A stretch of DNA of 64,000 nt, from contig CAZUFC010000022.1 in the NCBI GenBank assembly GCA_964619725.1, forward strand, positions 1-64,000, written 5' to 3'. A program made the translations under genes and the position numbers. Under the pieces are notes generated by a model. That model searched no databases and was not told where the DNA came from. It saw nothing but the letters and a program-made list of their open reading frames with translations. Each line of letters begins with the position of its first letter. Position 1 is the first letter of the stretch. This DNA comes from an uncultured bacterium (GTDB taxonomy: Bacteria; CSSED10-310; CAZUFC01). Shown piece after piece: positions 1 to 64,000 of this stretch.

Positions 1-234
1 CTTTTGGGCTGGTTGGGGGATTCAGTTGGGTTGCTTTTGGGCTGGTTGGGGGATTCAGTTGGGTTGCTTTTGGGCTGGTTGGGGGATTCAGTTGGGTTGC
101 TTTTGGGCTGGTTGGGGGATTCAGTTGGGTTGCTTTTGGGCTGGTTGGGGGATTTAGTTGGGTTGCTTTTGGGCTGGTTAGGGGATTTAGTTGGGTTGCT
201 TTTGGGCTGGTTGGGGATTTAGTTGGGTTGCTTT
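1..234. repeat. 33-bp G-rich tandem repeat (about 7 copies, runs off the window edge)
   Basis: Unit CTTTTGGGCTGGTTGGGGGATTCAGTTGGGTTG at 1, 34, 67, 100, 133, 166 and 199; last three copies carry substitutions or a 1-nt deletion; no spacers. Confidence 0.95.
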
Positions 235-502
235 ATTCAGCTTCTTCACATCCTCATACATTGACAGGTAAGAAATCTGAACTGTTTAACGAAAACACAA
301 CAATAGATTATAAAATTTCAGGACTCCGAATAATGACAATTTAACATATTGAAATCAATTGTTTTTTTTACACTGAGACTCGGTATAAAAATTGTGCACT
401 TTCCCCCCCTAAATCCGGCAGAAGAGCATTGATTTCATCGAAATTCATTGCGAGCCGTTCAAACAGAAAAGAATATTAAAGATTTAAGGGATATGTGAAG
501 GA

Positions 503-838
503 ATGAAAACGGAAAAACATAAAAAAGCGCCCGTTGAATCACAGGAACAAATTATCGACAGACTTTTATCGCATAGAGCCGATTTGAAAAGATTAGGCAT
601 AGCACGCATCGGAATATTCGGTTCATTTAGCCGGAAGCAACAAAACCCGGAAAGCGACATCGATCTTCTTGTCGATTTCCTGCCTGGACAAAAAAACTTT
701 CGCCGTTTCATGGATGCCTCATTCCCTCTGGAAGAATTATTGGGCAGGAAGGTTGAGCTTATTACTCGTGAAAGCCTGAGCATTCGCGCTGCAGAACGTA
801 TTTTAAAGGAAGTAGAAAATGTCCCTCTCTCTGAGTGA
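503..838 (+). CDS. MNT (minimal nucleotidyltransferase) antitoxin of an MNT-HEPN toxin-antitoxin pair
   Basis: GIFGSFSR...SDIDLLVDF motif (GS-x10-DxD), 111 aa, overlaps the downstream HEPN gene. Confidence 0.9.
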   Translation: MKTEKHKKAPVESQEQIIDRLLSHRADLKRLGIARIGIFGSFSRKQQNPESDIDLLVDFLPGQKNFRRFMDASFPLEELLGRKVELITRESLSIRAAERILKEVENVPLSE

Positions 839-1130
839 TTATCTTTACCACATACTCCAGGAGATAGATTTTCTCCAGGAGCATATTCGAAAAACTTCTT
901 ATGAAAAATTCAAAAAAGATGTCGTATTGCAGCGAGCTTTCGTAAGAAGCCTTGAGATTATCGGCGAAGCAGTAAAGAAAATTCCGACTGAAATCCGGAA
1001 ATCAAATCCAAATGTAGACTGGCGTGGTATAGCAGGAATGAGAGACCGCCTGATTCATGGTTATTTCCTTGTAGATTATGAAATTGTTTGGGATGTTGCG
1101 GTTAATGAAGCGCCGATTCGATGGAATTGA
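819..1130 (+). CDS. HEPN/DUF86 ribonuclease toxin (C-terminal helix possibly truncated)
   Basis: R-x4-H motif RDRLIH followed by GYFLVDYEIVWD, RSLEIIGEA; ends shortly after VWDVAVNEAP. Confidence 0.85.
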   Translation: MSLSLSDYLYHILQEIDFLQEHIRKTSYEKFKKDVVLQRAFVRSLEIIGEAVKKIPTEIRKSNPNVDWRGIAGMRDRLIHGYFLVDYEIVWDVAVNEAPIRWN

Positions 1131-1263
1131 CGGATTGTTTGAAGAAATACCTGACCAGTTCAGTCCAGAAGGGTTCAGGTTCTTCCGCGAATTTCAGGGA
1201 TTTCCTGTCGTCGTCAGTATTGTCGTTCATCATCCGATCCCCTCTCCGTCCGAAAGTTCATAG

Positions 1264-1689
1264 GTTGCGGTTCGGGAGCAGTGCGGAGATTTAAGATCGA
1301 GCGGCAGGGGTTGCGAGTTGAGTGCATATCAGAATGAAGAAGAGGTTATCGTGGGTTTCACCATCATTAACGGGGCTGCTGATTTCGGAGGCGGGATCAA
1401 ATGCATGTATGCTTCACCGACGATAATGACCTGCATAACAAAAGGGAATTCCGCCGAAGCTGGAGACGGCATTTACTGTTATCCCAAAGCTCATCCGTCA
1501 ATAACGGATTGCATCATATCGGATAATTGGGCCCTGAACGGCGGCGGGATTGACTTTTCATTCAGTTATGCTTACATCACGAAAAATGTTATTTCCGGGA
1601 ATTACGCGGACTATAACGGCGGAGGCATAAACTGTTTCGATTCAACGCCGTCGATAACCGGCTCGGTTGACGGTCGCGCCTCTGGTTGA
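1264..1689 (+). pseudogene. Internal fragment of a right-handed parallel beta-helix secreted protein
   Basis: GFTIING..GGGIKC, repeated GGGI.C..SP.I..C.I..N turns; no signal peptide, no clear start, abrupt stop. Confidence 0.7.
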
Positions 1690-1759
1690 CAGGGAGCGAA
1701 CAAAGAATTAATCTCATATGGAGAACGGATATAATCGCCGTTAATCAGGAGGTTTTTTT

Positions 1760-2530
1760 ATGAAGTTTCGGATAATGCAAGCAACAATCGTTTCAATTTT
1801 TTTGACAGCCCTGCTGGTTCCTTTTGCGGGGGCGACGAATTACTATATCGAGGAGACGCAGGAAACGCAGGAGATGATGGGTAAGCCGGCCAGGAAATCG
1901 ATGATAAAAACTTGGTTGACGCCTACGAGCATAAGGCGTGAAGATGAAGGAGCATGGACGACGACGATAGTGGACCTGAAAGAAAGAAAAATAACGTTGA
2001 TAAATCATAAGGACCGCAATTTCATGATCCTGGACAAATCGGCGCTGCGCAATTTATTCAAGATGAGCATACTGATGATGGGCGGAAAAACGGATAAAAA
2101 AGGGAATCTCGTTTTCCCGAAGGATGTCTATAAGGAAACGGGCAACAAGAAGCGCATTCGGGGATGGGATTGCTGGGAAATCCAGATGAACATAAAGGCG
2201 CCCATAAAAATGAAAGTCAATATGTGGTGCACGGATCAGATCGAGATAGACCCCCAGGTCTATATAGACATGAGCAAGAATCTGATGGGAATCACGGGCA
2301 GCTCTTACGATGAGATGTATGAAGGACTGAAAGGATTCCCGGTTCGAACAGAGAAAACCGTCAACATGGGCGGTATGGACCTGGTGACGATCACTACGGT
2401 GGACCGCATCGTAAAGGATGCCGAAGTCGAAGAAATAGAAAAGATTCCCGCTGATTATACCAAGGTGGCCGCTCCGACAACCTTTTCTCCGCCATCGGAG
2501 ACTTCGGAAGAAGAAACAAAGCAAAAATAA
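1760..2530 (+). CDS. Exported DUF4412-like protein
   Basis: Signal peptide, ETGNKKRIRGWDCWE and GFPVRT motifs typical of DUF4412; RBS AGGAGG. Confidence 0.7.
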   Translation: MKFRIMQATIVSIFLTALLVPFAGATNYYIEETQETQEMMGKPARKSMIKTWLTPTSIRREDEGAWTTTIVDLKERKITLINHKDRNFMILDKSALRNLFKMSILMMGGKTDKKGNLVFPKDVYKETGNKKRIRGWDCWEIQMNIKAPIKMKVNMWCTDQIEIDPQVYIDMSKNLMGITGSSYDEMYEGLKGFPVRTEKTVNMGGMDLVTITTVDRIVKDAEVEEIEKIPADYTKVAAPTTFSPPSETSEEETKQK

Positions 2531-2531
2531 A

Positions 2532-2933
2532 TTGCATATGGATTTAGAGCTTAAACTTGTCGTTGCAGGTTTAATTTGTCGAAACAAACGTTACCTGATA
2601 ACAAAAAGAAAAGAAGGAACGCATCTCCAGGGCTGCTGGGAATTCCCCGGAGGAAAACTTGAGAAGGGCGAATCGCCACGGGAATGTCTGGCTAGAGAGA
2701 TTTATGAGGAGCTGGGCGTTAAAGCCGACGTCGGCGAAATATTCGACGTCGTGTATTACCCGTATGAGGAATTTAATCTTCTGATGCTGATTTATCGGGT
2801 CGTCTCCATTAACGGCGAGCCGTTCGCCAAAGATGCCGCCGACATCAAATGGATACCGCCTGAACGTTTGAATCCCGAAGAGTTTCCGCCCGCCGACCGC
2901 CTGGTTATTGAAAAATTGCGTCATACGCCGTGA
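2532..2933 (+). CDS. mutT: MutT/NudG-family NUDIX (d)NTP pyrophosphohydrolase
   Basis: WEFPGGKLEKGESPRECLAREIYEELG Nudix box; C-terminal FPPAD. Confidence 0.85.
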   Translation: MHMDLELKLVVAGLICRNKRYLITKRKEGTHLQGCWEFPGGKLEKGESPRECLAREIYEELGVKADVGEIFDVVYYPYEEFNLLMLIYRVVSINGEPFAKDAADIKWIPPERLNPEEFPPADRLVIEKLRHTP

Positions 2934-4387
2934 ATCATCTGCTGAAAAAATTACTTGCTCCCCCCAATGACGAATTCCTCACCCTGCTCCTCAATATGTC
3001 ACGGAAAAAAGGCTTGAAAATTCATCTCACAGGAGGTGCGGTAAGAGACCTCCTGCTGAATAGAACAAGCCTCGATCTGGATTTCGTCGTGAACCGCAAC
3101 GCCTTATCGATCGCTGAACAGTTCGCCCGACGCATTAAAGCCGCCTTTATTCCGCTGGATGCTGAAAACGATACCGCTCGCGTCGTCTATCGGCGTCGCA
3201 GAATCTTCGATTTCGCTGGTTATCGCGGCAAGAATCTGTCGGAAGACCTTCATAAAAGAGATTTTACGATCAACAGCATCGCCGTCGCACTTGATGACCT
3301 GGTTGAAAATCGCTTTGATCCGGTAGATCCTGCCGGCGGATGCGAGGATATTAAAAAAAAACGGATTAGAACCGCGTCGCGGAACAATTTCATCGATGAC
3401 CCGCTGCGGACGCTGAGAGCATTCAGATTTAAAGCCCAGCTTCAATTCCAAATTGATGAAGATACCGGCCGGTGGCTGAGACAGATAATGACCGCAATTA
3501 ATGATGTCTCGCCCGAACGAATTGTTTATGAACTCGGACTCATTATGCGAACGGATCGCGCTGCCGCCGTCGTTGAAGAAATGACCAGCGCCGGTTTGCT
3601 GCTGATTCTCTTCCCTGAACTGGCCCCCATGAAAAATTGCCCCCAGAATTATTTCCACCATTTGAAAGTCCTCGATCACACCATTCAGGTCATGAAAAAC
3701 CTGGATGCCCTTTTACGTTCTCCAGAAGCCCCTTTTACCGATCCTTTCTTTGCAAAATTATTCAAAGATGCCGGAAGAAAAAGCCTGCTCAGATTCGCCG
3801 CCCTGTTCCACGATGCCGGTAAACCCGAAACCCTGGAATATCGAGGGACCGGCAGAATCTCCTTTCATAAGCACGCATCCCACAGCGCCCGACTCGCTTC
3901 ACAATCACTGAAACGTAAAAAAATGAGCACACGGGACGTTTCATTCATTAAAAATCTGATCCTTCTCCACATGCGGCCCATTCAGCTTCTGGAACTCTAT
4001 CAGTCCAACTCCCTCACCATTAGAGCCCTTCACAGACTCGTCAAAAAAGCCGGGGAACTCATGCCCGAAATGCTCCTCCTCTCATACGCGGATTTGAACG
4101 CAGCAAAAGGACCCGCTGCAAATCCCGCAGCCCCCGGTCTCTTCAAAAAAATGACCACAGCGGTCATTGAGCAAATATCCCGGAAAATCGAGCCGGTAAT
4201 TCAAAACCCGAAACTCGTCACCGGCAATGACCTTATCAACGTTTTCTCGCTCAAACCCGGACCTCATTTCCAAAAATTGCTCGATGCCGTAGAAATCGCA
4301 CGCATCGAAGGTACCGTGACCGACAGGGAAAGCGCCCTGGATTTCCTCCGTCAATTGTTGAAAAATAAACTTTTGAAAACAAACTGA
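2930..4387 (+). CDS. cca: Class II tRNA nucleotidyltransferase (CCA-adding/poly(A) polymerase family) with HD domain
   Basis: GGAVRD, DLDF, RDFTIN, DDPLRTLRAFRF, ALFHDAGK. Confidence 0.85.
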   Translation: MNHLLKKLLAPPNDEFLTLLLNMSRKKGLKIHLTGGAVRDLLLNRTSLDLDFVVNRNALSIAEQFARRIKAAFIPLDAENDTARVVYRRRRIFDFAGYRGKNLSEDLHKRDFTINSIAVALDDLVENRFDPVDPAGGCEDIKKKRIRTASRNNFIDDPLRTLRAFRFKAQLQFQIDEDTGRWLRQIMTAINDVSPERIVYELGLIMRTDRAAAVVEEMTSAGLLLILFPELAPMKNCPQNYFHHLKVLDHTIQVMKNLDALLRSPEAPFTDPFFAKLFKDAGRKSLLRFAALFHDAGKPETLEYRGTGRISFHKHASHSARLASQSLKRKKMSTRDVSFIKNLILLHMRPIQLLELYQSNSLTIRALHRLVKKAGELMPEMLLLSYADLNAAKGPAANPAAPGLFKKMTTAVIEQISRKIEPVIQNPKLVTGNDLINVFSLKPGPHFQKLLDAVEIARIEGTVTDRESALDFLRQLLKNKLLKTN

Positions 4388-4688
4388 TACCTGAATTCAT
4401 TGCGTCGGCCCTGCGAAGCTCTTGAAATCCTCGATTCATCAATATGTTAAAGGTATTTTTACTTTCCGTAGCGCTATTCCCCGTTAATTTAATGTTTTAC
4501 AATACGGCTTGTAAATTATTGAAAAGCTTTGGTTTAGTAAATTACAGTTGTTTTTTTGCCTCTAAAAAGGCAGGCAACTCTCTGTATTTATAGAAAAAAA
4601 ATGAAATATTAGGCCATTCAGGCGAGCCGTGGAATTCGGTTAAATAATGCAATTGCAAGGGCGGGCGAGGGATCGCCTGAAATTAAAC

Positions 4689-4717
4689 TTGACAAAAAGG
4701 CTTCAGGCAATTATATT
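4689..4717 (+). promoter_or_regulatory. Sigma70-type promoter upstream of the kamA-like gene
   Basis: TTGACA-N17-TATATT. Confidence 0.65.
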
Positions 4718-5092
4718 TTAAATGGCTATTTTGGCCGAATTTATTTAATTTCTTGCCGTGCCGCTTGATGTTCAAGATGAGTGAAGAGGTTTAATCCGGC
4801 AGGAGTCAGGACAGCCTGAAGCATCCGTCGCCGCAAACAATATGACAGTCAAAGGTATGCATTAAGGGCAAGGGAACTTTGTAAAGACGGCAGTTCATGA
4901 AGGGTATGAGACTGACGTCGGAAGTTCATCGAAGGGTGCAGGAATCGACCGAAGTAAGCTGAAGGCAGTAACGCAAATAATCAAAGGAAAGGAGAATGGT
5001 CACCAGGGAGATACGAGGACTATTTAGGTTTAAGCGAGAAGGGCGAAGCAGCGAGAGCGAGTGGCCCTTCATCGAGAAAGAGAGGAGATGAT

Positions 5093-6295
5093 GTGAGTAT
5101 GGGGCCAAAATTTTTAATACGTTTGGATCAGGTGCCGGAGATCAGCAAAGAGAGGCGACGAAGATTAAGGAAGGTGCTGGAGCGGTTTCCCTTTCGCACG
5201 AACGAGTATTACAAGTCATTAGTGAGATTTGATGATCCTCGGGACCCGATAGGAAGGATAGTAGTGCCGAGTCTGGAGGAGTTGGATAATTGGGGTAAAT
5301 TGGATGCATCGTGCGAGAATTTGTATACTCCTATGCGAGGATTGCAGCACAAATATGAGCAGACGGCCTTACTGTTAGTGAGCAATGTATGCGGTTCCAT
5401 TTGTCGATTTTGTTTTCGCAAGCGTTTATTTTTACAAGGAGCGGACGATACGCTGACAGACGTTGACGGGGCTCTGGAATACATAAGTAAACACAGTGAA
5501 ATCAACAATATACTATTAACCGGCGGCGATCCGTTGATGCTGTCTACGGGACGATTGGAGCGGATCGTAAGCGGTTTGAGAAAGATCGATCATGTTCAAA
5601 TAATCCGGCTGGGGACGAAGATGCCGGTATTCAATCCTTATCGTATAATAAACGATCCTTCTTTGCTGGAGATGATAGGGAAGTACGGCAAAGGCGACAA
5701 GCGCATTTATATAATGACTCATATCAATCATCCGCGCGAGATAACGGCGGCGGCGAAGCGCGGCGTTTCATTATTGATGAAGGCGGGCGCCAAGATAATG
5801 AACCAGACGCCTTTAATCAGGGGAGTAAACGACGATCCGCCGACGCTTTCGGAGTTATTCAACAAACTTTCTTACATAGGTGTAATGCCGTATTACGTAT
5901 TCCAGTGCAGGCCGACACTGGGCAATGCAGCCTATGCGGTACCGATAGAACGGGGATACAGGATATTTGAGCAGGCGAAGATGATGAGTGCGGGACTGGC
6001 GAAGACGGCGCGATTCGCCATGTCTCATTCAACGGGAAAGATTCAGATAGTAGCCAGGACGAACAAGCACATGATATTCAAGTATTTGCAGGCGGCGGAC
6101 CAGAAGAATCTTTCGAGGATAATGATTTTCAGAAATAATCCTGAGGCATACTGGCTGAATGATTATACCGATCCCATACTGGATCAGTACATGGAGAATC
6201 CGTTCATAAGCAGCAAAGCGATGACGAGACGAAGGAAGCTTCTGGAGAAGACCAGAACCCGTAAAAGGCAGGAGAGGTCATATTTTCATGAATGA
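5093..6295 (+). CDS. KamA-family radical SAM/PLP aminomutase (lysine 2,3-aminomutase-like)
   Basis: GLQHKY, CGSICRFCFRK (CxxxCxxC), LLTGGDPL, HINHPRE, NQTPLIRGVND, PYYVFQC, STGK (PLP lysine). Confidence 0.88.
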   Translation: MSMGPKFLIRLDQVPEISKERRRRLRKVLERFPFRTNEYYKSLVRFDDPRDPIGRIVVPSLEELDNWGKLDASCENLYTPMRGLQHKYEQTALLLVSNVCGSICRFCFRKRLFLQGADDTLTDVDGALEYISKHSEINNILLTGGDPLMLSTGRLERIVSGLRKIDHVQIIRLGTKMPVFNPYRIINDPSLLEMIGKYGKGDKRIYIMTHINHPREITAAAKRGVSLLMKAGAKIMNQTPLIRGVNDDPPTLSELFNKLSYIGVMPYYVFQCRPTLGNAAYAVPIERGYRIFEQAKMMSAGLAKTARFAMSHSTGKIQIVARTNKHMIFKYLQAADQKNLSRIMIFRNNPEAYWLNDYTDPILDQYMENPFISSKAMTRRRKLLEKTRTRKRQERSYFHE

Positions 6296-6358
6296 GGGGT
6301 ATGCCGCCCTCAATCGAAGCCTCCAGCGCCTAAAGCCTCAAAACTGCCGTCAAACTTT

Positions 6359-6389
6359 CGTTCTTCCCGTTTAGGATGCGGGAAGAGCG
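6359..6389 (+). terminator. Strong hairpin downstream of the kamA-like gene (possible terminator or processing site)
   Basis: CGTTCTTCCCG / CGGGAAGAGCG inverted repeat; no immediate U-tract. Confidence 0.4.
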
Positions 6390-6549
6390 GAGGTATGGCG
6401 ACCGTCCCGCAACTTTTTATTGCCGTAACTACTGTCCCAGTTTTTTGATCAGACCCGCAATTTTTCTGTTCTGTTTGATTTTTCTGTTCTGTTTGATTAA
6501 TGAGGTCGGAAAATGATATAAGCGGTGAATGAGAGGAGATATCCGGGTG

Positions 6550-7692
6550 ATGAAAACTGTTTTGATAAAAAAGTCTTCGTCAGAAGAGATAGAGAGCCAG
6601 GTAGGAGAAATTTTTCGATTTTTCAATTTATCGGTAAAGGGGAAGCGAGTATTGGTCAAGCCGAATATTCTGGGGCCGCATCCCCGGTCGCATCAGACGA
6701 CGACTCATCCCAAACTTGTTTCTGCAGTAGTGAAGGAAGTGCGGAAGCAGGGGGGTGAACCAACGGTAGGGGATAATCCGGGTGTAGCGGGTTATGGAAT
6801 GAATGAGAAAAGCGCTTTCGAGACGGGTATACAGGATGCTGCGGGAGGCTGTTTTAAGAATATCGGCCGGGAAAGCGTGCGGGTGAAGACTGGGGCGTCG
6901 GATTTGGGCGAGATACCGGTTTCAAGAATCGTAAAGGAAACTGATTTAATCATATCCCTGCCCCGTTTTAAAACGCATGCGTTGACTCAACTGACCGGAG
7001 CGATCAAGAATTCGTTCGGATTCATTCCGGGAGGTGAAAAAGCCCGGTTGCACGCTCGTTTTCCTGACTGGCGGACTTTTTCGGAGATAGTCGTTCATGT
7101 TTACGCTGTGCGTCCTCCCGACCTGGTGATCATGGATGCTTTTACGGCTATGGAGGGCAACGGGCCGGCGGGAGCGCCTTTACGTGAGCTGAACCGGGTG
7201 CTGGCTTCTGACGACGGAGTAAGCGTCGATGCGGTAATGGCGGAGATGGCCGGTTTAGGGAGGAAAAGATTCGTGCAGTTGGATACGGCTCATGAGCTTG
7301 GCATAGGAGAAGGGGATATTGATAATATAAAGATCGAAGGGGATTTTGTCCGTATATCGAATTTCCGTATGCCGTCACGTCCTGCGACCTGCTTTGCGGC
7401 GCCCTGGGTCAACCGGTTGGCTTTTCCGTTTTTCCATCAGTACCCCGTAATCGACGTTAAAAATTGCGTATTATGCCGGCGGTGTGCGGATAATTGTCCT
7501 GTGGAGGCCATAAAGGGAGATTTTAAACTTGAAGTCGACAAAAAGAGATGCATTTCCTGTTATTGTTGTCTGGAGAACTGTCCTGAGAATGCGATATTGA
7601 TAAAGAGGAATGCGGGAATGAGGATGGTGGATTTCGGAGTTAAAGTAAAGAATAAGCTGATAAATGCTTTCAGGAAGCAAGATGAATCCTGA
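6550..7692 (+). CDS. DUF362 protein with C-terminal 2x[4Fe-4S] ferredoxin domain
   Basis: VLVKPN, TTHP, KTH..LTGAIKN.FG, MEGNGP; CVLCRRCADNCP and CISCYCCLENCP; RBS GAGGAG before ATG 6550. Confidence 0.88.
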   Translation: MKTVLIKKSSSEEIESQVGEIFRFFNLSVKGKRVLVKPNILGPHPRSHQTTTHPKLVSAVVKEVRKQGGEPTVGDNPGVAGYGMNEKSAFETGIQDAAGGCFKNIGRESVRVKTGASDLGEIPVSRIVKETDLIISLPRFKTHALTQLTGAIKNSFGFIPGGEKARLHARFPDWRTFSEIVVHVYAVRPPDLVIMDAFTAMEGNGPAGAPLRELNRVLASDDGVSVDAVMAEMAGLGRKRFVQLDTAHELGIGEGDIDNIKIEGDFVRISNFRMPSRPATCFAAPWVNRLAFPFFHQYPVIDVKNCVLCRRCADNCPVEAIKGDFKLEVDKKRCISCYCCLENCPENAILIKRNAGMRMVDFGVKVKNKLINAFRKQDES

Positions 7693-9637
7693 TCAAGAAG
7701 AAAGGGCTGATGCTGGATTGAACAACATAATATTGGGAACGGCCGGGCATATCGATCACGGCAAAACGGAAGCGATCAAGATGCTGACGGGAATAGACAC
7801 GGACCGTTTAAAGGAGGAGAAGGAGCGGGGAATAACGATCGACATCGGTTTCGCATATCTTGATTTGCCTGATGACAGGAGATTGGGAATTATCGACGTT
7901 CCGGGACACGAAAAATTCGTAAAAAACATGCTGGCGGGAGCTGTCGGCATAGACCTGGTGCTGTTGGTGGTGGCGGCTGATGAAAGCATTATGCCTCAAA
8001 CCAGGGAGCACCTTGATATCTGCCGATTGCTGAAAGTCAGGCATGGATTGATCGCACTGACCAAATGCGACATGGTGGACGAAGAAATAAAGATGCTCGT
8101 CGAAGAGGAAGTGAGTGATTTCGTGAAGGGAACATTTCTGGAATCCGCTCCGATCGTACGTATTTCCTCGAAGACAAAGGAAGGCATAGATGAATTAAAG
8201 CGAGCCCTGATAAAGACTGTGGATAAAGTAGCGGCTCGCGAAACAGGCGGGGTCTTTCGGCTGCCCATCGACCGGGTTTTTACGATCAAGGGTTTCGGCA
8301 CAGTGGTCACGGGAACAGTCCAGTCCGGCGAAGTATCGGTGGATGATCGCATAATTATTGCTCCGCAGAACGAAAGCGCTCGCGTACGCGGCATTGAAGT
8401 ACACGAGACGAAAGTCGATAAGGCGACGGCCGGACAAAGAACTGCCCTGAATTTACAGGGAATATCGAAGCATCAGATTAAAAGAGGCCATGTAGCGACG
8501 TCGCCGGAGCATCTTCCGTCCACATATATGATCAATGCCCATATGGAAATGCTGGCTTCCGCGTCCAAACCCCTGAGCAACCGGGCGCGTATCAGGCTGC
8601 ACGCCGGCGCTCAGGAAATTATGGGACGAGTCATACTGCTGGACCGGGAAATTCTGGAACCTGCCGATCAAGGGTTCGTCCAGATCAGACTGGAACAGGA
8701 AGGCGTCTTTCTCCCGGGAGATTATTATGTGATACGATCATATTCCCCCAGCGCCACCATCGGCGGAGGCGTCATACTGGAACTGACCTCGAATAAGGCT
8801 CACCGCTTTCGCAATAAACCTCTCGAACGCCTGAAAACGCTTAAAGAGGGAAGCTTGCGAGAGAAAATAGAAAGCGTTTTTCGCAACGCCGGATTCCAGG
8901 GAATACAGGCAAAAAAAACACCCCTGCTCGTTTTCGATTCTCCTGAAAAAGTTCATCAGATCATTCAGGAAATGAAAAACAACCATCTTTTGTCCGCTTC
9001 AGAAGGCGATGCCAATCTTTACTATCATGTTGACGCTTTTAAGGAATTACGACCCGGAATAATGAAGCTGCTTGAAGATTTTCACAGGAAGAATCCTTTA
9101 GCGCAGGGCTTGAAAAAAGAAAAGCTTAAACATCTGCTTAAAACAAGAATGTCAGATGAGTTTTTTAATGACCTGATGATACGGATGCAGGAGAACGGGT
9201 CGGTGGTCTTTCAAGGGGGACTCGTCAGAAGAAGCGATTTTTCGCCTGAAATGACTGCGGAACAGGAGAAAGCTGCGGAAGATATTATCAGGATTTACCG
9301 GACAGCCGATATGGAACCCCCATTGACATCCGAAGTTTTACAAAAAATGAAAAAATCCGGGGATAATCCTGAAGAGTTAATCCGGTTTCTTCTGGTTCGC
9401 GGCGACCTCATTAAGGTACAGGAAAACTTGATTTATCACCGTGACGCAATAGAAAAAATGAAACGAATCACGCTTGAGCATCTTGAAAAAAATGAGAAAA
9501 TAACAGTAGGCGATTTCAAGGGTATATTTAAAATTACGAGAAAATTCGCTGTTCCGTTGCTGGAATACCTGGATCAGGCGAATATAACGGTCAGGAGAGG
9601 AAACGAGCGTTTTATGTCTCCTGCAGCACGAGAATGA
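7664..9637 (+). CDS. selB: Selenocysteine-specific translation elongation factor SelB
   Basis: [46 protein letters not shown]-terminal winged-helix [14 protein letters not shown]...RRGNER; true start may be slightly downstream. Confidence 0.96.
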
Positions 9638-9701
9638 GATTCAAGAGTAAAAAGTTACGGTCGGTTTTGAAGCGATTTATGTTATTAAACGAGGAGGATA
9701 C

Positions 9702-11054
9702 TTGAAGAGGATTTTATTAAGCTTTTTTATCAATATGTTTGCCGTTTTTGCGGTCGATTGGGCTACAGGAAAGGTTGAACCGCCGGAAAGGATCATCATT
9801 ATTACAATAGATACGCTTCGTAGCGATAGATTGAACGTATACGGAGACGGGTCGTATCTGACGCCCAACATCGACTGGCTGGCGGAACAGGGCGTCGTTT
9901 TTGAGCATTGCTATTCCCAGATTCCTCTTACAGGCCCCTGTCACATTTCTCTGATGACCTCCCTTTACGCCCACGAACATGGAGGAATACGCAACACATT
10001 CAGGGTTTCTCCCAATGCGATGACTTTACCCGAAATATTGTCTGAACACGGATATGAAACAGCCGCTTTCGTCAGCGGATGGACCCTGAAAGCCAGATTG
10101 AGCGGTTTGGACAGAGGATTCGCTCTGTATGACGATCACATGACGGACCGTTATAGAATGGTGAACACGCAACGATTCGCGGACGAAACCACGGATGCCG
10201 TTATTCAATGGCTGAAAAATAACGAAAGCAACCGCTATTTTCTCTGGGTTCACTATTTCGATCCTCATTCTCCTTATAAAACCTATAACCGATATCGGGG
10301 ATTCGCTGACGTCAAACCCTTTCAGAGGACACCGCAATATTCGGGGATGGAGCGGAATTACCGGACGGAGATAGCTTTTACGGACAGGCACCTGGGACGA
10401 TTTCTGACGGAACTGCAAAGGCTGAATCATTGGAAAGACTGCTTAATCGTCCTGACTTCGGACCACGGCGAGAGTTTCGGCGAACATAATTATATCGGGC
10501 ACGGACGAAGAGTATACCAGCCAGGCCTCTGCATTCCTTTAATCATCCGGACAGGCGATGACCGCATTATGAATAAAATCAGCAGCATGAAAACTCAAAT
10601 CGTCGATATCATGCCGACTGTCCTAGACCTCGCCGGCATTCCTCTTGACCTTGAAAAATGGAAAGGAGACAGTTTGACCCCCTGCCTTTACCTTAATCCC
10701 GAAAATCAAACTCTGCCCGAAAGAAAAATATTCTTCGAAACATATCCGGGCGCCCTTAAATTCGTACCCAGAAAATTGAAAAAAATGGTGAATGAATATC
10801 CCTCACGCGCCGGATTCATTTTAGGAGACCTCAAGCACATTTTGAACGTTTCATCCAGCGAACTTGAAATTTTTTTTCTCGACGAAGACCCTAGAGAGTT
10901 GTTAAATCATTCGCAAGATATGGAAAATAGCGACGGCATCAAAGCGATAATCGAAAATTGGTTTACAGCCCAGGGCGCCGCCAATGAATCCCTGGCTTCA
11001 GAACTGTCAGAAGAGGATATTCAAAAACTCAGACAATTGGGTTACATCGAATAA
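9702..11054 (+). CDS. Exported sulfatase-like hydrolase/transferase (alkaline phosphatase superfamily)
   Basis: ITIDTLRSD, PLTGPCH, WVHYFDPH, TSDHGE, C-terminal LRQLGYIE. Confidence 0.85.
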   Translation: MKRILLSFFINMFAVFAVDWATGKVEPPERIIIITIDTLRSDRLNVYGDGSYLTPNIDWLAEQGVVFEHCYSQIPLTGPCHISLMTSLYAHEHGGIRNTFRVSPNAMTLPEILSEHGYETAAFVSGWTLKARLSGLDRGFALYDDHMTDRYRMVNTQRFADETTDAVIQWLKNNESNRYFLWVHYFDPHSPYKTYNRYRGFADVKPFQRTPQYSGMERNYRTEIAFTDRHLGRFLTELQRLNHWKDCLIVLTSDHGESFGEHNYIGHGRRVYQPGLCIPLIIRTGDDRIMNKISSMKTQIVDIMPTVLDLAGIPLDLEKWKGDSLTPCLYLNPENQTLPERKIFFETYPGALKFVPRKLKKMVNEYPSRAGFILGDLKHILNVSSSELEIFFLDEDPRELLNHSQDMENSDGIKAIIENWFTAQGAANESLASELSEEDIQKLRQLGYIE

Positions 11055-11074
11055 ACACAAAAGAAATTCAAAGA

Positions 11075-13315
11075 TCAGGCTCCTTCTTCAGGTTTGATCA
11101 GACGTCCGTTAACATATCGTTCCTTGACCAGACGCAGATACAAAGAAGCCGGAGTCGCCTTCTCCAGGATAATTTCATACTGCTCGATCGCATCATTGAA
11201 CCGGCTTAAATGCTCATAAGCCTCGCCCAGATGCAATCGGGCGCGTAATTCATTCTCCTTCTCGGGTTGCCTCTCCAGATAACTTTTATAAAGTGCCGCT
11301 GCCTGTGAATATCTTTTGGTTTCTTCCAGAGCCAATCCGAAATTAAAGTAAAATTCAGCGAGATCTTTCTTGTTCGTTAAATTGTCTATCGACTCATACC
11401 CCTTATCGTAACTCCATAGCGCCTTCTCGAATTTCTCCTGACGGCTCAGTTCCAGAGCATGCGCAATCAGGCATTTAGTGTGGTAAAAAGAGTCCGGAGC
11501 GATAAAACCGAGTTCGTCAATCGCTTCTTCAAGCGGCCAGATTTCTCCCATTTGAAGATAGGCGTTTCCTAATCTGTAGAGTATCTCAGGCCGCATGGGA
11601 TGGTCCGCGGGTAAACTTTTGAGTTTTTCGAACGAATCGGCGGCCTTCTCCCATTTCCGCTCAACCTCGTAACGCAATCCCGACTTATAAATCGTCTGGA
11701 ATTCCTCATTACTGAATTTATTTTCGTTTGATGCTGTTTCTATAAAATCAGCTCTGTCCGCCTTAATTTTGGTGTCCTTCAAAAGTTCCCGCGAAGTATC
11801 CTCCACAAATTCCCCGAAATTCAGAAGAACAGCTATGACTACAATTACCGCAACGACGAGCAGGCCTATTTTAAGAGTTCTGGGGAACCTGTTCTTTTTT
11901 TCTGAAACCTTGTAGAGGGGAATGCGATTTTTCAGTTTTTCCGCGCCTTTGGGGAGTTTTTTGTTTTTTATGTTCATCAGGACATGGTCTCTGAGATCGC
12001 TTTCGCTTGATTTTTTTTCTTTTTTGCGTTTTTCGGTTGACGGCGTGAGTCCCTGGTTTCCGGATTTTTTTAATTTTCCGCCGAAAAAATCCGCCTGCCT
12101 GGAATACAGTAGATAGCGGTAGGGGTCTCGATTTTTTTTGGAGGCATCAATAAGGCATTTGATGACCTTCAGATCGGCGGGATTTTCTTTCAGTTTTTTT
12201 TCCAGGTTTCTGAGTTCAGCGGAGCCCATAAGATTAGGATAAAATTGAGCGGCTCGGCTGTATTTGGCCAGTTTTTCTTTTATGCGTTTATTCTGGGGCA
12301 GCAGGCAATGCGCTCTGTATAGGAACAGAACGGCTTCGGCGGATTTGCTTTTTTTATGTTTCAGCAAGGAAGCGGCCCGCGACAGATAATGCCGGACTCT
12401 TTTTTCTTTCAGGCTGATTTCAATGCTGTAAGGGTCTTCCAGAAAACGTTGGAATTTTTTACGATCATAGGAATCGTCGTATTTTTTCAATAGTTTTTTT
12501 GCCGCATCCAGCATTTCTTCAGCGGTTTGAAAACGTTCATCCGGGTTTTTCTTAAGCGATTTAAAAAGCATGTCATCCAGAAATTGGGGCAGACCTGGAT
12601 TATGTTGAAGAATAGAGGTATAGGGTTTATGGAGGATATTCATGAGCGTGCCGCTGGGATAATTGGCCAGGTAGGGATTGACGCCGGAAACAATTTCATA
12701 GAGGATAAGGCCGACGGAAAACAGATCGGAGCGTCTGTCCGCAGCTTCGCCCACAGCCTGTTCAGGCGCCATATAGGCGGGCGTGCCCAGCAGGGAGCCG
12801 GAATGAGTGAGTCTCGTCATATCGGAAACTTTGGAGACGCCGAAATCCGTAACCTTGATGTAACCGGAGGAATCCAGGAGCACATTGGAAGGCTTAAGGT
12901 CCCTGTGGATAATGCCTTCCTGATGCGCATAATGGATGCCTCTTAAGATTTCCGTGATGATGAAAAGCGACGTTTCGGGAGTCAGAGAGGTCCTGTTTTC
13001 CATCTGCAATTTCAGACTTCCGCCGGAGATATACTCCATGACCAGACAATACTGATCGTCATAGGAACCATAACTCACCAGACGAATGATGTTGGGATGA
13101 TCCAGTCTGGCGCTGGCCTTAATTTCATGAAAAAAACGATCAACGGCTTCCATGGACATGGAGCGGTCCGGCGTCAGCATTTTAACCGCATAAATCGTAT
13201 GGGTCTGACGGTCTCTGTATAGTTTGATTACCGACATGCCTCCCTCGCCCAAAGTCGATATGAGATCGCAGCGGTCCAGAAGACTGTGTAAGTTAGTGAA
13301 TTCCTTTTTTTTCAT
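11075..13315 (-). CDS. Membrane Hanks-type Ser/Thr protein kinase with C-terminal TPR repeats
   Basis: LGEGGMS, AVK, HRDLKPSN, DFG, GTPAYMAPE; TM segment IGLLVVAVIVVIAVLL; TPR-like helices. Confidence 0.9.
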   Translation of the reverse strand: MKKKEFTNLHSLLDRCDLISTLGEGGMSVIKLYRDRQTHTIYAVKMLTPDRSMSMEAVDRFFHEIKASARLDHPNIIRLVSYGSYDDQYCLVMEYISGGSLKLQMENRTSLTPETSLFIITEILRGIHYAHQEGIIHRDLKPSNVLLDSSGYIKVTDFGVSKVSDMTRLTHSGSLLGTPAYMAPEQAVGEAADRRSDLFSVGLILYEIVSGVNPYLANYPSGTLMNILHKPYTSILQHNPGLPQFLDDMLFKSLKKNPDERFQTAEEMLDAAKKLLKKYDDSYDRKKFQRFLEDPYSIEISLKEKRVRHYLSRAASLLKHKKSKSAEAVLFLYRAHCLLPQNKRIKEKLAKYSRAAQFYPNLMGSAELRNLEKKLKENPADLKVIKCLIDASKKNRDPYRYLLYSRQADFFGGKLKKSGNQGLTPSTEKRKKEKKSSESDLRDHVLMNIKNKKLPKGAEKLKNRIPLYKVSEKKNRFPRTLKIGLLVVAVIVVIAVLLNFGEFVEDTSRELLKDTKIKADRADFIETASNENKFSNEEFQTIYKSGLRYEVERKWEKAADSFEKLKSLPADHPMRPEILYRLGNAYLQMGEIWPLEEAIDELGFIAPDSFYHTKCLIAHALELSRQEKFEKALWSYDKGYESIDNLTNKKDLAEFYFNFGLALEETKRYSQAAALYKSYLERQPEKENELRARLHLGEAYEHLSRFNDAIEQYEIILEKATPASLYLRLVKERYVNGRLIKPEEGA

Positions 13316-13476
13316 TTTTTCTTCTTATAATCGATACAATTCAATCGAAGAACGAAATATCATAACCATCTTTCGTGCGGCCGCTGAACAAACTGAAGAG
13401 TATTGCAACGGATATTCCTCAGCCGCACCGGGGTTCCTCTCATCCCTCTTATCCATACCCTAAAGCGACTGTTTTT

Positions 13477-15006
13477 TCAAGAAATAACATCATTCTGCGG
13501 GATGGATCGACCTTTGCGAAAATGGAGGATCAGCAGCCATAGATAAAGGATAATGATTGGTACGCTTTTCTGAGACAGATATATAATTTCACGAATCCAG
13601 CTTCCCGTGCCGGTGTAAAGATAGTAAACGGAGGGAGCCGCCGCCAGGGCCCAGCACAGCATCACAACGCTGCGGGGAACGCTGGGAGCTTTTCGGAGCT
13701 TTGCCTCCGGCTGTTCATTATCCGCCCTGTCGGTTGCATCTCCGGAATTGACATCTATGCCCTCACATGCTTTCCAGTATAAAAGTCCGAAAAGGGGAAG
13801 CGCCACGACCAGATGATGTTCCCATACATGAGCGTAAGTAATGAAATAGGCTGTTATCCACAGACATAAGTTGTCTATTAAGTCGATTTTTCTGGGGTAA
13901 AATGTGGCGGCAAGAGCGCTAAGCATTATCAGCGCTACGGCAACCCGGAGCACGGCATCGGAAAAAAAGAAATGATTGAGAAGATTCTGAAAACAGAGGT
14001 TTCCTATATTCGTTACCAGTTCCTGTCCGAAAGCCCAGGAGACGAAAAGCCGGAAATCATCCGGTCTGGCCAGGAAATAGGGAACGGCCAACAGCGCCGA
14101 AACGGTTATCCCCGTCAGGATTGTTTTCCATTTTTTCAATCGGACGAAAAGAGGAACGAAAAGCAGCGTCAGGGGCTTTACGAGCAGACTGAGGGTCCAG
14201 GCTCCTGTGAGCAGCCGGTTTCTGTTCTTCATTATTCCATATGCCGTCAGCATAATGCAGGCGGCGATTAGAAAAGAAGTCTGTCCCATATACATTTCCA
14301 GATAGTATGGAGCGAACATTAGCCACATGCCTGCGACCGTCAGCCTTACGCTTGTTTTCGATGCGATTTTCCAGACGATGATGAGACATAACGCCAGAAC
14401 CAATTCATGAAAGACGGTCCATACGATGTAGGCGTGATAAGGTCCTAAATAGGACAGCGGCAATCCGAACAGGTAAATCATGGCCGGGAGATACCGGTTG
14501 GGCGGATGAAATGGGTCTACAGCGTTCAGTTCTTCGATTGCCCTCTTGGAGTCTCGCTCATTGTAATTCTGAAAAAGACTTAAATTGTAACGGAGGTCGC
14601 GACCCGCTCGCCATATCTGATAAAAATCGCCTCCAGGGTCCGTATTGTTCGCATCACGAACCAGAAGGTCCATCAGTTGATTGGTGGTTTTTCTGGGCGG
14701 AATGGACATGAATTTGCCCAATGCAGTCTTCCGCTTCTCTTCCCAGAATTTTTCCTCAAAATATCGAAATACCCCAGGCGTACGTAAACATTCTTCCGGC
14801 ACTACGCCCCGGTGCTTCTGTTCGTTTCCCGGAATCTTTACAGGCGCTATTTTGAATGATCCGTTCGCAGTTTTTATATCAAAATGACGGGCTATGGAAT
14901 AGAGAAAAAAAATGTGAATGATGACCGAGAGTATGAAAAATACCCAGACGCCGGCCGATGCTCGCTTTTGCTTCATGAGTGAGGTCTCCTCCATGCTTCT
15001 GCGCAT
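13477..15006 (-). CDS. GT87/DUF2029-like integral membrane glycosyltransferase
   Basis: DF..IWRAG, RYLP, MGQTS, LVKP, HVWEHH motifs with multiple TM helices. Confidence 0.75.
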   Translation of the reverse strand: MRRSMEETSLMKQKRASAGVWVFFILSVIIHIFFLYSIARHFDIKTANGSFKIAPVKIPGNEQKHRGVVPEECLRTPGVFRYFEEKFWEEKRKTALGKFMSIPPRKTTNQLMDLLVRDANNTDPGGDFYQIWRAGRDLRYNLSLFQNYNERDSKRAIEELNAVDPFHPPNRYLPAMIYLFGLPLSYLGPYHAYIVWTVFHELVLALCLIIVWKIASKTSVRLTVAGMWLMFAPYYLEMYMGQTSFLIAACIMLTAYGIMKNRNRLLTGAWTLSLLVKPLTLLFVPLFVRLKKWKTILTGITVSALLAVPYFLARPDDFRLFVSWAFGQELVTNIGNLCFQNLLNHFFFSDAVLRVAVALIMLSALAATFYPRKIDLIDNLCLWITAYFITYAHVWEHHLVVALPLFGLLYWKACEGIDVNSGDATDRADNEQPEAKLRKAPSVPRSVVMLCWALAAAPSVYYLYTGTGSWIREIIYLSQKSVPIIILYLWLLILHFRKGRSIPQNDVIS

Positions 15007-15063
15007 GCACGAAGCTGTTGGCAGGCTCGAAGATTACCATATTTTTTCATAAATGTCAGAAAG

Positions 15064-15101
15064 AAAAAAATCCTCCCCGAACAGAGGTTCGGGAAGGATT
15101 T
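15064..15101 (-). terminator. Intrinsic terminator of groESL
   Basis: AATCCTCCCCGAAC/GTTCGGGAAGGATT stem followed on the minus strand by a T7 tract. Confidence 0.8.
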
Positions 15102-15121
15102 GAATTTTCGGAATTCAGGAA

Positions 15122-16771
<1,650 letters not shown>

Positions 16772-16812
16772 TTAATTTAGGGTTTCTCGGTTTTTTGCCT
16801 CGCTCTTACCGA

Positions 16813-17103
16813 TCAGTCGGTTATTACGCCCAAAACGTCATCCTCGCGCATTATCAAATACTCTTCTCCGTCTATCTTTACTTCCGTACCTGCATACTTG
16901 CCGAATAATACGCTATCTCCTTCCTTCAACTCCATCGCTACCCGATTGCCCTCTGAATCTGTCTTGCCCGGTCCCGTCGCTATCACTTTGCCTTCCTGAG
17001 GCTTCTCCTTCGCCGTGTCAGGTATTACTATACCGCCCGGCGTCTTCTGTTCTTCCGATTCTATCCGCTTTACTAAAATTCTGTCCTGTAACGGTCGAAT
17101 CAT
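16813..17103 (-). CDS. groES: Co-chaperonin GroES
   Basis: [36 protein letters not shown]. Confidence 0.99.
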
Positions 17104-17227
17104 CTCTCATCAACCTCCTTACTCGAAAAGGTTATTGCTCCTGTTTTCTCTTTTCCCTTGTTAATACGTTCCTTTTTCATCTTTTGTTTCGCCGAGAACC
17201 GTCAGCGCCTGTTTTTAAGAAAACCTG

Positions 17228-17254
17228 TCAGCGCTCATCTCGGTTGAGTGATAA
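17228..17254 (-). promoter_or_regulatory. CIRCE-like HrcA operator upstream of groES
   Basis: Minus strand TTATCACTC-N9-GAGCGCTGA versus consensus TTAGCACTC-N9-GAGTGCTAA; directly downstream of TTGACA (17276-17281, minus). Confidence 0.75.
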
Positions 17255-17625
17255 TATTATTCAAAAAATTATTCTTGTCAAGGCGCAATAAGTTTCATTA
17301 ATTATATTTAGAGCTGCTTATAACTGAAATAAGCTTTTTTTTGTTTTTTATTAGAGTTATTCACTCTTTTTCGGGTTTTGTTGCTTTTGCTGCAAACCCC
17401 TGAAAAAAAATTCAGCCTATCAGGTCAACGATCTTAAGAAACGGAAATTCCGGCATCCGTTATTTACAATTTCAACGAAGGGATTTAATATTAGCTGTTG
17501 AAAGGCGAAAGACATGAAAAAAAACAAAGAGCCTTTCACGGGCACAAGCGGAGCCGTAAGGATAGGCGAGCGATGGGGGCTGCGAATATCATGATGCAGC
17601 TCATACATAAGAGCGGAGGAATAAT

Positions 17626-20319
17626 ATGAAAGACTTGAAATATTTCTTATACGTGGGGGTTTTGCTGTCGGCGACGGTTATAATTTGTTGCGGCGCAGGC
17701 GGGAGAAAAGCTGAGTCGGAGGAGGCCGTTTCACTGGGGGATGAATTGATTTTCGAGCGTGGTGATATGACGTTGACGATAGACCGTCACAAGGGTAAGG
17801 CGACGACATTTCATTTTGAGGATGAGGAGGACAAGGCGGATTTTTTAGCGCCGCGGGATCAGGCGGAGGAGAGATTGCTGGGGACGATATATTGTTCATA
17901 CAGGGCGGGTGAAGAGGAAGAGTGGACAATGATGAAGCCGGAGAATTTTCGAGTTGAGCATGAGGTTTCTTCCGGGGAGGATTTCGACAGTGTAACGTTC
18001 AATTTTGCATCTGACGAATCGCTGATGAAGTTCAATTCGACATTTTCTCTGGACGATGAGGGCGTTCTGTCCTGGGAGATAAGGGGAATCAATTCGAGTC
18101 GTCAGACGCTTGAGTTGGGCGAGTTGGGATTTCCGTTACCGTTCAACAACAATTATTATTCAGGATTCTCGCAGACGGATGAAGGGATGCGGCGATTGTT
18201 CGAGAGTCGATTTTACGTGAACCGGTTCATAGGCGGGAGTTCGTCCTACGTTTTGCTGAAGCGTTTGAATGCGGAATATCCGGCGTTATATATGCTGACG
18301 GGCAAGGGGACGTCCTTGGAGTTTTCGCATCAGTTGCTGGTGGGATGGGAAGGCATACCCTGCGTTTATGTGCATTCCGAGGCGGTGAAGGATCGTTACG
18401 GTATGCGTGAGGACTGGTTGAACGGTCACACCTCTTTGAGTCTTTCGGCGGGGGAATCGCGCACCTGGTCGTTGCGTTTTATTCCGATAAAGGTCAACAG
18501 CGGCCGTATCGGCAAATGGGAATTGGAGCAGAAGGTATTGGCGAACGTATTGACGAATAACGGGAAGATATGGATGCGGTCCTTTCCGGGGATGGTGGTT
18601 CCGACTGATTGTCCGGCAGTTGTTCAGGCCGTTTCTGCCGACCCTTTCCAGGATTTGAGCGTTGACGGGTCGGTCAAGATGGAGCATCTGGTGAATCAGC
18701 CTACATACAGGATAGTCCGGTTAATATTTGAAAAGCCGGGGTATTACGATCTTGAAGCGGCAGATGAGTCAGGCGAGACGTGCCGGATACATTTCAAAGC
18801 CGTCGAGCCTTTAAGGACTAAAATAGAAAAACGGGCGAAGTTCATAGCGGAGAAGCAGCTTTACCGGAATGAGGGGCATGTGCTGGATGGAGCGATTCTC
18901 GTTTACGACAATCAGGCGGAGCAGCCGCTGGTCGATCCTTCTTCCTACTGGGGCGGAGGAGGCTATGAAGGGGGCATAACGGACGCTCTGTTTCTGGCGG
19001 AAAAGAATGCGATTCATCCCGACAAGGAGCAGATAAAAGTTTTGGAGGAATATACGGACGATTTTTTAATGAACCGTTTGCAGAATCCCGGAACGTTTGA
19101 AGTGGCCTGGTTTTTTCTGCCGGGAAAAGTTCCTTACAAGATCGGGCGTCCGTACAATTATTGTCATGTACATAATTTTCATTATTCTATGTATAAGATC
19201 GGCAGGCGTTACGGATTACTGCACAACCATACGGCCAGGGAATACCTGGAATACGCGTACCGGACTGCGGAAAGGATGTTCATGGAAGGATGGTGGTGGC
19301 ACTTGTATCATGTGGGTTTCATGCATTACAGCACGCTTTATGACCTGACGGATGTTTTGCGCAAGGAAGGAATGGAACGCGAGGCGGACCGGCTGGAAGC
19401 GCTTCTGATTCACAGAGGAGAGACATTGTTGCAGCATGATTATCCATACAGCGCTGAGCCGTTATACGATACGACGGGATACGAGGACGTATATTTTACC
19501 GCAAAATATTTGAAGGAATTCGACATGGTGATCCAGACCGCCGAGTGCTCCATGGCGCAGAAGTCCTATGTTCCGACATGGTTCTGGTGCGGTTCGGACA
19601 AACGTTACTGGGACGCCATGGAGAACAATCCCGGCGGCGGATGGTACGGAACGGACCATGGAGAAACCGCCATGCACTATACGACGACTCAGACAGCCCT
19701 GATCGGACTGGACAAATTCGAGCATCCCAAATTTTTCCCGGAAGACGTATACTTTTACAAAAGTTATGCGGGGCTGCTGGGCGTATGGTCACTGGTGGAC
19801 GAAGAGGGAAAGGCATCCATGTGTTATACGCCGGATGCTTCATCGAATCATTACGGATACAACCGCTATTCCGGCGATTCAGGACTGGGATTATACGGTT
19901 ATCTGCGAGCGGCCGGCGCTTACGTGGACCTGATTCGAATCGGCAGTTCCCGGATAGAAGTGGGGTTCGGCTGCAGGATTTCGCAGGAAGGCGAGGGCAG
20001 GCTCCACGCCGTTATTGCAGACGGCATCAATAAAAGATTCCGGTATCCCCAATTCAATTTTTTTGCGGACACCGAAAAAACCGACCTTACAGAACTGACC
20101 ATGGAAAGAAACAGAACTTACGTCAGAATGACCCTGAAAAACCAACTCGGCGAAACCTTAATGGAAAACATCAGGATCAGGGGCTTCTGGGGAGAGGATT
20201 ACGTCGCGGATATTGACGGCGTTGAACAAAAAGGCTCGGTGCAAGACGGCGTACTCAGACACTCGCTGGAAGTTCCTCCCGAAAAATCCGTTACTGTAAC
20301 CTTCACTCGTACCGGATGA
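17626..20319 (+). CDS. Exported DUF5695-like protein (putative glycoside hydrolase)
   Basis: Signal/lipoprotein-like N-terminus; RPYNYCHV, YSAEPLYDTTG, PTWFWCG, SGDSGLGLYG motifs recalled from DUF5695. Confidence 0.65.
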   Translation: MKDLKYFLYVGVLLSATVIICCGAGGRKAESEEAVSLGDELIFERGDMTLTIDRHKGKATTFHFEDEEDKADFLAPRDQAEERLLGTIYCSYRAGEEEEWTMMKPENFRVEHEVSSGEDFDSVTFNFASDESLMKFNSTFSLDDEGVLSWEIRGINSSRQTLELGELGFPLPFNNNYYSGFSQTDEGMRRLFESRFYVNRFIGGSSSYVLLKRLNAEYPALYMLTGKGTSLEFSHQLLVGWEGIPCVYVHSEAVKDRYGMREDWLNGHTSLSLSAGESRTWSLRFIPIKVNSGRIGKWELEQKVLANVLTNNGKIWMRSFPGMVVPTDCPAVVQAVSADPFQDLSVDGSVKMEHLVNQPTYRIVRLIFEKPGYYDLEAADESGETCRIHFKAVEPLRTKIEKRAKFIAEKQLYRNEGHVLDGAILVYDNQAEQPLVDPSSYWGGGGYEGGITDALFLAEKNAIHPDKEQIKVLEEYTDDFLMNRLQNPGTFEVAWFFLPGKVPYKIGRPYNYCHVHNFHYSMYKIGRRYGLLHNHTAREYLEYAYRTAERMFMEGWWWHLYHVGFMHYSTLYDLTDVLRKEGMEREADRLEALLIHRGETLLQHDYPYSAEPLYDTTGYEDVYFTAKYLKEFDMVIQTAECSMAQKSYVPTWFWCGSDKRYWDAMENNPGGGWYGTDHGETAMHYTTTQTALIGLDKFEHPKFFPEDVYFYKSYAGLLGVWSLVDEEGKASMCYTPDASSNHYGYNRYSGDSGLGLYGYLRAAGAYVDLIRIGSSRIEVGFGCRISQEGEGRLHAVIADGINKRFRYPQFNFFADTEKTDLTELTMERNRTYVRMTLKNQLGETLMENIRIRGFWGEDYVADIDGVEQKGSVQDGVLRHSLEVPPEKSVTVTFTRTG

Positions 20320-20457
20320 TTGAATCGGGCTGCAGCGCGGCCTGTTTTCGAGCGGCGATTCCGGTTGTTGATTTGATTCAAATGTTTATTTAGGTTAAAA
20401 TAACTTGCTTTTCTCGCTTCGGGGAATGCAAAATGAATTACAACGATGGAGGAAAAC

Positions 20458-21429
20458 ATGGCCGGCAAAGATTACTATAAAATTTTGGGAGTGCCCCGCA
20501 GCGCCGGTAAAGACGATATCAGGAAAGCGTATCGAAAACTGGCGATGAAATATCACCCCGATCGCAATAAAGGAAATAAGCAGGCGGAAGAGAAATTCAA
20601 GGACATAAATGAGGCTTACGCTGTTTTGCATGACGACGAAAAGCGCAAGCAATACGATAATTTCGGCGCTGAGGGATTCAGCAACAAATACAGCCGGGAA
20701 GACATCTTCCGGAACGCAGACCTGGGTTCCATATTCGAGGAAATGGGACTAGGCGGAGATATTTTTGAATCACTCTTCGGGTCCTTCGGAAAACGTTCCC
20801 GGCCCGGAGGAAAATCTTCTTACAGGCGCCGGACGACTCGCCCCGGCCCGGACTTTTCTGGATTCGGTGGTTTCGAAGGCTTTCCTGGCGCTCAGACGGC
20901 TCAGCCCATGAAGGGACAGGATTTAACCAGTGAAGTGAAAATACCCTTTCGGGAAGCCGCCCTGGGCGGTAAAAGGACTTTTCGCTTCGCCGTGAACGGC
21001 GGACAAAAACAAATTTCCGTCACTATACCTCCGGGAATAGAAACAGGGCAAAAACTGAGAATAGCAGGCAAGGGCATGCCCGCTCCTCAGGGCGGTCAAC
21101 CCGGAGACCTTTACCTTCAAATACAGGTCATGCCCGATCCCGTCTTCAAAAAAGAAAACGACAACATCATTGTGCAGGCTCACGTCAAACCTTCCCAGGC
21201 CGTACTGGGGGGTTGCGTCGACATAACGACCCTGGAAGGCGACAAAAAGAAAGTTAAAATACCAACGGGAACCCAGAATGATACTAAATTAAGATTAAGA
21301 GGCTTGGGAATCAGGAAAAAAAACGGAGAACGAGGCGATCTTATGGTCAACGTGCATGTGGACCTGCCCAAAAAACCGACTCCTGAAGTCAAAAAAATCT
21401 TTCAGCAACTCGAGAATCTCGGATGGTGA
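20458..21429 (+). CDS. Class B J-domain chaperone (CbpA/DnaJ-like, no zinc finger)
   Basis: [14 protein letters not shown]-rich linker, DnaJ_C repeats; no CxxCxGxG; RBS GGAGG before ATG 20458. Confidence 0.92.
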
Positions 21430-21465
21430 GTCTGGAAGCCTGATTATCCCAAAGGCGGATGAAAA

Positions 21466-23994
21466 TTGAAAATAGAGGATTACATCCTGGTGCAGGCTGC
21501 AGGCGCTATTCGAGACGCTATTGCTGAAACGGGCGGAAATGAAGTTTTCTTTGTGGGGAACTTCGATTCGACGCAGAAAATAGCGGAAGTTGAAACCATT
21601 TGCCGGGGCGGAAGAACCGCCGTGCCTGTAATAATGGAGTCGGCGGCGAAAGCGGATGCCGTCATACATAATCATCCCAGCGGAGAGTTGCAGCCTTCCC
21701 GAAACGATATCAGCATAGCTTCTCAACTGGGCCAGGACGGCATAGGCTTTTATATCGTCGATAATGCGGCGGAGAATATTTACGTGGTCGTGGAACCCGT
21801 CACGACCCGCAAAAAGGAAAAACTGGATACACCAATGCTGCTGCAATGCCTGACGCGAGAAGGCAAAGTGGGTTCGCGCCTGGCGGGTTTCGAACCCCGG
21901 CCTGAACAGCGCCGCATGATCGAAGCCATAGTCGATGCCTTCAACATGGACTCTATCGCTATGATCGAAGCGGGAACAGGAACGGGAAAATCGCTGGCTT
22001 ATCTCATTCCATCGGTCTACTGGACGCATCTCAATCGCGAACGCTGCGTCGTATCCACAAATACCATCAATCTTCAGCAGCAGCTCTTCATGAAAGATTT
22101 GCCCTTTCTGAACAAAGCCCTGGACATGAAAACGAAATTCGTCCTGGTGAAAGGACGCTCCAATTATCTCTGCCTCCAAAAGCTCGCCGCAGCAGCTTCC
22201 AATCCCGAATCGCTGCTTGAAGAAGCGGACATACCGGCTTTCAACAAAGTCCTGGAATGGGCTCATAAAACCAATGACGGCTCCCGCTCGGACATCCCCT
22301 TTCAACCAACAAAAAGACTATGGGACCAGCTCTGTTGCGACAGCGACACATGCCTGGGCCTCAAATGCCCCGATCAGAAAAAATGCTTCCTCAGACGCGC
22401 CAGAAATGAAGCCCTCACTGCCGATATACTCGTCGTCAACCATCATATCCTCTTCGCTGACCTCTCTATCAGAATGGCTACGGAAAATTTCGGCGCTTCC
22501 GTCCTCCTGCCCAACTATAAAAGGGTCATTATCGACGAAGCCCACAACATCGAGGATGCCGCCGCATCCTATTTCGGCTTCAGAGTCACTCACCTGGGAC
22601 TGAAAAGGCTGTTTCACCAGTTCTATCGCCTTAAAAAAAACGGAAAAGAAAGCGGCTTGCTCTCTCACCTCTCCTTTAAACTCAGAAAAACCAAACTAAA
22701 AAATCAATTTGAAGATGTCTTCCGACATGATCTTCAACCACGCTTCGTCAATCTGGACGATCAGCTCGATCATGCCTTCGACTTATTTCTGAAATACCTC
22801 AAAGAAAACGGAAAACCAGGCGATAATGAACTTAAATTAAGACTTATCCCGGACAAAATCAGAGAATCCGATTGGAAAAATAAAATTCAGGAACCCTTCG
22901 AACAGCTCCTCTCCATGATGATCAGCATTCTAAATGCCTGTAAAAACATAAATAAAATACTTAAAAAAGTGCAGAGTGAAGTAATTGAATTTGAAGCGCT
23001 GCAATTCCGATCTCTCACCAGTCGCATGAATGAACGAATAACATCGCTTAAAACCTTGCTCGATTTTGAGGAGGACGAATCCGGCCTGGTCCGATGGTTT
23101 GAAGGTCGACCCTATTCCAAAACAAAATTTGCGGCGCTTAACGGCGCTCCCCTGGAAATAGGTCCCATCCTTAAAAATTGCCTATATGATAACTTTTCCA
23201 CAGTGGTTTATACCTCAGCCACTCTATCCACAGGCGATCAATTCGAATACATGAAAAAAAGACTGGGACTGAACCTGCTCCAGGATAGAAAAACCGAACT
23301 GCTGGAACTACCCTCATCCTTCGACTTTAAAAATCAGGCCATGGTCTGCGTCCCCATCGATATGCCCGATCCCAACAGTCCGCAATTCAGCGCCCAGGTC
23401 GCCGAAGCATGCTTTAAAATCCTTGAACTGACTAAAGGACGAGCCTTCATCCTTTTTACCTCATACAGGCTCCTCTACAAAACTTTCTACGCACTAGAAA
23501 AATCACTCCTCAAAATGAACATCACACCGCTCAGACAGGGCGCAGACGACAGACATCGCCTCCTCGACCGGTTCAAAAAAGATGTCTCATCTACTCTCTT
23601 CGGTACAGACAGCTTCTGGGAAGGCGTCGATGCACCCGGAAGAACACTCGAATGCGTCATTCTCACCAAACTGCCATTCCGCGTACCCTCAGAACCCATT
23701 ATCGAAGCACGCGTCGAAGATATTGAAAAAAAAGGCGGAAACCCCTTTATGGAATTTACCGTTCCACAGGCAGTACTCAAATTCAGACAAGGATTCGGAA
23801 GACTCATACGCTCAAAAAACGATCGCGGCATTATCGCCATTTTCGATAAAAGAATTAAAACTAAATTCTACGGCGCTCGCTTCATAGACTCTTTACCCCC
23901 CTGCAATATCGTCGCTGAACCCATGGACTCCATCCTTAAATATATCGACAGGTTCCTCAATAAACGGCTCACCTCAAACTCGTCCGACGATTAA
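21466..23994 (+). CDS. dinG: DinG/YoaA-family Fe-S helicase with N-terminal JAB/MPN (RadC-like) domain
   Basis: IHNHPSGELQPSRND (JAMM motif), EAGTGTGKS, KGRSNYLC, Cys cluster, IIDEAH, SFWEGVD, QGFGRLIR. Confidence 0.88.
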   Translation: MKIEDYILVQAAGAIRDAIAETGGNEVFFVGNFDSTQKIAEVETICRGGRTAVPVIMESAAKADAVIHNHPSGELQPSRNDISIASQLGQDGIGFYIVDNAAENIYVVVEPVTTRKKEKLDTPMLLQCLTREGKVGSRLAGFEPRPEQRRMIEAIVDAFNMDSIAMIEAGTGTGKSLAYLIPSVYWTHLNRERCVVSTNTINLQQQLFMKDLPFLNKALDMKTKFVLVKGRSNYLCLQKLAAAASNPESLLEEADIPAFNKVLEWAHKTNDGSRSDIPFQPTKRLWDQLCCDSDTCLGLKCPDQKKCFLRRARNEALTADILVVNHHILFADLSIRMATENFGASVLLPNYKRVIIDEAHNIEDAAASYFGFRVTHLGLKRLFHQFYRLKKNGKESGLLSHLSFKLRKTKLKNQFEDVFRHDLQPRFVNLDDQLDHAFDLFLKYLKENGKPGDNELKLRLIPDKIRESDWKNKIQEPFEQLLSMMISILNACKNINKILKKVQSEVIEFEALQFRSLTSRMNERITSLKTLLDFEEDESGLVRWFEGRPYSKTKFAALNGAPLEIGPILKNCLYDNFSTVVYTSATLSTGDQFEYMKKRLGLNLLQDRKTELLELPSSFDFKNQAMVCVPIDMPDPNSPQFSAQVAEACFKILELTKGRAFILFTSYRLLYKTFYALEKSLLKMNITPLRQGADDRHRLLDRFKKDVSSTLFGTDSFWEGVDAPGRTLECVILTKLPFRVPSEPIIEARVEDIEKKGGNPFMEFTVPQAVLKFRQGFGRLIRSKNDRGIIAIFDKRIKTKFYGARFIDSLPPCNIVAEPMDSILKYIDRFLNKRLTSNSSDD

Positions 23995-24363
23995 AAACTT
24001 GAAAGACACAATAATCCGTCAATGGGCCGGCGCCCGTCCTATTAAGTCGATCAATGCTCTATTTCACTTTTCGTCGCTCACGTTCCTGAAAGCCCCCTCA
24101 TCCCGGATTCTTCGCAACTTCGATATTCTCCTGCGGCGCTTTTCCGTTTAAACTATTACGATTGTTTAAATGAGGGTTTACTTTTTGGCTGATCGCTTCT
24201 TCGCTTATCCGTAATAATCCGGGGTATCCGTTGCCGCGGAATCTTTGCAATCGTTTCCAATAATTCCGGTTTTTGATCGTCGCCAGACCTTTTTTATCGG
24301 GCATGAACAAATATATTTTCTTGAAATCGTAAATTTTTTTTTCAAAAATTTTAGTTTTTCATG

Positions 24364-24391
24364 TTGACAGCCTGCAAAAATATGGTAGGAT
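24364..24391 (+). promoter_or_regulatory. Sigma70-type promoter
   Basis: TTGACA-N16-TAGGAT ahead of RBS GGGAG and ATG 24426. Confidence 0.55.
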
Positions 24392-24425
24392 TAAAGGTAG
24401 ACAGAAGAAGGGAGATTGATTATTA

Positions 24426-24815
24426 ATGACCGAAAGGGGAATTAAGGGCGCAAATTTCAAGGATTTGTTTCTGGGTCGGTTGCGGAAGCAGCCGATATTG
24501 CCGGTTCAGACGGACGACGAGAGTTTAGGATTTATCATAATAATGAAGATGTATCCTGAGGTTACGATAGTACCCAAGCCTTGGTTGGATTTGCCGGATA
24601 ACGGAGCGCTGGCTGATTTTTTACAGGGATTCCATTTCAGGGAAGCGGGCACGCCGGAGAAAACAGACGGCGGCTTAAAGTTTTACATTGATCTGGAACC
24701 GATGAACGACAGCCGGAAAAGGTACCGGATGCATCTCCGCAGGTGGACGCATATACTGGCGTCCGGAGCGGAAAAGGAGAAGGAACGACAAAGATTATTT
24801 ACGGGTACGGGATAA
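24426..24815 (+). CDS. Hypothetical protein (129 aa)
   Basis: Own promoter, RBS and downstream terminator; no recognised motif. Confidence 0.65.
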   Translation: MTERGIKGANFKDLFLGRLRKQPILPVQTDDESLGFIIIMKMYPEVTIVPKPWLDLPDNGALADFLQGFHFREAGTPEKTDGGLKFYIDLEPMNDSRKRYRMHLRRWTHILASGAEKEKERQRLFTGTG

Positions 24816-24872
24816 CTTCCGGCCTTAAAGTTTTGATCCCTCATTCTCCCCGAATACCCCCATTCTTGCCTT

Positions 24873-24910
24873 GGCCCGGAGTCGCGGGGAGTCGGCTCCG
24901 GGTAATTTTT
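24873..24910 (+). terminator. Intrinsic terminator
   Basis: CCCGGAGTCG/CGGCTCCGGG stem followed by TAATTTTT. Confidence 0.6.
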
Positions 24911-25104
24911 CAATAATTTAATTTTTGACCGTTCTGAGCAAGGCTGAATTGATCAAGCGGGTTGCTTTTGCCGGAGGAATGCTATACATTACTTTCTGCG
25001 TTCCGGCGGTATGAAGGATTGAGAGGGTATAGGCAGGAGGGTTATGGATACGGTCGGAGACACGACGGAATTTCAATGTAATTCATAAGCAACGGGAGAG
25101 TCTT

Positions 25105-25830
25105 ATGAAGAAACTGCTTATCGGATGCAGCGTAGTATTTTTAATAATAGCCGTATTGATGTTTGCCGGCGGTTATTATGGGTATAAGAAGGTTTTAGAG
25201 CCGATTTACACGACGAGTAAGATTTTAGTGGAATCGTATGAGAGGGTGAATGAGGATTTTCCGTTTGAGCGTCCGGCATCCGGTTTGATGGAGGAAGGGC
25301 GCTATGAGAAGTTTTTGTCGGTCAGGAATGCGTTGGCCGAATCGGGGAGGAAAATGCTTGAACGTCTGGAGGAGCTTGATTCGGCTGAAGGGGAGGTTTC
25401 TTTCATTGATAAATTGAAGCAGGCCAAGGGGTTGTTCGAGGCGATCCGTGATCTGGGCATGAATCATGTGGAGCAACTGCGTCAGGAGGGTATGTCGGCG
25501 AAGGAATACGTCTGGCATGCCCGGGTGCAACTGGCAACCATCATTCATGCAGCGGAGGAAGGCCGTTTACAGGAGGAAGCGCCGGAGGCTGCGTCGCTGG
25601 TCGAATTCATCAACAGCTCTTCGAAAAGGTTGGAAAATTTGTCGCAGCAGGGGCAGGGAGATTTGGATATAAAAGTAAACGGCGGAAAACAATGGTCTCA
25701 GAACCTGCGGCTGGAAGAGATACCTTTACAGGACGAAAATCTGGAATTAATCGTGAAATACCAGGATGAAGTGACGCGCTACAAGAACGCTTTTATTGCA
25801 GACATGTTTGTCGCGGGTTTCGTCAACTGA
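25105..25830 (+). CDS. Hypothetical N-terminally membrane-anchored helical protein
   Basis: MKKLLIGCSVVFLIIAVLMFAGGYYGYKK anchor; RBS GGGAG. Confidence 0.75.
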   Translation: MKKLLIGCSVVFLIIAVLMFAGGYYGYKKVLEPIYTTSKILVESYERVNEDFPFERPASGLMEEGRYEKFLSVRNALAESGRKMLERLEELDSAEGEVSFIDKLKQAKGLFEAIRDLGMNHVEQLRQEGMSAKEYVWHARVQLATIIHAAEEGRLQEEAPEAASLVEFINSSSKRLENLSQQGQGDLDIKVNGGKQWSQNLRLEEIPLQDENLELIVKYQDEVTRYKNAFIADMFVAGFVN

Positions 25831-25982
25831 AAAGAGACAATACTGCACTGACAAAAAAAAGATAGATTATTCGTTACCACGCCTTTATTTAGTTTTTGTC
25901 CAAAAACCGCAGTGCCTGTCCAGCATTAAATTTTGAATTGAGATTCGAGTTTGTGTACAGGCGCTATTTAATCTGGCGCTTG

Positions 25983-27359
25983 TTAATCATCGCTGTAGGA
26001 AAATTCTACGGACGAGACGTTGCTGACCAGAGCTGTTCCCCTTTCGTTGGTTAGTCCTGCGTGAAAGCAGAGATTTTCTGCATTTCCTGATCCGGGAGGC
26101 CACATGAATTCGAGTATGTTTTCCGAGAGGGACTGGTTCGGCGTCAGCGTCCTTTGCATCCAGACGGCTTCGGTATGCCAGGAAGGATGAAAAAAGATGG
26201 TTCCGTATACGTCCAGGAGTATGAACTGCAGAACGGTTCTGGGTTGGATGTCATTAATCAGAGAGAAACGGAGCCGGAAAAGACTGTATGGTTTGAAGTG
26301 ATTATCATTGAGCATGAGGTTTACGCGGGGTCCGTTTGGAGTAGGTGAAGGGATAAAGGTTGGGGAAGGAACAAAAGTGGCGGTAGGCGGTGAAGGAGGA
26401 GAGGAAGGTGAGGGTACGGGCGTGCAGAAAGGAGTCGGACTGAGAAACGCTGTGGGCGTCAGAGACGGCGTTGGCGAGACGTTCACTTGAAAAGCTTTCA
26501 TCACAGCCATGTGTTGCATGCCCTGGACGTGCGAATCGCCGTACTGAATGGGGTAAACTTCATCCAAAGGAGTATAAACCCAACTGTCGAACACCAGGCC
26601 GTTTTCGAATATGTTCGACTCGATGATCAAGTCTGTGTGAACGGAGTCGAATGAATCGTTTGGAATCACCCAATCATAATGTTTCGTGCGTGGTTCGCTG
26701 GTGTTATGGTTGCCGTCCTGATCTTCCGGAATATGCTCGAAAACCGACAGAAATTCATCAAACAAGTCCAGGCATGATTCGGAATAAGTGGAAGTATTCA
26801 AATCGCCGCCTACGACAATATATTCTTCGGAGTTGAAATTGAGTTCGATCAAATTCTTGAGGACTGCCGTTTGATTATAACGCGTACCCGCATCCCCTGA
26901 TGATGCTTTCAGATGAACGCTGACTGCCTGAAGCTCAATGTCGCCCGGTATATCGATGATCGCCCATACGAAATCACGGTCGCTGACATAAGGGTCCTCC
27001 CACTCCCCATGCGAAAGAAAACGAAAACGGCTTACGATGCCGTTTGGAATCGATTCGCCGCCGCCTTCTACACAATAATGAAATTCGGGACCGAACGCTT
27101 CATCCACTAAATCACGTAGCGTCCCATCTTCATAGTTGAATTCCTGGATAAGAACAATGTCAGGCTCCAATCCCTGAAAAATCCGAATCCCCTCATCCTC
27201 ATAAGCCTGATGGTCGCCGCTTGTGATGTTAGCACTCATAATTCGTATGACCTGCTCTTCATTAACGGCAAGCGAATCCCCGGCGGAAAAAGGCGCTATG
27301 CCTGTCCCAATCAGAAAAACAAAAACAGTTGATACTGTGACATTTTTGATGAATCTCAT
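25983..27359 (-). CDS. Secreted endonuclease/exonuclease/phosphatase (EEP) with Pro/Thr linker and shared C-terminal domain
   Basis: Signal peptide, IMSANI, DIVLIQE, SVHLK, GGDLN, YDWV, DSH..QH.AV; PT-rich linker; C-terminal domain homologous to those at 43221-43607 and 55884-56226. Confidence 0.88.
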   Translation of the reverse strand: MRFIKNVTVSTVFVFLIGTGIAPFSAGDSLAVNEEQVIRIMSANITSGDHQAYEDEGIRIFQGLEPDIVLIQEFNYEDGTLRDLVDEAFGPEFHYCVEGGGESIPNGIVSRFRFLSHGEWEDPYVSDRDFVWAIIDIPGDIELQAVSVHLKASSGDAGTRYNQTAVLKNLIELNFNSEEYIVVGGDLNTSTYSESCLDLFDEFLSVFEHIPEDQDGNHNTSEPRTKHYDWVIPNDSFDSVHTDLIIESNIFENGLVFDSWVYTPLDEVYPIQYGDSHVQGMQHMAVMKAFQVNVSPTPSLTPTAFLSPTPFCTPVPSPSSPPSPPTATFVPSPTFIPSPTPNGPRVNLMLNDNHFKPYSLFRLRFSLINDIQPRTVLQFILLDVYGTIFFHPSWHTEAVWMQRTLTPNQSLSENILEFMWPPGSGNAENLCFHAGLTNERGTALVSNVSSVEFSYSDD

Positions 27360-27640
27360 TTTTTCTCCAAAATATATTTGTATTTCAGGCGCTGAATGCG
27401 CCCCCCTTTTAATTCTATTTTATACGGAACCTTTTCGCAAAAATTTATTTTGACCAAGCCCGAAGACAGACGATAATCATCTCTACCCTCGGCCGAAAAA
27501 AAACAAAATTCAACTGGCAATTAAACCCTCCCTTCGGTCTTTGATGTCCTTTGCGTCCCTTTCCATGATCTAAAAAAAACATTGATCAAAAATGCGTATT
27601 TTGGAGTTACAATTCTTCCGAATATCCCAGCATTTTGTTT

Positions 27641-27676
27641 CGATTGCGATTTCGATCCCGATACCTACCCCGATTA
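27641..27676. repeat. Degenerate CGATNN hexamer array (related array on the opposite strand at about 46787-46810)
   Basis: CGATTG CGATTT CGATCC CGATAC CTACCC CGATTA. Confidence 0.5.
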
Positions 27677-27872
27677 GAGAAACAAAATGTCAAAAACTTT
27701 GAAAGAAGCGTAACCCCGGTATGATCAGTCCCCAAAAAATAAAAGGCTTATCCGGCCTCACAAAAATTAGTTTCCTGCTTCACGAAAGGGAGGAAATGCG
27801 GCGTTTCGAACTTGAAACTTTCTTTTCAAAGTCGTTATACTGTCGTGAGCATGCGTATTCGGAGGGCATCTG

Positions 27873-28700
27873 TTGAAAGGCATAAGCGAATTTGATTACA
27901 AATGGCATGAGTCCCGTGAAGCGTTGGGAACGTATGAGCGACTGGCGGAGTTGACCGTTGCGGACATACCGTGGGTATCGGCTTTGATTATAGAAACGGA
28001 AAGCGGGCGTCGGACGGGAAGCAGAATGGTCATGCCGTTGACGGAGGACCCTGAGCGAAGGCGTGGCGATCCGTTCATTTATGATTGTATAATGAAGGCC
28101 AGGCGTGCTTATTACGAAGAAGAGCCTGTGCTTGAGGAATATAATTATCGGGGCGAGAGGATCAGCGTTTTTTTTGAACCCTTTTCGAGGCGCAAGCGGC
28201 TTATCATATTGGGCGCCGGTCATATCAGCCGGGTTTTAAGTTTAACGGCGAGTCTGGCGGGTTTTCGGGTGACTGTGATGGATGACCGTGAAGAGTTCGT
28301 TCGGCCGGAGTATTTTCCTCATGCAGACGAATTAATGTTGGAAGATTTCAGGACAGGCATACGAAAGATCGAATCGGACGGGGACAGTTACTGGGTGGTT
28401 GCGACTCGGGGGCATCAGAGCGACGAGGAGTGTCTTGAGGAGTGCATGTTGAAGGATATTTATGCTTATATTGGACTGTTGTCGAGCCGTAACAAGGGAA
28501 TAAAAATACGAGAGCGGCTGGAATCGCGCGGGATACCGAAAGAGAAGACGGCGGAGCTTCATTCGCCCATAGGATTGGAGATAGGCTCGCAAACGCCTGA
28601 AGAGATTGCTGTCAGCATCACTGCGGAACTCATCCGCGAGCGAAGCAGCCGCCGGAGAAAATACGGGAATCAGAAAAAGATAAAGACAGGGAAGGAATAG
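27873..28700 (+). CDS. xdhC: XdhC/CoxF-family molybdenum cofactor insertion protein
   Basis: LIILGAGHI, VMDDREEF, VATRGHQSD, YIGLLSSR, SPIGLEIGSQTPEEIAVSI. Confidence 0.9.
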   Translation: MKGISEFDYKWHESREALGTYERLAELTVADIPWVSALIIETESGRRTGSRMVMPLTEDPERRRGDPFIYDCIMKARRAYYEEEPVLEEYNYRGERISVFFEPFSRRKRLIILGAGHISRVLSLTASLAGFRVTVMDDREEFVRPEYFPHADELMLEDFRTGIRKIESDGDSYWVVATRGHQSDEECLEECMLKDIYAYIGLLSSRNKGIKIRERLESRGIPKEKTAELHSPIGLEIGSQTPEEIAVSITAELIRERSSRRRKYGNQKKIKTGKE

Positions 28701-28703
28701 AAC

Positions 28704-29549
28704 ATGAAATATTATGCACCGTCAACGATTGAGGAAGCATTGGAATTAAAGGAAAAATTCAGGGAGGAGGTTGTTCCGGCTGCTGGAGGCACTGATTTGA
28801 TGGTGCAATGGTTTGAGCGGCTGAACGATCTGAAGCGGGTGATGAGTTTGAACCGGGTCGCCGGTTTAGAGGTGATAGAGCGACAGGGCGATTTTATAAA
28901 TTTAGGGTCTATGGCGACTTTTTCGGAATTAATCCGTTCGCCTCTCATGCAGGAATCAGCGCCTCTTTTGGTGGAGGCCGTTAAGACTGTCGGTTCAGAG
29001 CAGATTCGCAACCGCGGGACCATCGGCGGCAATATAATGAATGCTTCTCCTTCGGCGGACGGCGTGCCGGCTCTAATAGCGTTGAGAGCAGGAGTGGAAC
29101 TTAGTTCGCTGTCAGGCGGACGAAAATTTTTGCTGGAAGAACTTTTTACAGGGCCGGGAAAAACTCGGATCGCCTCCAACGAAATATTGAATTCGATTAA
29201 TTTCAAAGTCCAGAGCGATGATGCGCTTTACTTCTATGAAAAGCTCGGACAGCGCAAGGCATTGGCTTGCGCCAAGGTGACGGTGACGTTCCTCGCTGAT
29301 ATGGCAGCGGGAAAAATGAAGAACGTTTCTCTAGTTCTGGGAGCAGTGGGTCCGACCATCATGAGGGCGGAAGGCGCTGAGAAGATACTGGAGGGTGAAG
29401 GTCCATCGGTAAGTATTTTCAAAGAGGCGGCCAGGGCTGCTTCGGAATGTTGCACCCCCATATCAGACGTCAGATCGACCAGGGAATACCGGACGGACAT
29501 GGTGGAATCGCTTTTAATGAAAGGGTATTACAGGTGCGTAAAAGGATGA
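28704..29549 (+). CDS. FAD-binding (medium) subunit of a xanthine dehydrogenase-family molybdenum hydroxylase
   Basis: AGGTDL, QIRNRGTIGGNIMNASPSAD, PISDVRSTREYR. Confidence 0.92.
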   Translation: MKYYAPSTIEEALELKEKFREEVVPAAGGTDLMVQWFERLNDLKRVMSLNRVAGLEVIERQGDFINLGSMATFSELIRSPLMQESAPLLVEAVKTVGSEQIRNRGTIGGNIMNASPSADGVPALIALRAGVELSSLSGGRKFLLEELFTGPGKTRIASNEILNSINFKVQSDDALYFYEKLGQRKALACAKVTVTFLADMAAGKMKNVSLVLGAVGPTIMRAEGAEKILEGEGPSVSIFKEAARAASECCTPISDVRSTREYRTDMVESLLMKGYYRCVKG

Positions 29550-30196
29550 TGGCGGGCGTCATATTGTCTGCCGGCAATTCGAAGCGCATGGGGTTTCCCA
29601 AGGCGCTGCTCGAATGGAGCGGGAAAACCTTTATCGACTTGCTTATCGAAAAATTCAAAGCGTGCGGAGTGGAAGAGCTGCGCATCGTTCTGGGAAAAAC
29701 CCATGAACGTCTCATCAGGAAAAAAGCCGAATTAAAAGATGTTGATATCGTGATCAATCCTGATCCTCAATCCGAAATGATCGATTCCCTTAAAGCAGCG
29801 CTGACCGATATGCCGGAAAATGCCGAGGCGGTCATGATGTCGCCGGTGGACAACCCGACGGTGCCAGTCAATATTATGAAAAAATTGATCGATGCTTTTC
29901 TGAAACACCGGCCGCTTATTTTAAAACCCAGGTTCAAGGACAGAGGCGGGCATCCCGTTATTTTTCATCATTCGTTAATTCCCGAATTTTTAGCTTTAAA
30001 TGACGGCGAAACGGCCCGAACGGTCTTCCGCCGGCATAAAAATGAAACAGAAGAACTTTTGGTGAATTCAGATACTATCTTAAATGATTTCGACACAGCG
30101 ATCGGATATGAGATCGGGCGTCGCAAGTATGAGCGAGGCATGAAGCCTGCAGTTGAGAATCAGAGTTCAAATTTATGGTTCAGGAGACTCGTATGA
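29546..30196 (+). CDS. mocA: MocA/YgfJ-like molybdenum cofactor cytidylyltransferase
   Basis: GVILSAGNSKRMGFPKALL, PVDNP, GGHPVIF, DFDT; ATG 29546 overlaps the upstream stop. Confidence 0.8.
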   Translation: MMAGVILSAGNSKRMGFPKALLEWSGKTFIDLLIEKFKACGVEELRIVLGKTHERLIRKKAELKDVDIVINPDPQSEMIDSLKAALTDMPENAEAVMMSPVDNPTVPVNIMKKLIDAFLKHRPLILKPRFKDRGGHPVIFHHSLIPEFLALNDGETARTVFRRHKNETEELLVNSDTILNDFDTAIGYEIGRRKYERGMKPAVENQSSNLWFRRLV

Positions 30197-31137
30197 ACAA
30201 AAAAGCAGTAATCGCAGTCGGCGGCAATTCGTTAATCAAAGACAGTTGTCATCAGTGCATCAATGATCAGTATACGGCTATTGCAGAAACCAGCGTACAT
30301 ATAGCAGAGATCGTTGAAGAAGGATATGAAGTAGTTCTGACTCATGGTAACGGCCCTCAGGTAGGGTTTATTTTATTACGTTCCGAACTTTCGAAACATG
30401 TCATTCATCCCGTACCGCTGGACTCTTGCGATGCGGATACGCAGGGAGCCATCGGATACGCGTTTCAACAAACGCTGGGCAATGAATTTTTGCGAAAGAA
30501 AATCGACAAGCCCGTCATTACGGTGATAACTCAGGTCGTAGTCGATAAAAACGACGAAGCTTTCAACAATCCCAGCAAGCCGATAGGACCTTTTTACAGC
30601 CTGGAAGATGCCGAGATGCATCGAAAAGAGGACAAATGGGATATTGTGGAAGATTCGGGCAGAGGCTACCGCCGCGTCGTTGCTTCTCCTTTTCCGCAGG
30701 AAATCGTTGAGGAATCCGTTATCACAGGACTGATCAACAGCGGCGTGGTCGTAATAGCGGTCGGAGGAGGCGGCATACCTGTAATCAGGAATCCGGACGG
30801 AACTCTCAAAGGCGTCGAAGCCGTCATTGACAAGGACCATGCTTCAAGCTTGCTGGCGAGTAATATTAAGGCTGATACCTTCATCATCTCTACTGCAGTG
30901 GAAAAGGTGTACCTTAATTACAGCTCATCTGATCAGAAAGCTTTAGATGAAATGACCGTCAAGGACGCAGAACGGTTCATCCGGCAAGGACATTTTAAAC
31001 CAGGGAGCATGCTGCCCAAAATCAAAGCTGCTGTCGCCTTTCTGAAAAACGGCGGACGACAGGTCATCATAACCAAGCCTGAAGCCCTCCTGTCGTCAGT
31101 CAAGGGCGAAACGGGCACCCGCATCGTAAGCGATTGA
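30193..31137 (+). CDS. arcC: Carbamate kinase
   Basis: AVGGNSL, THGNGPQVG, PSKPIG, RGYRRVVASP, EAVIDKD, GSMLPK. Confidence 0.95.
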   Translation: MNKKAVIAVGGNSLIKDSCHQCINDQYTAIAETSVHIAEIVEEGYEVVLTHGNGPQVGFILLRSELSKHVIHPVPLDSCDADTQGAIGYAFQQTLGNEFLRKKIDKPVITVITQVVVDKNDEAFNNPSKPIGPFYSLEDAEMHRKEDKWDIVEDSGRGYRRVVASPFPQEIVEESVITGLINSGVVVIAVGGGGIPVIRNPDGTLKGVEAVIDKDHASSLLASNIKADTFIISTAVEKVYLNYSSSDQKALDEMTVKDAERFIRQGHFKPGSMLPKIKAAVAFLKNGGRQVIITKPEALLSSVKGETGTRIVSD

Positions 31138-31241
31138 AAGAAAAACCGTTGTCTGGCCGCCCGGCAGCGCCCTGATCGGCCCTTTAACGACCTTATACCC
31201 GATTAGAAGGTTAAATAAAAATTGAATAAAGGAGCTTGAAA

Positions 31242-32522
31242 ATGAAAAATGCGACTGTATTTCGTTGCGTATCATGCCTTCATGAACACGAATTATCGGA
31301 ATCTCTATACGTTTGCCCAAAATGCGGCGGCAATCTCGATTTATTGTATGATTATGCAAAGGTGAAATCGCAGTTAAACAAAAATTCACTGGCGGAAAAT
31401 AAACGGATGGATATCTGGAGATATGCGCCTCTTTTGCCTGTAGATGATATAAAAAATGTTACCCCCCTGGCGGTGGGGTGGAGCCCTCTCTATCATGCTG
31501 AATCGCTGGGAAAAAAATATGGTCTCAATAACGTTTACATCAAAGACGACGGTCGTAATCCCAGCGCATCGTTCAAGGACAGGGCCAGCGCTGCGGCGCT
31601 TGTGAGGGCGGTCGAAACTGGTTCAGATATTGTAATAGCAGCATCGACAGGTAACGCCGGATGTTCGATGGCATGTCTCTCGGCAAGCATTGACATGCCG
31701 GCGGTCATTTTCGTTCCCAAGTCCGCTCCGCAGGCGAAAATCGCACAATTGCTGATATTCGGCGCGGAAGTCGTAGCAGTAGAGGGAACGTATGACGATG
31801 CCTTCGATTTGTGCCTGAACGTCACTTCAGAATTCGGATGGTACAATCGAAACACGGGTTTCAATCCTTACACGAGAGAAGGCAAAAAGACCTGCGCCTT
31901 TGAAATTTGTGAACAGATGAACTGGGAAGCTCCCGATTATATCCTGGTCTCAGTCGGCGACGGCAACATCATCAGCGGTTTCTGGAAAGGTTTGCGGGAT
32001 TTAAAGGAAATAGGGCTCATAGAAAAAATGCCCCGCCTGATCGCTGTCCAGTCCGACAAAAGCAATGCTGTAGCCCTCACAGTAGAAAAATTGAAGAAAA
32101 ACGGCATCAAAGTGAAACATAACGAACCCTTCCCCGCTGAAATGGAAACCGTCCAGGCCACCACCATCGCTGACAGCATCTCTGTGGATGACCCACGTGA
32201 CGGCATTTCTGCCGTCAGGGCCGTCATGGAAACCGGAGGCGACGCGGTCCAGGTGTCCGACCAGGAAATATTGAATGCCGTGAGAATCTGCGGCGCCCAA
32301 TGCGGCGTCTTTGCCGAACCCAGCGCCGCCGCCGTAGTAGCAGGCTTGAAAAATATGGCTGTTTCGGGAAAATTCAACGAAAACGATAAAATAGTATGCC
32401 TTATCTCCGGCAACGGCCTAAAAGACGTCCCCGCCGCCATGAAAGTCGCAGGCTCACCACACATCATCAATCCCGATCTGAATGAATTTAAAAAACTGAA
32501 GCTGAGGGACAGCGGACTCTAA
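31242..32522 (+). CDS. thrC: Threonine synthase-like fold-type II PLP enzyme
   Basis: N-terminal CxxC..CPKCGG, NPSASFKDR, ASTGNAG, EGKKT, VGDGNII, GNGLKD; context suggests a possible catabolic role. Confidence 0.8.
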   Translation: MKNATVFRCVSCLHEHELSESLYVCPKCGGNLDLLYDYAKVKSQLNKNSLAENKRMDIWRYAPLLPVDDIKNVTPLAVGWSPLYHAESLGKKYGLNNVYIKDDGRNPSASFKDRASAAALVRAVETGSDIVIAASTGNAGCSMACLSASIDMPAVIFVPKSAPQAKIAQLLIFGAEVVAVEGTYDDAFDLCLNVTSEFGWYNRNTGFNPYTREGKKTCAFEICEQMNWEAPDYILVSVGDGNIISGFWKGLRDLKEIGLIEKMPRLIAVQSDKSNAVALTVEKLKKNGIKVKHNEPFPAEMETVQATTIADSISVDDPRDGISAVRAVMETGGDAVQVSDQEILNAVRICGAQCGVFAEPSAAAVVAGLKNMAVSGKFNENDKIVCLISGNGLKDVPAAMKVAGSPHIINPDLNEFKKLKLRDSGL

Positions 32523-32547
32523 AATACGGTCAACCAGCCAGGGGGTC

Positions 32548-32758
32548 CAGCCAGGGGGTCAGAGCCCTTCGCAAACCCTCTGAATTCCGTTCTTGCTTCA
32601 GCCGTATGATCACTGACGCCCGCTGCACGAAAACATTAAAACCATTGATCCAACAGGGGCAGCCAGGGGGTCAGAGCCCTTCGCAAACCCTCTGAATTCC
32701 GTTCTTGCTTCAGCCGTATGATCACTGACGCCCCCTGCACGAATATATTAAAACCATT
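32548..32758. repeat. Two 99-bp direct repeats (period 112 bp) containing GGGGTCAGAGCCCT
   Basis: 32548-32646 and 32660-32758 differ at 3 positions; an extra CAGCCAGGGGGTC at 32535-32547. Confidence 0.92.
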
Positions 32759-32967
32759 AACCCAAAAATAACCCCAAAAGCCCCTGACACCTATAGCCGC
32801 TCAATCATCCATCCTTCCAACAACGCCTTCGTCCACTCGCCCACTCTTCCAATTTTCCTCCCTTCCGGGTTTATTTTTTCGAGAATATATTGTAAGTAAA
32901 AAGGTACTTGCCGTATCGAAACGACGAGTGTGCGGAACATAATAAGTAATTTGGAAGGGAGCGGATA

Positions 32968-33912
32968 ATGAAGAATTTATTTTGCATTCACTTCATTGCA
33001 TTATTTCTTTTAACGTGTTTTTGTCAGTCCGGCATGTTGAGCGCCGCCCGCGCAGATGTGTGCAGCAACAAGCCGGGGATTGAATCCGAAGAGGATACAG
33101 CTTTTGCTTCGAGGTTTTCGACGGGTTCTCCCACGCCCAGTCCGACGCCAGTTCCGGGAACCTCGACGCCTACTCCATTCGCTCAGTTGGAGCTTTTTCT
33201 GATGGACAACGATTATGATTCCGGTTATACCGATTTTGCCGTTATGTGTGATCCTGAAGATATCGAGATCGAGTTGGGATATTTTTGTCCCACGGATTGT
33301 GTTCCGTCTGACGACACGACCGTCGGATGGGCTTTTGGCGGGGTTGATATAGGCATGCACTGGCAGTATTACGTTACGGAGCCTATTACGCTTCAATGCA
33401 CGAGAGACATTCATTTCGATTTATGTTACGGATATGACGGCTGGAGCACTCACATGGTCGCTGATTTTTATGTCTACTGGCGTTGCGCGGACAATCACTA
33501 CACGGTGGGATGCGACTCCATGACCGAATTCGGCCCTACAGGTTACTGGACGCCGGCCTGGAGCGACGTCGGCGTCGACTGGCCTCTCGAATGCACCAGC
33601 CGTTCCGTATCAGGCTGGAAAATAATGCTCCCGTGCGGTTGCGATACCATTGAACTGATGATTGCGGTTCATTTCGACGGTTTCGGCGATTATTACGGCA
33701 TACGACACTTTCGCGTCTACCATAATTTGATGGAAATGCAGTGCGGTCCCGGTTTCAGAAATTGCGGAACGCCGGCCACCGCCACTCCCGATCCTACGCC
33801 GACGGTCACTCCACAACCCATTCCCGCAACGGACGCTCGAGGTCTTCTGCCGCTTTTACTTTTATCAGGTATTCTCTTATGGGTATGGACGAAAAAACGC
33901 AACCCCTGTTAA
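32968..33912 (+). CDS. Secreted Cys-rich protein with PT linkers and an IPTL-CTERM-like sorting tail
   Basis: Signal peptide; PTPSPTP and PATATPDPTPTVTP linkers; C-terminal PIPATDARG-hydrophobic helix-KKR. Confidence 0.8.
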   Translation: MKNLFCIHFIALFLLTCFCQSGMLSAARADVCSNKPGIESEEDTAFASRFSTGSPTPSPTPVPGTSTPTPFAQLELFLMDNDYDSGYTDFAVMCDPEDIEIELGYFCPTDCVPSDDTTVGWAFGGVDIGMHWQYYVTEPITLQCTRDIHFDLCYGYDGWSTHMVADFYVYWRCADNHYTVGCDSMTEFGPTGYWTPAWSDVGVDWPLECTSRSVSGWKIMLPCGCDTIELMIAVHFDGFGDYYGIRHFRVYHNLMEMQCGPGFRNCGTPATATPDPTPTVTPQPIPATDARGLLPLLLLSGILLWVWTKKRNPC

Positions 33913-34259
33913 AAACTATACTCATCCCCCCCGGACCGGCAACTAGTTTTTGTCCATAAGGTGATTTTTATGAACAGACAAATCAGAAAAATGCTGCATG
34001 GGAAATCGGATTCGATAATCATTTTGTAATATCTGCGGTAACTTTTTCAAAAAAGGAATTTGAAGAAGGTCCATGCTCCGTAAGTCCATTGGTCAAAACA
34101 AGTCATAAAGAGGATGTAGCGGTTTGAACATAGTAAGCACACTCTTATCAAATATTTAACGGGAAAAATGTCTGCCGCCTCTTGACATATTAAAAGGAAT
34201 CGGATAGAAAAAACGGATTTCGTCGCAGGGATACAGGAATTCCAAAGGAGGCGATAACC

Positions 34260-35723
34260 ATGATAGACCTGACGATTAACGAGGAGCAGCTTGAGCGCAC
34301 TGTGAAGCGGGCTCGAGAGCGAGAGATCATCATTCCCACATTTAAGCAGCAGAAGGATCCGACGCTTATTCCTGACAAGATCAAGGAAAAGCTTAAGAAC
34401 ATAGGATTATGGGACGTCAATTCTTATAATTTATTCAGGATAACGTGGAAGAACGAGCCGAAACCGAAAGGCGGTTTGTACGGCGGCGTGAACTGGCTTG
34501 AGATACCGAGCGCCATTTCCGGGGTGGAAGCCCGGATCATCACATTGGTGGGGAAATGGTTTCCGACGGGGTCTCACAAGGTCGGGGCCACATTCGGGTG
34601 TCTGGTCCCCCGTCTGATAACGGGACAGTTTGATCCGACGTATCAAAAGGCTGTATGGCCATCGACGGGTAATTATTGTCGAGGCGGAGCGTATGATTCT
34701 TCGCTGATGGCATGCGAATCCATCGCCATTTTGCCTGAAGAGATGAGCCGGGAGCGTTTTGAATGGTTGGAGACGGTTGCGGGTGAAGTCATTGCTACGC
34801 CCGGATGCGAGAGCAATGTAAAGGAAATCTACGACAAGTGCTGGGAATTGCGGAGAACCAGGGAAGACATCGTCATTTTCAACCAGTTTGACGAATTCGG
34901 CAATCATCTGTGGCATTACGACGTGACGGGACACGCCATGGAGGAAACGCTGCAGGAGATCATGAGCAACAAAGATCGATGCGCAGGCGTTGTTTTGACT
35001 TCGGGCTCGTCCGGAACCATGGGCTGCGGCGATTACATCAAGGACATTTTCCCGGCGGCCAAGATCGCTGTCGGTGAGGCTCTGCAATGTCCCACATTGC
35101 TTTTGAACGGGTTTGGAGGACACAGGATTGAGGGTATCGGAGACAAGCATGTGCCCTGGATTCATAACGTAAGGAATACTGATCTGGTGATGGCGATTGA
35201 CGATGAACCGTGCATGAACATCGTTCGGTTGTTTAACGAACCGGCTGGTCAGAGATATCTGGTTGAGCAGGGCCTGGATGAAAAGTTCGTCGAAAATCTC
35301 CCACTGTTCGGCATTTCCAGCATCGCCAATATGCTGATGGCCATTAAATTCGCTAAATATTACGAATTGGGTCATAACGACATCGTTCTCACCGTATTCA
35401 CCGATTCCATGGAACTTTACGGCAGCAGGCTGCACGAATTGAGAGAAAAATACGGGGAATATACGGAGAAAGATGCCGTCAGGGATTACAATCAGTTTCT
35501 GATGGGCTTGACGATCGACAACATGCTCGAATGCAATTTTTACGACCGTAAAAGAATCCACAACCTGAAATATTACACCTGGATCGAACAGCAGCAGCGT
35601 AAAGTGGAAGACTTGAACGCTCAATGGTACGATTTTCCCGATTACTGGGACAACGTGCATGGTCAGACGGATGAAATTGACGAATTAATTATGGAATTCA
35701 ACAAGAAAGTCGGACTTTTATAA
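34260..35723 (+). CDS. Fold-type II PLP-dependent enzyme (cysteine synthase/Trp synthase beta superfamily), substrate unknown
   Basis: FPTGSHKVG (PLP lysine), PSTGNY, NQF, GSSGT, HRIEGIGDKH; RBS AAGGAGG; TTGACA at 34182. Confidence 0.85.
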   Translation: MIDLTINEEQLERTVKRAREREIIIPTFKQQKDPTLIPDKIKEKLKNIGLWDVNSYNLFRITWKNEPKPKGGLYGGVNWLEIPSAISGVEARIITLVGKWFPTGSHKVGATFGCLVPRLITGQFDPTYQKAVWPSTGNYCRGGAYDSSLMACESIAILPEEMSRERFEWLETVAGEVIATPGCESNVKEIYDKCWELRRTREDIVIFNQFDEFGNHLWHYDVTGHAMEETLQEIMSNKDRCAGVVLTSGSSGTMGCGDYIKDIFPAAKIAVGEALQCPTLLLNGFGGHRIEGIGDKHVPWIHNVRNTDLVMAIDDEPCMNIVRLFNEPAGQRYLVEQGLDEKFVENLPLFGISSIANMLMAIKFAKYYELGHNDIVLTVFTDSMELYGSRLHELREKYGEYTEKDAVRDYNQFLMGLTIDNMLECNFYDRKRIHNLKYYTWIEQQQRKVEDLNAQWYDFPDYWDNVHGQTDEIDELIMEFNKKVGLL

Positions 35724-35735
35724 TGGAGGTTTAAA

Positions 35736-36689
35736 ATGAGGAGTTTTTTAGGCAGAGATATACTGTCATTGAAGAATATAAACAGGGGCGAATTTTTCAG
35801 GATTTTTGAGATTTGCAACAGGTTTGCGCCTATTGCCAGAGACAGGAAGAATACTGATTTGCTCGCAGAGAAAACGTTATTGACAGCTTTTTATCAGCCG
35901 AGCACCCGAACAAGAATGTCTACGGAAGCAGCCATGCACAGGTTGGGCGGCCATGTCCTCGGTTTCTCCGATTTCAAAATGACCCGTGCGGGCGATTTTT
36001 ACCAGGAATCAATCAAGGACACGATTTACATGCTGGAGTATTATGCTGACGTAATAGCCATGCGGCATTTCATGCAGGGAGCGCCGCAGGAAGCGGCCAA
36101 ATGGTCCTCCGTTCCGATCATCAATTGCGGAGACGGATGGGGAGAGCATCCCACGCAGGTTTTGACGGATTTATACACGATTTACACGGAAAAAGGCCGC
36201 CTGGACGACCTTAATTACCTCTGCGTAGGCGATATGCGCATGCGCACCATGCATTCCATAGGTTACGCCCTGACCCAGTTCGACGTGGAAGCTCAATTCG
36301 TTTCCCCCCCGGAAATGTCATTGGGCGATGACCTCAAGAAGGAATGGAACGATCTGAATCTTCGTTTTAAAGAGCTGGAGCATGTCGAGCAGGGGATAGC
36401 GGATGCCGACATTATCTACGTTGAACCGGTGGTGCAGGCCGATTACACCAAATCCAGGGTAGAAGCCGACGAAAAGAAAGGAAGAACCCCGGATAATTAC
36501 AAAATAACGCTGGACCTCATCAAAAAGAAGGCGAAGTCAGACGTTATAGTCCTGCATTCTCTTCCCAGAATGGATGAATTGACTCCTGACGTGGACCATA
36601 CCCGTCACGCCAGGTACTGGACTGAAGCTTTCAACGGCGTAGTTCTGAGGATGGCATTATTGGCCCTGGTTCTCGGCGCCGTCGAATAA
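35736..36689 (+). CDS. ATCase/OTCase-family transcarbamylase with atypical acceptor site
   Basis: PSTRTR, AMRH, HPTQ, HSLPR; lacks ATCase RxQxER and OTCase DxWxSMG. Confidence 0.85.
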   Translation: MRSFLGRDILSLKNINRGEFFRIFEICNRFAPIARDRKNTDLLAEKTLLTAFYQPSTRTRMSTEAAMHRLGGHVLGFSDFKMTRAGDFYQESIKDTIYMLEYYADVIAMRHFMQGAPQEAAKWSSVPIINCGDGWGEHPTQVLTDLYTIYTEKGRLDDLNYLCVGDMRMRTMHSIGYALTQFDVEAQFVSPPEMSLGDDLKKEWNDLNLRFKELEHVEQGIADADIIYVEPVVQADYTKSRVEADEKKGRTPDNYKITLDLIKKKAKSDVIVLHSLPRMDELTPDVDHTRHARYWTEAFNGVVLRMALLALVLGAVE

Positions 36690-36802
36690 AAATCGAATAA
36701 AATAAAAGATCGGCTGCGTCTCTTAAGTCCAATACGAATCGACTTTTTTTTTCGATCGGATGAGATGCAGCCTTACTTTGTACCCGGTTTTTCCAGAAAA
36801 GT

Positions 36803-37385
36803 TCAGTTTTTATTTAAAATCAGCCGACGCAAGCTGAATAGAGCAAGAGAAATCAGGATTACGGATATTATTTTGCCTGAATGATTCAATGCGGGAATCG
36901 GCGGGGGGACAGGCGTGTTTGTCGGTTCAGGCGTAGTGGAAGGTGTAGAAGTGCAGGTTGCGGTAGGAGTTTTCGTGGGCGTCGGAGTAATGGTTGGAGA
37001 TGACGTCGGCGTGGGTGACGGAAGGAGTGATGCGCCGTAATGAAAACCTATGTCTGCAACGCCTGAGTCGACAGCTTCATCGGTCCTGGTCCATAGATTA
37101 TTCATGCATGTTTCTCCGTTAGGACCTTCAAAACAGATATTTGCAGCCTGATCGCTTCCTGTATCGATGCATGGACTGTCATCAGCTTGCCCGGATGACT
37201 GCTGACTCAGATAAAAATCGCCTTCCGGGCCTGTTGCGATCAGCAACAAGAACCGTGTCGCCGCCCAAAGCCGCATCAATTCCCTCCTGTATCGTAGGTT
37301 GATTGCCGGGAACGTGAATAATGCCGCCCGATGATGTTACCGTTAAAAAGATTAATAATGCCGCTGAAACCAACGAAAATCTCAT
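36803..37385 (-). pseudogene. Internally deleted secreted beta-helix protein with IPTL-CTERM-like tail
   Basis: RBS GGAGGAG + ATG 37385: MRFSLVSAALL..IIHVPGNQPTIQEGIDAALGGDTVLVAD joined out of frame near 37238 to ATGPEGDFYLSQ..SPCIDTG..DIGFHY, PT linker, PIPALN-TM-RR. Confidence 0.8.
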
Positions 37386-37413
37386 AACTCCTCCCGCGTA
37401 TAATAAGAATGCC

Positions 37414-37613
37414 ATAAAACCGCACTCGAATGCAATCTCAGTAATAGTTTTGCCCGGATTACCGATGAGCTTGGTCGCAGCTTTTTCCGCTCTCACCCTC
37501 TGTATATGCCTGGTCAGAGTCTCACCCGCCATGGCGCTGAAAATCCGATGAAAATGATAGCGTGAAAAATTAGCCGCTCCCGCAAGAACCTCCAATATAA
37601 GAACTCTTGACAT
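37414..37613 (-). pseudogene. AraC-family HTH regulator fragment
   Basis: LAGAANFSRYHFHRIFSAMAGET...RAEKAA..L...TITEIAFECGF, then sequence switches to unrelated DNA. Confidence 0.8.
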
Positions 37614-37783
37614 ACCCTAGTCAACCAATTGATTTTAATAGATTTTTACTCTCACTAAATCGGCAAAATTATTGTGAAATATTTTTGGATTTCACGACAA
37701 GCAATATTGATATGATTTGAACCGTGATCCGTTTTCATCAAAAAAATTCACAATTCTTTTCAGGCACATTGTCAGGAGCTCAG

Positions 37784-38051
37784 AATATTGATCTTTGCAT
37801 CATTGCCGATCTGGCAAACAACTGAAAAATTGACGTTATTAGAAAAATCAGACGGACTTTACTTGATCTTGTTTCAAGTCCAATGGACATCCTCGTTTAT
37901 ATCGAGGAAGAATTCAAGGAAAGAGCCAGGCTTAAAAATACGCTGTAGTACAAAATCGTAACTCATGGAATTCAGGTTTATGGATAATAAAAAAATATCC
38001 GAAGAGTGGTTCATGATCGCTGATATGAATTTAGCATCAGCGAAATATTGA
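37784..38051 (+). pseudogene. Decayed MNT-HEPN pair (not in ORF track)
   Basis: Frame from 37784 reads NIDLCIIADLANN*KIDVIRKIRRTLLDLVSSPMDILVYIEEEFKERARLKNTL*YKIVTHGIQVYG (TGA 37823, TAG 37946); overlapping ATG 37980 gives MDNKKISEEWFMIADMNLASAKY*, a HEPN-like N-terminus. Confidence 0.75.
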
Positions 38052-38147
38052 ATTTTTTATGTTTTCAATGCCTGTTACCGATTCCCAGTTGTACGAATTG
38101 TAGCCTTAAAACACAGATATCTCATCAATACCGAAATCCAGCAATTC

Positions 38148-41100
38148 CTATTCATCAATAACGAACTGAACATACGGCTCCTCATCATTCTGCTTTAATG
38201 TCCGCAATTTTTCGTTCACCTTTTCGGCATATTGAGGAAAGCGGTCCGGGTCGTTCAGATTCCAGGATTTTATGACCTTGATGCAATCGGCCCTTACGCC
38301 CCAATCCTCATGTTCCAGCAGCGACAATAAGCTGAATTTAAGTCTCACGGCGGCATCGACCGGCTCCGTCAGTTGAAGGATTCTCAGAAGCGAGCGCAGC
38401 ATCCTGGTATTGAGTTCATCATATTGGCTCAGTTCTGATTGGATCAGGGGAAAATATGGTTCGAAGTTCTCAGCGACAAGTGAACAAACGGCCTCACGAA
38501 CGCTAACCAGCGGATAATCCATCAAAGGGCGCAACTCTCGCCAGTAGGAATTTTGCGACTGAGCGAGTTTTTCTGCAGCGGATAAAATAAAGTGTTCGGA
38601 ATCGGATTCCTTCATAAGGTCGATAATTTTTTCATCGCCGACCCGGGAATTCAACTGTCCGAGGACTCGAACGGTCTGCCGCCGGAACTTTTCATCATCC
38701 AGAAGTTTCACGGCTTCGTCTTCCAGTTCTTTTATTTTCAGAACCCCTGCAAGGAAGAGTGCGCTGCTTTTGGCGGCCTGGTCGTCCTTTTCGAGTTTCC
38801 GTTTGAGCATTTTCCGTATTCGCTGGGGATATTTTTCATAGAGTTTCTTAAAGATGTCCTGGTGCGCGCGCATGGCGAGAGAACTGTTATCCGAGAGCTT
38901 ATTTTCGATCAGAGGGAGTATCTTTTTACCTGCCCGGACTATTTTATTTCTTGCTGCGGGAACGATGATTCTGTTGTCTCCGACTTCCCAGCGGCAAGCC
39001 AGGGACCAGAGTTCATCAAAGGTTTCCTGATCGATGGGGCTTTTTTGGGAGAGTATTTCCGGCATATTGACGGTTTGTTCCGGCTTTTCCTGTGCGATAT
39101 CCGTCTGTGGTTTTTCAGCCGGTTTTTCATCAGCCACATCCCATCCGACGCCGAACCGGTAATGAGACCACAATTTACCGTCATCCATGATGCCCAGGTA
39201 GGCATCCTGACCCTGCGTATCGATCAGGACGCCGATGCTTAAGGTACCGCGGGCAGGTCTTCCGTAATTGATGCCGCCCTCTTTTTTTCCAGCATATACA
39301 TCATCGCCGCTTCTGTCGAAGAAGAGACCGACGGCGTTTGTGAGACCGGAACCGTTGCAGCTTGTAGAGCCCAGGTAACGATCATGCCCTTCGCGATCAT
39401 GCAGAACGCTCGCCGCCCAGTCATGGCTGCCGCCTTGTCCCAATCCGTTGTGCATGATGTAGGAATCGCTTCCGGCCGCATCGATAAGTCCGCCCACGGC
39501 CAGATGAATGCCGCTGCCCTGGCCGTATTGAGTCATCTCATAAACGTCGTTGCCGCTGCGGTCACACAGCAGGCCAGCGCCGTACCAGTATCCAACGCCC
39601 TGGTTGTATATATCGCCCAGGTATCGATCATTGCCTTCTCCGTCTACAAGCAGAGCGATCCCACCGCCGTGATCGACCCCTCTGTCGCCTATGGAGAATC
39701 CCTGTGAAAAACTCTGATAACGGTCTGAAAAAAGAGGCGCATGGAGATATACTCCGCCGGCCTGATAAAGTTCATTTCCGCGCCTGTTTTCACAAACGGC
39801 GACGGAACGCATGCGAGCAAAAGCCTGGGCGGAACTCCAGGCCCTGTAAACGTCATTGTCGTAATTCGCTATACTTGCCGGATCAGGCGTTTCCTTATCT
39901 GCAGGAATATCGGGAGGACTCAAAAGAGCATCATCAATCATTATTCCGATGCCGTATGCCGCAGCTCCCTGAACATAAACTTTTCCCTCATAGACATCAC
40001 TGCCGCCGTCGTCATAAAAGGAGGCTATTCCGCAGGCCGCTGCACCCATTCCGAAGCTGCCGCAAAAGTAACGGTCATTACCGCCGCCCAGATCGTAAAA
40101 TGCAGCAACGCCCAGAAGCGCCGCTCCCAAAGTTACGTCCACATCACGGCAATCATAAATATCATCGCCGCCCAGGTCCGCAAAATAACCCCAACGCCGG
40201 TCTTTCGTGCCCCACGCTCCTCCTATCCGGCAACCCCTGTAAACATCGTCGCCGCCCGGATCGATCAAAAGCGCATAATTACCCTCCCATAAGTCGTTAT
40301 GAATAGTGCCGATTCCTATGCGGCCTTTATCCGTGTGGATTATCACCGGAGCCTCCGAAGGAAAACAGCTCGCCGGCAAATCCTTCAACCATATTGCGGG
40401 ATCAGGCATGCTGCTGAAATAAATCTTCAGCAGTTCGATCAAAGACACATCTGCAGCTTTCTGCTGAAGATAATCATCCTCCATGTTTTCCAGTTCCTTC
40501 TCCCAGCGTTCCTGCTCCTCTTTCCCGTACGGAGAATCGATCGCCTCACGCCAGGATGCCAGGAAAGGAATATATTCACGCAACATGGGAGACCAGCCGG
40601 AAAAGTTTATACTGTAAGCTTCATCCATCAAAACCCGACAGCTTGCCGTCAGTTCCCCCAAATTAGCTGGTTTCTCCGGTAGCGCGAGTCCTTCTTCGGG
40701 TATAGCGGAGTTGAGAAAAAGACCGGTATCGTCGTCGGCATCAAGATCAGGCAATAATGATGCGGCAATGCGGATATGCTCCGATGGCGATAAAGCTGGT
40801 CCTTCAGCAGACATCATACTGTCCGCAAGCGAATCAGTAAAAGGAGCTATATTCAATGGATTTGCCAGCATGTCCTTTACGACCGGCAATGCAAAATGCC
40901 CATGAGCATTGTCTTTATCAAAATTCATGTCCTCCCGTTCAAGATTCGCCGCTTTCAAGGCCTTATCCAGCGCATGAAGTTCCTTTTCCGTATAAGTCCG
41001 TGAAAATTGCTTTTTCGCATCAAGCTCCGGCGCTCCCGCAAGAATTCTTGCTTCAGGCGATTCTTTCTGTGATGTTTGAGCAGATGAGAAAGGCAAACCG

Positions 41101-41165
41101 AGCGCCGCCGGCATTCCGATGATCCAGGCAATTTTCAGTGAGCCCAAAAAACGATAAAACTTCAT
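38148..41165 (-). CDS. Large exported protein with DxxGxDxY repeats and C-terminal HEAT repeats
   Basis: Signal-like N-terminus; about 10 repeats such as DPGGDDVY, DLGGDDIY, DGEGNDRY, DRSGNDVY; HEAT-like helices (LEHEDWGVRADC). Confidence 0.8.
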   Translation of the reverse strand: MKFYRFLGSLKIAWIIGMPAALGLPFSSAQTSQKESPEARILAGAPELDAKKQFSRTYTEKELHALDKALKAANLEREDMNFDKDNAHGHFALPVVKDMLANPLNIAPFTDSLADSMMSAEGPALSPSEHIRIAASLLPDLDADDDTGLFLNSAIPEEGLALPEKPANLGELTASCRVLMDEAYSINFSGWSPMLREYIPFLASWREAIDSPYGKEEQERWEKELENMEDDYLQQKAADVSLIELLKIYFSSMPDPAIWLKDLPASCFPSEAPVIIHTDKGRIGIGTIHNDLWEGNYALLIDPGGDDVYRGCRIGGAWGTKDRRWGYFADLGGDDIYDCRDVDVTLGAALLGVAAFYDLGGGNDRYFCGSFGMGAAACGIASFYDDGGSDVYEGKVYVQGAAAYGIGIMIDDALLSPPDIPADKETPDPASIANYDNDVYRAWSSAQAFARMRSVAVCENRRGNELYQAGGVYLHAPLFSDRYQSFSQGFSIGDRGVDHGGGIALLVDGEGNDRYLGDIYNQGVGYWYGAGLLCDRSGNDVYEMTQYGQGSGIHLAVGGLIDAAGSDSYIMHNGLGQGGSHDWAASVLHDREGHDRYLGSTSCNGSGLTNAVGLFFDRSGDDVYAGKKEGGINYGRPARGTLSIGVLIDTQGQDAYLGIMDDGKLWSHYRFGVGWDVADEKPAEKPQTDIAQEKPEQTVNMPEILSQKSPIDQETFDELWSLACRWEVGDNRIIVPAARNKIVRAGKKILPLIENKLSDNSSLAMRAHQDIFKKLYEKYPQRIRKMLKRKLEKDDQAAKSSALFLAGVLKIKELEDEAVKLLDDEKFRRQTVRVLGQLNSRVGDEKIIDLMKESDSEHFILSAAEKLAQSQNSYWRELRPLMDYPLVSVREAVCSLVAENFEPYFPLIQSELSQYDELNTRMLRSLLRILQLTEPVDAAVRLKFSLLSLLEHEDWGVRADCIKVIKSWNLNDPDRFPQYAEKVNEKLRTLKQNDEEPYVQFVIDE

Positions 41166-41513
41166 AACGAAACCTCTCAGTCCTGATAAATGCTGTTATC
41201 AAAGCAGCCCTTTAATTTCCGACCGACATGAACTATAAATTCAGCGACAGCATTTGGCAAGCGCCTTATGAAAAAATCAGAAAAGCGCCGGCGCTGTATT
41301 TTTTGATTTAAAGCTTATACGGACTCTCCTGAATAGAAAAAAAGCGTTGTTTATTTTCAATCCTGTGAATTACTGAAACAACGATAGAATCTCTTTATCC
41401 CCGGTCGTCTCGTTCCTTCCTGGATCAATATGGTATTTCCGGAATCTGCGATTGCGGTATGAATTTTGCTCCTTTGATGAAAGCCTGATATCTTTTCTGC
41501 ATGGAGAAAAAAA

Positions 41514-43607
41514 ATGTCGATAAACGCTTTAATATCAAGAAAAAAAAAGAACTTAATCGTCTCTTGGTTGTGGGCGACTGTAGCTTCGGCCGCCTTTTGC
41601 CTCATAATTTTTTCAAGATCGGACGTTTTTGCGATGGAAAATTCAGAGGCGTCCCTGGGCGCCTATTTTTCTGCGCTGAAGAGCCACGAAGAATTCATGG
41701 CCCCTAATCCTGACATGCTGATTATAGGGGACGATCCGGCTGATGAGATGTTCATCATAACGGATTCATATCGTCACGAAGGCGATATCCGGGTGGTGAA
41801 CCAGGGTAGTCTCATAGTTCAGGGACCGGACGGAACCCTGATTTTAAAGGGAAACATTCTGGTGCAGGATGAAGGGATTTTTCGGGTGGAGGAAGGCAGT
41901 TTCATTATGGAGCAGAGGTATTGGTATGAACATCAATACGTGGCTATCGACGATGCGGCCATAGAGTTCATCAGCGCGTCGCTGAGTTACTCCGGCGTGC
42001 CGGGCAATGCCTATTTCAGCGGTCAGAGCCAGATCGTATTTGAAGATACTGAATCTGATATTCATGCGACAGCGCTTTTAGAGGGAGAAGCCCTCCTGGA
42101 GATATCCGGTTCCAGCCGCAGTATTGAAGCTATCCTGACGGATGGATCGGAATTATTCATTTCGAACAGCTCTGAATCAATCCTGTGGTTGGGATTCACT
42201 GAGGGCGAGACTGCGGATTTCAGTTTTCCCGATACAAGCGGAAATTTAACGTAGGAATTCAGTTCGGACCTTCCGGGAGTGAACGGAGTGGACTTCAGGC
42301 TGACGGCGGTAAACTGCACGGATACTACTTTGGGCATGATAAGCTGGATGGGCAGCGACATTACCGTGAGAGATTCCATATTGAGAGTCTGCGGCATCGT
42401 CATGGAAGGAGGCGATCCTCAGAGTTTATCAGGCATAGTCAATGGAACGCAGTATGAGGATTTTATTTTTTCGCTGACAGATCGAACCTTGAGGATGATC
42501 GATACGCAGGTAAAGACCTGGAATATGTACGCATTCAACGACCAGGAACTGGAGTTCGAAAACTGTCTTTTAGGCGAGGTTCATGCTTACGGGGAGTCGG
42601 AAGTATTAATGACTCATTGTGTCATAGACGGAACCGGCGGTTATCTCGGCGTTACGGAGCAGGCCAGTCTTAATTTTCAATTTTCTTCTGCAACCTGCCA
42701 GGTTCTGGCTACCGATCAAAGCGAATTAATTTATGTTTACTCAGGGCATTTATTCGGCAGATTCCTGCTTACGGATAATTCTCACGCTCTTCTGTTCAAC
42801 GCGTCGCTTTTAAGAGGCGTCGAACCGGTTGATTCGGCAGTTGTTTTCGATTCCGCAATTACTCATCCCGTTTCACCCGCACCGGTTAATTGCGATCTGC
42901 CGGTCATGGGAACCGCTCGCGTTTTAACAGGACCTGATATTTCTTTCCTGATGGAAGCCTATTGGTTGGACTACGGAGAAGGATATGAACCGGAAACATG
43001 GCATCCCGTGGGCGGACGCCATGAGTATGAAGTGCACAAAGGTCTGCTGGAAACCTGGGATACGAGCGGACTGGTTCCCGGTCCTTATCAGTTGCGTCTT
43101 ACCATCGAACTGGAATCCGGCGATGCCTTTTCCATAGTCAATCCCGTGGAGCTGGCCGCCATACCGACCTATACGAACACTCCCTCGCCGACACCAGGAC
43201 CGACAACCACTCCGACACCCGGTTATCCTTTTGGAGTCCGCCTGGACATGCCCACATTCGTCAGCCCCGGTGAAGATTTCTGGATAACGGCCTATCTCGA
43301 TAATCCCGGCCAACCCCGCAACGATGTGCCGCTTTTCCTTTTCCTTGAAGCATTCGAAAGTTACTGGTTCTGGCCAGGATGGACGCATTACTCGCCGCCG
43401 AACACATCCGGAATAGATTACGATATGATATACCTACCGGCCGGAACCTCATCCGTAGAAGCCCTGTCGCTCATCCAATGGCCTGATACAGGCGACGAAT
43501 CCGTAACCGGCCTCTTCTTCTACGGCGCTATGCTAACTCAGGACATGACCGCAATAGAAGGAGAATGGTCCGTTGTAGCATGGGGATACGGGCCGCAGGA
43601 TACATGA
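41514..43607 (+). CDS. Secreted protein with PT linker and shared C-terminal domain, interrupted by one in-frame TAG (42252-42254); pseudogene or readthrough
   Basis: ORFs 41514-42254 and 42279-43607 share a frame: GGA AAT TTA ACG TAG GAA TTC AGT TCG GAC CTT CCG GGA GTG; signal peptide on part 1, C-terminal domain on part 2. Confidence 0.8.
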
Positions 43608-43742
43608 TCAAGAATACAGGCTTGCCCGTTTCAGAGGCTGAACCCGAAAAAATTACAAATATTTGTACAAAGGTTTACAGGGATAAAGATGGCTTACATG
43701 CTGCCTCTGCTGTAAGTTTTACATTTCTTTGCGTGACAGGTC

Positions 43743-43910
43743 TGCGGAGGGCTCTGACCCCGCTCCGGATACTTGATGAACCATGGCGGTTCTTTTTTCG
43801 TAATAGTTTGCGGAGGGCTCTGACCCCGCTCCGGATGCTTGATGAATGAAGGGGATCCTTTTTTCGTAATAGCTTGTGGAGTGCTCTTAACCTTTTTCGG
43901 ATGGGGTGAT
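43743..43910. repeat. 66-bp tandem repeat (2 good copies + 1 degenerate) containing AGGGCTCTGACCCC
   Basis: Copies start at 43743, 43809 and 43875; core is the reverse complement of the 32555/55638 core. Confidence 0.88.
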
Positions 43911-44024
43911 TGGTCATGCCCCGCTCTTGATCAGCCTGATTTTTTTGACATTTACTCTCTTTTTTACCTAATCTGTCAATGAAGAATCAGAATCTGCCCC
44001 GAGCGAGAGGAGGACGAAGGATTC

Positions 44025-44690
44025 ATGAAATATTTCTATTGTTTATTGATCCTCGTCATCGCAGTTCAAACGGCATCAGGCAAAGAGCCGCAGGAAAAAG
44101 AAATATGGTATGTGAGTCCTGAATTCGATAAACTGAAACCTGATACGGTGGCGGTATTGCCGATGGACAATTTATCGTTCGAGCCTGAAACTGCGGCCAT
44201 GCTTCGGGAAGAGGTATACGAAAGACTTCAGCAGAAGGGTTACAGAAAAATAAAAACCGAGCTGGTGGATCAGGCTATGAAGGAATTAGGAATACAAACG
44301 GCCGGGCAATTATCGGGCATATCGCCTGAAAAACTGGGCCAAAAGACAAAAAGCGATGCCATTATCGCGGGCCAGGTCGATCAATCGGCAGCGGTTCATT
44401 CCGGAGTATATGACGCTTTTACGGTCGTGGTTTCATTACGGTTGATCCATTGTGATACGGGAAAGCTTCTCTGGAAAACGGAACAATGGAGGAGCGCTCA
44501 CCGTCAATGGCAGGGAGACCCGATAAACCTCCTGATAAACTTTATTCATCATGAAAAGGCAGACAGGAGAAAACAAACGGCCTGGCTGGTGCAGGAGATG
44601 CTGAAAACATTACCGGATGGGAAAATTCACATTGACGAGGATAATCTCCTGGAGCAGGCGATTGAAATTCAAGCGGAGGAGAGTCCATGA
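44025..44690 (+). CDS. DUF799/GNA1162-like exported protein
   Basis: Signal peptide, PDTVAVLPMDN, KGY, SDAIIAGQV, LIHCDTGKLLW. Confidence 0.7.
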   Translation: MKYFYCLLILVIAVQTASGKEPQEKEIWYVSPEFDKLKPDTVAVLPMDNLSFEPETAAMLREEVYERLQQKGYRKIKTELVDQAMKELGIQTAGQLSGISPEKLGQKTKSDAIIAGQVDQSAAVHSGVYDAFTVVVSLRLIHCDTGKLLWKTEQWRSAHRQWQGDPINLLINFIHHEKADRRKQTAWLVQEMLKTLPDGKIHIDEDNLLEQAIEIQAEESP

Positions 44691-45361
44691 CAAAATATTA
44701 TCGTGCGATGCTGTTTCTATTGGCGATTACATTGGCGGCGGGTTGCGCAACAACCCGGGAACCGGTCGCTGAAAATCAAACGGATGAATTGCCGCCTTTG
44801 CCTGCGCCGCCCGAACAAAGGCCGCTTATCGCCATAGCCGGTTTCCAGAATAAAAGCGCTTATGCCGCCGACAAATTGTGGGAAACTTCGGCGGAAATGC
44901 TTATGAGTCGATTGATTCGGGCAGGATATTTTCGAGTGGTTGAATGGGAGCGGATGAAGCAATTGTTCGATCGGGAGGCGTTAAGTACATGCAGCCTGGT
45001 CTATGACCGCAGTCAGATGACGGAAGCCCAGAAAATATTGCTGTGTGAGTATTTTTTATCAGGGGCAGTGACCCGCTTCGACGTCAGTCAAACCGGTAAA
45101 GTGAGCGCCATGAAGAAGGTGAAGCATTTCACCACCACGGTGCGCATTGATCTTCTTCTGCAGAACGCTCGCACAGGCGAATACATTGGAACCGGCATAG
45201 GCCGCGCAACGGAAGAACAGGAGTTCCGTGGAGGTATGAGCGGCGGCACTACGGGAACCTGGGACCCCGCCTCGGCAAATGAAGCCCTGGAAAAGGCTAT
45301 TGCTGCCGGAGTCAATGAACTCATAATTAATTACGATCTTAATCGGAGGGCGGCTCAATGA
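44687..45361 (+). CDS. CsgG/HfaB-family lipoprotein
   Basis: Lipobox LAAGC, IAIAGFQN, FRVVE, SGAVTRFD, VRIDL..QNARTGE. Confidence 0.75.
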   Translation: MTKYYRAMLFLLAITLAAGCATTREPVAENQTDELPPLPAPPEQRPLIAIAGFQNKSAYAADKLWETSAEMLMSRLIRAGYFRVVEWERMKQLFDREALSTCSLVYDRSQMTEAQKILLCEYFLSGAVTRFDVSQTGKVSAMKKVKHFTTTVRIDLLLQNARTGEYIGTGIGRATEEQEFRGGMSGGTTGTWDPASANEALEKAIAAGVNELIINYDLNRRAAQ

Positions 45362-46647
45362 TTCGAGGACCATACTTCCATCACGTCAATCGATTTAAAA
45401 AAGCCTGCAGAAAGGTTATATGTCATACATCGATTATAATATTCCTGGCATTATACGCTTTGCCGGCAAAAGGACAAACAGAAGATTCCGAACTCATAGC
45501 CATACAAAAATCCGGACAAAGCCGCATTGCTTCCGGGGACCTGAGCCGGGCCAGGTTGGATGCCGTTCGCGAGGCATACAAGGATGCCGTGGGTGAAGGA
45601 GCGGGCGAAGATATCGGGGAATTGTTGCTCTTTCAGAACCTGAAACGGCTTACTGAGATAATAGTTACGCGTTCCCCGGGCTTTGTTAATAATTACCTGG
45701 TGGTTGATGAAGGCCCCACACGAGAAAACATGGATATTTACCAGGTAGCGATTAAGGCCGATGTCGCTTCCAGAACGCTTTCCAGGAAACCCGCCGAACC
45801 CGGACTGAAAAAATATGTGGAATTGCTGGAGAATCCCAAAATACTGGTGATGCTGCCGGAAGTTGACCTGGACGAAGATACGCAGACAACGTATGAACGC
45901 TCCTTCGAATCCGGCGGTACATCCTTCAGGTCCACAGAAGCAGCCGCAGCCAGAGCTTTCGCCGAACTGGGCTACCAGGTTGGTACATCGGACGATCTTC
46001 TCGCCAATGAAACTATAACGTCCGAAATGCTCGAACAAGCCAAATCGGGCGTGTCCGCTCAAGCAGTAAAAGTAGCCAAAGCTGTAGATGCCGATATCCT
46101 CCTTACAGGAGTCATCAGGACTAAAACGGAAAAGATGGATGTCAATAATGTGCCGCTGTTTATGACCAATGCGGAACTTTCAGCCAAAGCCGTCATTATT
46201 TCCTCAGGAAAAACAGCCGGCGCCTATCACTTTACGGAAAGAGCATCATTCCCGGAAAAAACAAAATCCCGCTCAGACTGCCTGGATAATCTGGCCGACA
46301 AGATAGCCGCAGACCTGATATGGAAAATCCCGGCCATACTGGCTTATGAACTGAGAGAAACCGCTCTGAAAATCTCGAACATAAGCAAGATTCAAACCCT
46401 GGATATAAAAGATGCACTGAAAAAACTGCCGGGCATTGAAAAAGTTACAATTACAACCTTCCCCGATAAAACCAATAATCGAGCCGAATTCATAATCGCA
46501 ACCGCATACCTGCGCCTACCCAACGAGGACCTCCTCCAGCAATGCAAACTGGCCCTGAATTATCCCCTGGAAACCGTCAACGCCGATAAATACGAGATAA
46601 ATTGTAAATTGCCCGAAGGAGAGTCCCAAAAAGCTATCGATTTATAA
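45358..46647 (+). CDS. Exported protein with FlgT N-terminal-like domain
   Basis: Signal-like N-terminus, ARLDAVREA, GFVNNY, YQVAIKADV, PKILVM, DADILLTG. Confidence 0.55.
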   Translation: MIRGPYFHHVNRFKKACRKVICHTSIIIFLALYALPAKGQTEDSELIAIQKSGQSRIASGDLSRARLDAVREAYKDAVGEGAGEDIGELLLFQNLKRLTEIIVTRSPGFVNNYLVVDEGPTRENMDIYQVAIKADVASRTLSRKPAEPGLKKYVELLENPKILVMLPEVDLDEDTQTTYERSFESGGTSFRSTEAAAARAFAELGYQVGTSDDLLANETITSEMLEQAKSGVSAQAVKVAKAVDADILLTGVIRTKTEKMDVNNVPLFMTNAELSAKAVIISSGKTAGAYHFTERASFPEKTKSRSDCLDNLADKIAADLIWKIPAILAYELRETALKISNISKIQTLDIKDALKKLPGIEKVTITTFPDKTNNRAEFIIATAYLRLPNEDLLQQCKLALNYPLETVNADKYEINCKLPEGESQKAIDL

Positions 46648-46976
46648 TACTGGGGCTGATCGAACTGGGATTACATTTTTTAATGAAATATTAGACTTAT
46701 TGACATCCTCATCAAGAAAAATACCTGTACAACAACTATGTGATTGACGGGCTCACCGCTGTTTTTTCATCAAGGGTCGTTAAATCCGGTATCGGTATCG
46801 TAGTCGGAATAAATAATTACGAGGAAAGGTGTTTTGTCTTTATCAGGTTTTCAAGTCTTCTCAGTTGTTCGAGGCTGCGAAAATTGTAAATGCGAAACAA
46901 GAGTGTTTGATCAGTCCCAATCATTCAAGCAATGCTGAAAATAGAAATGTAAACCATTGCTGGACCAATCACGGCA

Positions 46977-48242
46977 TTAAGTACGAAGCGCTTCAGCGGC
47001 GTTAAGTTTAGCGGCGCGTATGGAAGGCGCTATTCCGGCTGCGATGCCGACGCTGACTGCGGTAATTACCGCAACGGCAGCGGCTGTCGCCGTTGTTGCC
47101 GTGATAATATTGAAATAGCGCTCGATGAATTCCGCAGCCGCTGTTCCCAGGAAGAATCCTGAAACCGCGCCCGCCATTGAAATGAAGATCGCTTCCAGCA
47201 GGAATTGAAGCAATATCTGATTCCGTGAAGCGCCGGCGGCCCTCCTTATTCCGATTTCACGGGTTCTTTCCGAAACGTTGGCGTACATTATGTTCATAAT
47301 ACCTATACCTCCGACCAGCAATGATATTCCGGTAATGCAGCCCAACACTATATTGAATGTCCGGCGAGCTCTGGCGGCTTGCTGCATGAGCTCCTGCGGG
47401 ATTATTATTTGGAAGCCGTCCCGTTGCCGGCGGGCGTTGCTTAAAATGCGACGGACTACATCGGCCGCTTTGGAAATATCCGTTGACGCAGGAAACTTGA
47501 GAACGATCTGGTTGAGGGCAGGGCGGTCATTATCAACTGTTTTCATTCCTGCGGAGGGAGCAGAACCGATTGGTATTATGATGGTCCGATTTAAATCGCG
47601 AATGCTTACCGGACCTGCTTTTCCGGTATTTATCTTCCTGGTGTCCAGTACGCCCACTATCTTGAAAAGTTCATTTCCTATCTGAATATATTCCCCGGGT
47701 TTACCTTCGGGACCCAGTTCTTCACATACTTCACATCCAATAACCGCTATCCCGGCGCTTTCGACTATATCAGTCCTGCAGATGAATCGCCCGCTTTTTA
47801 CACTCAGTTCTTTTGTCTTTCCGTAATCATCATTAACCGCTATTATTTCAGCTTTCATCGTCAGTGCGGGCGTCAACGCTTGAACATCTATGATGCCGGC
47901 GGCGGCTTCCACGTTCAACCCGGCCTTTAATCGCTCTATATCCGAAAAGAGGAGCGTATCTTTCCAGGTATTGTCTGCGGAATCAGTATCAGAATAACCG
48001 GATTTTATTATTAAATTATGCGCTCCCAGTTCTTCGATCTGACTGATTACCTGCTTTTTCAGTCCTTCGGCTACCGAAGTCATGGCGATCAGAGATGCGA
48101 CGCCGAAAATTATGCCGAATGTGCTCAAAACGCTGCGCAGACGATTGGAAAGGAGCGAACGGTAGGCAGCTTTAGTAATTTTCCAGGCGATCAGGCAGTA
48201 ATGTATGAGTTTGTTATCTTCTTTCATTTTCTGCCGGCTCAT
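46977..48242 (-). CDS. MacB/FtsX-family ABC permease
   Basis: RSVLSTFGIIFGV, ISLLVGGIGIMNIM, ERTREIGIRRAAGA. Confidence 0.92.
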   Translation of the reverse strand: MSRQKMKEDNKLIHYCLIAWKITKAAYRSLLSNRLRSVLSTFGIIFGVASLIAMTSVAEGLKKQVISQIEELGAHNLIIKSGYSDTDSADNTWKDTLLFSDIERLKAGLNVEAAAGIIDVQALTPALTMKAEIIAVNDDYGKTKELSVKSGRFICRTDIVESAGIAVIGCEVCEELGPEGKPGEYIQIGNELFKIVGVLDTRKINTGKAGPVSIRDLNRTIIIPIGSAPSAGMKTVDNDRPALNQIVLKFPASTDISKAADVVRRILSNARRQRDGFQIIIPQELMQQAARARRTFNIVLGCITGISLLVGGIGIMNIMYANVSERTREIGIRRAAGASRNQILLQFLLEAIFISMAGAVSGFFLGTAAAEFIERYFNIITATTATAAAVAVITAVSVGIAAGIAPSIRAAKLNAAEALRT

Positions 48243-48395
48243 AATGAATCAGTATTGTGATTTGGAGTTTGTGCCTGATGGAAAGGGCGGCATTTATCGC
48301 TGCCCCCGCCTGATCATCCCGTTTTTTAGAATGCACGGTTTTACCTCTGTTTTATTCAGTAGCTGAATCCGGCCTCATTAGCCATTTTTTCCGTA

Positions 48396-49118
48396 TCATT
48401 TCCATTTTCCGTCGAGCAAATGACGAATGTTATGAGCTGCAGACGCAATGGAGACGTCGTGAGTAACCAGGACGATTGTGTGACCGCCGGCGTTTAGTTC
48501 CTGAAAAATCTTCAGTATCGTCTGTCCTGAAGCAGTGTCCAGGTTGCCTGTCGGTTCGTCCGCCAGGAGCAACTCCGGTTGCATCACCAGGGCTCTGGCC
48601 AGCGCTATGCGTTGCTGTTCGCCGCCGGAAAGTTCTGTCGCCTTGTGACGTTTTCTGTTCATCAGCCCCACTTTTTCCAGAGCCTGATCGACTCTGCGTT
48701 CAGCTTCCCGCTGCCTTATGGAACTATAACAAAAGGGCATGGCTACGTTTTCTGCGGCGCTCAGATATGAGATCAGGTGAAAGGACTGAAATACGAAACC
48801 TATGGTGTGAAGTCTCAGCGCCGAGATTTCCTGGTCGGTCATTCTTTCAATCGACGTTTTTCCGAAAAATATTCGCCCAGAAGTAGGCCTGTCCAGGATG
48901 CCGATAAGGTTCAACAGGGTTGATTTTCCCGATCCTGATGCGCCCATTACGGCCAGGAAATCGCCGCGGCGGATTATAAGGTTAATATCGGACAGAGCGT
49001 GCACAGCCTCGACGCCCCTTTTGAACATGCGTGAAACGTTTTCTAATTTAACCAGCCAATCTTTATGCGTGTCCATTCCGCAAATTCTCTCCGGGCGCAG
49101 CGTTAACCGTCGATCCAT
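48396..49118 (-). CDS. MacB/LolD-type ABC ATPase
   Basis: [35 protein letters not shown]; true start may be the MDTHKD Met. Confidence 0.95.
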
Positions 49119-50551
49119 TCTTCGGGTTGGAATAAGCAGACTGATTCGCCTTCTCGAAGGCCCGAAAGTATCTCCATCCAGTCTTCATTACGTCTGTCGG
49201 TTTCTATTCCGCGGCGCACATAACCTGCGTCGGTTTTTATGAAACAGTAAGGCGTCTCATCAAAATAAAAAACGGCATGCACGGGAATAATCAATGCATT
49301 CAGAATCTTATCACAGAGAATATCGACCTGAACTGTCATGCCGGGTCTCAAGCGCTCATCAATTTCATCCAGCGCTATACGGACCCGAAAATACCTGGCG
49401 CCCCTCGATACTAAATTTTCCTTTTCAGCCAGCGCCCCTATAGAATCTATCCTGCCGGAAAAGACCATATCGGGAAAAGCTTCCGCTTTTACTGCCGATT
49501 TAATCCCTATCCTGATTTTGTGCAGATCGATTTCCCTTACTCTTGTGGTTACGGCCAGCGAAGAAATATCGGGCAAGTAGATTATCGGCTGACCCATAAA
49601 TACGGTATCGCCCACATGAGGCTTTCTTACTGAACCTCCTTTATAATTCTCTTTCAGTATGGCCAATCCGCTGTGAGGAGCGTGAATTATTGTCTTTTCC
49701 AGGTCGGTTTGAGCCTGCTCGAGGTCCTTTTTCATCTCCGCTAATTCGAACAAAGCTTTATTCAATGCGTTTTCTGATGTGGCTGACTTATAGGCTGATT
49801 CTGATTTTACCTGTTCCAGATTCGATTGGGCCTTTTTGTGATTGGCTTCTGCAGCTTCTAACCTTGCAGGCGTTTGATATTCGTTGAAATTTTTAAATCG
49901 TACTCTGAGTTCATTGTAGGCGCTCTCGGATTCCGCTGCTTTCTTCTCCGCATTTTCTATCTCCAGAGGATGCGAAAAACCTCTTTCCGCCAATTCCTCC
50001 AAATCATTTACGTATCCCTCTGCATTTAACCACTCCTCCTCCGCAGCTTTCATTTCCTTCTCCAATTGCGATTTTTCCATCGGCAAATCGCCGAGTTTTA
50101 TCCTTTTATATTCCAACTCAGCTATTCTCAGGGCAGATTCCGCAGTTTCAATATTGCGTAAAGCCTGCTCCTTGTCCCAGGCCAGGGACTTTTTCAAACT
50201 TTCTACTATAGATTCCTGTTCACGAATTCTCGATTGAAGGCGTTCCACTTCCTGCTCAAAGACAACCGGGTCCAGCCGGGCCAGAACATCCCCTTTTTCA
50301 ACAGCCGCTCCGTCTTCGATTATATATATGAGCTTCCCGTCGTTACCCTTTATTTGCGAACCGATATACGTCGCTTTTTCTGCTTCAAGCTGACCGATTG
50401 TTCTGAGCCTTATCTCAAAATTACCTGTTTTCGCTTTCGCAAATTTTATCTCCGATTCCTCTGTCTGCACCCCAGGTCGGATATGCCATAAAAGTAAAAC
50501 AGCCAATAAAAAAATAAAGAGAATACCGACAGACTTAAACGGACGAATCAC
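49103..50551 (-). CDS. MacA/HlyD-family periplasmic adaptor
   Basis: N-terminal TM, VEKGDVLARLD, long coiled coil, IHAPHSG, LRPGMT, ILSGLREGE. Confidence 0.92.
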   Translation of the reverse strand: MIRPFKSVGILFIFLLAVLLLWHIRPGVQTEESEIKFAKAKTGNFEIRLRTIGQLEAEKATYIGSQIKGNDGKLIYIIEDGAAVEKGDVLARLDPVVFEQEVERLQSRIREQESIVESLKKSLAWDKEQALRNIETAESALRIAELEYKRIKLGDLPMEKSQLEKEMKAAEEEWLNAEGYVNDLEELAERGFSHPLEIENAEKKAAESESAYNELRVRFKNFNEYQTPARLEAAEANHKKAQSNLEQVKSESAYKSATSENALNKALFELAEMKKDLEQAQTDLEKTIIHAPHSGLAILKENYKGGSVRKPHVGDTVFMGQPIIYLPDISSLAVTTRVREIDLHKIRIGIKSAVKAEAFPDMVFSGRIDSIGALAEKENLVSRGARYFRVRIALDEIDERLRPGMTVQVDILCDKILNALIIPVHAVFYFDETPYCFIKTDAGYVRRGIETDRRNEDWMEILSGLREGESVCLFQPEEWIDG

Positions 50552-50563
50552 AGCATCAACCTC

Positions 50564-52039
50564 TTACCCGTCATTATCCGGCGTTTGGGCTTGAAAATCC
50601 GGCGTCTTCAGCAGCGTTCCCATGGCAGCCTGAAGACGGACCTTTCCGCCGGCAAAGTTTATTTTTTCCTGTATCATGTTGGATTCAGCGAGTCTCAGTT
50701 CATTTTCACTTTCCAAAACAGTAAAATTATCGATCATTCCCCGGGCGAATTTCACCTGGGACAGCTCAAGTTTACCCCGAGTCTGCATAATTAATTCAGA
50801 CAGCAATTTGATCCGCGCCCGGCTGCGTTCCAATGCACGCAATACCTGTTTAACCTCACGGCGAATCTCCAGCTTTGCTTCTTCCAACGCCAGTTCACTC
50901 TGCTTGACTCGCAGCGCCGCCTGGCGGAAAGCAATTTTTTCCGCGCTCCTGGAAAAATCAGACCCGGAGCGCAATCCAAGACTCCAGGATTCCTCATCCG
51001 GTTTAAGTTCATCGTTGAATTTTTCAGCATCCCCGGAAAGAGTATAATCCGCCGTCAAATTGAGGACAGGCTGAACCCTTAATTCCGCCAGATGCTTTAG
51101 ACGCTGCGCCTCTTTCATATTTTCCCGGGCTTCCTTTATTTCGATCCTTCTTTGGAGAGCTGTATTGACGGCATGTTCGAGAGAGGGCAACTCCAGGGCG
51201 TTTTCGATTGCCATTTTTAATCGCAGGTTCTGTTCAAGCGGCAACGATAAAATATTTTTCAGGCTGTCTAATGCAGCTTCGTATTGTTCCTGTGATGATT
51301 GCAGTTGATTTTCTGTATTTTTCCGTTCTATTTCGGCGCGGTAGAGGTCCATTGCGCCGGTATGTCCCAATTTCATTTTTGCACCGAGAGCGGCTGTATG
51401 AGTTCTTATTCTTGTTAACGATTCTTCGAGGAGACGGGTTGTTTCGCGCCACTTAACGGCCTGATAGGCTGTATTTAAGGCCGTCTGGATCATAGTGACC
51501 TGTGTCCGGAAATGCTGCATTCTGGTTCGCAAAAAATTGGACTCGGCCCCCTTAACATTAGAAAGAGCGGATTCTTTTCCTCTGCCCTGAAGCAGCGGTT
51601 GATCGATGCTTACGGTTAAACGGGAGGAGTAATTTCCTTCGGTTTTTCCTAAGGAAGGCGAAACACTGATGTCGCCGCCTGCGATCATTTGTTTTCTCAG
51701 ACTGAAACCGGAATTCCAGTCGAATTGAACCTCATCCTCTTCGTTGTTCGTTCCTGAAAGACCCATGTCTATTTCGGGGTACAACTTAATATTTAAATCG
51801 TTGCGCGACTGCTGCAATTGAAGTTGAGCGATTTCAACCCTGTCAGCGGCAAACTCAATATTCCGGTTGAATTTTAAAACGCGATTGATGATGCCCTGTT
51901 CATCAAGAATAACAGGAGCTGGAGCAGGGTCATCGGAAGCAGCGTTTTTGGGAACGATGCAGATCACTGCCGCAAGCGACAGGTAGAAAACGATTATTCC
52001 AGCGGTTTGGGAACGGATTCGGTCAAATGACATTATCAA
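50564..52039 (-). CDS. TolC-family outer membrane efflux protein
   Basis: Signal peptide, two OEP repeats (QPLLQG, KFARG), operon with MFP and ABC genes. Confidence 0.88.
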   Translation of the reverse strand: MIMSFDRIRSQTAGIIVFYLSLAAVICIVPKNAASDDPAPAPVILDEQGIINRVLKFNRNIEFAADRVEIAQLQLQQSRNDLNIKLYPEIDMGLSGTNNEEDEVQFDWNSGFSLRKQMIAGGDISVSPSLGKTEGNYSSRLTVSIDQPLLQGRGKESALSNVKGAESNFLRTRMQHFRTQVTMIQTALNTAYQAVKWRETTRLLEESLTRIRTHTAALGAKMKLGHTGAMDLYRAEIERKNTENQLQSSQEQYEAALDSLKNILSLPLEQNLRLKMAIENALELPSLEHAVNTALQRRIEIKEARENMKEAQRLKHLAELRVQPVLNLTADYTLSGDAEKFNDELKPDEESWSLGLRSGSDFSRSAEKIAFRQAALRVKQSELALEEAKLEIRREVKQVLRALERSRARIKLLSELIMQTRGKLELSQVKFARGMIDNFTVLESENELRLAESNMIQEKINFAGGKVRLQAAMGTLLKTPDFQAQTPDNDG

Positions 52040-52061
52040 TAATGATTAAGCTAAAGAAGGA

Positions 52062-53354
52062 TTACCTCCGCGGAGAGGATTCCACTTGGCCTTGAACGTT
52101 TAAATTAATAGTATCAGCATTCGGGGGTTTGTCGTAATTACCGGTCAGGTTGATGGTAACGGAGCCGGTTACGTAATTGCCCTGCTCATCGTAGCCGAAA
52201 ATTTCAAACACGGAATCGACAGGGATATAGGAATAGGCGTTGTAATAGACGTCGCCGCAGACTCGATCCTTTGCCGGTATATAGGATTTCCCTGCTCCGC
52301 ACTCATCGAACCATTCAGCGAAGTAATCAGGATCGACGTAGGCATAATTGAACTGGTAGCCTTCGTGGTATTGGGTGAACTGGGCATATTCGATATCCAC
52401 TCTGCTGCCGCCTGTTTCTTCGACATAAACAGTGGTTATCCAGTAATAAAGACCGTCGATATAATTGTAATAAGGGCAGGGATTGGGATCAGCCCATACC
52501 CGAAAACTGCCGACGTTGTCTTCCTCCTCCTCGTCTTCATCTTTTGTCGCTTCGTATGCGGCATAACCGCCTCCGGCGATGACCGCGCCGCCGACGATGT
52601 AGAGCCAGGGGCTGGCCCACAATCCTGCTGACGCACCAGCGCCGGCTCCTGCCGAACCTCCGCCTGCACCTGCTGCAGAGCCTGCTTCTGCTGCTGCGAC
52701 AGACTTGCCGGTAGATGCCGCCGTTATCTGACCGCCGTTTACCGCTCCCACAGAAGCGGTCGACGAACCGATTTGAGACGCCGTGTAAATACCACCGGCG
52801 ACAGCGCCGAAACGCATACCCGATTCAACGGCGTTCAGAGCTATGCTGTCTGCGAAGCCGGCGACTTCTGCCGGAGGCTGAGACAGCTCCGTGAAAACGT
52901 CAACCTCTCCATAGACGTCGCAATCCTGCCATGGAGGAATCTCAGCCTCTTTGCTTTCGTTGACGATGAAGCTCTGCGTTTTGACGACGACTTTATCCCC
53001 GTTCACAGCCAGGAATAAATATTCGATTTTTTCGGTAGCGTCTGCCGGCGCTGGAATGACGCCTTGATACTGATCGCTCTTCATTTCAAGCATATTAACG
53101 AAACAGAAATCCGCGTGATCGCTGCCCTTGAAATAGCAGCGAACCAGTTCAATGCCGGAAGGGTCGGCAGCGACGGCGGATACGTTAATACGGCATCCGG
53201 GAACATAATACTCCAGTGAATCATGTTGTATAGCCGTTTGCGGAGATGCCTCTGCTGCTGATACGCTTGATACGCCTTCTCCCGGACTCAGCGCCGTGAT
53301 TAAAATAAACAGTAACGCCGGCATGAATCTCAGAGTATTCCTTCCGTTGATCAT
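52062..53354 (-). CDS. Exported hypothetical protein with Ig-like N-domain, Gly/Ala linker, internal hydrophobic helix and acidic spacer
   Basis: Signal peptide; DPSGIELVRCYF..YQGVIPAP..IEY; LWASPWLYIVGGAVIAGGGYAA followed by DEDEEEED. Confidence 0.75.
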   Translation of the reverse strand: MINGRNTLRFMPALLFILITALSPGEGVSSVSAAEASPQTAIQHDSLEYYVPGCRINVSAVAADPSGIELVRCYFKGSDHADFCFVNMLEMKSDQYQGVIPAPADATEKIEYLFLAVNGDKVVVKTQSFIVNESKEAEIPPWQDCDVYGEVDVFTELSQPPAEVAGFADSIALNAVESGMRFGAVAGGIYTASQIGSSTASVGAVNGGQITAASTGKSVAAAEAGSAAGAGGGSAGAGAGASAGLWASPWLYIVGGAVIAGGGYAAYEATKDEDEEEEDNVGSFRVWADPNPCPYYNYIDGLYYWITTVYVEETGGSRVDIEYAQFTQYHEGYQFNYAYVDPDYFAEWFDECGAGKSYIPAKDRVCGDVYYNAYSYIPVDSVFEIFGYDEQGNYVTGSVTINLTGNYDKPPNADTINLNVQGQVESSPRR

Positions 53355-53374
53355 AGTTCTCTCCTTTTTAATGA

Positions 53375-55249
53375 TTAATTGCGTTTGCCTAACGTGACTT
53401 TCGCTTCATAAAGCCTGCCCAACCGATAAACAGTAAGCGCTGCCTTCTGGCCGGGACTTTTCCGTTGCAGGACGGAGCCGGCTTCCCGAGCATCGTTGAT
53501 TTTCCTGCCGTCTATGGAAGTCAGTATATCGCCCCCCCGCAGTCCTGCCGCATCCGCCGGGCCGCCGCTAACGACAGATACTATTCGTACTCCTCTCAAA
53601 GAACCCAAACCCAGTTGCCGGGCTTCATATTCGGTTACTGTTTCTATGCTTGCTCCAAACCATCCGCCCGACGCCGGAGGAATAACAGTTGCAACCCTCT
53701 CAAGTTTCACTGCAGGAGTCGCTGTGGGACTGGGCGGCGGGACGGTCGTCCGTGTATTCGTCGGTGACGGGGAAGGTGCAACCGATTCGTATTTATGATC
53801 AAGCGGTTTGATCAATGCAGAAGTTTCAGTCCCGTCAATGTTTCGCTTATCCGGGCCGGCGTCCTCATTATCATCCCCGTCGCTCGGCTCTCCGGCAAGA
53901 AGGGCTGCTTCATCCTGCAGCGCATCCTCCGAAGTCCCATCGTCATTCTCCGCCTTCTCAATCGGAACCGCAACGCCTGCCGCCCCTTCAACAGATAAAC
54001 TTTCCTTCTCAGTCAGGGAAATTGAATTTGCCTGCGATTCCCGATCTCCGTCCGGTGAAGGCTTTTCTGCTTTGAACAGACCGTACCAGCCCAGGATTGC
54101 AATTATCAGAACAACTGCCGCTGCGATTAACGGAGTTTTGTATGACCTGGAGTCGGAAATCTTCAGTCCCTTAACCATTTTCGACGCTGAAAGCGATTCT
54201 GAGGATTCCAACTTCCCCTTCTCCGGCGTTTCTTTTTTTTCGCTTACAGGCTTTTGGGCTAAAGTGGGAAGTTCATCATGAGGCTGATCTGTTTCAGCTT
54301 TATATAGATGATGCGTCTTCTGGTCACCGGTTGAGAAAACGGACGTTGTATCCTCTCGTCCATCGCCGGCGCTTGTGTTTAATACGCCTATCAGAGCATT
54401 ACGAACCTCCGTCATGTTCGTGAAACGCTTGTCACGCTCACGTTCGAGCATCTTCCCTACCGTATCGGTCAACTCCCGCGAGAATTCTACGTCGACTCTC
54501 ATCTCCCGTATGTCCGGGACCTGCTCCCTGATTCTTAAAGCTAATGACTCTATTTTGCTTGCGGACGAGAAAGGAAATTTGCCCGTCAGCGCCCTGAACA
54601 ATACCAGTCCCAGGGAATATTGATCGGTCCTGTGATCAATAGCCGCTCCTTTTGCCTGTTCAGGCGAACAATAATCTATTTTTCCAATGAATAATCCTGT
54701 CGATGTCTTCTCATCCGCATCCGAAGCAGCGAATCGGTCCGTTATCTCAGCCTTCGCTATCCCGAAATCGATTACCTTCGCCAAAGGACTGCCCAGACGA
54801 TCTTTACGAGTCGTCAGCATTATATTGTCAGGAGAAATGTCCCTGTGGATGATACCGTGACTATGAGCATGTATCAAACCGTCGCAAACCTGAATGATAA
54901 TCGGAAGAATTTCCTGCGCCGACATGATCCTGGCCCGGCGCAATCGAACAGATAAACTCTCCCCCACCAGAAATTCCATAACCAGCGCCAGATGCCGGCC
55001 CTCTTTGAAAAATTCGTAAACCCGCACCAGATTCGAGTGATCCAGCCGGGCCAGTATGCGGGCTTCCCGCTCAAAACGCTTTACAAAATCGCTATCCTGC
55101 GAAATATCGCTTTTCAATATCTTGAGCGCACGAGTCGCCCCCAATAATCGATGCTCAGCCTTAAATACCGCTCCCATTCCCCCCTCGCCGATTATAGAAT
55201 CGATACGGTATTCTCTTATCCAACTTCCTATGAATTCATGCAACTCCAT
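53375..55249 (-). CDS. Membrane Ser/Thr protein kinase with C-terminal PDZ domain
   Basis: IGEGGMGAV, HRDISPDN, DFG, YCSPE; TM LIAAAVVLIIAILGW; HtrA-like PDZ GWFGASI..GGPADAAGLRGGDILTSIDG. Confidence 0.92.
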   Translation of the reverse strand: MELHEFIGSWIREYRIDSIIGEGGMGAVFKAEHRLLGATRALKILKSDISQDSDFVKRFEREARILARLDHSNLVRVYEFFKEGRHLALVMEFLVGESLSVRLRRARIMSAQEILPIIIQVCDGLIHAHSHGIIHRDISPDNIMLTTRKDRLGSPLAKVIDFGIAKAEITDRFAASDADEKTSTGLFIGKIDYCSPEQAKGAAIDHRTDQYSLGLVLFRALTGKFPFSSASKIESLALRIREQVPDIREMRVDVEFSRELTDTVGKMLERERDKRFTNMTEVRNALIGVLNTSAGDGREDTTSVFSTGDQKTHHLYKAETDQPHDELPTLAQKPVSEKKETPEKGKLESSESLSASKMVKGLKISDSRSYKTPLIAAAVVLIIAILGWYGLFKAEKPSPDGDRESQANSISLTEKESLSVEGAAGVAVPIEKAENDDGTSEDALQDEAALLAGEPSDGDDNEDAGPDKRNIDGTETSALIKPLDHKYESVAPSPSPTNTRTTVPPPSPTATPAVKLERVATVIPPASGGWFGASIETVTEYEARQLGLGSLRGVRIVSVVSGGPADAAGLRGGDILTSIDGRKINDAREAGSVLQRKSPGQKAALTVYRLGRLYEAKVTLGKRN

Positions 55250-55622
55250 CTCTGTTCACCTGAATGGATCGGAATGGATCAAAACAGCCGAAAAACCGGG
55301 ATGAAAATCCGATTATTATGGCGACCTGAAAGACGAGGACGAATACGGCGAAACTCATAAAAAAAAAATTAACGGTGGTCGGCCTAACCTTCATGAACCT
55401 GACGTCCTTATGCCCTTAGTTACTTTGAATAATAGTTACTTCTGCAGAAATCAACGGTTTGAGAACTCCAGTATGAGCAGGATTACTCTTTTTGCAAGAG
55501 TAAACGAAAATTAATTATATCGTTAAATAATGACGAAAATCAATTTTTCGACTGTGAACCCACACTTCTCATACAAAATCTTTTACGAACGTCCAACTCC
55601 CCGCAGATTCAAGCGCTGATCC

Positions 55623-55768
55623 CCAAGCATCCAGAAAGGGGTCAGAGCCCTGCGGAAACCCTTGAATTTAAAAGGCAGAGCCCGGGGCAATCAGCATCCG
55701 CCATTCAGCTCCAAGCATTCAGAAAGGGGTCAGAGCCCTGCGGGAACCCTTGAATTTAAAGGACAGAG
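55623..55768. repeat. Two ~58-bp direct repeats (period 88 bp) containing GGGGTCAGAGCCCT
   Basis: 55623-55680 and 55711-55768: CCAAGCATYCAGAAAGGGGTCAGAGCCCTGCGGRAACCCTTGAATTTAAA. Confidence 0.9.
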
Positions 55769-55818
55769 ATTAGAATCTCCGACATCCGATATCCCTTGAT
55801 AAGCCTCCGGAACATCAT

Positions 55819-55854
55819 AAAAAAGGATCGTTTCCGGCAGAAACGATCCTTTTT
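55819..55854 (-). terminator. Intrinsic (potentially bidirectional) terminator after the C25 protease gene
   Basis: AAAAAGGATCGTTTC-CGGCA-GAAACGATCCTTTTT. Confidence 0.85.
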
Positions 55855-55883
55855 ACTCAAACAGTTTTTATTTCAAACTTCGA

Positions 55884-58800
55884 TTATTCGTAACCCCAAT
55901 CAAGGACTGATATGTCGGTCATGAGGTTCCATTGATTATCCACTAGGGCTCCCCAGAACTTAAGACCATATGCTGTTCCGGCATTGGTCGGCCAGACGAA
56001 TTCGAGTATGACTTCCGTGTTGTCGCAGTAGGCTGGAATTTCTTTGACGACCCAGTCGATATCCGTGGACCAGCTTTCGTAGAACCAGTAATTGTCATAG
56101 ACGTCAAGTATTACGAATTGGTTGAAGGTAACGGCTTCGTGGGGATTGACTATGCGGCATTCCAGGAGAAAGGGGTCTTCGGCGTGGAACATTTCCTGGT
56201 TGATCATCAGTTTCATTTCCAGGGAGGTTGGAGTTGGCGAGCAGACGGCGGTAGGCGTGCCGGTCGTGTGAGCGGTGGGCGTACCGGTAACGAACCAGGT
56301 GGGGATTTCGGTAGGGATATGGGTGGGCGTATCAGTAGGAGTATATGTAGGCGGAACATCCGTGGGCGTTTGAGTGGGCGTGCATGTCGGCGTCAGCGTG
56401 GGCGGAATTTGCGTCGGAGTTCTGGTAGGTGTGCAGGAGGGAATGAGCGTCGGGGTCCCGGTTGGAGTATAAGTCGGCGGTATGGGAGTCTGGAATGGCG
56501 TAGCAGTCGGTGCGGTTCCTCCTGTTCCGGACAGCCACCGGGCAGTGTTGACTATCAGATGTTCTTTATCCGTCTGGTTTTGAACGTCGCCTATGGTGAA
56601 AGAATAGAAGACGGTTTGACCTCCGTTCCAGGGATCGGTATCGTCATCGTATGCGATGACTCCGCCTCCATTGGCTGACGTCCATCCGAAAATTGTCGTC
56701 GCGTCAATTGCAGCATCGCAGGCATCTTCATCATAATAACTGGAATAGGTATGGGAAATTGTCGACGGCAATGAATAAGGAGTCATAACTATAGGATGAT
56801 CTGACGCCTCAAGAGAAAGGTCACCGGAGCTGTCGCCGTTCCAGTCCGTGACGTGACAGACATCTTCCAGAAAATCGGGCGCGCTGTAATAAAAGTCGTA
56901 GCATATCTCGCCGCCTTCGATCAAAAGCGTCCCTCCATCACCGACATAAGCCGTCAGGTTATCTCGCCAACCAGCCTGACTGACCGGCGAAGAGTTATCG
57001 CCGGAACTCCAGACGATGAACGCGTAGTTGTCCCAATAAGCCGGATCGGTTGATGATGCGGTTTCTTCAGTAACAAGGAAACCATTACCGGCTAGAGTAT
57101 CAACGAAACTTTGGGTGTGCTGGTGTGTTCCGTCTGCGATGACCAGGACGGGTTGAGCGCCTATGCCGACAGTAAAATTGACGGTATCAGAGAAACCTTC
57201 TGTTTCGACAAACATCGAAAATTCAACCATTTCACCCTCCGGCGCATCAGGATCGACATAAAACCCGAAATCGTCCGTGCTCCACTCCATCTGCTCGTAT
57301 TCCAAGTCCGGCCAGGAAGCTGAATTATCCGTGATATCGATGTAAATAGAATCCGTGCTCAATTCTGCATAAGGAGCCGGAGCGATTCCGTGTCCGGTGT
57401 TCAGCAGGGATACGGGCAGCACGATGTTTTCGCCCGGGTCTGCAATGCCGTCGTCGTTTCCGGAGGAATCGTCTACGAGATGGTCCTGGTATGACAGTGC
57501 GGGAGCGGTTATCATTTCATTGAAATTAGCGTTCCCTGAACCCTCAACGCTGGTCCAGGCCAAGGAGAATTGAATCGACTCGCCGTCGGGCGCAGAAGCA
57601 TCGATTTGCCACTGTAAATGAGGTTGATCGGATTCAGCGCTTGTGTGAGCGGGCATATCAGGAAAGGTCAAGTCAGCATTGATAAGCGTTACGTAATCGC
57701 TGTTTTCTGAAACAGTGACGTTTATTCCCGCAGCATCTATACCTGAGTTGTTATAAAGCGTTATAGGACAAGTGATCGTTTCGCCGGGATTGGGTTCGCC
57801 GTTGTCGTTGCCGGAAGAATCATCTATAACATGCGATTCATGGATCAGGATGGGAACATCGCATGGACCTAAATAACCCACTTCCACGTCGTCGATATTC
57901 CATCCGCAATAGGTCCATCCTGAGTCCGTTGGTCCCATTGTCCACCTCACGTAAACTTCAGGTTGGCCGTCTGCCCATTCGGAAATGTCGTATTCGCAAT
58001 AAAGCCATTCGCCGTCATATATAGTCGAAGAATTGTGCCAGACTTCCTCAAATGTCGTGCCGTCGACTGAAACTGAAATAACGGCATGGTCATAAACTGG
58101 TTGTTCGACGCCCAACCACCGGTAAAATCTGAGGGTAGTTCCAGCGGCTGCCGAGCAGTCCATGACCGGAGCTGTGAGATGGTATTCGCCCATTGAATTC
58201 GTATAGTCGCCGTTGAGGTTATAGCCGTAGACATTGTCTCCGGTATATCCGGAAGTGGGGTCCGGGCCGCCGTAATCACCGCCCTGTCCTGTTGGAATGC
58301 CCCATTCCCAATCGCCGCCGGAGATCGTCCAGCCCGGATTGGAGTCCATGTTTTCCTCAAAAAGCACGAAATTGCCCAGAGTATTGAAGAAGTAATATTC
58401 TCCGCTGTTGTCGTCCGTCGCCGTATTTTCAGCAAGATCGGTCGATTCCACATAAAAATAGTATTTTGAACAGTTTTCCAGTCCTTCCAGTTTGATGGAA
58501 TGTTCCATACTGTATTCTGAACATGAAACGGACTGGACAGGAGGCGTATCGAACCCGTAGAAGACTGTGGCAGTGGCGAGTTCGTCCGTGGTCCAGGTTA
58601 TGACGGCTTCAGTATCGAGAACGCCGCTGAATCCGACTCCGCTGATCGCCGGCTCCTGGCAATCGACTGTAACGTCTTCGTAAACGTCTACCGGTGAGCC
58701 TTCGCAATCGTCATCATGGTAATAGGCAGTCACATCGTCACCATGCGCGACCAGAAGGTCGCCGCTCCCGCCTGAAGCAAAAAGCTCGAACTGTCCTTCG

Positions 58801-61124
58801 AATACCGCCAGGTCAGGGTCTATCTCGGTGCACTCTACCGAAATGCCTGTCGGATCGCTGTCGCTCCATACGTCTATCATCACCTGCTCAGCGACATAAG
58901 GATCAAGGTTCAGATCAGAGTCCAGCACGCGCAGGGTCACAGCGCTGCTGCAGTTATAATTGGAATTCATGTATTGAACGATGCCGCATTGCGGTGCGCT
59001 GGACAATACGGATGCTTCCAACGGATTCAAATTATAACCGGTTACCACGATGTCGACATCGACTCCGGCCTGTATCTGTCCGTCCAGCTCTATTTCCACC
59101 TGGCCGTTTGATGCTATGCCGCTGCCCAGCAATTCGCCTTCCTGGGATATCGCCACCAGCGCGCCGTTGTCCGTTATGTCCATCGTCACTGAAGAAGTCC
59201 CTGTCGGAATCGTTACAGGCAGGTCTATATCCGGGTCCTGAGGCGTGTCGGTTCGAATCATCAGCTCCGGATCGCCGAACAGATGGAAAATTCGCAGGGT
59301 TGTCGGCGTATAACTGCCGGAGCCTTGATACATGAACATATAATATTTCCCGAAATTCAGACTCGCCCCCATCTGGTAAGCGTTTTCATATATGTTGCCC
59401 GTATGCTCAGGATCATAATCGGGCCAGAAACAGGTGTAGAATCCATGAACCATCAGATCATTATGCCCAGAATAACTGGTTTCCGAAGCCGCAATTACGG
59501 ATACAGCCCCTCCGCCATCCTTTTTCAATATCGCTTCAGCGAAGCAGTCCGAGCCGTAATCCATATCGCCGGAAGAACAGTTAATGGAAAACACTACCGG
59601 GGTTCGGTTTCCATTTTCAAGCGCTCCCAGGTCGCTTACATAAAACGGAGGATCGCTCCATCCGGATGGTTCGCCGTGATCCCTATGCTGTACTATGCTG
59701 ACTCCTGAATTGAACGCATCGATTATATTTTGTGTGGCCTGCGACGCGGGAGTGATTAAATCAATTAGTTCCTGAGGAACCGGGTCCGGCCAGTCAAATC
59801 GGTGCGGATAACTGTCCGAACGAAAATGATAGGTCGAACAACCGCTTGCATCAGTGCAATACGCGGAATACATGCTCATCCCTATTTCCTGATCAAGATA
59901 CTGCATCACATGCGTCGCTGTTTCAAAAAACCATCTGTCAGCCTCGCAGTAGGGAGACCAACTGTCCTGGAACAGGGCTGCCGCCAAGCCGTGATTATAC
60001 CAGTCCGCAACCTCCGGATTCCTATCGAAATCCAGAAGCTTGTTCACTACTACAGTGCACTGTTCCTCTGTCTGAACGTTCAGCCGGCCCAGAAAAAGAT
60101 CAGCAAAAGAATCGCCGCCTTCAAGACAGGAATAGGGCAAATCTGTCAGGTCGCCTGAAATGTTATTGGAAGGCACCTGCTGAACGTCGCCGACCAGCAG
60201 CACATACGCCGGCGCCGGGTCCCAGGTATCATAAGCATCCTGAAGATAACTCTGGATAACAGCCGGCGTTGAACCGCCAATATCAGACAACGTCGCAAGC
60301 TCCGTCAAACGGCCTTTCAGCGTTTTCCATTCCACCAGCGGAGCCAGCTCGTCTTCAAAGTCATCATAAGTTATAATTAAATAGTCTGCCCCGTCACGAG
60401 ATCGTGATTTCTGCGACATATCAACAGGTTTGTAATTAGCTATGACCCCTGCAGCCTGATTTTCAAATTCAGGGCAGGCCAGCCTTAACTTGTTCGCTTG
60501 AGCCGCCGGATTCTGCACGCCTCGGTAGGTTATTGTAAAATCTATGGCAGGGTAACCCTTTAGAGAATTCGACACCGGATTGTACTGCAGCGGACTGATT
60601 TCCAGAAATAAAACCCTTCTGCCTCTTATGTATCCGTCCTCCGTTATCTTGATCAAATCCTCCGGAGAATAAACATCAATGGAATACGCAGATTCATCAT
60701 AAATGAATTGGGGGGCTTGATTCCTGTCGTAACCTTCTGGAAGAGGCGGCTGACTGGGCAATACCTCGTATGTCCCTGGCAGCAGAAGCGAATCTCTGGC
60801 GTTAAACTTTATGCCGGGCTCTACCCCGGACGGAATTTCCACAAACATTCCCTTGAACGGTAAATAAGGCGATCCCGTCTCTCCTTTTAATCCGCATCCT
60901 CTTATGCTTAACTCGGCAAATGTAATTCCCTCACGTTCCACTTTGCGAACGGACGCTCCTGGAAATTCCATCGTTATACGCAAACCGTTCTCCACGTCCT
61001 GAATATTCCAAGTCACCGCATCTTGCTCCTTCATGCCGTCAGTTAAAGGGATGAAGTGAGCATAAACAGGACATCCGATTACGGTCAGACCGATGAGGAC
61101 AAGAAATGAATTGCATACTTTCAT
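55884..61124 (-). CDS. Gingipain-like C25 cysteine peptidase, multidomain secreted, with PT linker and shared C-terminal domain
   Basis: Signal peptide from ATG 61124 (RBS GGGAG); C25 propeptide, DYLII, YVLLVGD, GRL, catalytic HRDHG and NCSSG, LFGDP; FN3 and repeated DDSSGNDxG Ig modules. Confidence 0.9.
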   Translation of the reverse strand: MKVCNSFLVLIGLTVIGCPVYAHFIPLTDGMKEQDAVTWNIQDVENGLRITMEFPGASVRKVEREGITFAELSIRGCGLKGETGSPYLPFKGMFVEIPSGVEPGIKFNARDSLLLPGTYEVLPSQPPLPEGYDRNQAPQFIYDESAYSIDVYSPEDLIKITEDGYIRGRRVLFLEISPLQYNPVSNSLKGYPAIDFTITYRGVQNPAAQANKLRLACPEFENQAAGVIANYKPVDMSQKSRSRDGADYLIITYDDFEDELAPLVEWKTLKGRLTELATLSDIGGSTPAVIQSYLQDAYDTWDPAPAYVLLVGDVQQVPSNNISGDLTDLPYSCLEGGDSFADLFLGRLNVQTEEQCTVVVNKLLDFDRNPEVADWYNHGLAAALFQDSWSPYCEADRWFFETATHVMQYLDQEIGMSMYSAYCTDASGCSTYHFRSDSYPHRFDWPDPVPQELIDLITPASQATQNIIDAFNSGVSIVQHRDHGEPSGWSDPPFYVSDLGALENGNRTPVVFSINCSSGDMDYGSDCFAEAILKKDGGGAVSVIAASETSYSGHNDLMVHGFYTCFWPDYDPEHTGNIYENAYQMGASLNFGKYYMFMYQGSGSYTPTTLRIFHLFGDPELMIRTDTPQDPDIDLPVTIPTGTSSVTMDITDNGALVAISQEGELLGSGIASNGQVEIELDGQIQAGVDVDIVVTGYNLNPLEASVLSSAPQCGIVQYMNSNYNCSSAVTLRVLDSDLNLDPYVAEQVMIDVWSDSDPTGISVECTEIDPDLAVFEGQFELFASGGSGDLLVAHGDDVTAYYHDDDCEGSPVDVYEDVTVDCQEPAISGVGFSGVLDTEAVITWTTDELATATVFYGFDTPPVQSVSCSEYSMEHSIKLEGLENCSKYYFYVESTDLAENTATDDNSGEYYFFNTLGNFVLFEENMDSNPGWTISGGDWEWGIPTGQGGDYGGPDPTSGYTGDNVYGYNLNGDYTNSMGEYHLTAPVMDCSAAAGTTLRFYRWLGVEQPVYDHAVISVSVDGTTFEEVWHNSSTIYDGEWLYCEYDISEWADGQPEVYVRWTMGPTDSGWTYCGWNIDDVEVGYLGPCDVPILIHESHVIDDSSGNDNGEPNPGETITCPITLYNNSGIDAAGINVTVSENSDYVTLINADLTFPDMPAHTSAESDQPHLQWQIDASAPDGESIQFSLAWTSVEGSGNANFNEMITAPALSYQDHLVDDSSGNDDGIADPGENIVLPVSLLNTGHGIAPAPYAELSTDSIYIDITDNSASWPDLEYEQMEWSTDDFGFYVDPDAPEGEMVEFSMFVETEGFSDTVNFTVGIGAQPVLVIADGTHQHTQSFVDTLAGNGFLVTEETASSTDPAYWDNYAFIVWSSGDNSSPVSQAGWRDNLTAYVGDGGTLLIEGGEICYDFYYSAPDFLEDVCHVTDWNGDSSGDLSLEASDHPIVMTPYSLPSTISHTYSSYYDEDACDAAIDATTIFGWTSANGGGVIAYDDDTDPWNGGQTVFYSFTIGDVQNQTDKEHLIVNTARWLSGTGGTAPTATPFQTPIPPTYTPTGTPTLIPSCTPTRTPTQIPPTLTPTCTPTQTPTDVPPTYTPTDTPTHIPTEIPTWFVTGTPTAHTTGTPTAVCSPTPTSLEMKLMINQEMFHAEDPFLLECRIVNPHEAVTFNQFVILDVYDNYWFYESWSTDIDWVVKEIPAYCDNTEVILEFVWPTNAGTAYGLKFWGALVDNQWNLMTDISVLDWGYE

Positions 61125-61316
61125 GAAGTTACTCCCATTTAGATTTAAAATTTTTGATACTTCTGCAGGACTCCTTAAGGAAAAAGTCAACCTTTTCCCT
61201 TATTATTCATATTATGCCAAAATGTCAACTTGACGGCTGAAGCTTCTTGAACAATAGATTTACCTTAAAACAAAACATGTTTTTCTGAAGAGGACGCAGA
61301 TGAAACAATAAGCCGC

Positions 61317-62741
61317 TCATTCTATGTAACCCAGTTCGCGCAACTGCTCCAGCCGCTCTTGTTCCATCTCCTCGTCGACGCTACCGGCGCCGGAAAGCAT
61401 ATTTCCGGATTCACGGCTTTTGAACCATTCGGCGGAATCATGAGTTGCACAAAAAGTGGGAGGAACATGTTTCATAAAATCGGCCTTTAGAAAATAGGCC
61501 ATCGGTATGCCGTCCATATCGTTACCGACCGGGATGCCTTTCAACCTTAATAAAGTGGGAGTTATGTCCACGACGGAATATGTTCGGGGAAGGACTTCTC
61601 CTGATTCTCTAACCGCATAGCTCAAGCAGGCTCCTGCCGGCCTGAAGACTCTTCCCGCTCCTATAAACACGCCGCTGGGCGCATCCTGATGGTCGCCCGA
61701 ATTGATGTCGTCCGGCACAGAATCAGGGTCGAATCGTTTTCCGGTATTGACGGCATGAAAACCATGGTCCGAAAGAATCATGACGTTGAGTCCCGGATGC
61801 GCCAGGGATCGAATGAGTTTTTCTATGCTTGCATTAGCCCATTGATAATATTCGGTTATAATTCTCCCGAAATAGGCGCGTTCATCCGCCGTCGGTTTAT
61901 AGTTAAAATCCTCACTTGACATATGGCGCCAGAACCGGTGGCTGACGACGTCCGTTCCGCCGAAATATACGGCAGTGACGTCTGCTGAGCCCTTTCTACG
62001 TATGATGTCCAGCATAGTCTCCAAATATATGTTGTCGGCACGGAATCCCCATATGCTGTTCTCCCATAGTCGCCGGTTCAACGGGCTCATCTCGCCGGTA
62101 AACTTGCCGAACCGTTTTCGACTCAACTCCGGCAAATCGTCCTTCACTTGAGCCGCTATATCCATTACCCTGTTTTGAAATTCAGGCGGATGTACCTGGC
62201 CGGGAATTCCCTTTAATATCGTTCCTTTCCATACGGCGCGGCCTTTTCTGAAATCAAGCTGCCTGATCGTATTGGTCTGGGATACCATTATTCCGTTGAT
62301 CTCTTCAGCGGGATAAGTCGTCCACCAACCGCAAACATATACCCGGCGGCCGCATTCCGTTAAAATGTTCCAGAAAGCCTTTGTCTTGCGGTGGGCGCTT
62401 GTGTAAAGCGCAGGGCTCTCGTTCCGGTCCGGCGATTGATAGGCGAAACCCAGGATGCCGTGCTTGGGCGGTATTTTCCCCGTAGCGACCGTGTTCCATA
62501 TCGCCGGCGACATCGTCGGAAGAAGCGTTCCTAAACGGCAAAAACCGCCTGCCTTCATCAGCCGTTCGAATACAGGCAACTTACCTTCGCGAATCAAGGG
62601 AAGCAGAACCGACCACTCAATTCCGTCTATTCCGGCCAAAAGCGTCGGCCCTTTCGTTAAATCGGTTTCAGGAGCATCGCCGCAACCTGAAACAAGACTC
62701 AAACACAATATAAAACACGTGATTTTAAGATTATTCTTCAT
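61317..62741 (-). CDS. Lipoprotein of the nucleotide pyrophosphatase/phosphodiesterase (alkaline phosphatase) family
   Basis: Lipobox LVSGC, GIDG, PTMSPAIW..VATG, DVVSH, SDHGF, C-terminal LRELGYIE. Confidence 0.85.
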   Translation of the reverse strand: MKNNLKITCFILCLSLVSGCGDAPETDLTKGPTLLAGIDGIEWSVLLPLIREGKLPVFERLMKAGGFCRLGTLLPTMSPAIWNTVATGKIPPKHGILGFAYQSPDRNESPALYTSAHRKTKAFWNILTECGRRVYVCGWWTTYPAEEINGIMVSQTNTIRQLDFRKGRAVWKGTILKGIPGQVHPPEFQNRVMDIAAQVKDDLPELSRKRFGKFTGEMSPLNRRLWENSIWGFRADNIYLETMLDIIRRKGSADVTAVYFGGTDVVSHRFWRHMSSEDFNYKPTADERAYFGRIITEYYQWANASIEKLIRSLAHPGLNVMILSDHGFHAVNTGKRFDPDSVPDDINSGDHQDAPSGVFIGAGRVFRPAGACLSYAVRESGEVLPRTYSVVDITPTLLRLKGIPVGNDMDGIPMAYFLKADFMKHVPPTFCATHDSAEWFKSRESGNMLSGAGSVDEEMEQERLEQLRELGYIE

Positions 62742-62952
62742 CCTCTTTCTTCGGAAAAACGCCGCTTGTTTTCCATTCTGAACGATACTAAATTCAATCC
62801 TCTAAAGTCAAAAATCACGCCGTTTTTTTGTTGCATGACAAATCATCTGGTAAAAAGTCGCCCCAAAAGGCACGCAGCGGCCTACACGTAGCGCCGATTC
62901 CACCGACTGGAAAACTCCAGCATCTTTTAGCAGAGGAGAGACCTCGTGAAAC

Positions 62953-62981
62953 TTGACAGCCCTTTTGTCCTTTTTTACACT
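62953..62981 (+). promoter_or_regulatory. Sigma70-type promoter for the galT-like gene
   Basis: TTGACA-N17-TACACT. Confidence 0.6.
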
Positions 62982-63061
62982 GCCGTTTATTGCTGCCGTG
63001 CGCAATCAGCGTTGTATGATGGCGTGATAAATTTAGATCACCTAGCAAGGAAAACAACCAC

Positions 63062-64000
63062 ATGAATGAACTAAGACGCAATCCTCTTTCCAGACAATGG
63101 ACATGTTATCTGACGAACGTGGACTTCATGAATGAAATTCTGAAGGAACTGAAAAGAGGCGTAAATAACGCAAGCGATTACAGCGAAGATAACGTTAAAA
63201 ACTGTGTGTTCTGCCCGGGAAAAGAAGCAGAGACCCCGCCCACCATCATGATATATAAAAACGGAGTATTCTTCTACAGGCTTAAAGAAGGCTCAAAAAT
63301 GCCCAGCGGCTGGGAAGTCCGCGTCATCCCGCAACAGCACCCCGTTTTTCAGGTCGAAGGCGAACTCAGCAGACGCGGAAGCCGTCTTTATGACATTATG
63401 GCCGCCAAGGGCGCCAATGAACTGATCATCAATCATCCGGACCACAATAAACATTTGCCCGCTATGAATGAACTAGAAATGGCGAAAGTCCTCAAAACCG
63501 TCAAAGAACGATTCATAGACCTCTCTAAAGACAGGGAAATGGGCCATCCCATTTTTTTCATTAATCACGGATTGTCCGCAGGAGCCGTCTATTCTCATAC
63601 TCACTCGGAAATTATAATCTCACCTTTCGTTCCGGAAAACACCAGAAAAGAACTGCAGGGCGCTAAGGACTGGTTCAAAATGAAAGAAAGATGCCTTTTC
63701 TGCGATATTATTGATGACGAAATCATCAAAATGGAAAAAAAACGCACTCATCAGATCATTACGATGAACAAAGACTTCATGGCCTTCGTGCCCTTCTTCA
63801 GCGCCTATCCCTTCGAAATCTGGATCATCCCCGGAAAGCATGAATCTGACTATAAAAATATTACGGAAAACCAGATAATATCAGCTTCCCAAATCCTCAA
63901 TATCTGCATCACCCTCATCCGACGAGTCCTGGGAGACGTTCCCTTCAACCTAATCCTGCTCACTCAACCCAACAAAGTATGGGGTATAGACCGGGGATAC
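63062..64000 (+). CDS. galT: GalT-family nucleotidylyltransferase, partial (runs off the window; not in ORF track)
   Basis: Read by hand: MNELRRNPLSRQW, CVFCPGKEAETPP, WEVRVIP, NHGLSAGAVYSHTHSE, CLFCDII, PFEIWIIP; RBS AAGGA. Confidence 0.8.
   Translation, partial: MNELRRNPLSRQWTCYLTNVDFMNEILKELKRGVNNASDYSEDNVKNCVFCPGKEAETPPTIMIYKNGVFFYRLKEGSKMPSGWEVRVIPQQHPVFQVEGELSRRGSRLYDIMAAKGANELIINHPDHNKHLPAMNELEMAKVLKTVKERFIDLSKDREMGHPIFFINHGLSAGAVYSHTHSEIIISPFVPENTRKELQGAKDWFKMKERCLFCDIIDDEIIKMEKKRTHQIITMNKDFMAFVPFFSAYPFEIWIIPGKHESDYKNITENQIISASQILNICITLIRRVLGDVPFNLILLTQPNKVWGIDRGY

What the first reader, a model, noticed from the sequence alone, without database searches (positions are those of the whole stretch)
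25983..56226. Unannotated ~115-aa C-terminal domain shared by three unrelated secreted proteins: candidate new protein sorting or surface-anchoring system
Seen: the EEP nuclease (domain at ~25983-26335), the amber-split protein (43221-43607) and the C25 protease (55884-56226) have unrelated bodies. All share the layout signal peptide - cargo - Pro/Thr linker - same terminal domain. Aligned blocks: LMLNDNHF/LDMPTFV/LMINQEMF; FILLDVYGTIFFHPSW/FLFLEAFESYWFWPGW/FVILDVYDNYWFYESW; ILEFMWP/LSLIQWP/ILEFVWP; LCFHAGL/LFFYGAM/LKFWGAL; terminal FSY/WGY/WGY. Established: gingipain C25 proteases in Bacteroidota carry a T9SS (Por) C-terminal domain at this position. This domain shows no T9SS YPNP...LxxG.Y...K motif and no TM helix. 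Inference: it is a lineage-specific targeting tag read by an unknown secretion or attachment machine, or a cell-surface binding module analogous to SLH or dockerin.
Basis: partly seen in the sequence, partly recalled or inferred. Interest (0 to 1): 0.85.

Follow-up and report, generated by a model that had tools for sequence, protein, structure and literature searches.

The report
Unannotated tail domain on secreted proteins
Three unrelated secreted enzymes in this window end in the same unannotated 113-residue beta-sandwich domain, which marks over 200 exported proteins per genome in the uncultured phylum CSSED10-310 and most likely decides where those proteins end up outside the cell.

Summary
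The EEP nuclease, the TAG-split protein and the C25 protease each end in the same ~113-aa domain after a Pro/Thr-rich linker. The domain matches nothing in Pfam, NCBIfam or PDB sequences. An iterated profile finds 222 copies in 221 ORFs of this 9.2-Mb genome. 210 of them end within 10 residues of the stop codon. Signal-peptide-like N-termini occur in 170 of 208 carrier ORFs, against 1078 of 3371 other ORFs. Cargo is diverse: peptidases, glycosidases, a PAD-type deiminase, beta-helix proteins.

AlphaFold gives an eight-strand Ig-like sandwich (pLDDT 97.5) with only generic fold neighbours. The domain occurs in 11 of 14 genomes of candidate phylum CSSED10-310, at 57 to more than 150 matches each.

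SprA, PorV, GldM and classical T9SS tails were not found, but three of those searches had silent controls. GspD and BamA are present.

Homologous C25 peptidases elsewhere carry dockerin, SLH, a T9SS tail or an IPTL-CTERM-like membrane tail in the same position. This supports a localisation module.

A few copies sit at the N-terminus, and that placement is conserved between species. I therefore favour post-export tethering (0.45) over an export signal (0.3). No machine or ligand was identified.

The parts
25983..27359 (-). Gene for a 458-aa secreted EEP-family nuclease/phosphatase: signal peptide, Exo_endo_phos body, PT linker, tail domain
   Evidence: ORF and translation. Pfam PF03372 at aa 60-189, E 8e-7. 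The hydrophobic N-terminus was read.
26328..26480 (-). Pro/Thr/Ser-rich linker of the EEP protein (aa 294-344, 71% P/T/S)
25986..26327 (-). Tail domain copy 1 (aa 345-458)
   Evidence: Profile hit E 8.8e-59 with A1, 1.6e-35 with A2 and 1.6e-32 with the iterated HMM.
41514..43607 (+). One gene in two in-frame pieces. The N-half (246 aa) has a signal-peptide-like start. A TAG lies at 42252-42254. The C-half (450-aa open frame) has no signal peptide and carries the tail domain.
   Evidence: The body has no Pfam or NCBIfam family. The N-half has no homologue in 13 other genomes of the phylum.
43161..43229 (+). PT linker of the split protein (74% P/T/S)
43230..43604 (+). Tail domain copy 2. It belongs to the long subtype, with an inserted 'YSPPxxSxxID' loop and a 'WPDTG' motif.
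   Evidence: Profile hit E 1.9e-49 and 4.1e-33. The subtype is visible in alignment A2.
55884..61190 (-). Gene for a 1768-aa C25 (gingipain-family) peptidase: signal peptide, Propeptide_C25, Peptidase_C25, C25 Ig, further beta-rich regions, about 100-aa PT linker, tail domain. The database version starts at M23 (nt 61124).
   Evidence: Pfam hits. P0004 (1746 aa) is 100% identical.
56223..56528 (-). PT linker of the C25 protein (aa 1555-1656, 64% P/T/S)
55887..56222 (-). Tail domain copy 3 (aa 1657-1768). This is the copy that was modelled.
   Evidence: Profile hit E 1.4e-60. AlphaFold2 model with pLDDT 97.5.

Best explanation
The tail is a self-folding, eight-strand Ig-like beta-sandwich. It is specific to four of the seven families of candidate phylum CSSED10-310. 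It serves as the common localisation module of that lineage's Sec-exported proteome. My preferred mechanism is as follows. The proteins cross the inner membrane by Sec. They leave the periplasm by a general route; GspD secretins are present in every genome of the phylum. The tail, held on a flexible Pro/Thr linker, then tethers the enzyme non-covalently to one shared ligand on the cell's own surface or matrix. This is the logic of dockerin or SLH modules. Binding would use the conserved pole formed by the BC, C'D and EF loops: N29, W51-P52-x-W54 and W80-P81. Shown here: the family, its copy number, its position, its signal-peptide and cargo associations, its fold, its phylum range, and its equivalence in position to known localisation tails. 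Inferred: the binding function, the ligand, the export route and the binding site.
For: (1) There are 222 copies in 221 ORFs, one per protein except one ORF. 210 of 222 end within 10 aa of the stop. It is the largest C-terminal family in the genome, a cluster of 206. (2) Signal-peptide-like starts occur in 170 of 208 carrier ORFs against 1078 of 3371 other ORFs of at least 300 aa. (3) The median P/T/S fraction is 0.475 in the 40 aa upstream of the domain, against 0.215 over the whole carrier ORFs. Such linkers are typical of modular extracellular enzymes (recalled knowledge). (4) Cargo is diverse. 26 of 39 randomly drawn carriers have Pfam families: S8, C25, C13, M28 and C1 peptidases, PAD_porph, GH57, GH114, beta-helix, CBM96, 5'-nucleotidase and others. 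No hit falls on the tail. (5) Slot equivalence. Among the 120 best homologues of the window's C25 body, 9 carry this tail (one of them internally). Others end in Dockerin_1 (P0157, P0181, P0194), SLH (P0202) or Por_Secre_tail (P0233, P0267). In G012, a genome of the phylum without the domain, 6 fetched C25 ORFs end in a VPxL motif + membrane helix + basic tail. One of the 6 passes the IPTL_CTERM cut-off. One G012 protein aligns with the window's C25 at 38% identity up to the residue where the window's PT linker begins. (6) The domain also works away from a free C-terminus. Copies directly after the signal peptide (ORFs on contigs C153 and C40; library proteins P0031, P0101) and internal copies (C179, C104, C112) exist. 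P0031 is 40% identical to the C153 ORF over 422 aa, so the N-terminal layout is kept between species. (7) The strongest conservation lies in three loops that, from the strand order, share one pole of the sandwich. (8) BamA is present at 536 bits. GspD is above its cut-off in 14 of 14 genomes.
Against: No ligand or receptor was identified. The domain's last strand ends 0-4 residues before the stop in 180 of 197 copies that reach the model's end. Such a tight constraint would also fit a signal that needs a free C-terminus. Non-C-terminal copies are few: 8 of 222 lie more than 30 aa from the stop, and three of those lie only 31-34 aa from it. GspD is equally present in the three genomes that lack the domain, so it says nothing specific. 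The loop-pole argument rests on strand order and not on coordinates. Whether the conserved Trp residues are exposed or buried is not known. Fold neighbours are generic Ig-like domains and carry no functional weight.
Confidence: 0.45

Rival explanations
1. Export or sorting signal. The tail is recognised in the periplasm by an unidentified outer-membrane translocon. It may be cleaved off and the cargo attached to the surface. This is the logic of the T9SS C-terminal domain, but with different parts. The PorU-like C25 peptidases could be the processing enzymes in some lineages.
For: The domain is a C-terminal Ig-like sandwich, one per protein, ending 0-4 aa before the stop in 180 of 197 copies. 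The cargo spectrum resembles T9SS cargo as I recall it: gingipain-type C25, PAD_porph, S8, M28, glycosidases, beta-helix proteins. Bacteroidota homologues of the C25 body carry Por_Secre_tail in the same slot. The genome has two ~1090-aa proteins scoring 230 bits against the PorU model over its N-terminal and C25 parts; the cut-off is 420. The organism has an outer membrane (BamA), so more than 200 exoproteins need a way across it.
Against: None of these was found: SprA (PF14349 in the own genome; TIGR04189 in 0 of 14 genomes), PorV (NF033710), GldM (TIGR03517), classical tails (TIGR04183, PF18962). The controls were silent, so absence is not proven. Full-length PorU-like orthologues occur in only 5 of the 11 genomes that carry the domain. 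They are missing from G003, G005, G007 and G008, which are 90-94% complete. N-terminal and internal copies are conserved between species. The PorU-like proteins themselves carry a different C-terminal domain.
Confidence: 0.3
2. Substrate- or particle-binding module of the CBM type. The tail binds an environmental polymer or mineral surface, not the cell itself, and keeps enzymes on their food.
For: It is a beta-sandwich after a PT linker with conserved aromatic loop residues. Weak fold hits include a porphyran-binding CBM (8wae, E 7e-4, TM 0.50), the Wzt carbohydrate-binding domain (6o14, Z 8.2) and the matrix protein RbmA (TM 0.67). The position is occasionally variable.
Against: The same module sits on nucleases, at least five peptidase clans, a deiminase, dehydrogenases and glycosidases. 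A single substrate specificity does not fit that range. There is almost always exactly one copy at the extreme C-terminus, whereas CBMs commonly repeat and vary in position (recalled knowledge). The fold hits do not stand above generic Ig-like domains.
Confidence: 0.15
3. A passive Ig-like stabilising or spacer domain with no targeting role, spread by domain shuffling in a lineage rich in multidomain exoproteins.
For: The fold is generic Ig-like. The genome holds other repeated Ig-like modules, for example the type-2 domain.
Against: Spacers are not usually confined to the last 115 residues of more than 200 unrelated proteins behind a flexible linker. Loop residues W54, W80, P81 and N29 are near-invariant over 222 paralogues that are only 25-55% identical. 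The slot is shared with known localisation tails.
Confidence: 0.05

Closest known systems
T9SS C-terminal domain, type A (Por_Secre_tail, PF18962 / TIGR04183)
   Same: Both are C-terminal Ig-like beta-sandwiches, one per protein, on Sec-exported hydrolases and adhesin-like proteins. Both reach tens to hundreds of copies per genome. The T9SS tail occupies the same slot on homologous C25 peptidases.
   Different: There is no sequence match. This domain is about 113 aa with 8 strands, against about 75 model positions. T9SS core genes were not found. Conserved N-terminal and internal copies exist. It is usually preceded by a long PT linker.
Dockerin (PF00404) and SLH (PF00395) anchoring modules
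   Same: They are terminal, non-catalytic modules behind linkers that tether many different secreted enzymes to one receptor. They are mostly C-terminal but occasionally N-terminal. Both are found in the same slot on homologous C25 peptidases.
   Different: The fold is unrelated: beta-sandwich here, against small Ca-binding helical repeats or helical SLH (recalled knowledge). No cohesin-like partner was identified. The genome has only 11 Dockerin_1 matches against 222 copies of this tail.
IPTL-CTERM / PEP-CTERM-type tails (motif + membrane helix + basic cluster; exosortase substrates)
   Same: They alternate with this domain at the C-terminus of paralogous and orthologous C25 peptidases within the phylum. 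Both often follow PT linkers.
   Different: Those tails are about 30-aa membrane-anchor signals. This is a soluble folded domain without a membrane helix. The two classes never occur on the same ORF: 0 overlap between 340 and 221 ORFs.
CARDB and other E-set Ig-like domains, and CBM-like sandwiches
   Same: The fold class is shared: 3idu CARDB (Z 8.0, TM 0.60), GH66 dextranase N-domain 5axg (Z 10.5), RbmA (TM 0.67), CBM 8wae. An 'N-P-G' turn follows strand B.
   Different: No HMM match at E<=1. Identities are 5-14%. These relatives are not confined to C-termini or to one phylum.

Membership tests
T9SS type A C-terminal domain (PF18962 / TIGR04183) | Sequence match to the family model | tested here: not met
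   There is no hit at E<=1 for the three tails or the full proteins in Pfam and NCBIfam. The genome-wide searches with TIGR04183 and PF18962 gave 0 matches (controls silent). The same Pfam model does hit P0233 and P0267.
T9SS type A C-terminal domain | Co-occurrence with T9SS core machinery (SprA, PorV, PorU, GldK-N) | tested here: inconclusive
   SprA_N gave 0 matches. TIGR04189 gave 0 of 14 genomes. PorV gave 0 and GldM gave 0. The controls rang nowhere. PorU-like proteins score 230 bits, below the 420 cut-off, and occur in only 5 of the 11 domain-bearing genomes.
T9SS type A C-terminal domain | C-terminal Ig-like beta-sandwich on signal-peptide-bearing cargo | tested here: met
T9SS type A C-terminal domain | Removal by the PorU sortase after export | not testable with these tools
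   This needs proteomics or biochemistry.
T9SS type B C-terminal domain and FlgD_ig-type tails | Sequence match to the family models held in Pfam or NCBIfam | tested here: not met
   The whole-library scans at E<=1 returned no family on the tail. That these families are in the libraries is partly recalled. FlgD_ig (PF13860) was seen to hit P0233.
Dockerin type I (PF00404) | Sequence match to the model; duplicated Ca-binding helical segment of about 60 aa | tested here: not met
   There is no hit on the tail. The model is all-beta and 115 aa long. Dockerin_1 does hit 11 other places in the genome.
SLH domain (PF00395) | Sequence match to the model | tested here: not met
   There is no hit at E<=1. 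The model hits P0202.
PEP-CTERM / IPTL-CTERM sorting signals | Short motif, then a membrane helix, then a basic cluster at the C-terminus | tested here: not met
   The tail is a soluble beta-sandwich ending in an aromatic-Gly-aromatic strand. It shows 0 overlap with the 340 ORFs that have a C-terminal helix and basic tail.
CARDB / E-set Ig-like superfold | Fold similarity to solved members | tested here: met
   3idu gives Z 8.0, rmsd 3.4, 96 aligned residues and TM 0.60. This is fold class only.
CARDB (PF07705) | Sequence match to the model | tested here: not met
   There is no hit on the tail at E<=1. CARDB hits elsewhere in a carrier protein, L062 aa 538-590.
Carbohydrate-binding modules | Match to a CBM family, or demonstrated glycan binding | tested here: inconclusive
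   There is no Pfam CBM hit on the tail. Fold likeness to 8wae and 6o14 is weak. Binding is not testable here.

The most novel reading that the evidence does not exclude
The tail is the address label of a so far undescribed outer-membrane export or surface-attachment pathway in CSSED10-310. The pathway would handle over 200 substrates per cell, read a folded Ig-like C-terminal domain as T9SS does, and share none of the T9SS core parts. It would be a new secretion or sorting system that arose independently in a sister lineage of Acidobacteriota.
Probability: 0.2. Interest if true: 0.9.

Novelty: new variant of a known kind. Interest (0 to 1): 0.66.

Why it matters
Shared terminal tails have repeatedly led to the discovery of new sorting machines, such as sortases, exosortases and T9SS. 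This one marks about 3% of the long ORFs of an uncultured phylum. It is absent from the domain libraries. It defines that lineage's exoproteome in silico: proteases, nucleases, glycosidases and adhesin-like proteins. It gives annotators a new family model and gives a clean handle for finding the partner. Within one phylum the same protease bodies switch between this tail and an IPTL-CTERM-like membrane tail. That is a natural experiment on how bacteria re-route surface proteins.

Tried and rejected
1. Known-family explanation. Pfam and NCBIfam at E<=1 gave no hit on the tail. The PDB sequence profile search gave a best E of 0.21. The ESM Atlas returned only unnamed 'hypothetical protein' clusters.

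2. Fold searches. Foldseek against PDB and VIA-align wide gave only generic Ig-like neighbours. No T9SS tail appeared in the lists, which does not exclude likeness.

3. T9SS machinery. Searches found nothing, but five of the six had silent controls. I had no route to a Bacteroidota genome for a positive control.

4. PorU-like peptidases as the universal processing enzyme. Rejected as universal, because orthologues occur in only 5 of the 11 domain-bearing genomes. The gene next to one PorU-like gene is a cytoplasmic-looking helical protein and not a PorV-like barrel.

5. The 'type-2' C-terminal domain as a distant relative of the tail. hhalign gives probability 0.3%.

6. Type-2 domain as a cohesin-like receptor for the tail. 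Complex prediction returned 'no answer' with scores 0.00 and 0.00. This is neither for nor against binding.

7. Stand-alone signal-peptide + tail proteins. Not found. 18 carrier ORFs of at most 300 aa exist, and most are 5'-truncated fragments.

8. Whether the TAG-split gene is one gene in relatives. The N-half has no homologue in the other 13 genomes, so this is undecided.

9. First related-loci run with A2 failed because the alignment had no conserved stretch. It was repeated with the closer subset A3.

10. Taxonomic labels for 10 library representatives. Only one name was given, 'hypothetical protein [bacterium]'.

11. Literature. Searches for 'CSSED10-310', for 'C-terminal sorting domain / uncultured / beta-sandwich' and for 'conserved C-terminal domain / secreted proteins / candidate phylum / metagenome-assembled' turned up no description of this domain. 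For some searches I saw listings and abstract starts only. I read the text of PMC8248873 as far as the start of the reference list (part 1 of 2). It predicts Gram-negative, possibly motile heterotrophs and does not mention the domain.

12. Earlier findings of this scan: nothing on this genome or sequence.

13. My first loose signal-peptide score discriminated poorly (189 of 208 against 588 of 1000). I replaced it with a stricter rule.

Full report
**Observation.**
- 25983-27359(-) encodes a 458-aa protein with an Exo_endo_phos body (PF03372).
- 41514-43607(+) is one reading frame cut by a single TAG at 42252-42254. The N-half has a signal-peptide-like start. The C-half has no signal peptide and no Pfam or NCBIfam family.
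- 55884-61190(-) encodes a 1768-aa C25 peptidase with propeptide, catalytic and Ig domains.

Each ends in a Pro/Thr/Ser-rich linker (64-74% P/T/S) followed by about 113 residues that align with each other. Pairwise BLASTP gives 8e-22 for EEP vs C25 and 6e-9 for split vs C25. Split vs EEP gives nothing, so that pair is joined only through the family profile. The profile scores all three at E of about 1e-33.

**Size and anatomy of the family in this genome.** The window is contig C22 of a 9.17-Mb assembly with 344 contigs, 90.9% complete and 6.5% contaminated. I translated all stop-to-stop frames of at least 60 aa and iterated a profile to convergence.
- There are 222 domains in 221 ORFs. 210 end within 10 aa of the stop, 4 at 11-30 aa and 8 further away.
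- Among the 197 copies that reach the end of the model, 180 have only 0-4 residues after it.
- Carrier ORFs lie on 123 of 344 contigs, and on 71 of the 103 contigs of at least 30 kb. The family therefore does not come from a contaminant bin.
- The 40 residues upstream have a median P/T/S fraction of 0.475, against 0.215 for the whole carrier ORFs.
- By a strict rule (charged n-region, uncharged hydrophobic core, small residues at -1 and -3), 170 of 208 5'-complete carriers have a signal peptide. Among other ORFs of at least 300 aa the count is 1078 of 3371. Only 8 carriers look like lipoproteins.
- All-against-all comparison of the last 130 residues of 4330 ORFs makes this the largest C-terminal family, a cluster of 206.

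**Cargo.** I drew 40 carrier ORFs at random. One was the window's C25, already scanned. Of the other 39, 26 have Pfam families at E<=1e-4:
- peptidases S8, C25, C13, M28 and C1
- PAD_porph
- GH57 and GH114
- right-handed beta-helix proteins and CBM96
- Kelch and other propellers
- GSDH, metallophosphatase/5'-nucleotidase, transglutaminase-like and BNR/sortilin

No best-scoring stretch falls on the tail.

18 carrier ORFs are 300 aa or shorter. Most of these lack an N-terminal part and a signal peptide. They look like split or truncated genes of the same kind as the window's TAG-split one. I saw no protein made only of signal peptide plus tail.

**Fold.** With a 32-sequence alignment (A2), AlphaFold2 gives an eight-strand beta-sandwich at pLDDT 97.5 and pTM 0.87.
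- Foldseek against the PDB gives only generic Ig-like neighbours at E>=3e-4: RbmA (TM 0.67), RhoGDI, CARDB 3idu, CBM 8wae.
- VIA-align against 48,161 chains gives a best Z of 10.5 (GH66 dextranase N-domain). Below it comes a long tail of GH2 Ig domains, macroglobulin domains, CARDB and the Wzt carbohydrate-binding domain at Z about 8. The tool says such values are common for unrelated sandwiches.

Over the 222 copies, the most conserved positions (C25-copy numbering) are W54, W80, P81, N29, F78, F92, F/W112, Y/W114, P52 and F21. From the strand order, N29 (BC loop), W51-P52-x-W54 (C'D loop) and W80-P81 (EF loop) lie at the same pole as both chain ends. This is an inference, because I had no coordinates.

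**Range.**
- GTDB holds 14 species genomes in this phylum. 11 have the domain: 57, 67, 68, 81, 82, 86, 91 and 104 matches, and at least 150 (capped) in three genomes including the window's own. The three genomes of families f5-f7 have none, although they are 87-96% complete.
- Record titles of carriers name candidate division CSSED10-310.
- In a library of 1.84 billion representatives, 2470 proteins match at E<=1e-3 and 2104 at 1e-10.
- In the best 150 of these, 146 of 152 domain hits end within 10 aa of the C-terminus.
- The only paper on the phylum's genomes that I read (PMC8248873, read as far as the start of the reference list) predicts Gram-negative, possibly motile heterotrophs, places the phylum beside Acidobacteriota, and does not mention the domain.
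- Three literature searches found no description of the domain.

**Known families.**
- Pfam and NCBIfam at E<=1 return nothing on the tail. PDB sequences give nothing better than E 0.21. The ESM Atlas gives only unnamed clusters.
- T9SS parts were not found: SprA, PorV, GldM, classical tails. Five of these six searches had silent controls, so absence is likely but not proven.
- Two ~1090-aa proteins score 230 bits against the PorU model, whose cut-off is 420. Their orthologues occur in only 5 of the 11 domain-bearing genomes. They carry a different C-terminal domain.
- BamA is present at 536 bits. GspD secretins above cut-off occur in all 14 genomes.

**Slot equivalence, the most informative result.**
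- Among the 120 best homologues of the window's C25 body, 9 carry this tail. These are the closest homologues; eight have it at the C-terminus and one internally.
- Others with the same body end in Dockerin_1 (1103-1151 of 1170; 1351-1407 of 1409; 1352-1408 of 1410), SLH (1026-1068 of 1077) or Por_Secre_tail (1471-1546 of 1549; 1908-1963 of 1977).
- G012, a genome of the phylum without the domain, has 14 C25 peptidases. I fetched ten regions, nine from G012 and one from G013. Six C25 ORFs in the G012 regions end in a VPxL-type motif, a membrane helix and a basic cluster. None has the tail. One of the six passes the IPTL_CTERM cut-off (24.9 bits against 20.5).
- One G012 protein aligns with the window's C25 at 38% identity over 429 residues. 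The alignment ends at ...WLSGTG, exactly where the window protein's PT linker begins.
- The window's own genome has both tail classes, and they never share an ORF. At least 109 ORFs have the motif + helix + basic tail. One of these is a C25 paralogue on C1. The genome also has one exosortase-family ORF.

The position is therefore one that evolution fills with localisation devices.

**Choosing between mechanisms.** An export tag and a tethering module both fit most of the data. I lean towards tethering for three reasons.
- The domain also occurs directly after the signal peptide or internally, in at least five architectures (C153, C40, C179, C104, C112).
- One N-terminal architecture is kept at 40% identity in another species (P0031).
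- Long flexible linkers and a conserved loop pole suit a binding module.

In favour of the export reading are the very tight C-terminal placement, the T9SS-like cargo list, the PorU-like proteins, and the need of a diderm cell to move over 200 proteins across its outer membrane. My odds are: tethering 0.45, export or sorting signal 0.3, substrate binding 0.15, passive domain 0.05.

**Surroundings.** The three genes are scattered among unrelated genes: xanthine-dehydrogenase-type and carbamate/ornithine metabolism, a MacAB-TolC-like efflux set, a Ser/Thr kinase with PDZ domains, and a CsgG-like plus GNA1162-like lipoprotein pair just downstream of the split gene. There is no dedicated operon.

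**Verdict.** This is a real, large, unannotated and phylum-restricted tail-domain family. It is not a member of any tested family. It behaves like known C-terminal localisation modules. The machine or ligand remains unknown.

Noticed in passing
G000 contigs, e.g. C69:23988-27275, C70:1803-4955, C93:18235-19668, C85:32039-35533: There is a second unannotated module of about 115 aa ('type 2', motif YYDG.PTG..L.D.G..GD...GDG). It has 52 copies in 32 ORFs, single or tandem at or near the C-terminus. Carriers are signal-peptide-bearing S8, FG-GAP, LTD, PKD, BNR and LVIVD proteins and the two PorU-like peptidases. It never shares an ORF with the main tail. It is unrelated to the main tail by hhalign and has only weak Big_7/DUF4625 hits. 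Hits at E<=1e-20 were seen in G000-G010 and not in G011-G013.
   Followed up: partly
G000, e.g. C8:95371-114582 (6404 aa), C9, C2, C1:116473-121089; G012 loci L121-L127: There is a third tail class: a [VI]P[AST][LMF] motif, about 18 hydrophobic residues and a Lys/Arg cluster, often after PT linkers. By regex it occurs on at least 109 ORFs; 340 ORFs have a C-terminal helix plus basic tail. In the G000 sample of 15 tails none passes an NCBIfam cut-off. One of 6 G012 tails passes IPTL_CTERM (24.9 bits). One exosortase-family ORF lies at C134:13003-13455(-).
   Followed up: partly
G000 C69:23988-27275 and C70:1803-4955: Two ~1090-aa signal-peptide-bearing C25 peptidases match the N-terminal and catalytic parts of the PorU (T9SS sortase) model at 230 bits, below the 420 cut-off. 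No other T9SS part was found in the genome. Orthologues occur only in G001, G002, G004 and G010.
   Followed up: partly
window 42252-42254: A single in-frame TAG splits a signal-peptide-bearing N-half from the tail-bearing C-half. 18 other tail-bearing ORFs of at most 300 aa in the genome look similarly truncated. Several matches in relatives contain one in-frame TGA or TAG. I could not tell whether these are assembly errors, strain variants, pseudogenes or read-through.
   Followed up: partly
window 44025-46647 (+): Immediately downstream of the split gene lie a GNA1162-like lipoprotein (PF05643), a CsgG-family protein (PF03783, curli-channel family) and a 429-aa ORF without any family. This could be a small outer-membrane lipoprotein cluster.
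   Followed up: no
window 38148-41165 (-) and 52062-53354 (-): A 1005-aa ORF and a 430-aa ORF have no Pfam family at E<=1e-4.
   Followed up: no
window 46977-52039 (-) and 53375-55249 (-): There is a MacB-type ABC efflux set (FtsX/MacB_PCD permease, ABC ATPase, HlyD-type adaptor, OEP outer-membrane factor). Next to it lies a Ser/Thr protein kinase with C-terminal PDZ domains.
   Followed up: no
G000 C153:3829-6570(-), C179:522-2942(+): The tail domain is fused N-terminally or internally to domains that looked to me like FGE-sulfatase (SUMF1-type), from reading the sequence only and not scanned. This is the superfamily to which the T9SS ring lipoprotein PorK/GldK belongs (recalled knowledge).
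   Followed up: no
G000 C55:28031-30364, C72:39472-41361, C1:73435-75279: Three BamA-family matches reach or nearly reach the curated cut-off in one genome. They may be paralogues or a sign of the 6.5% contamination.
   Followed up: no
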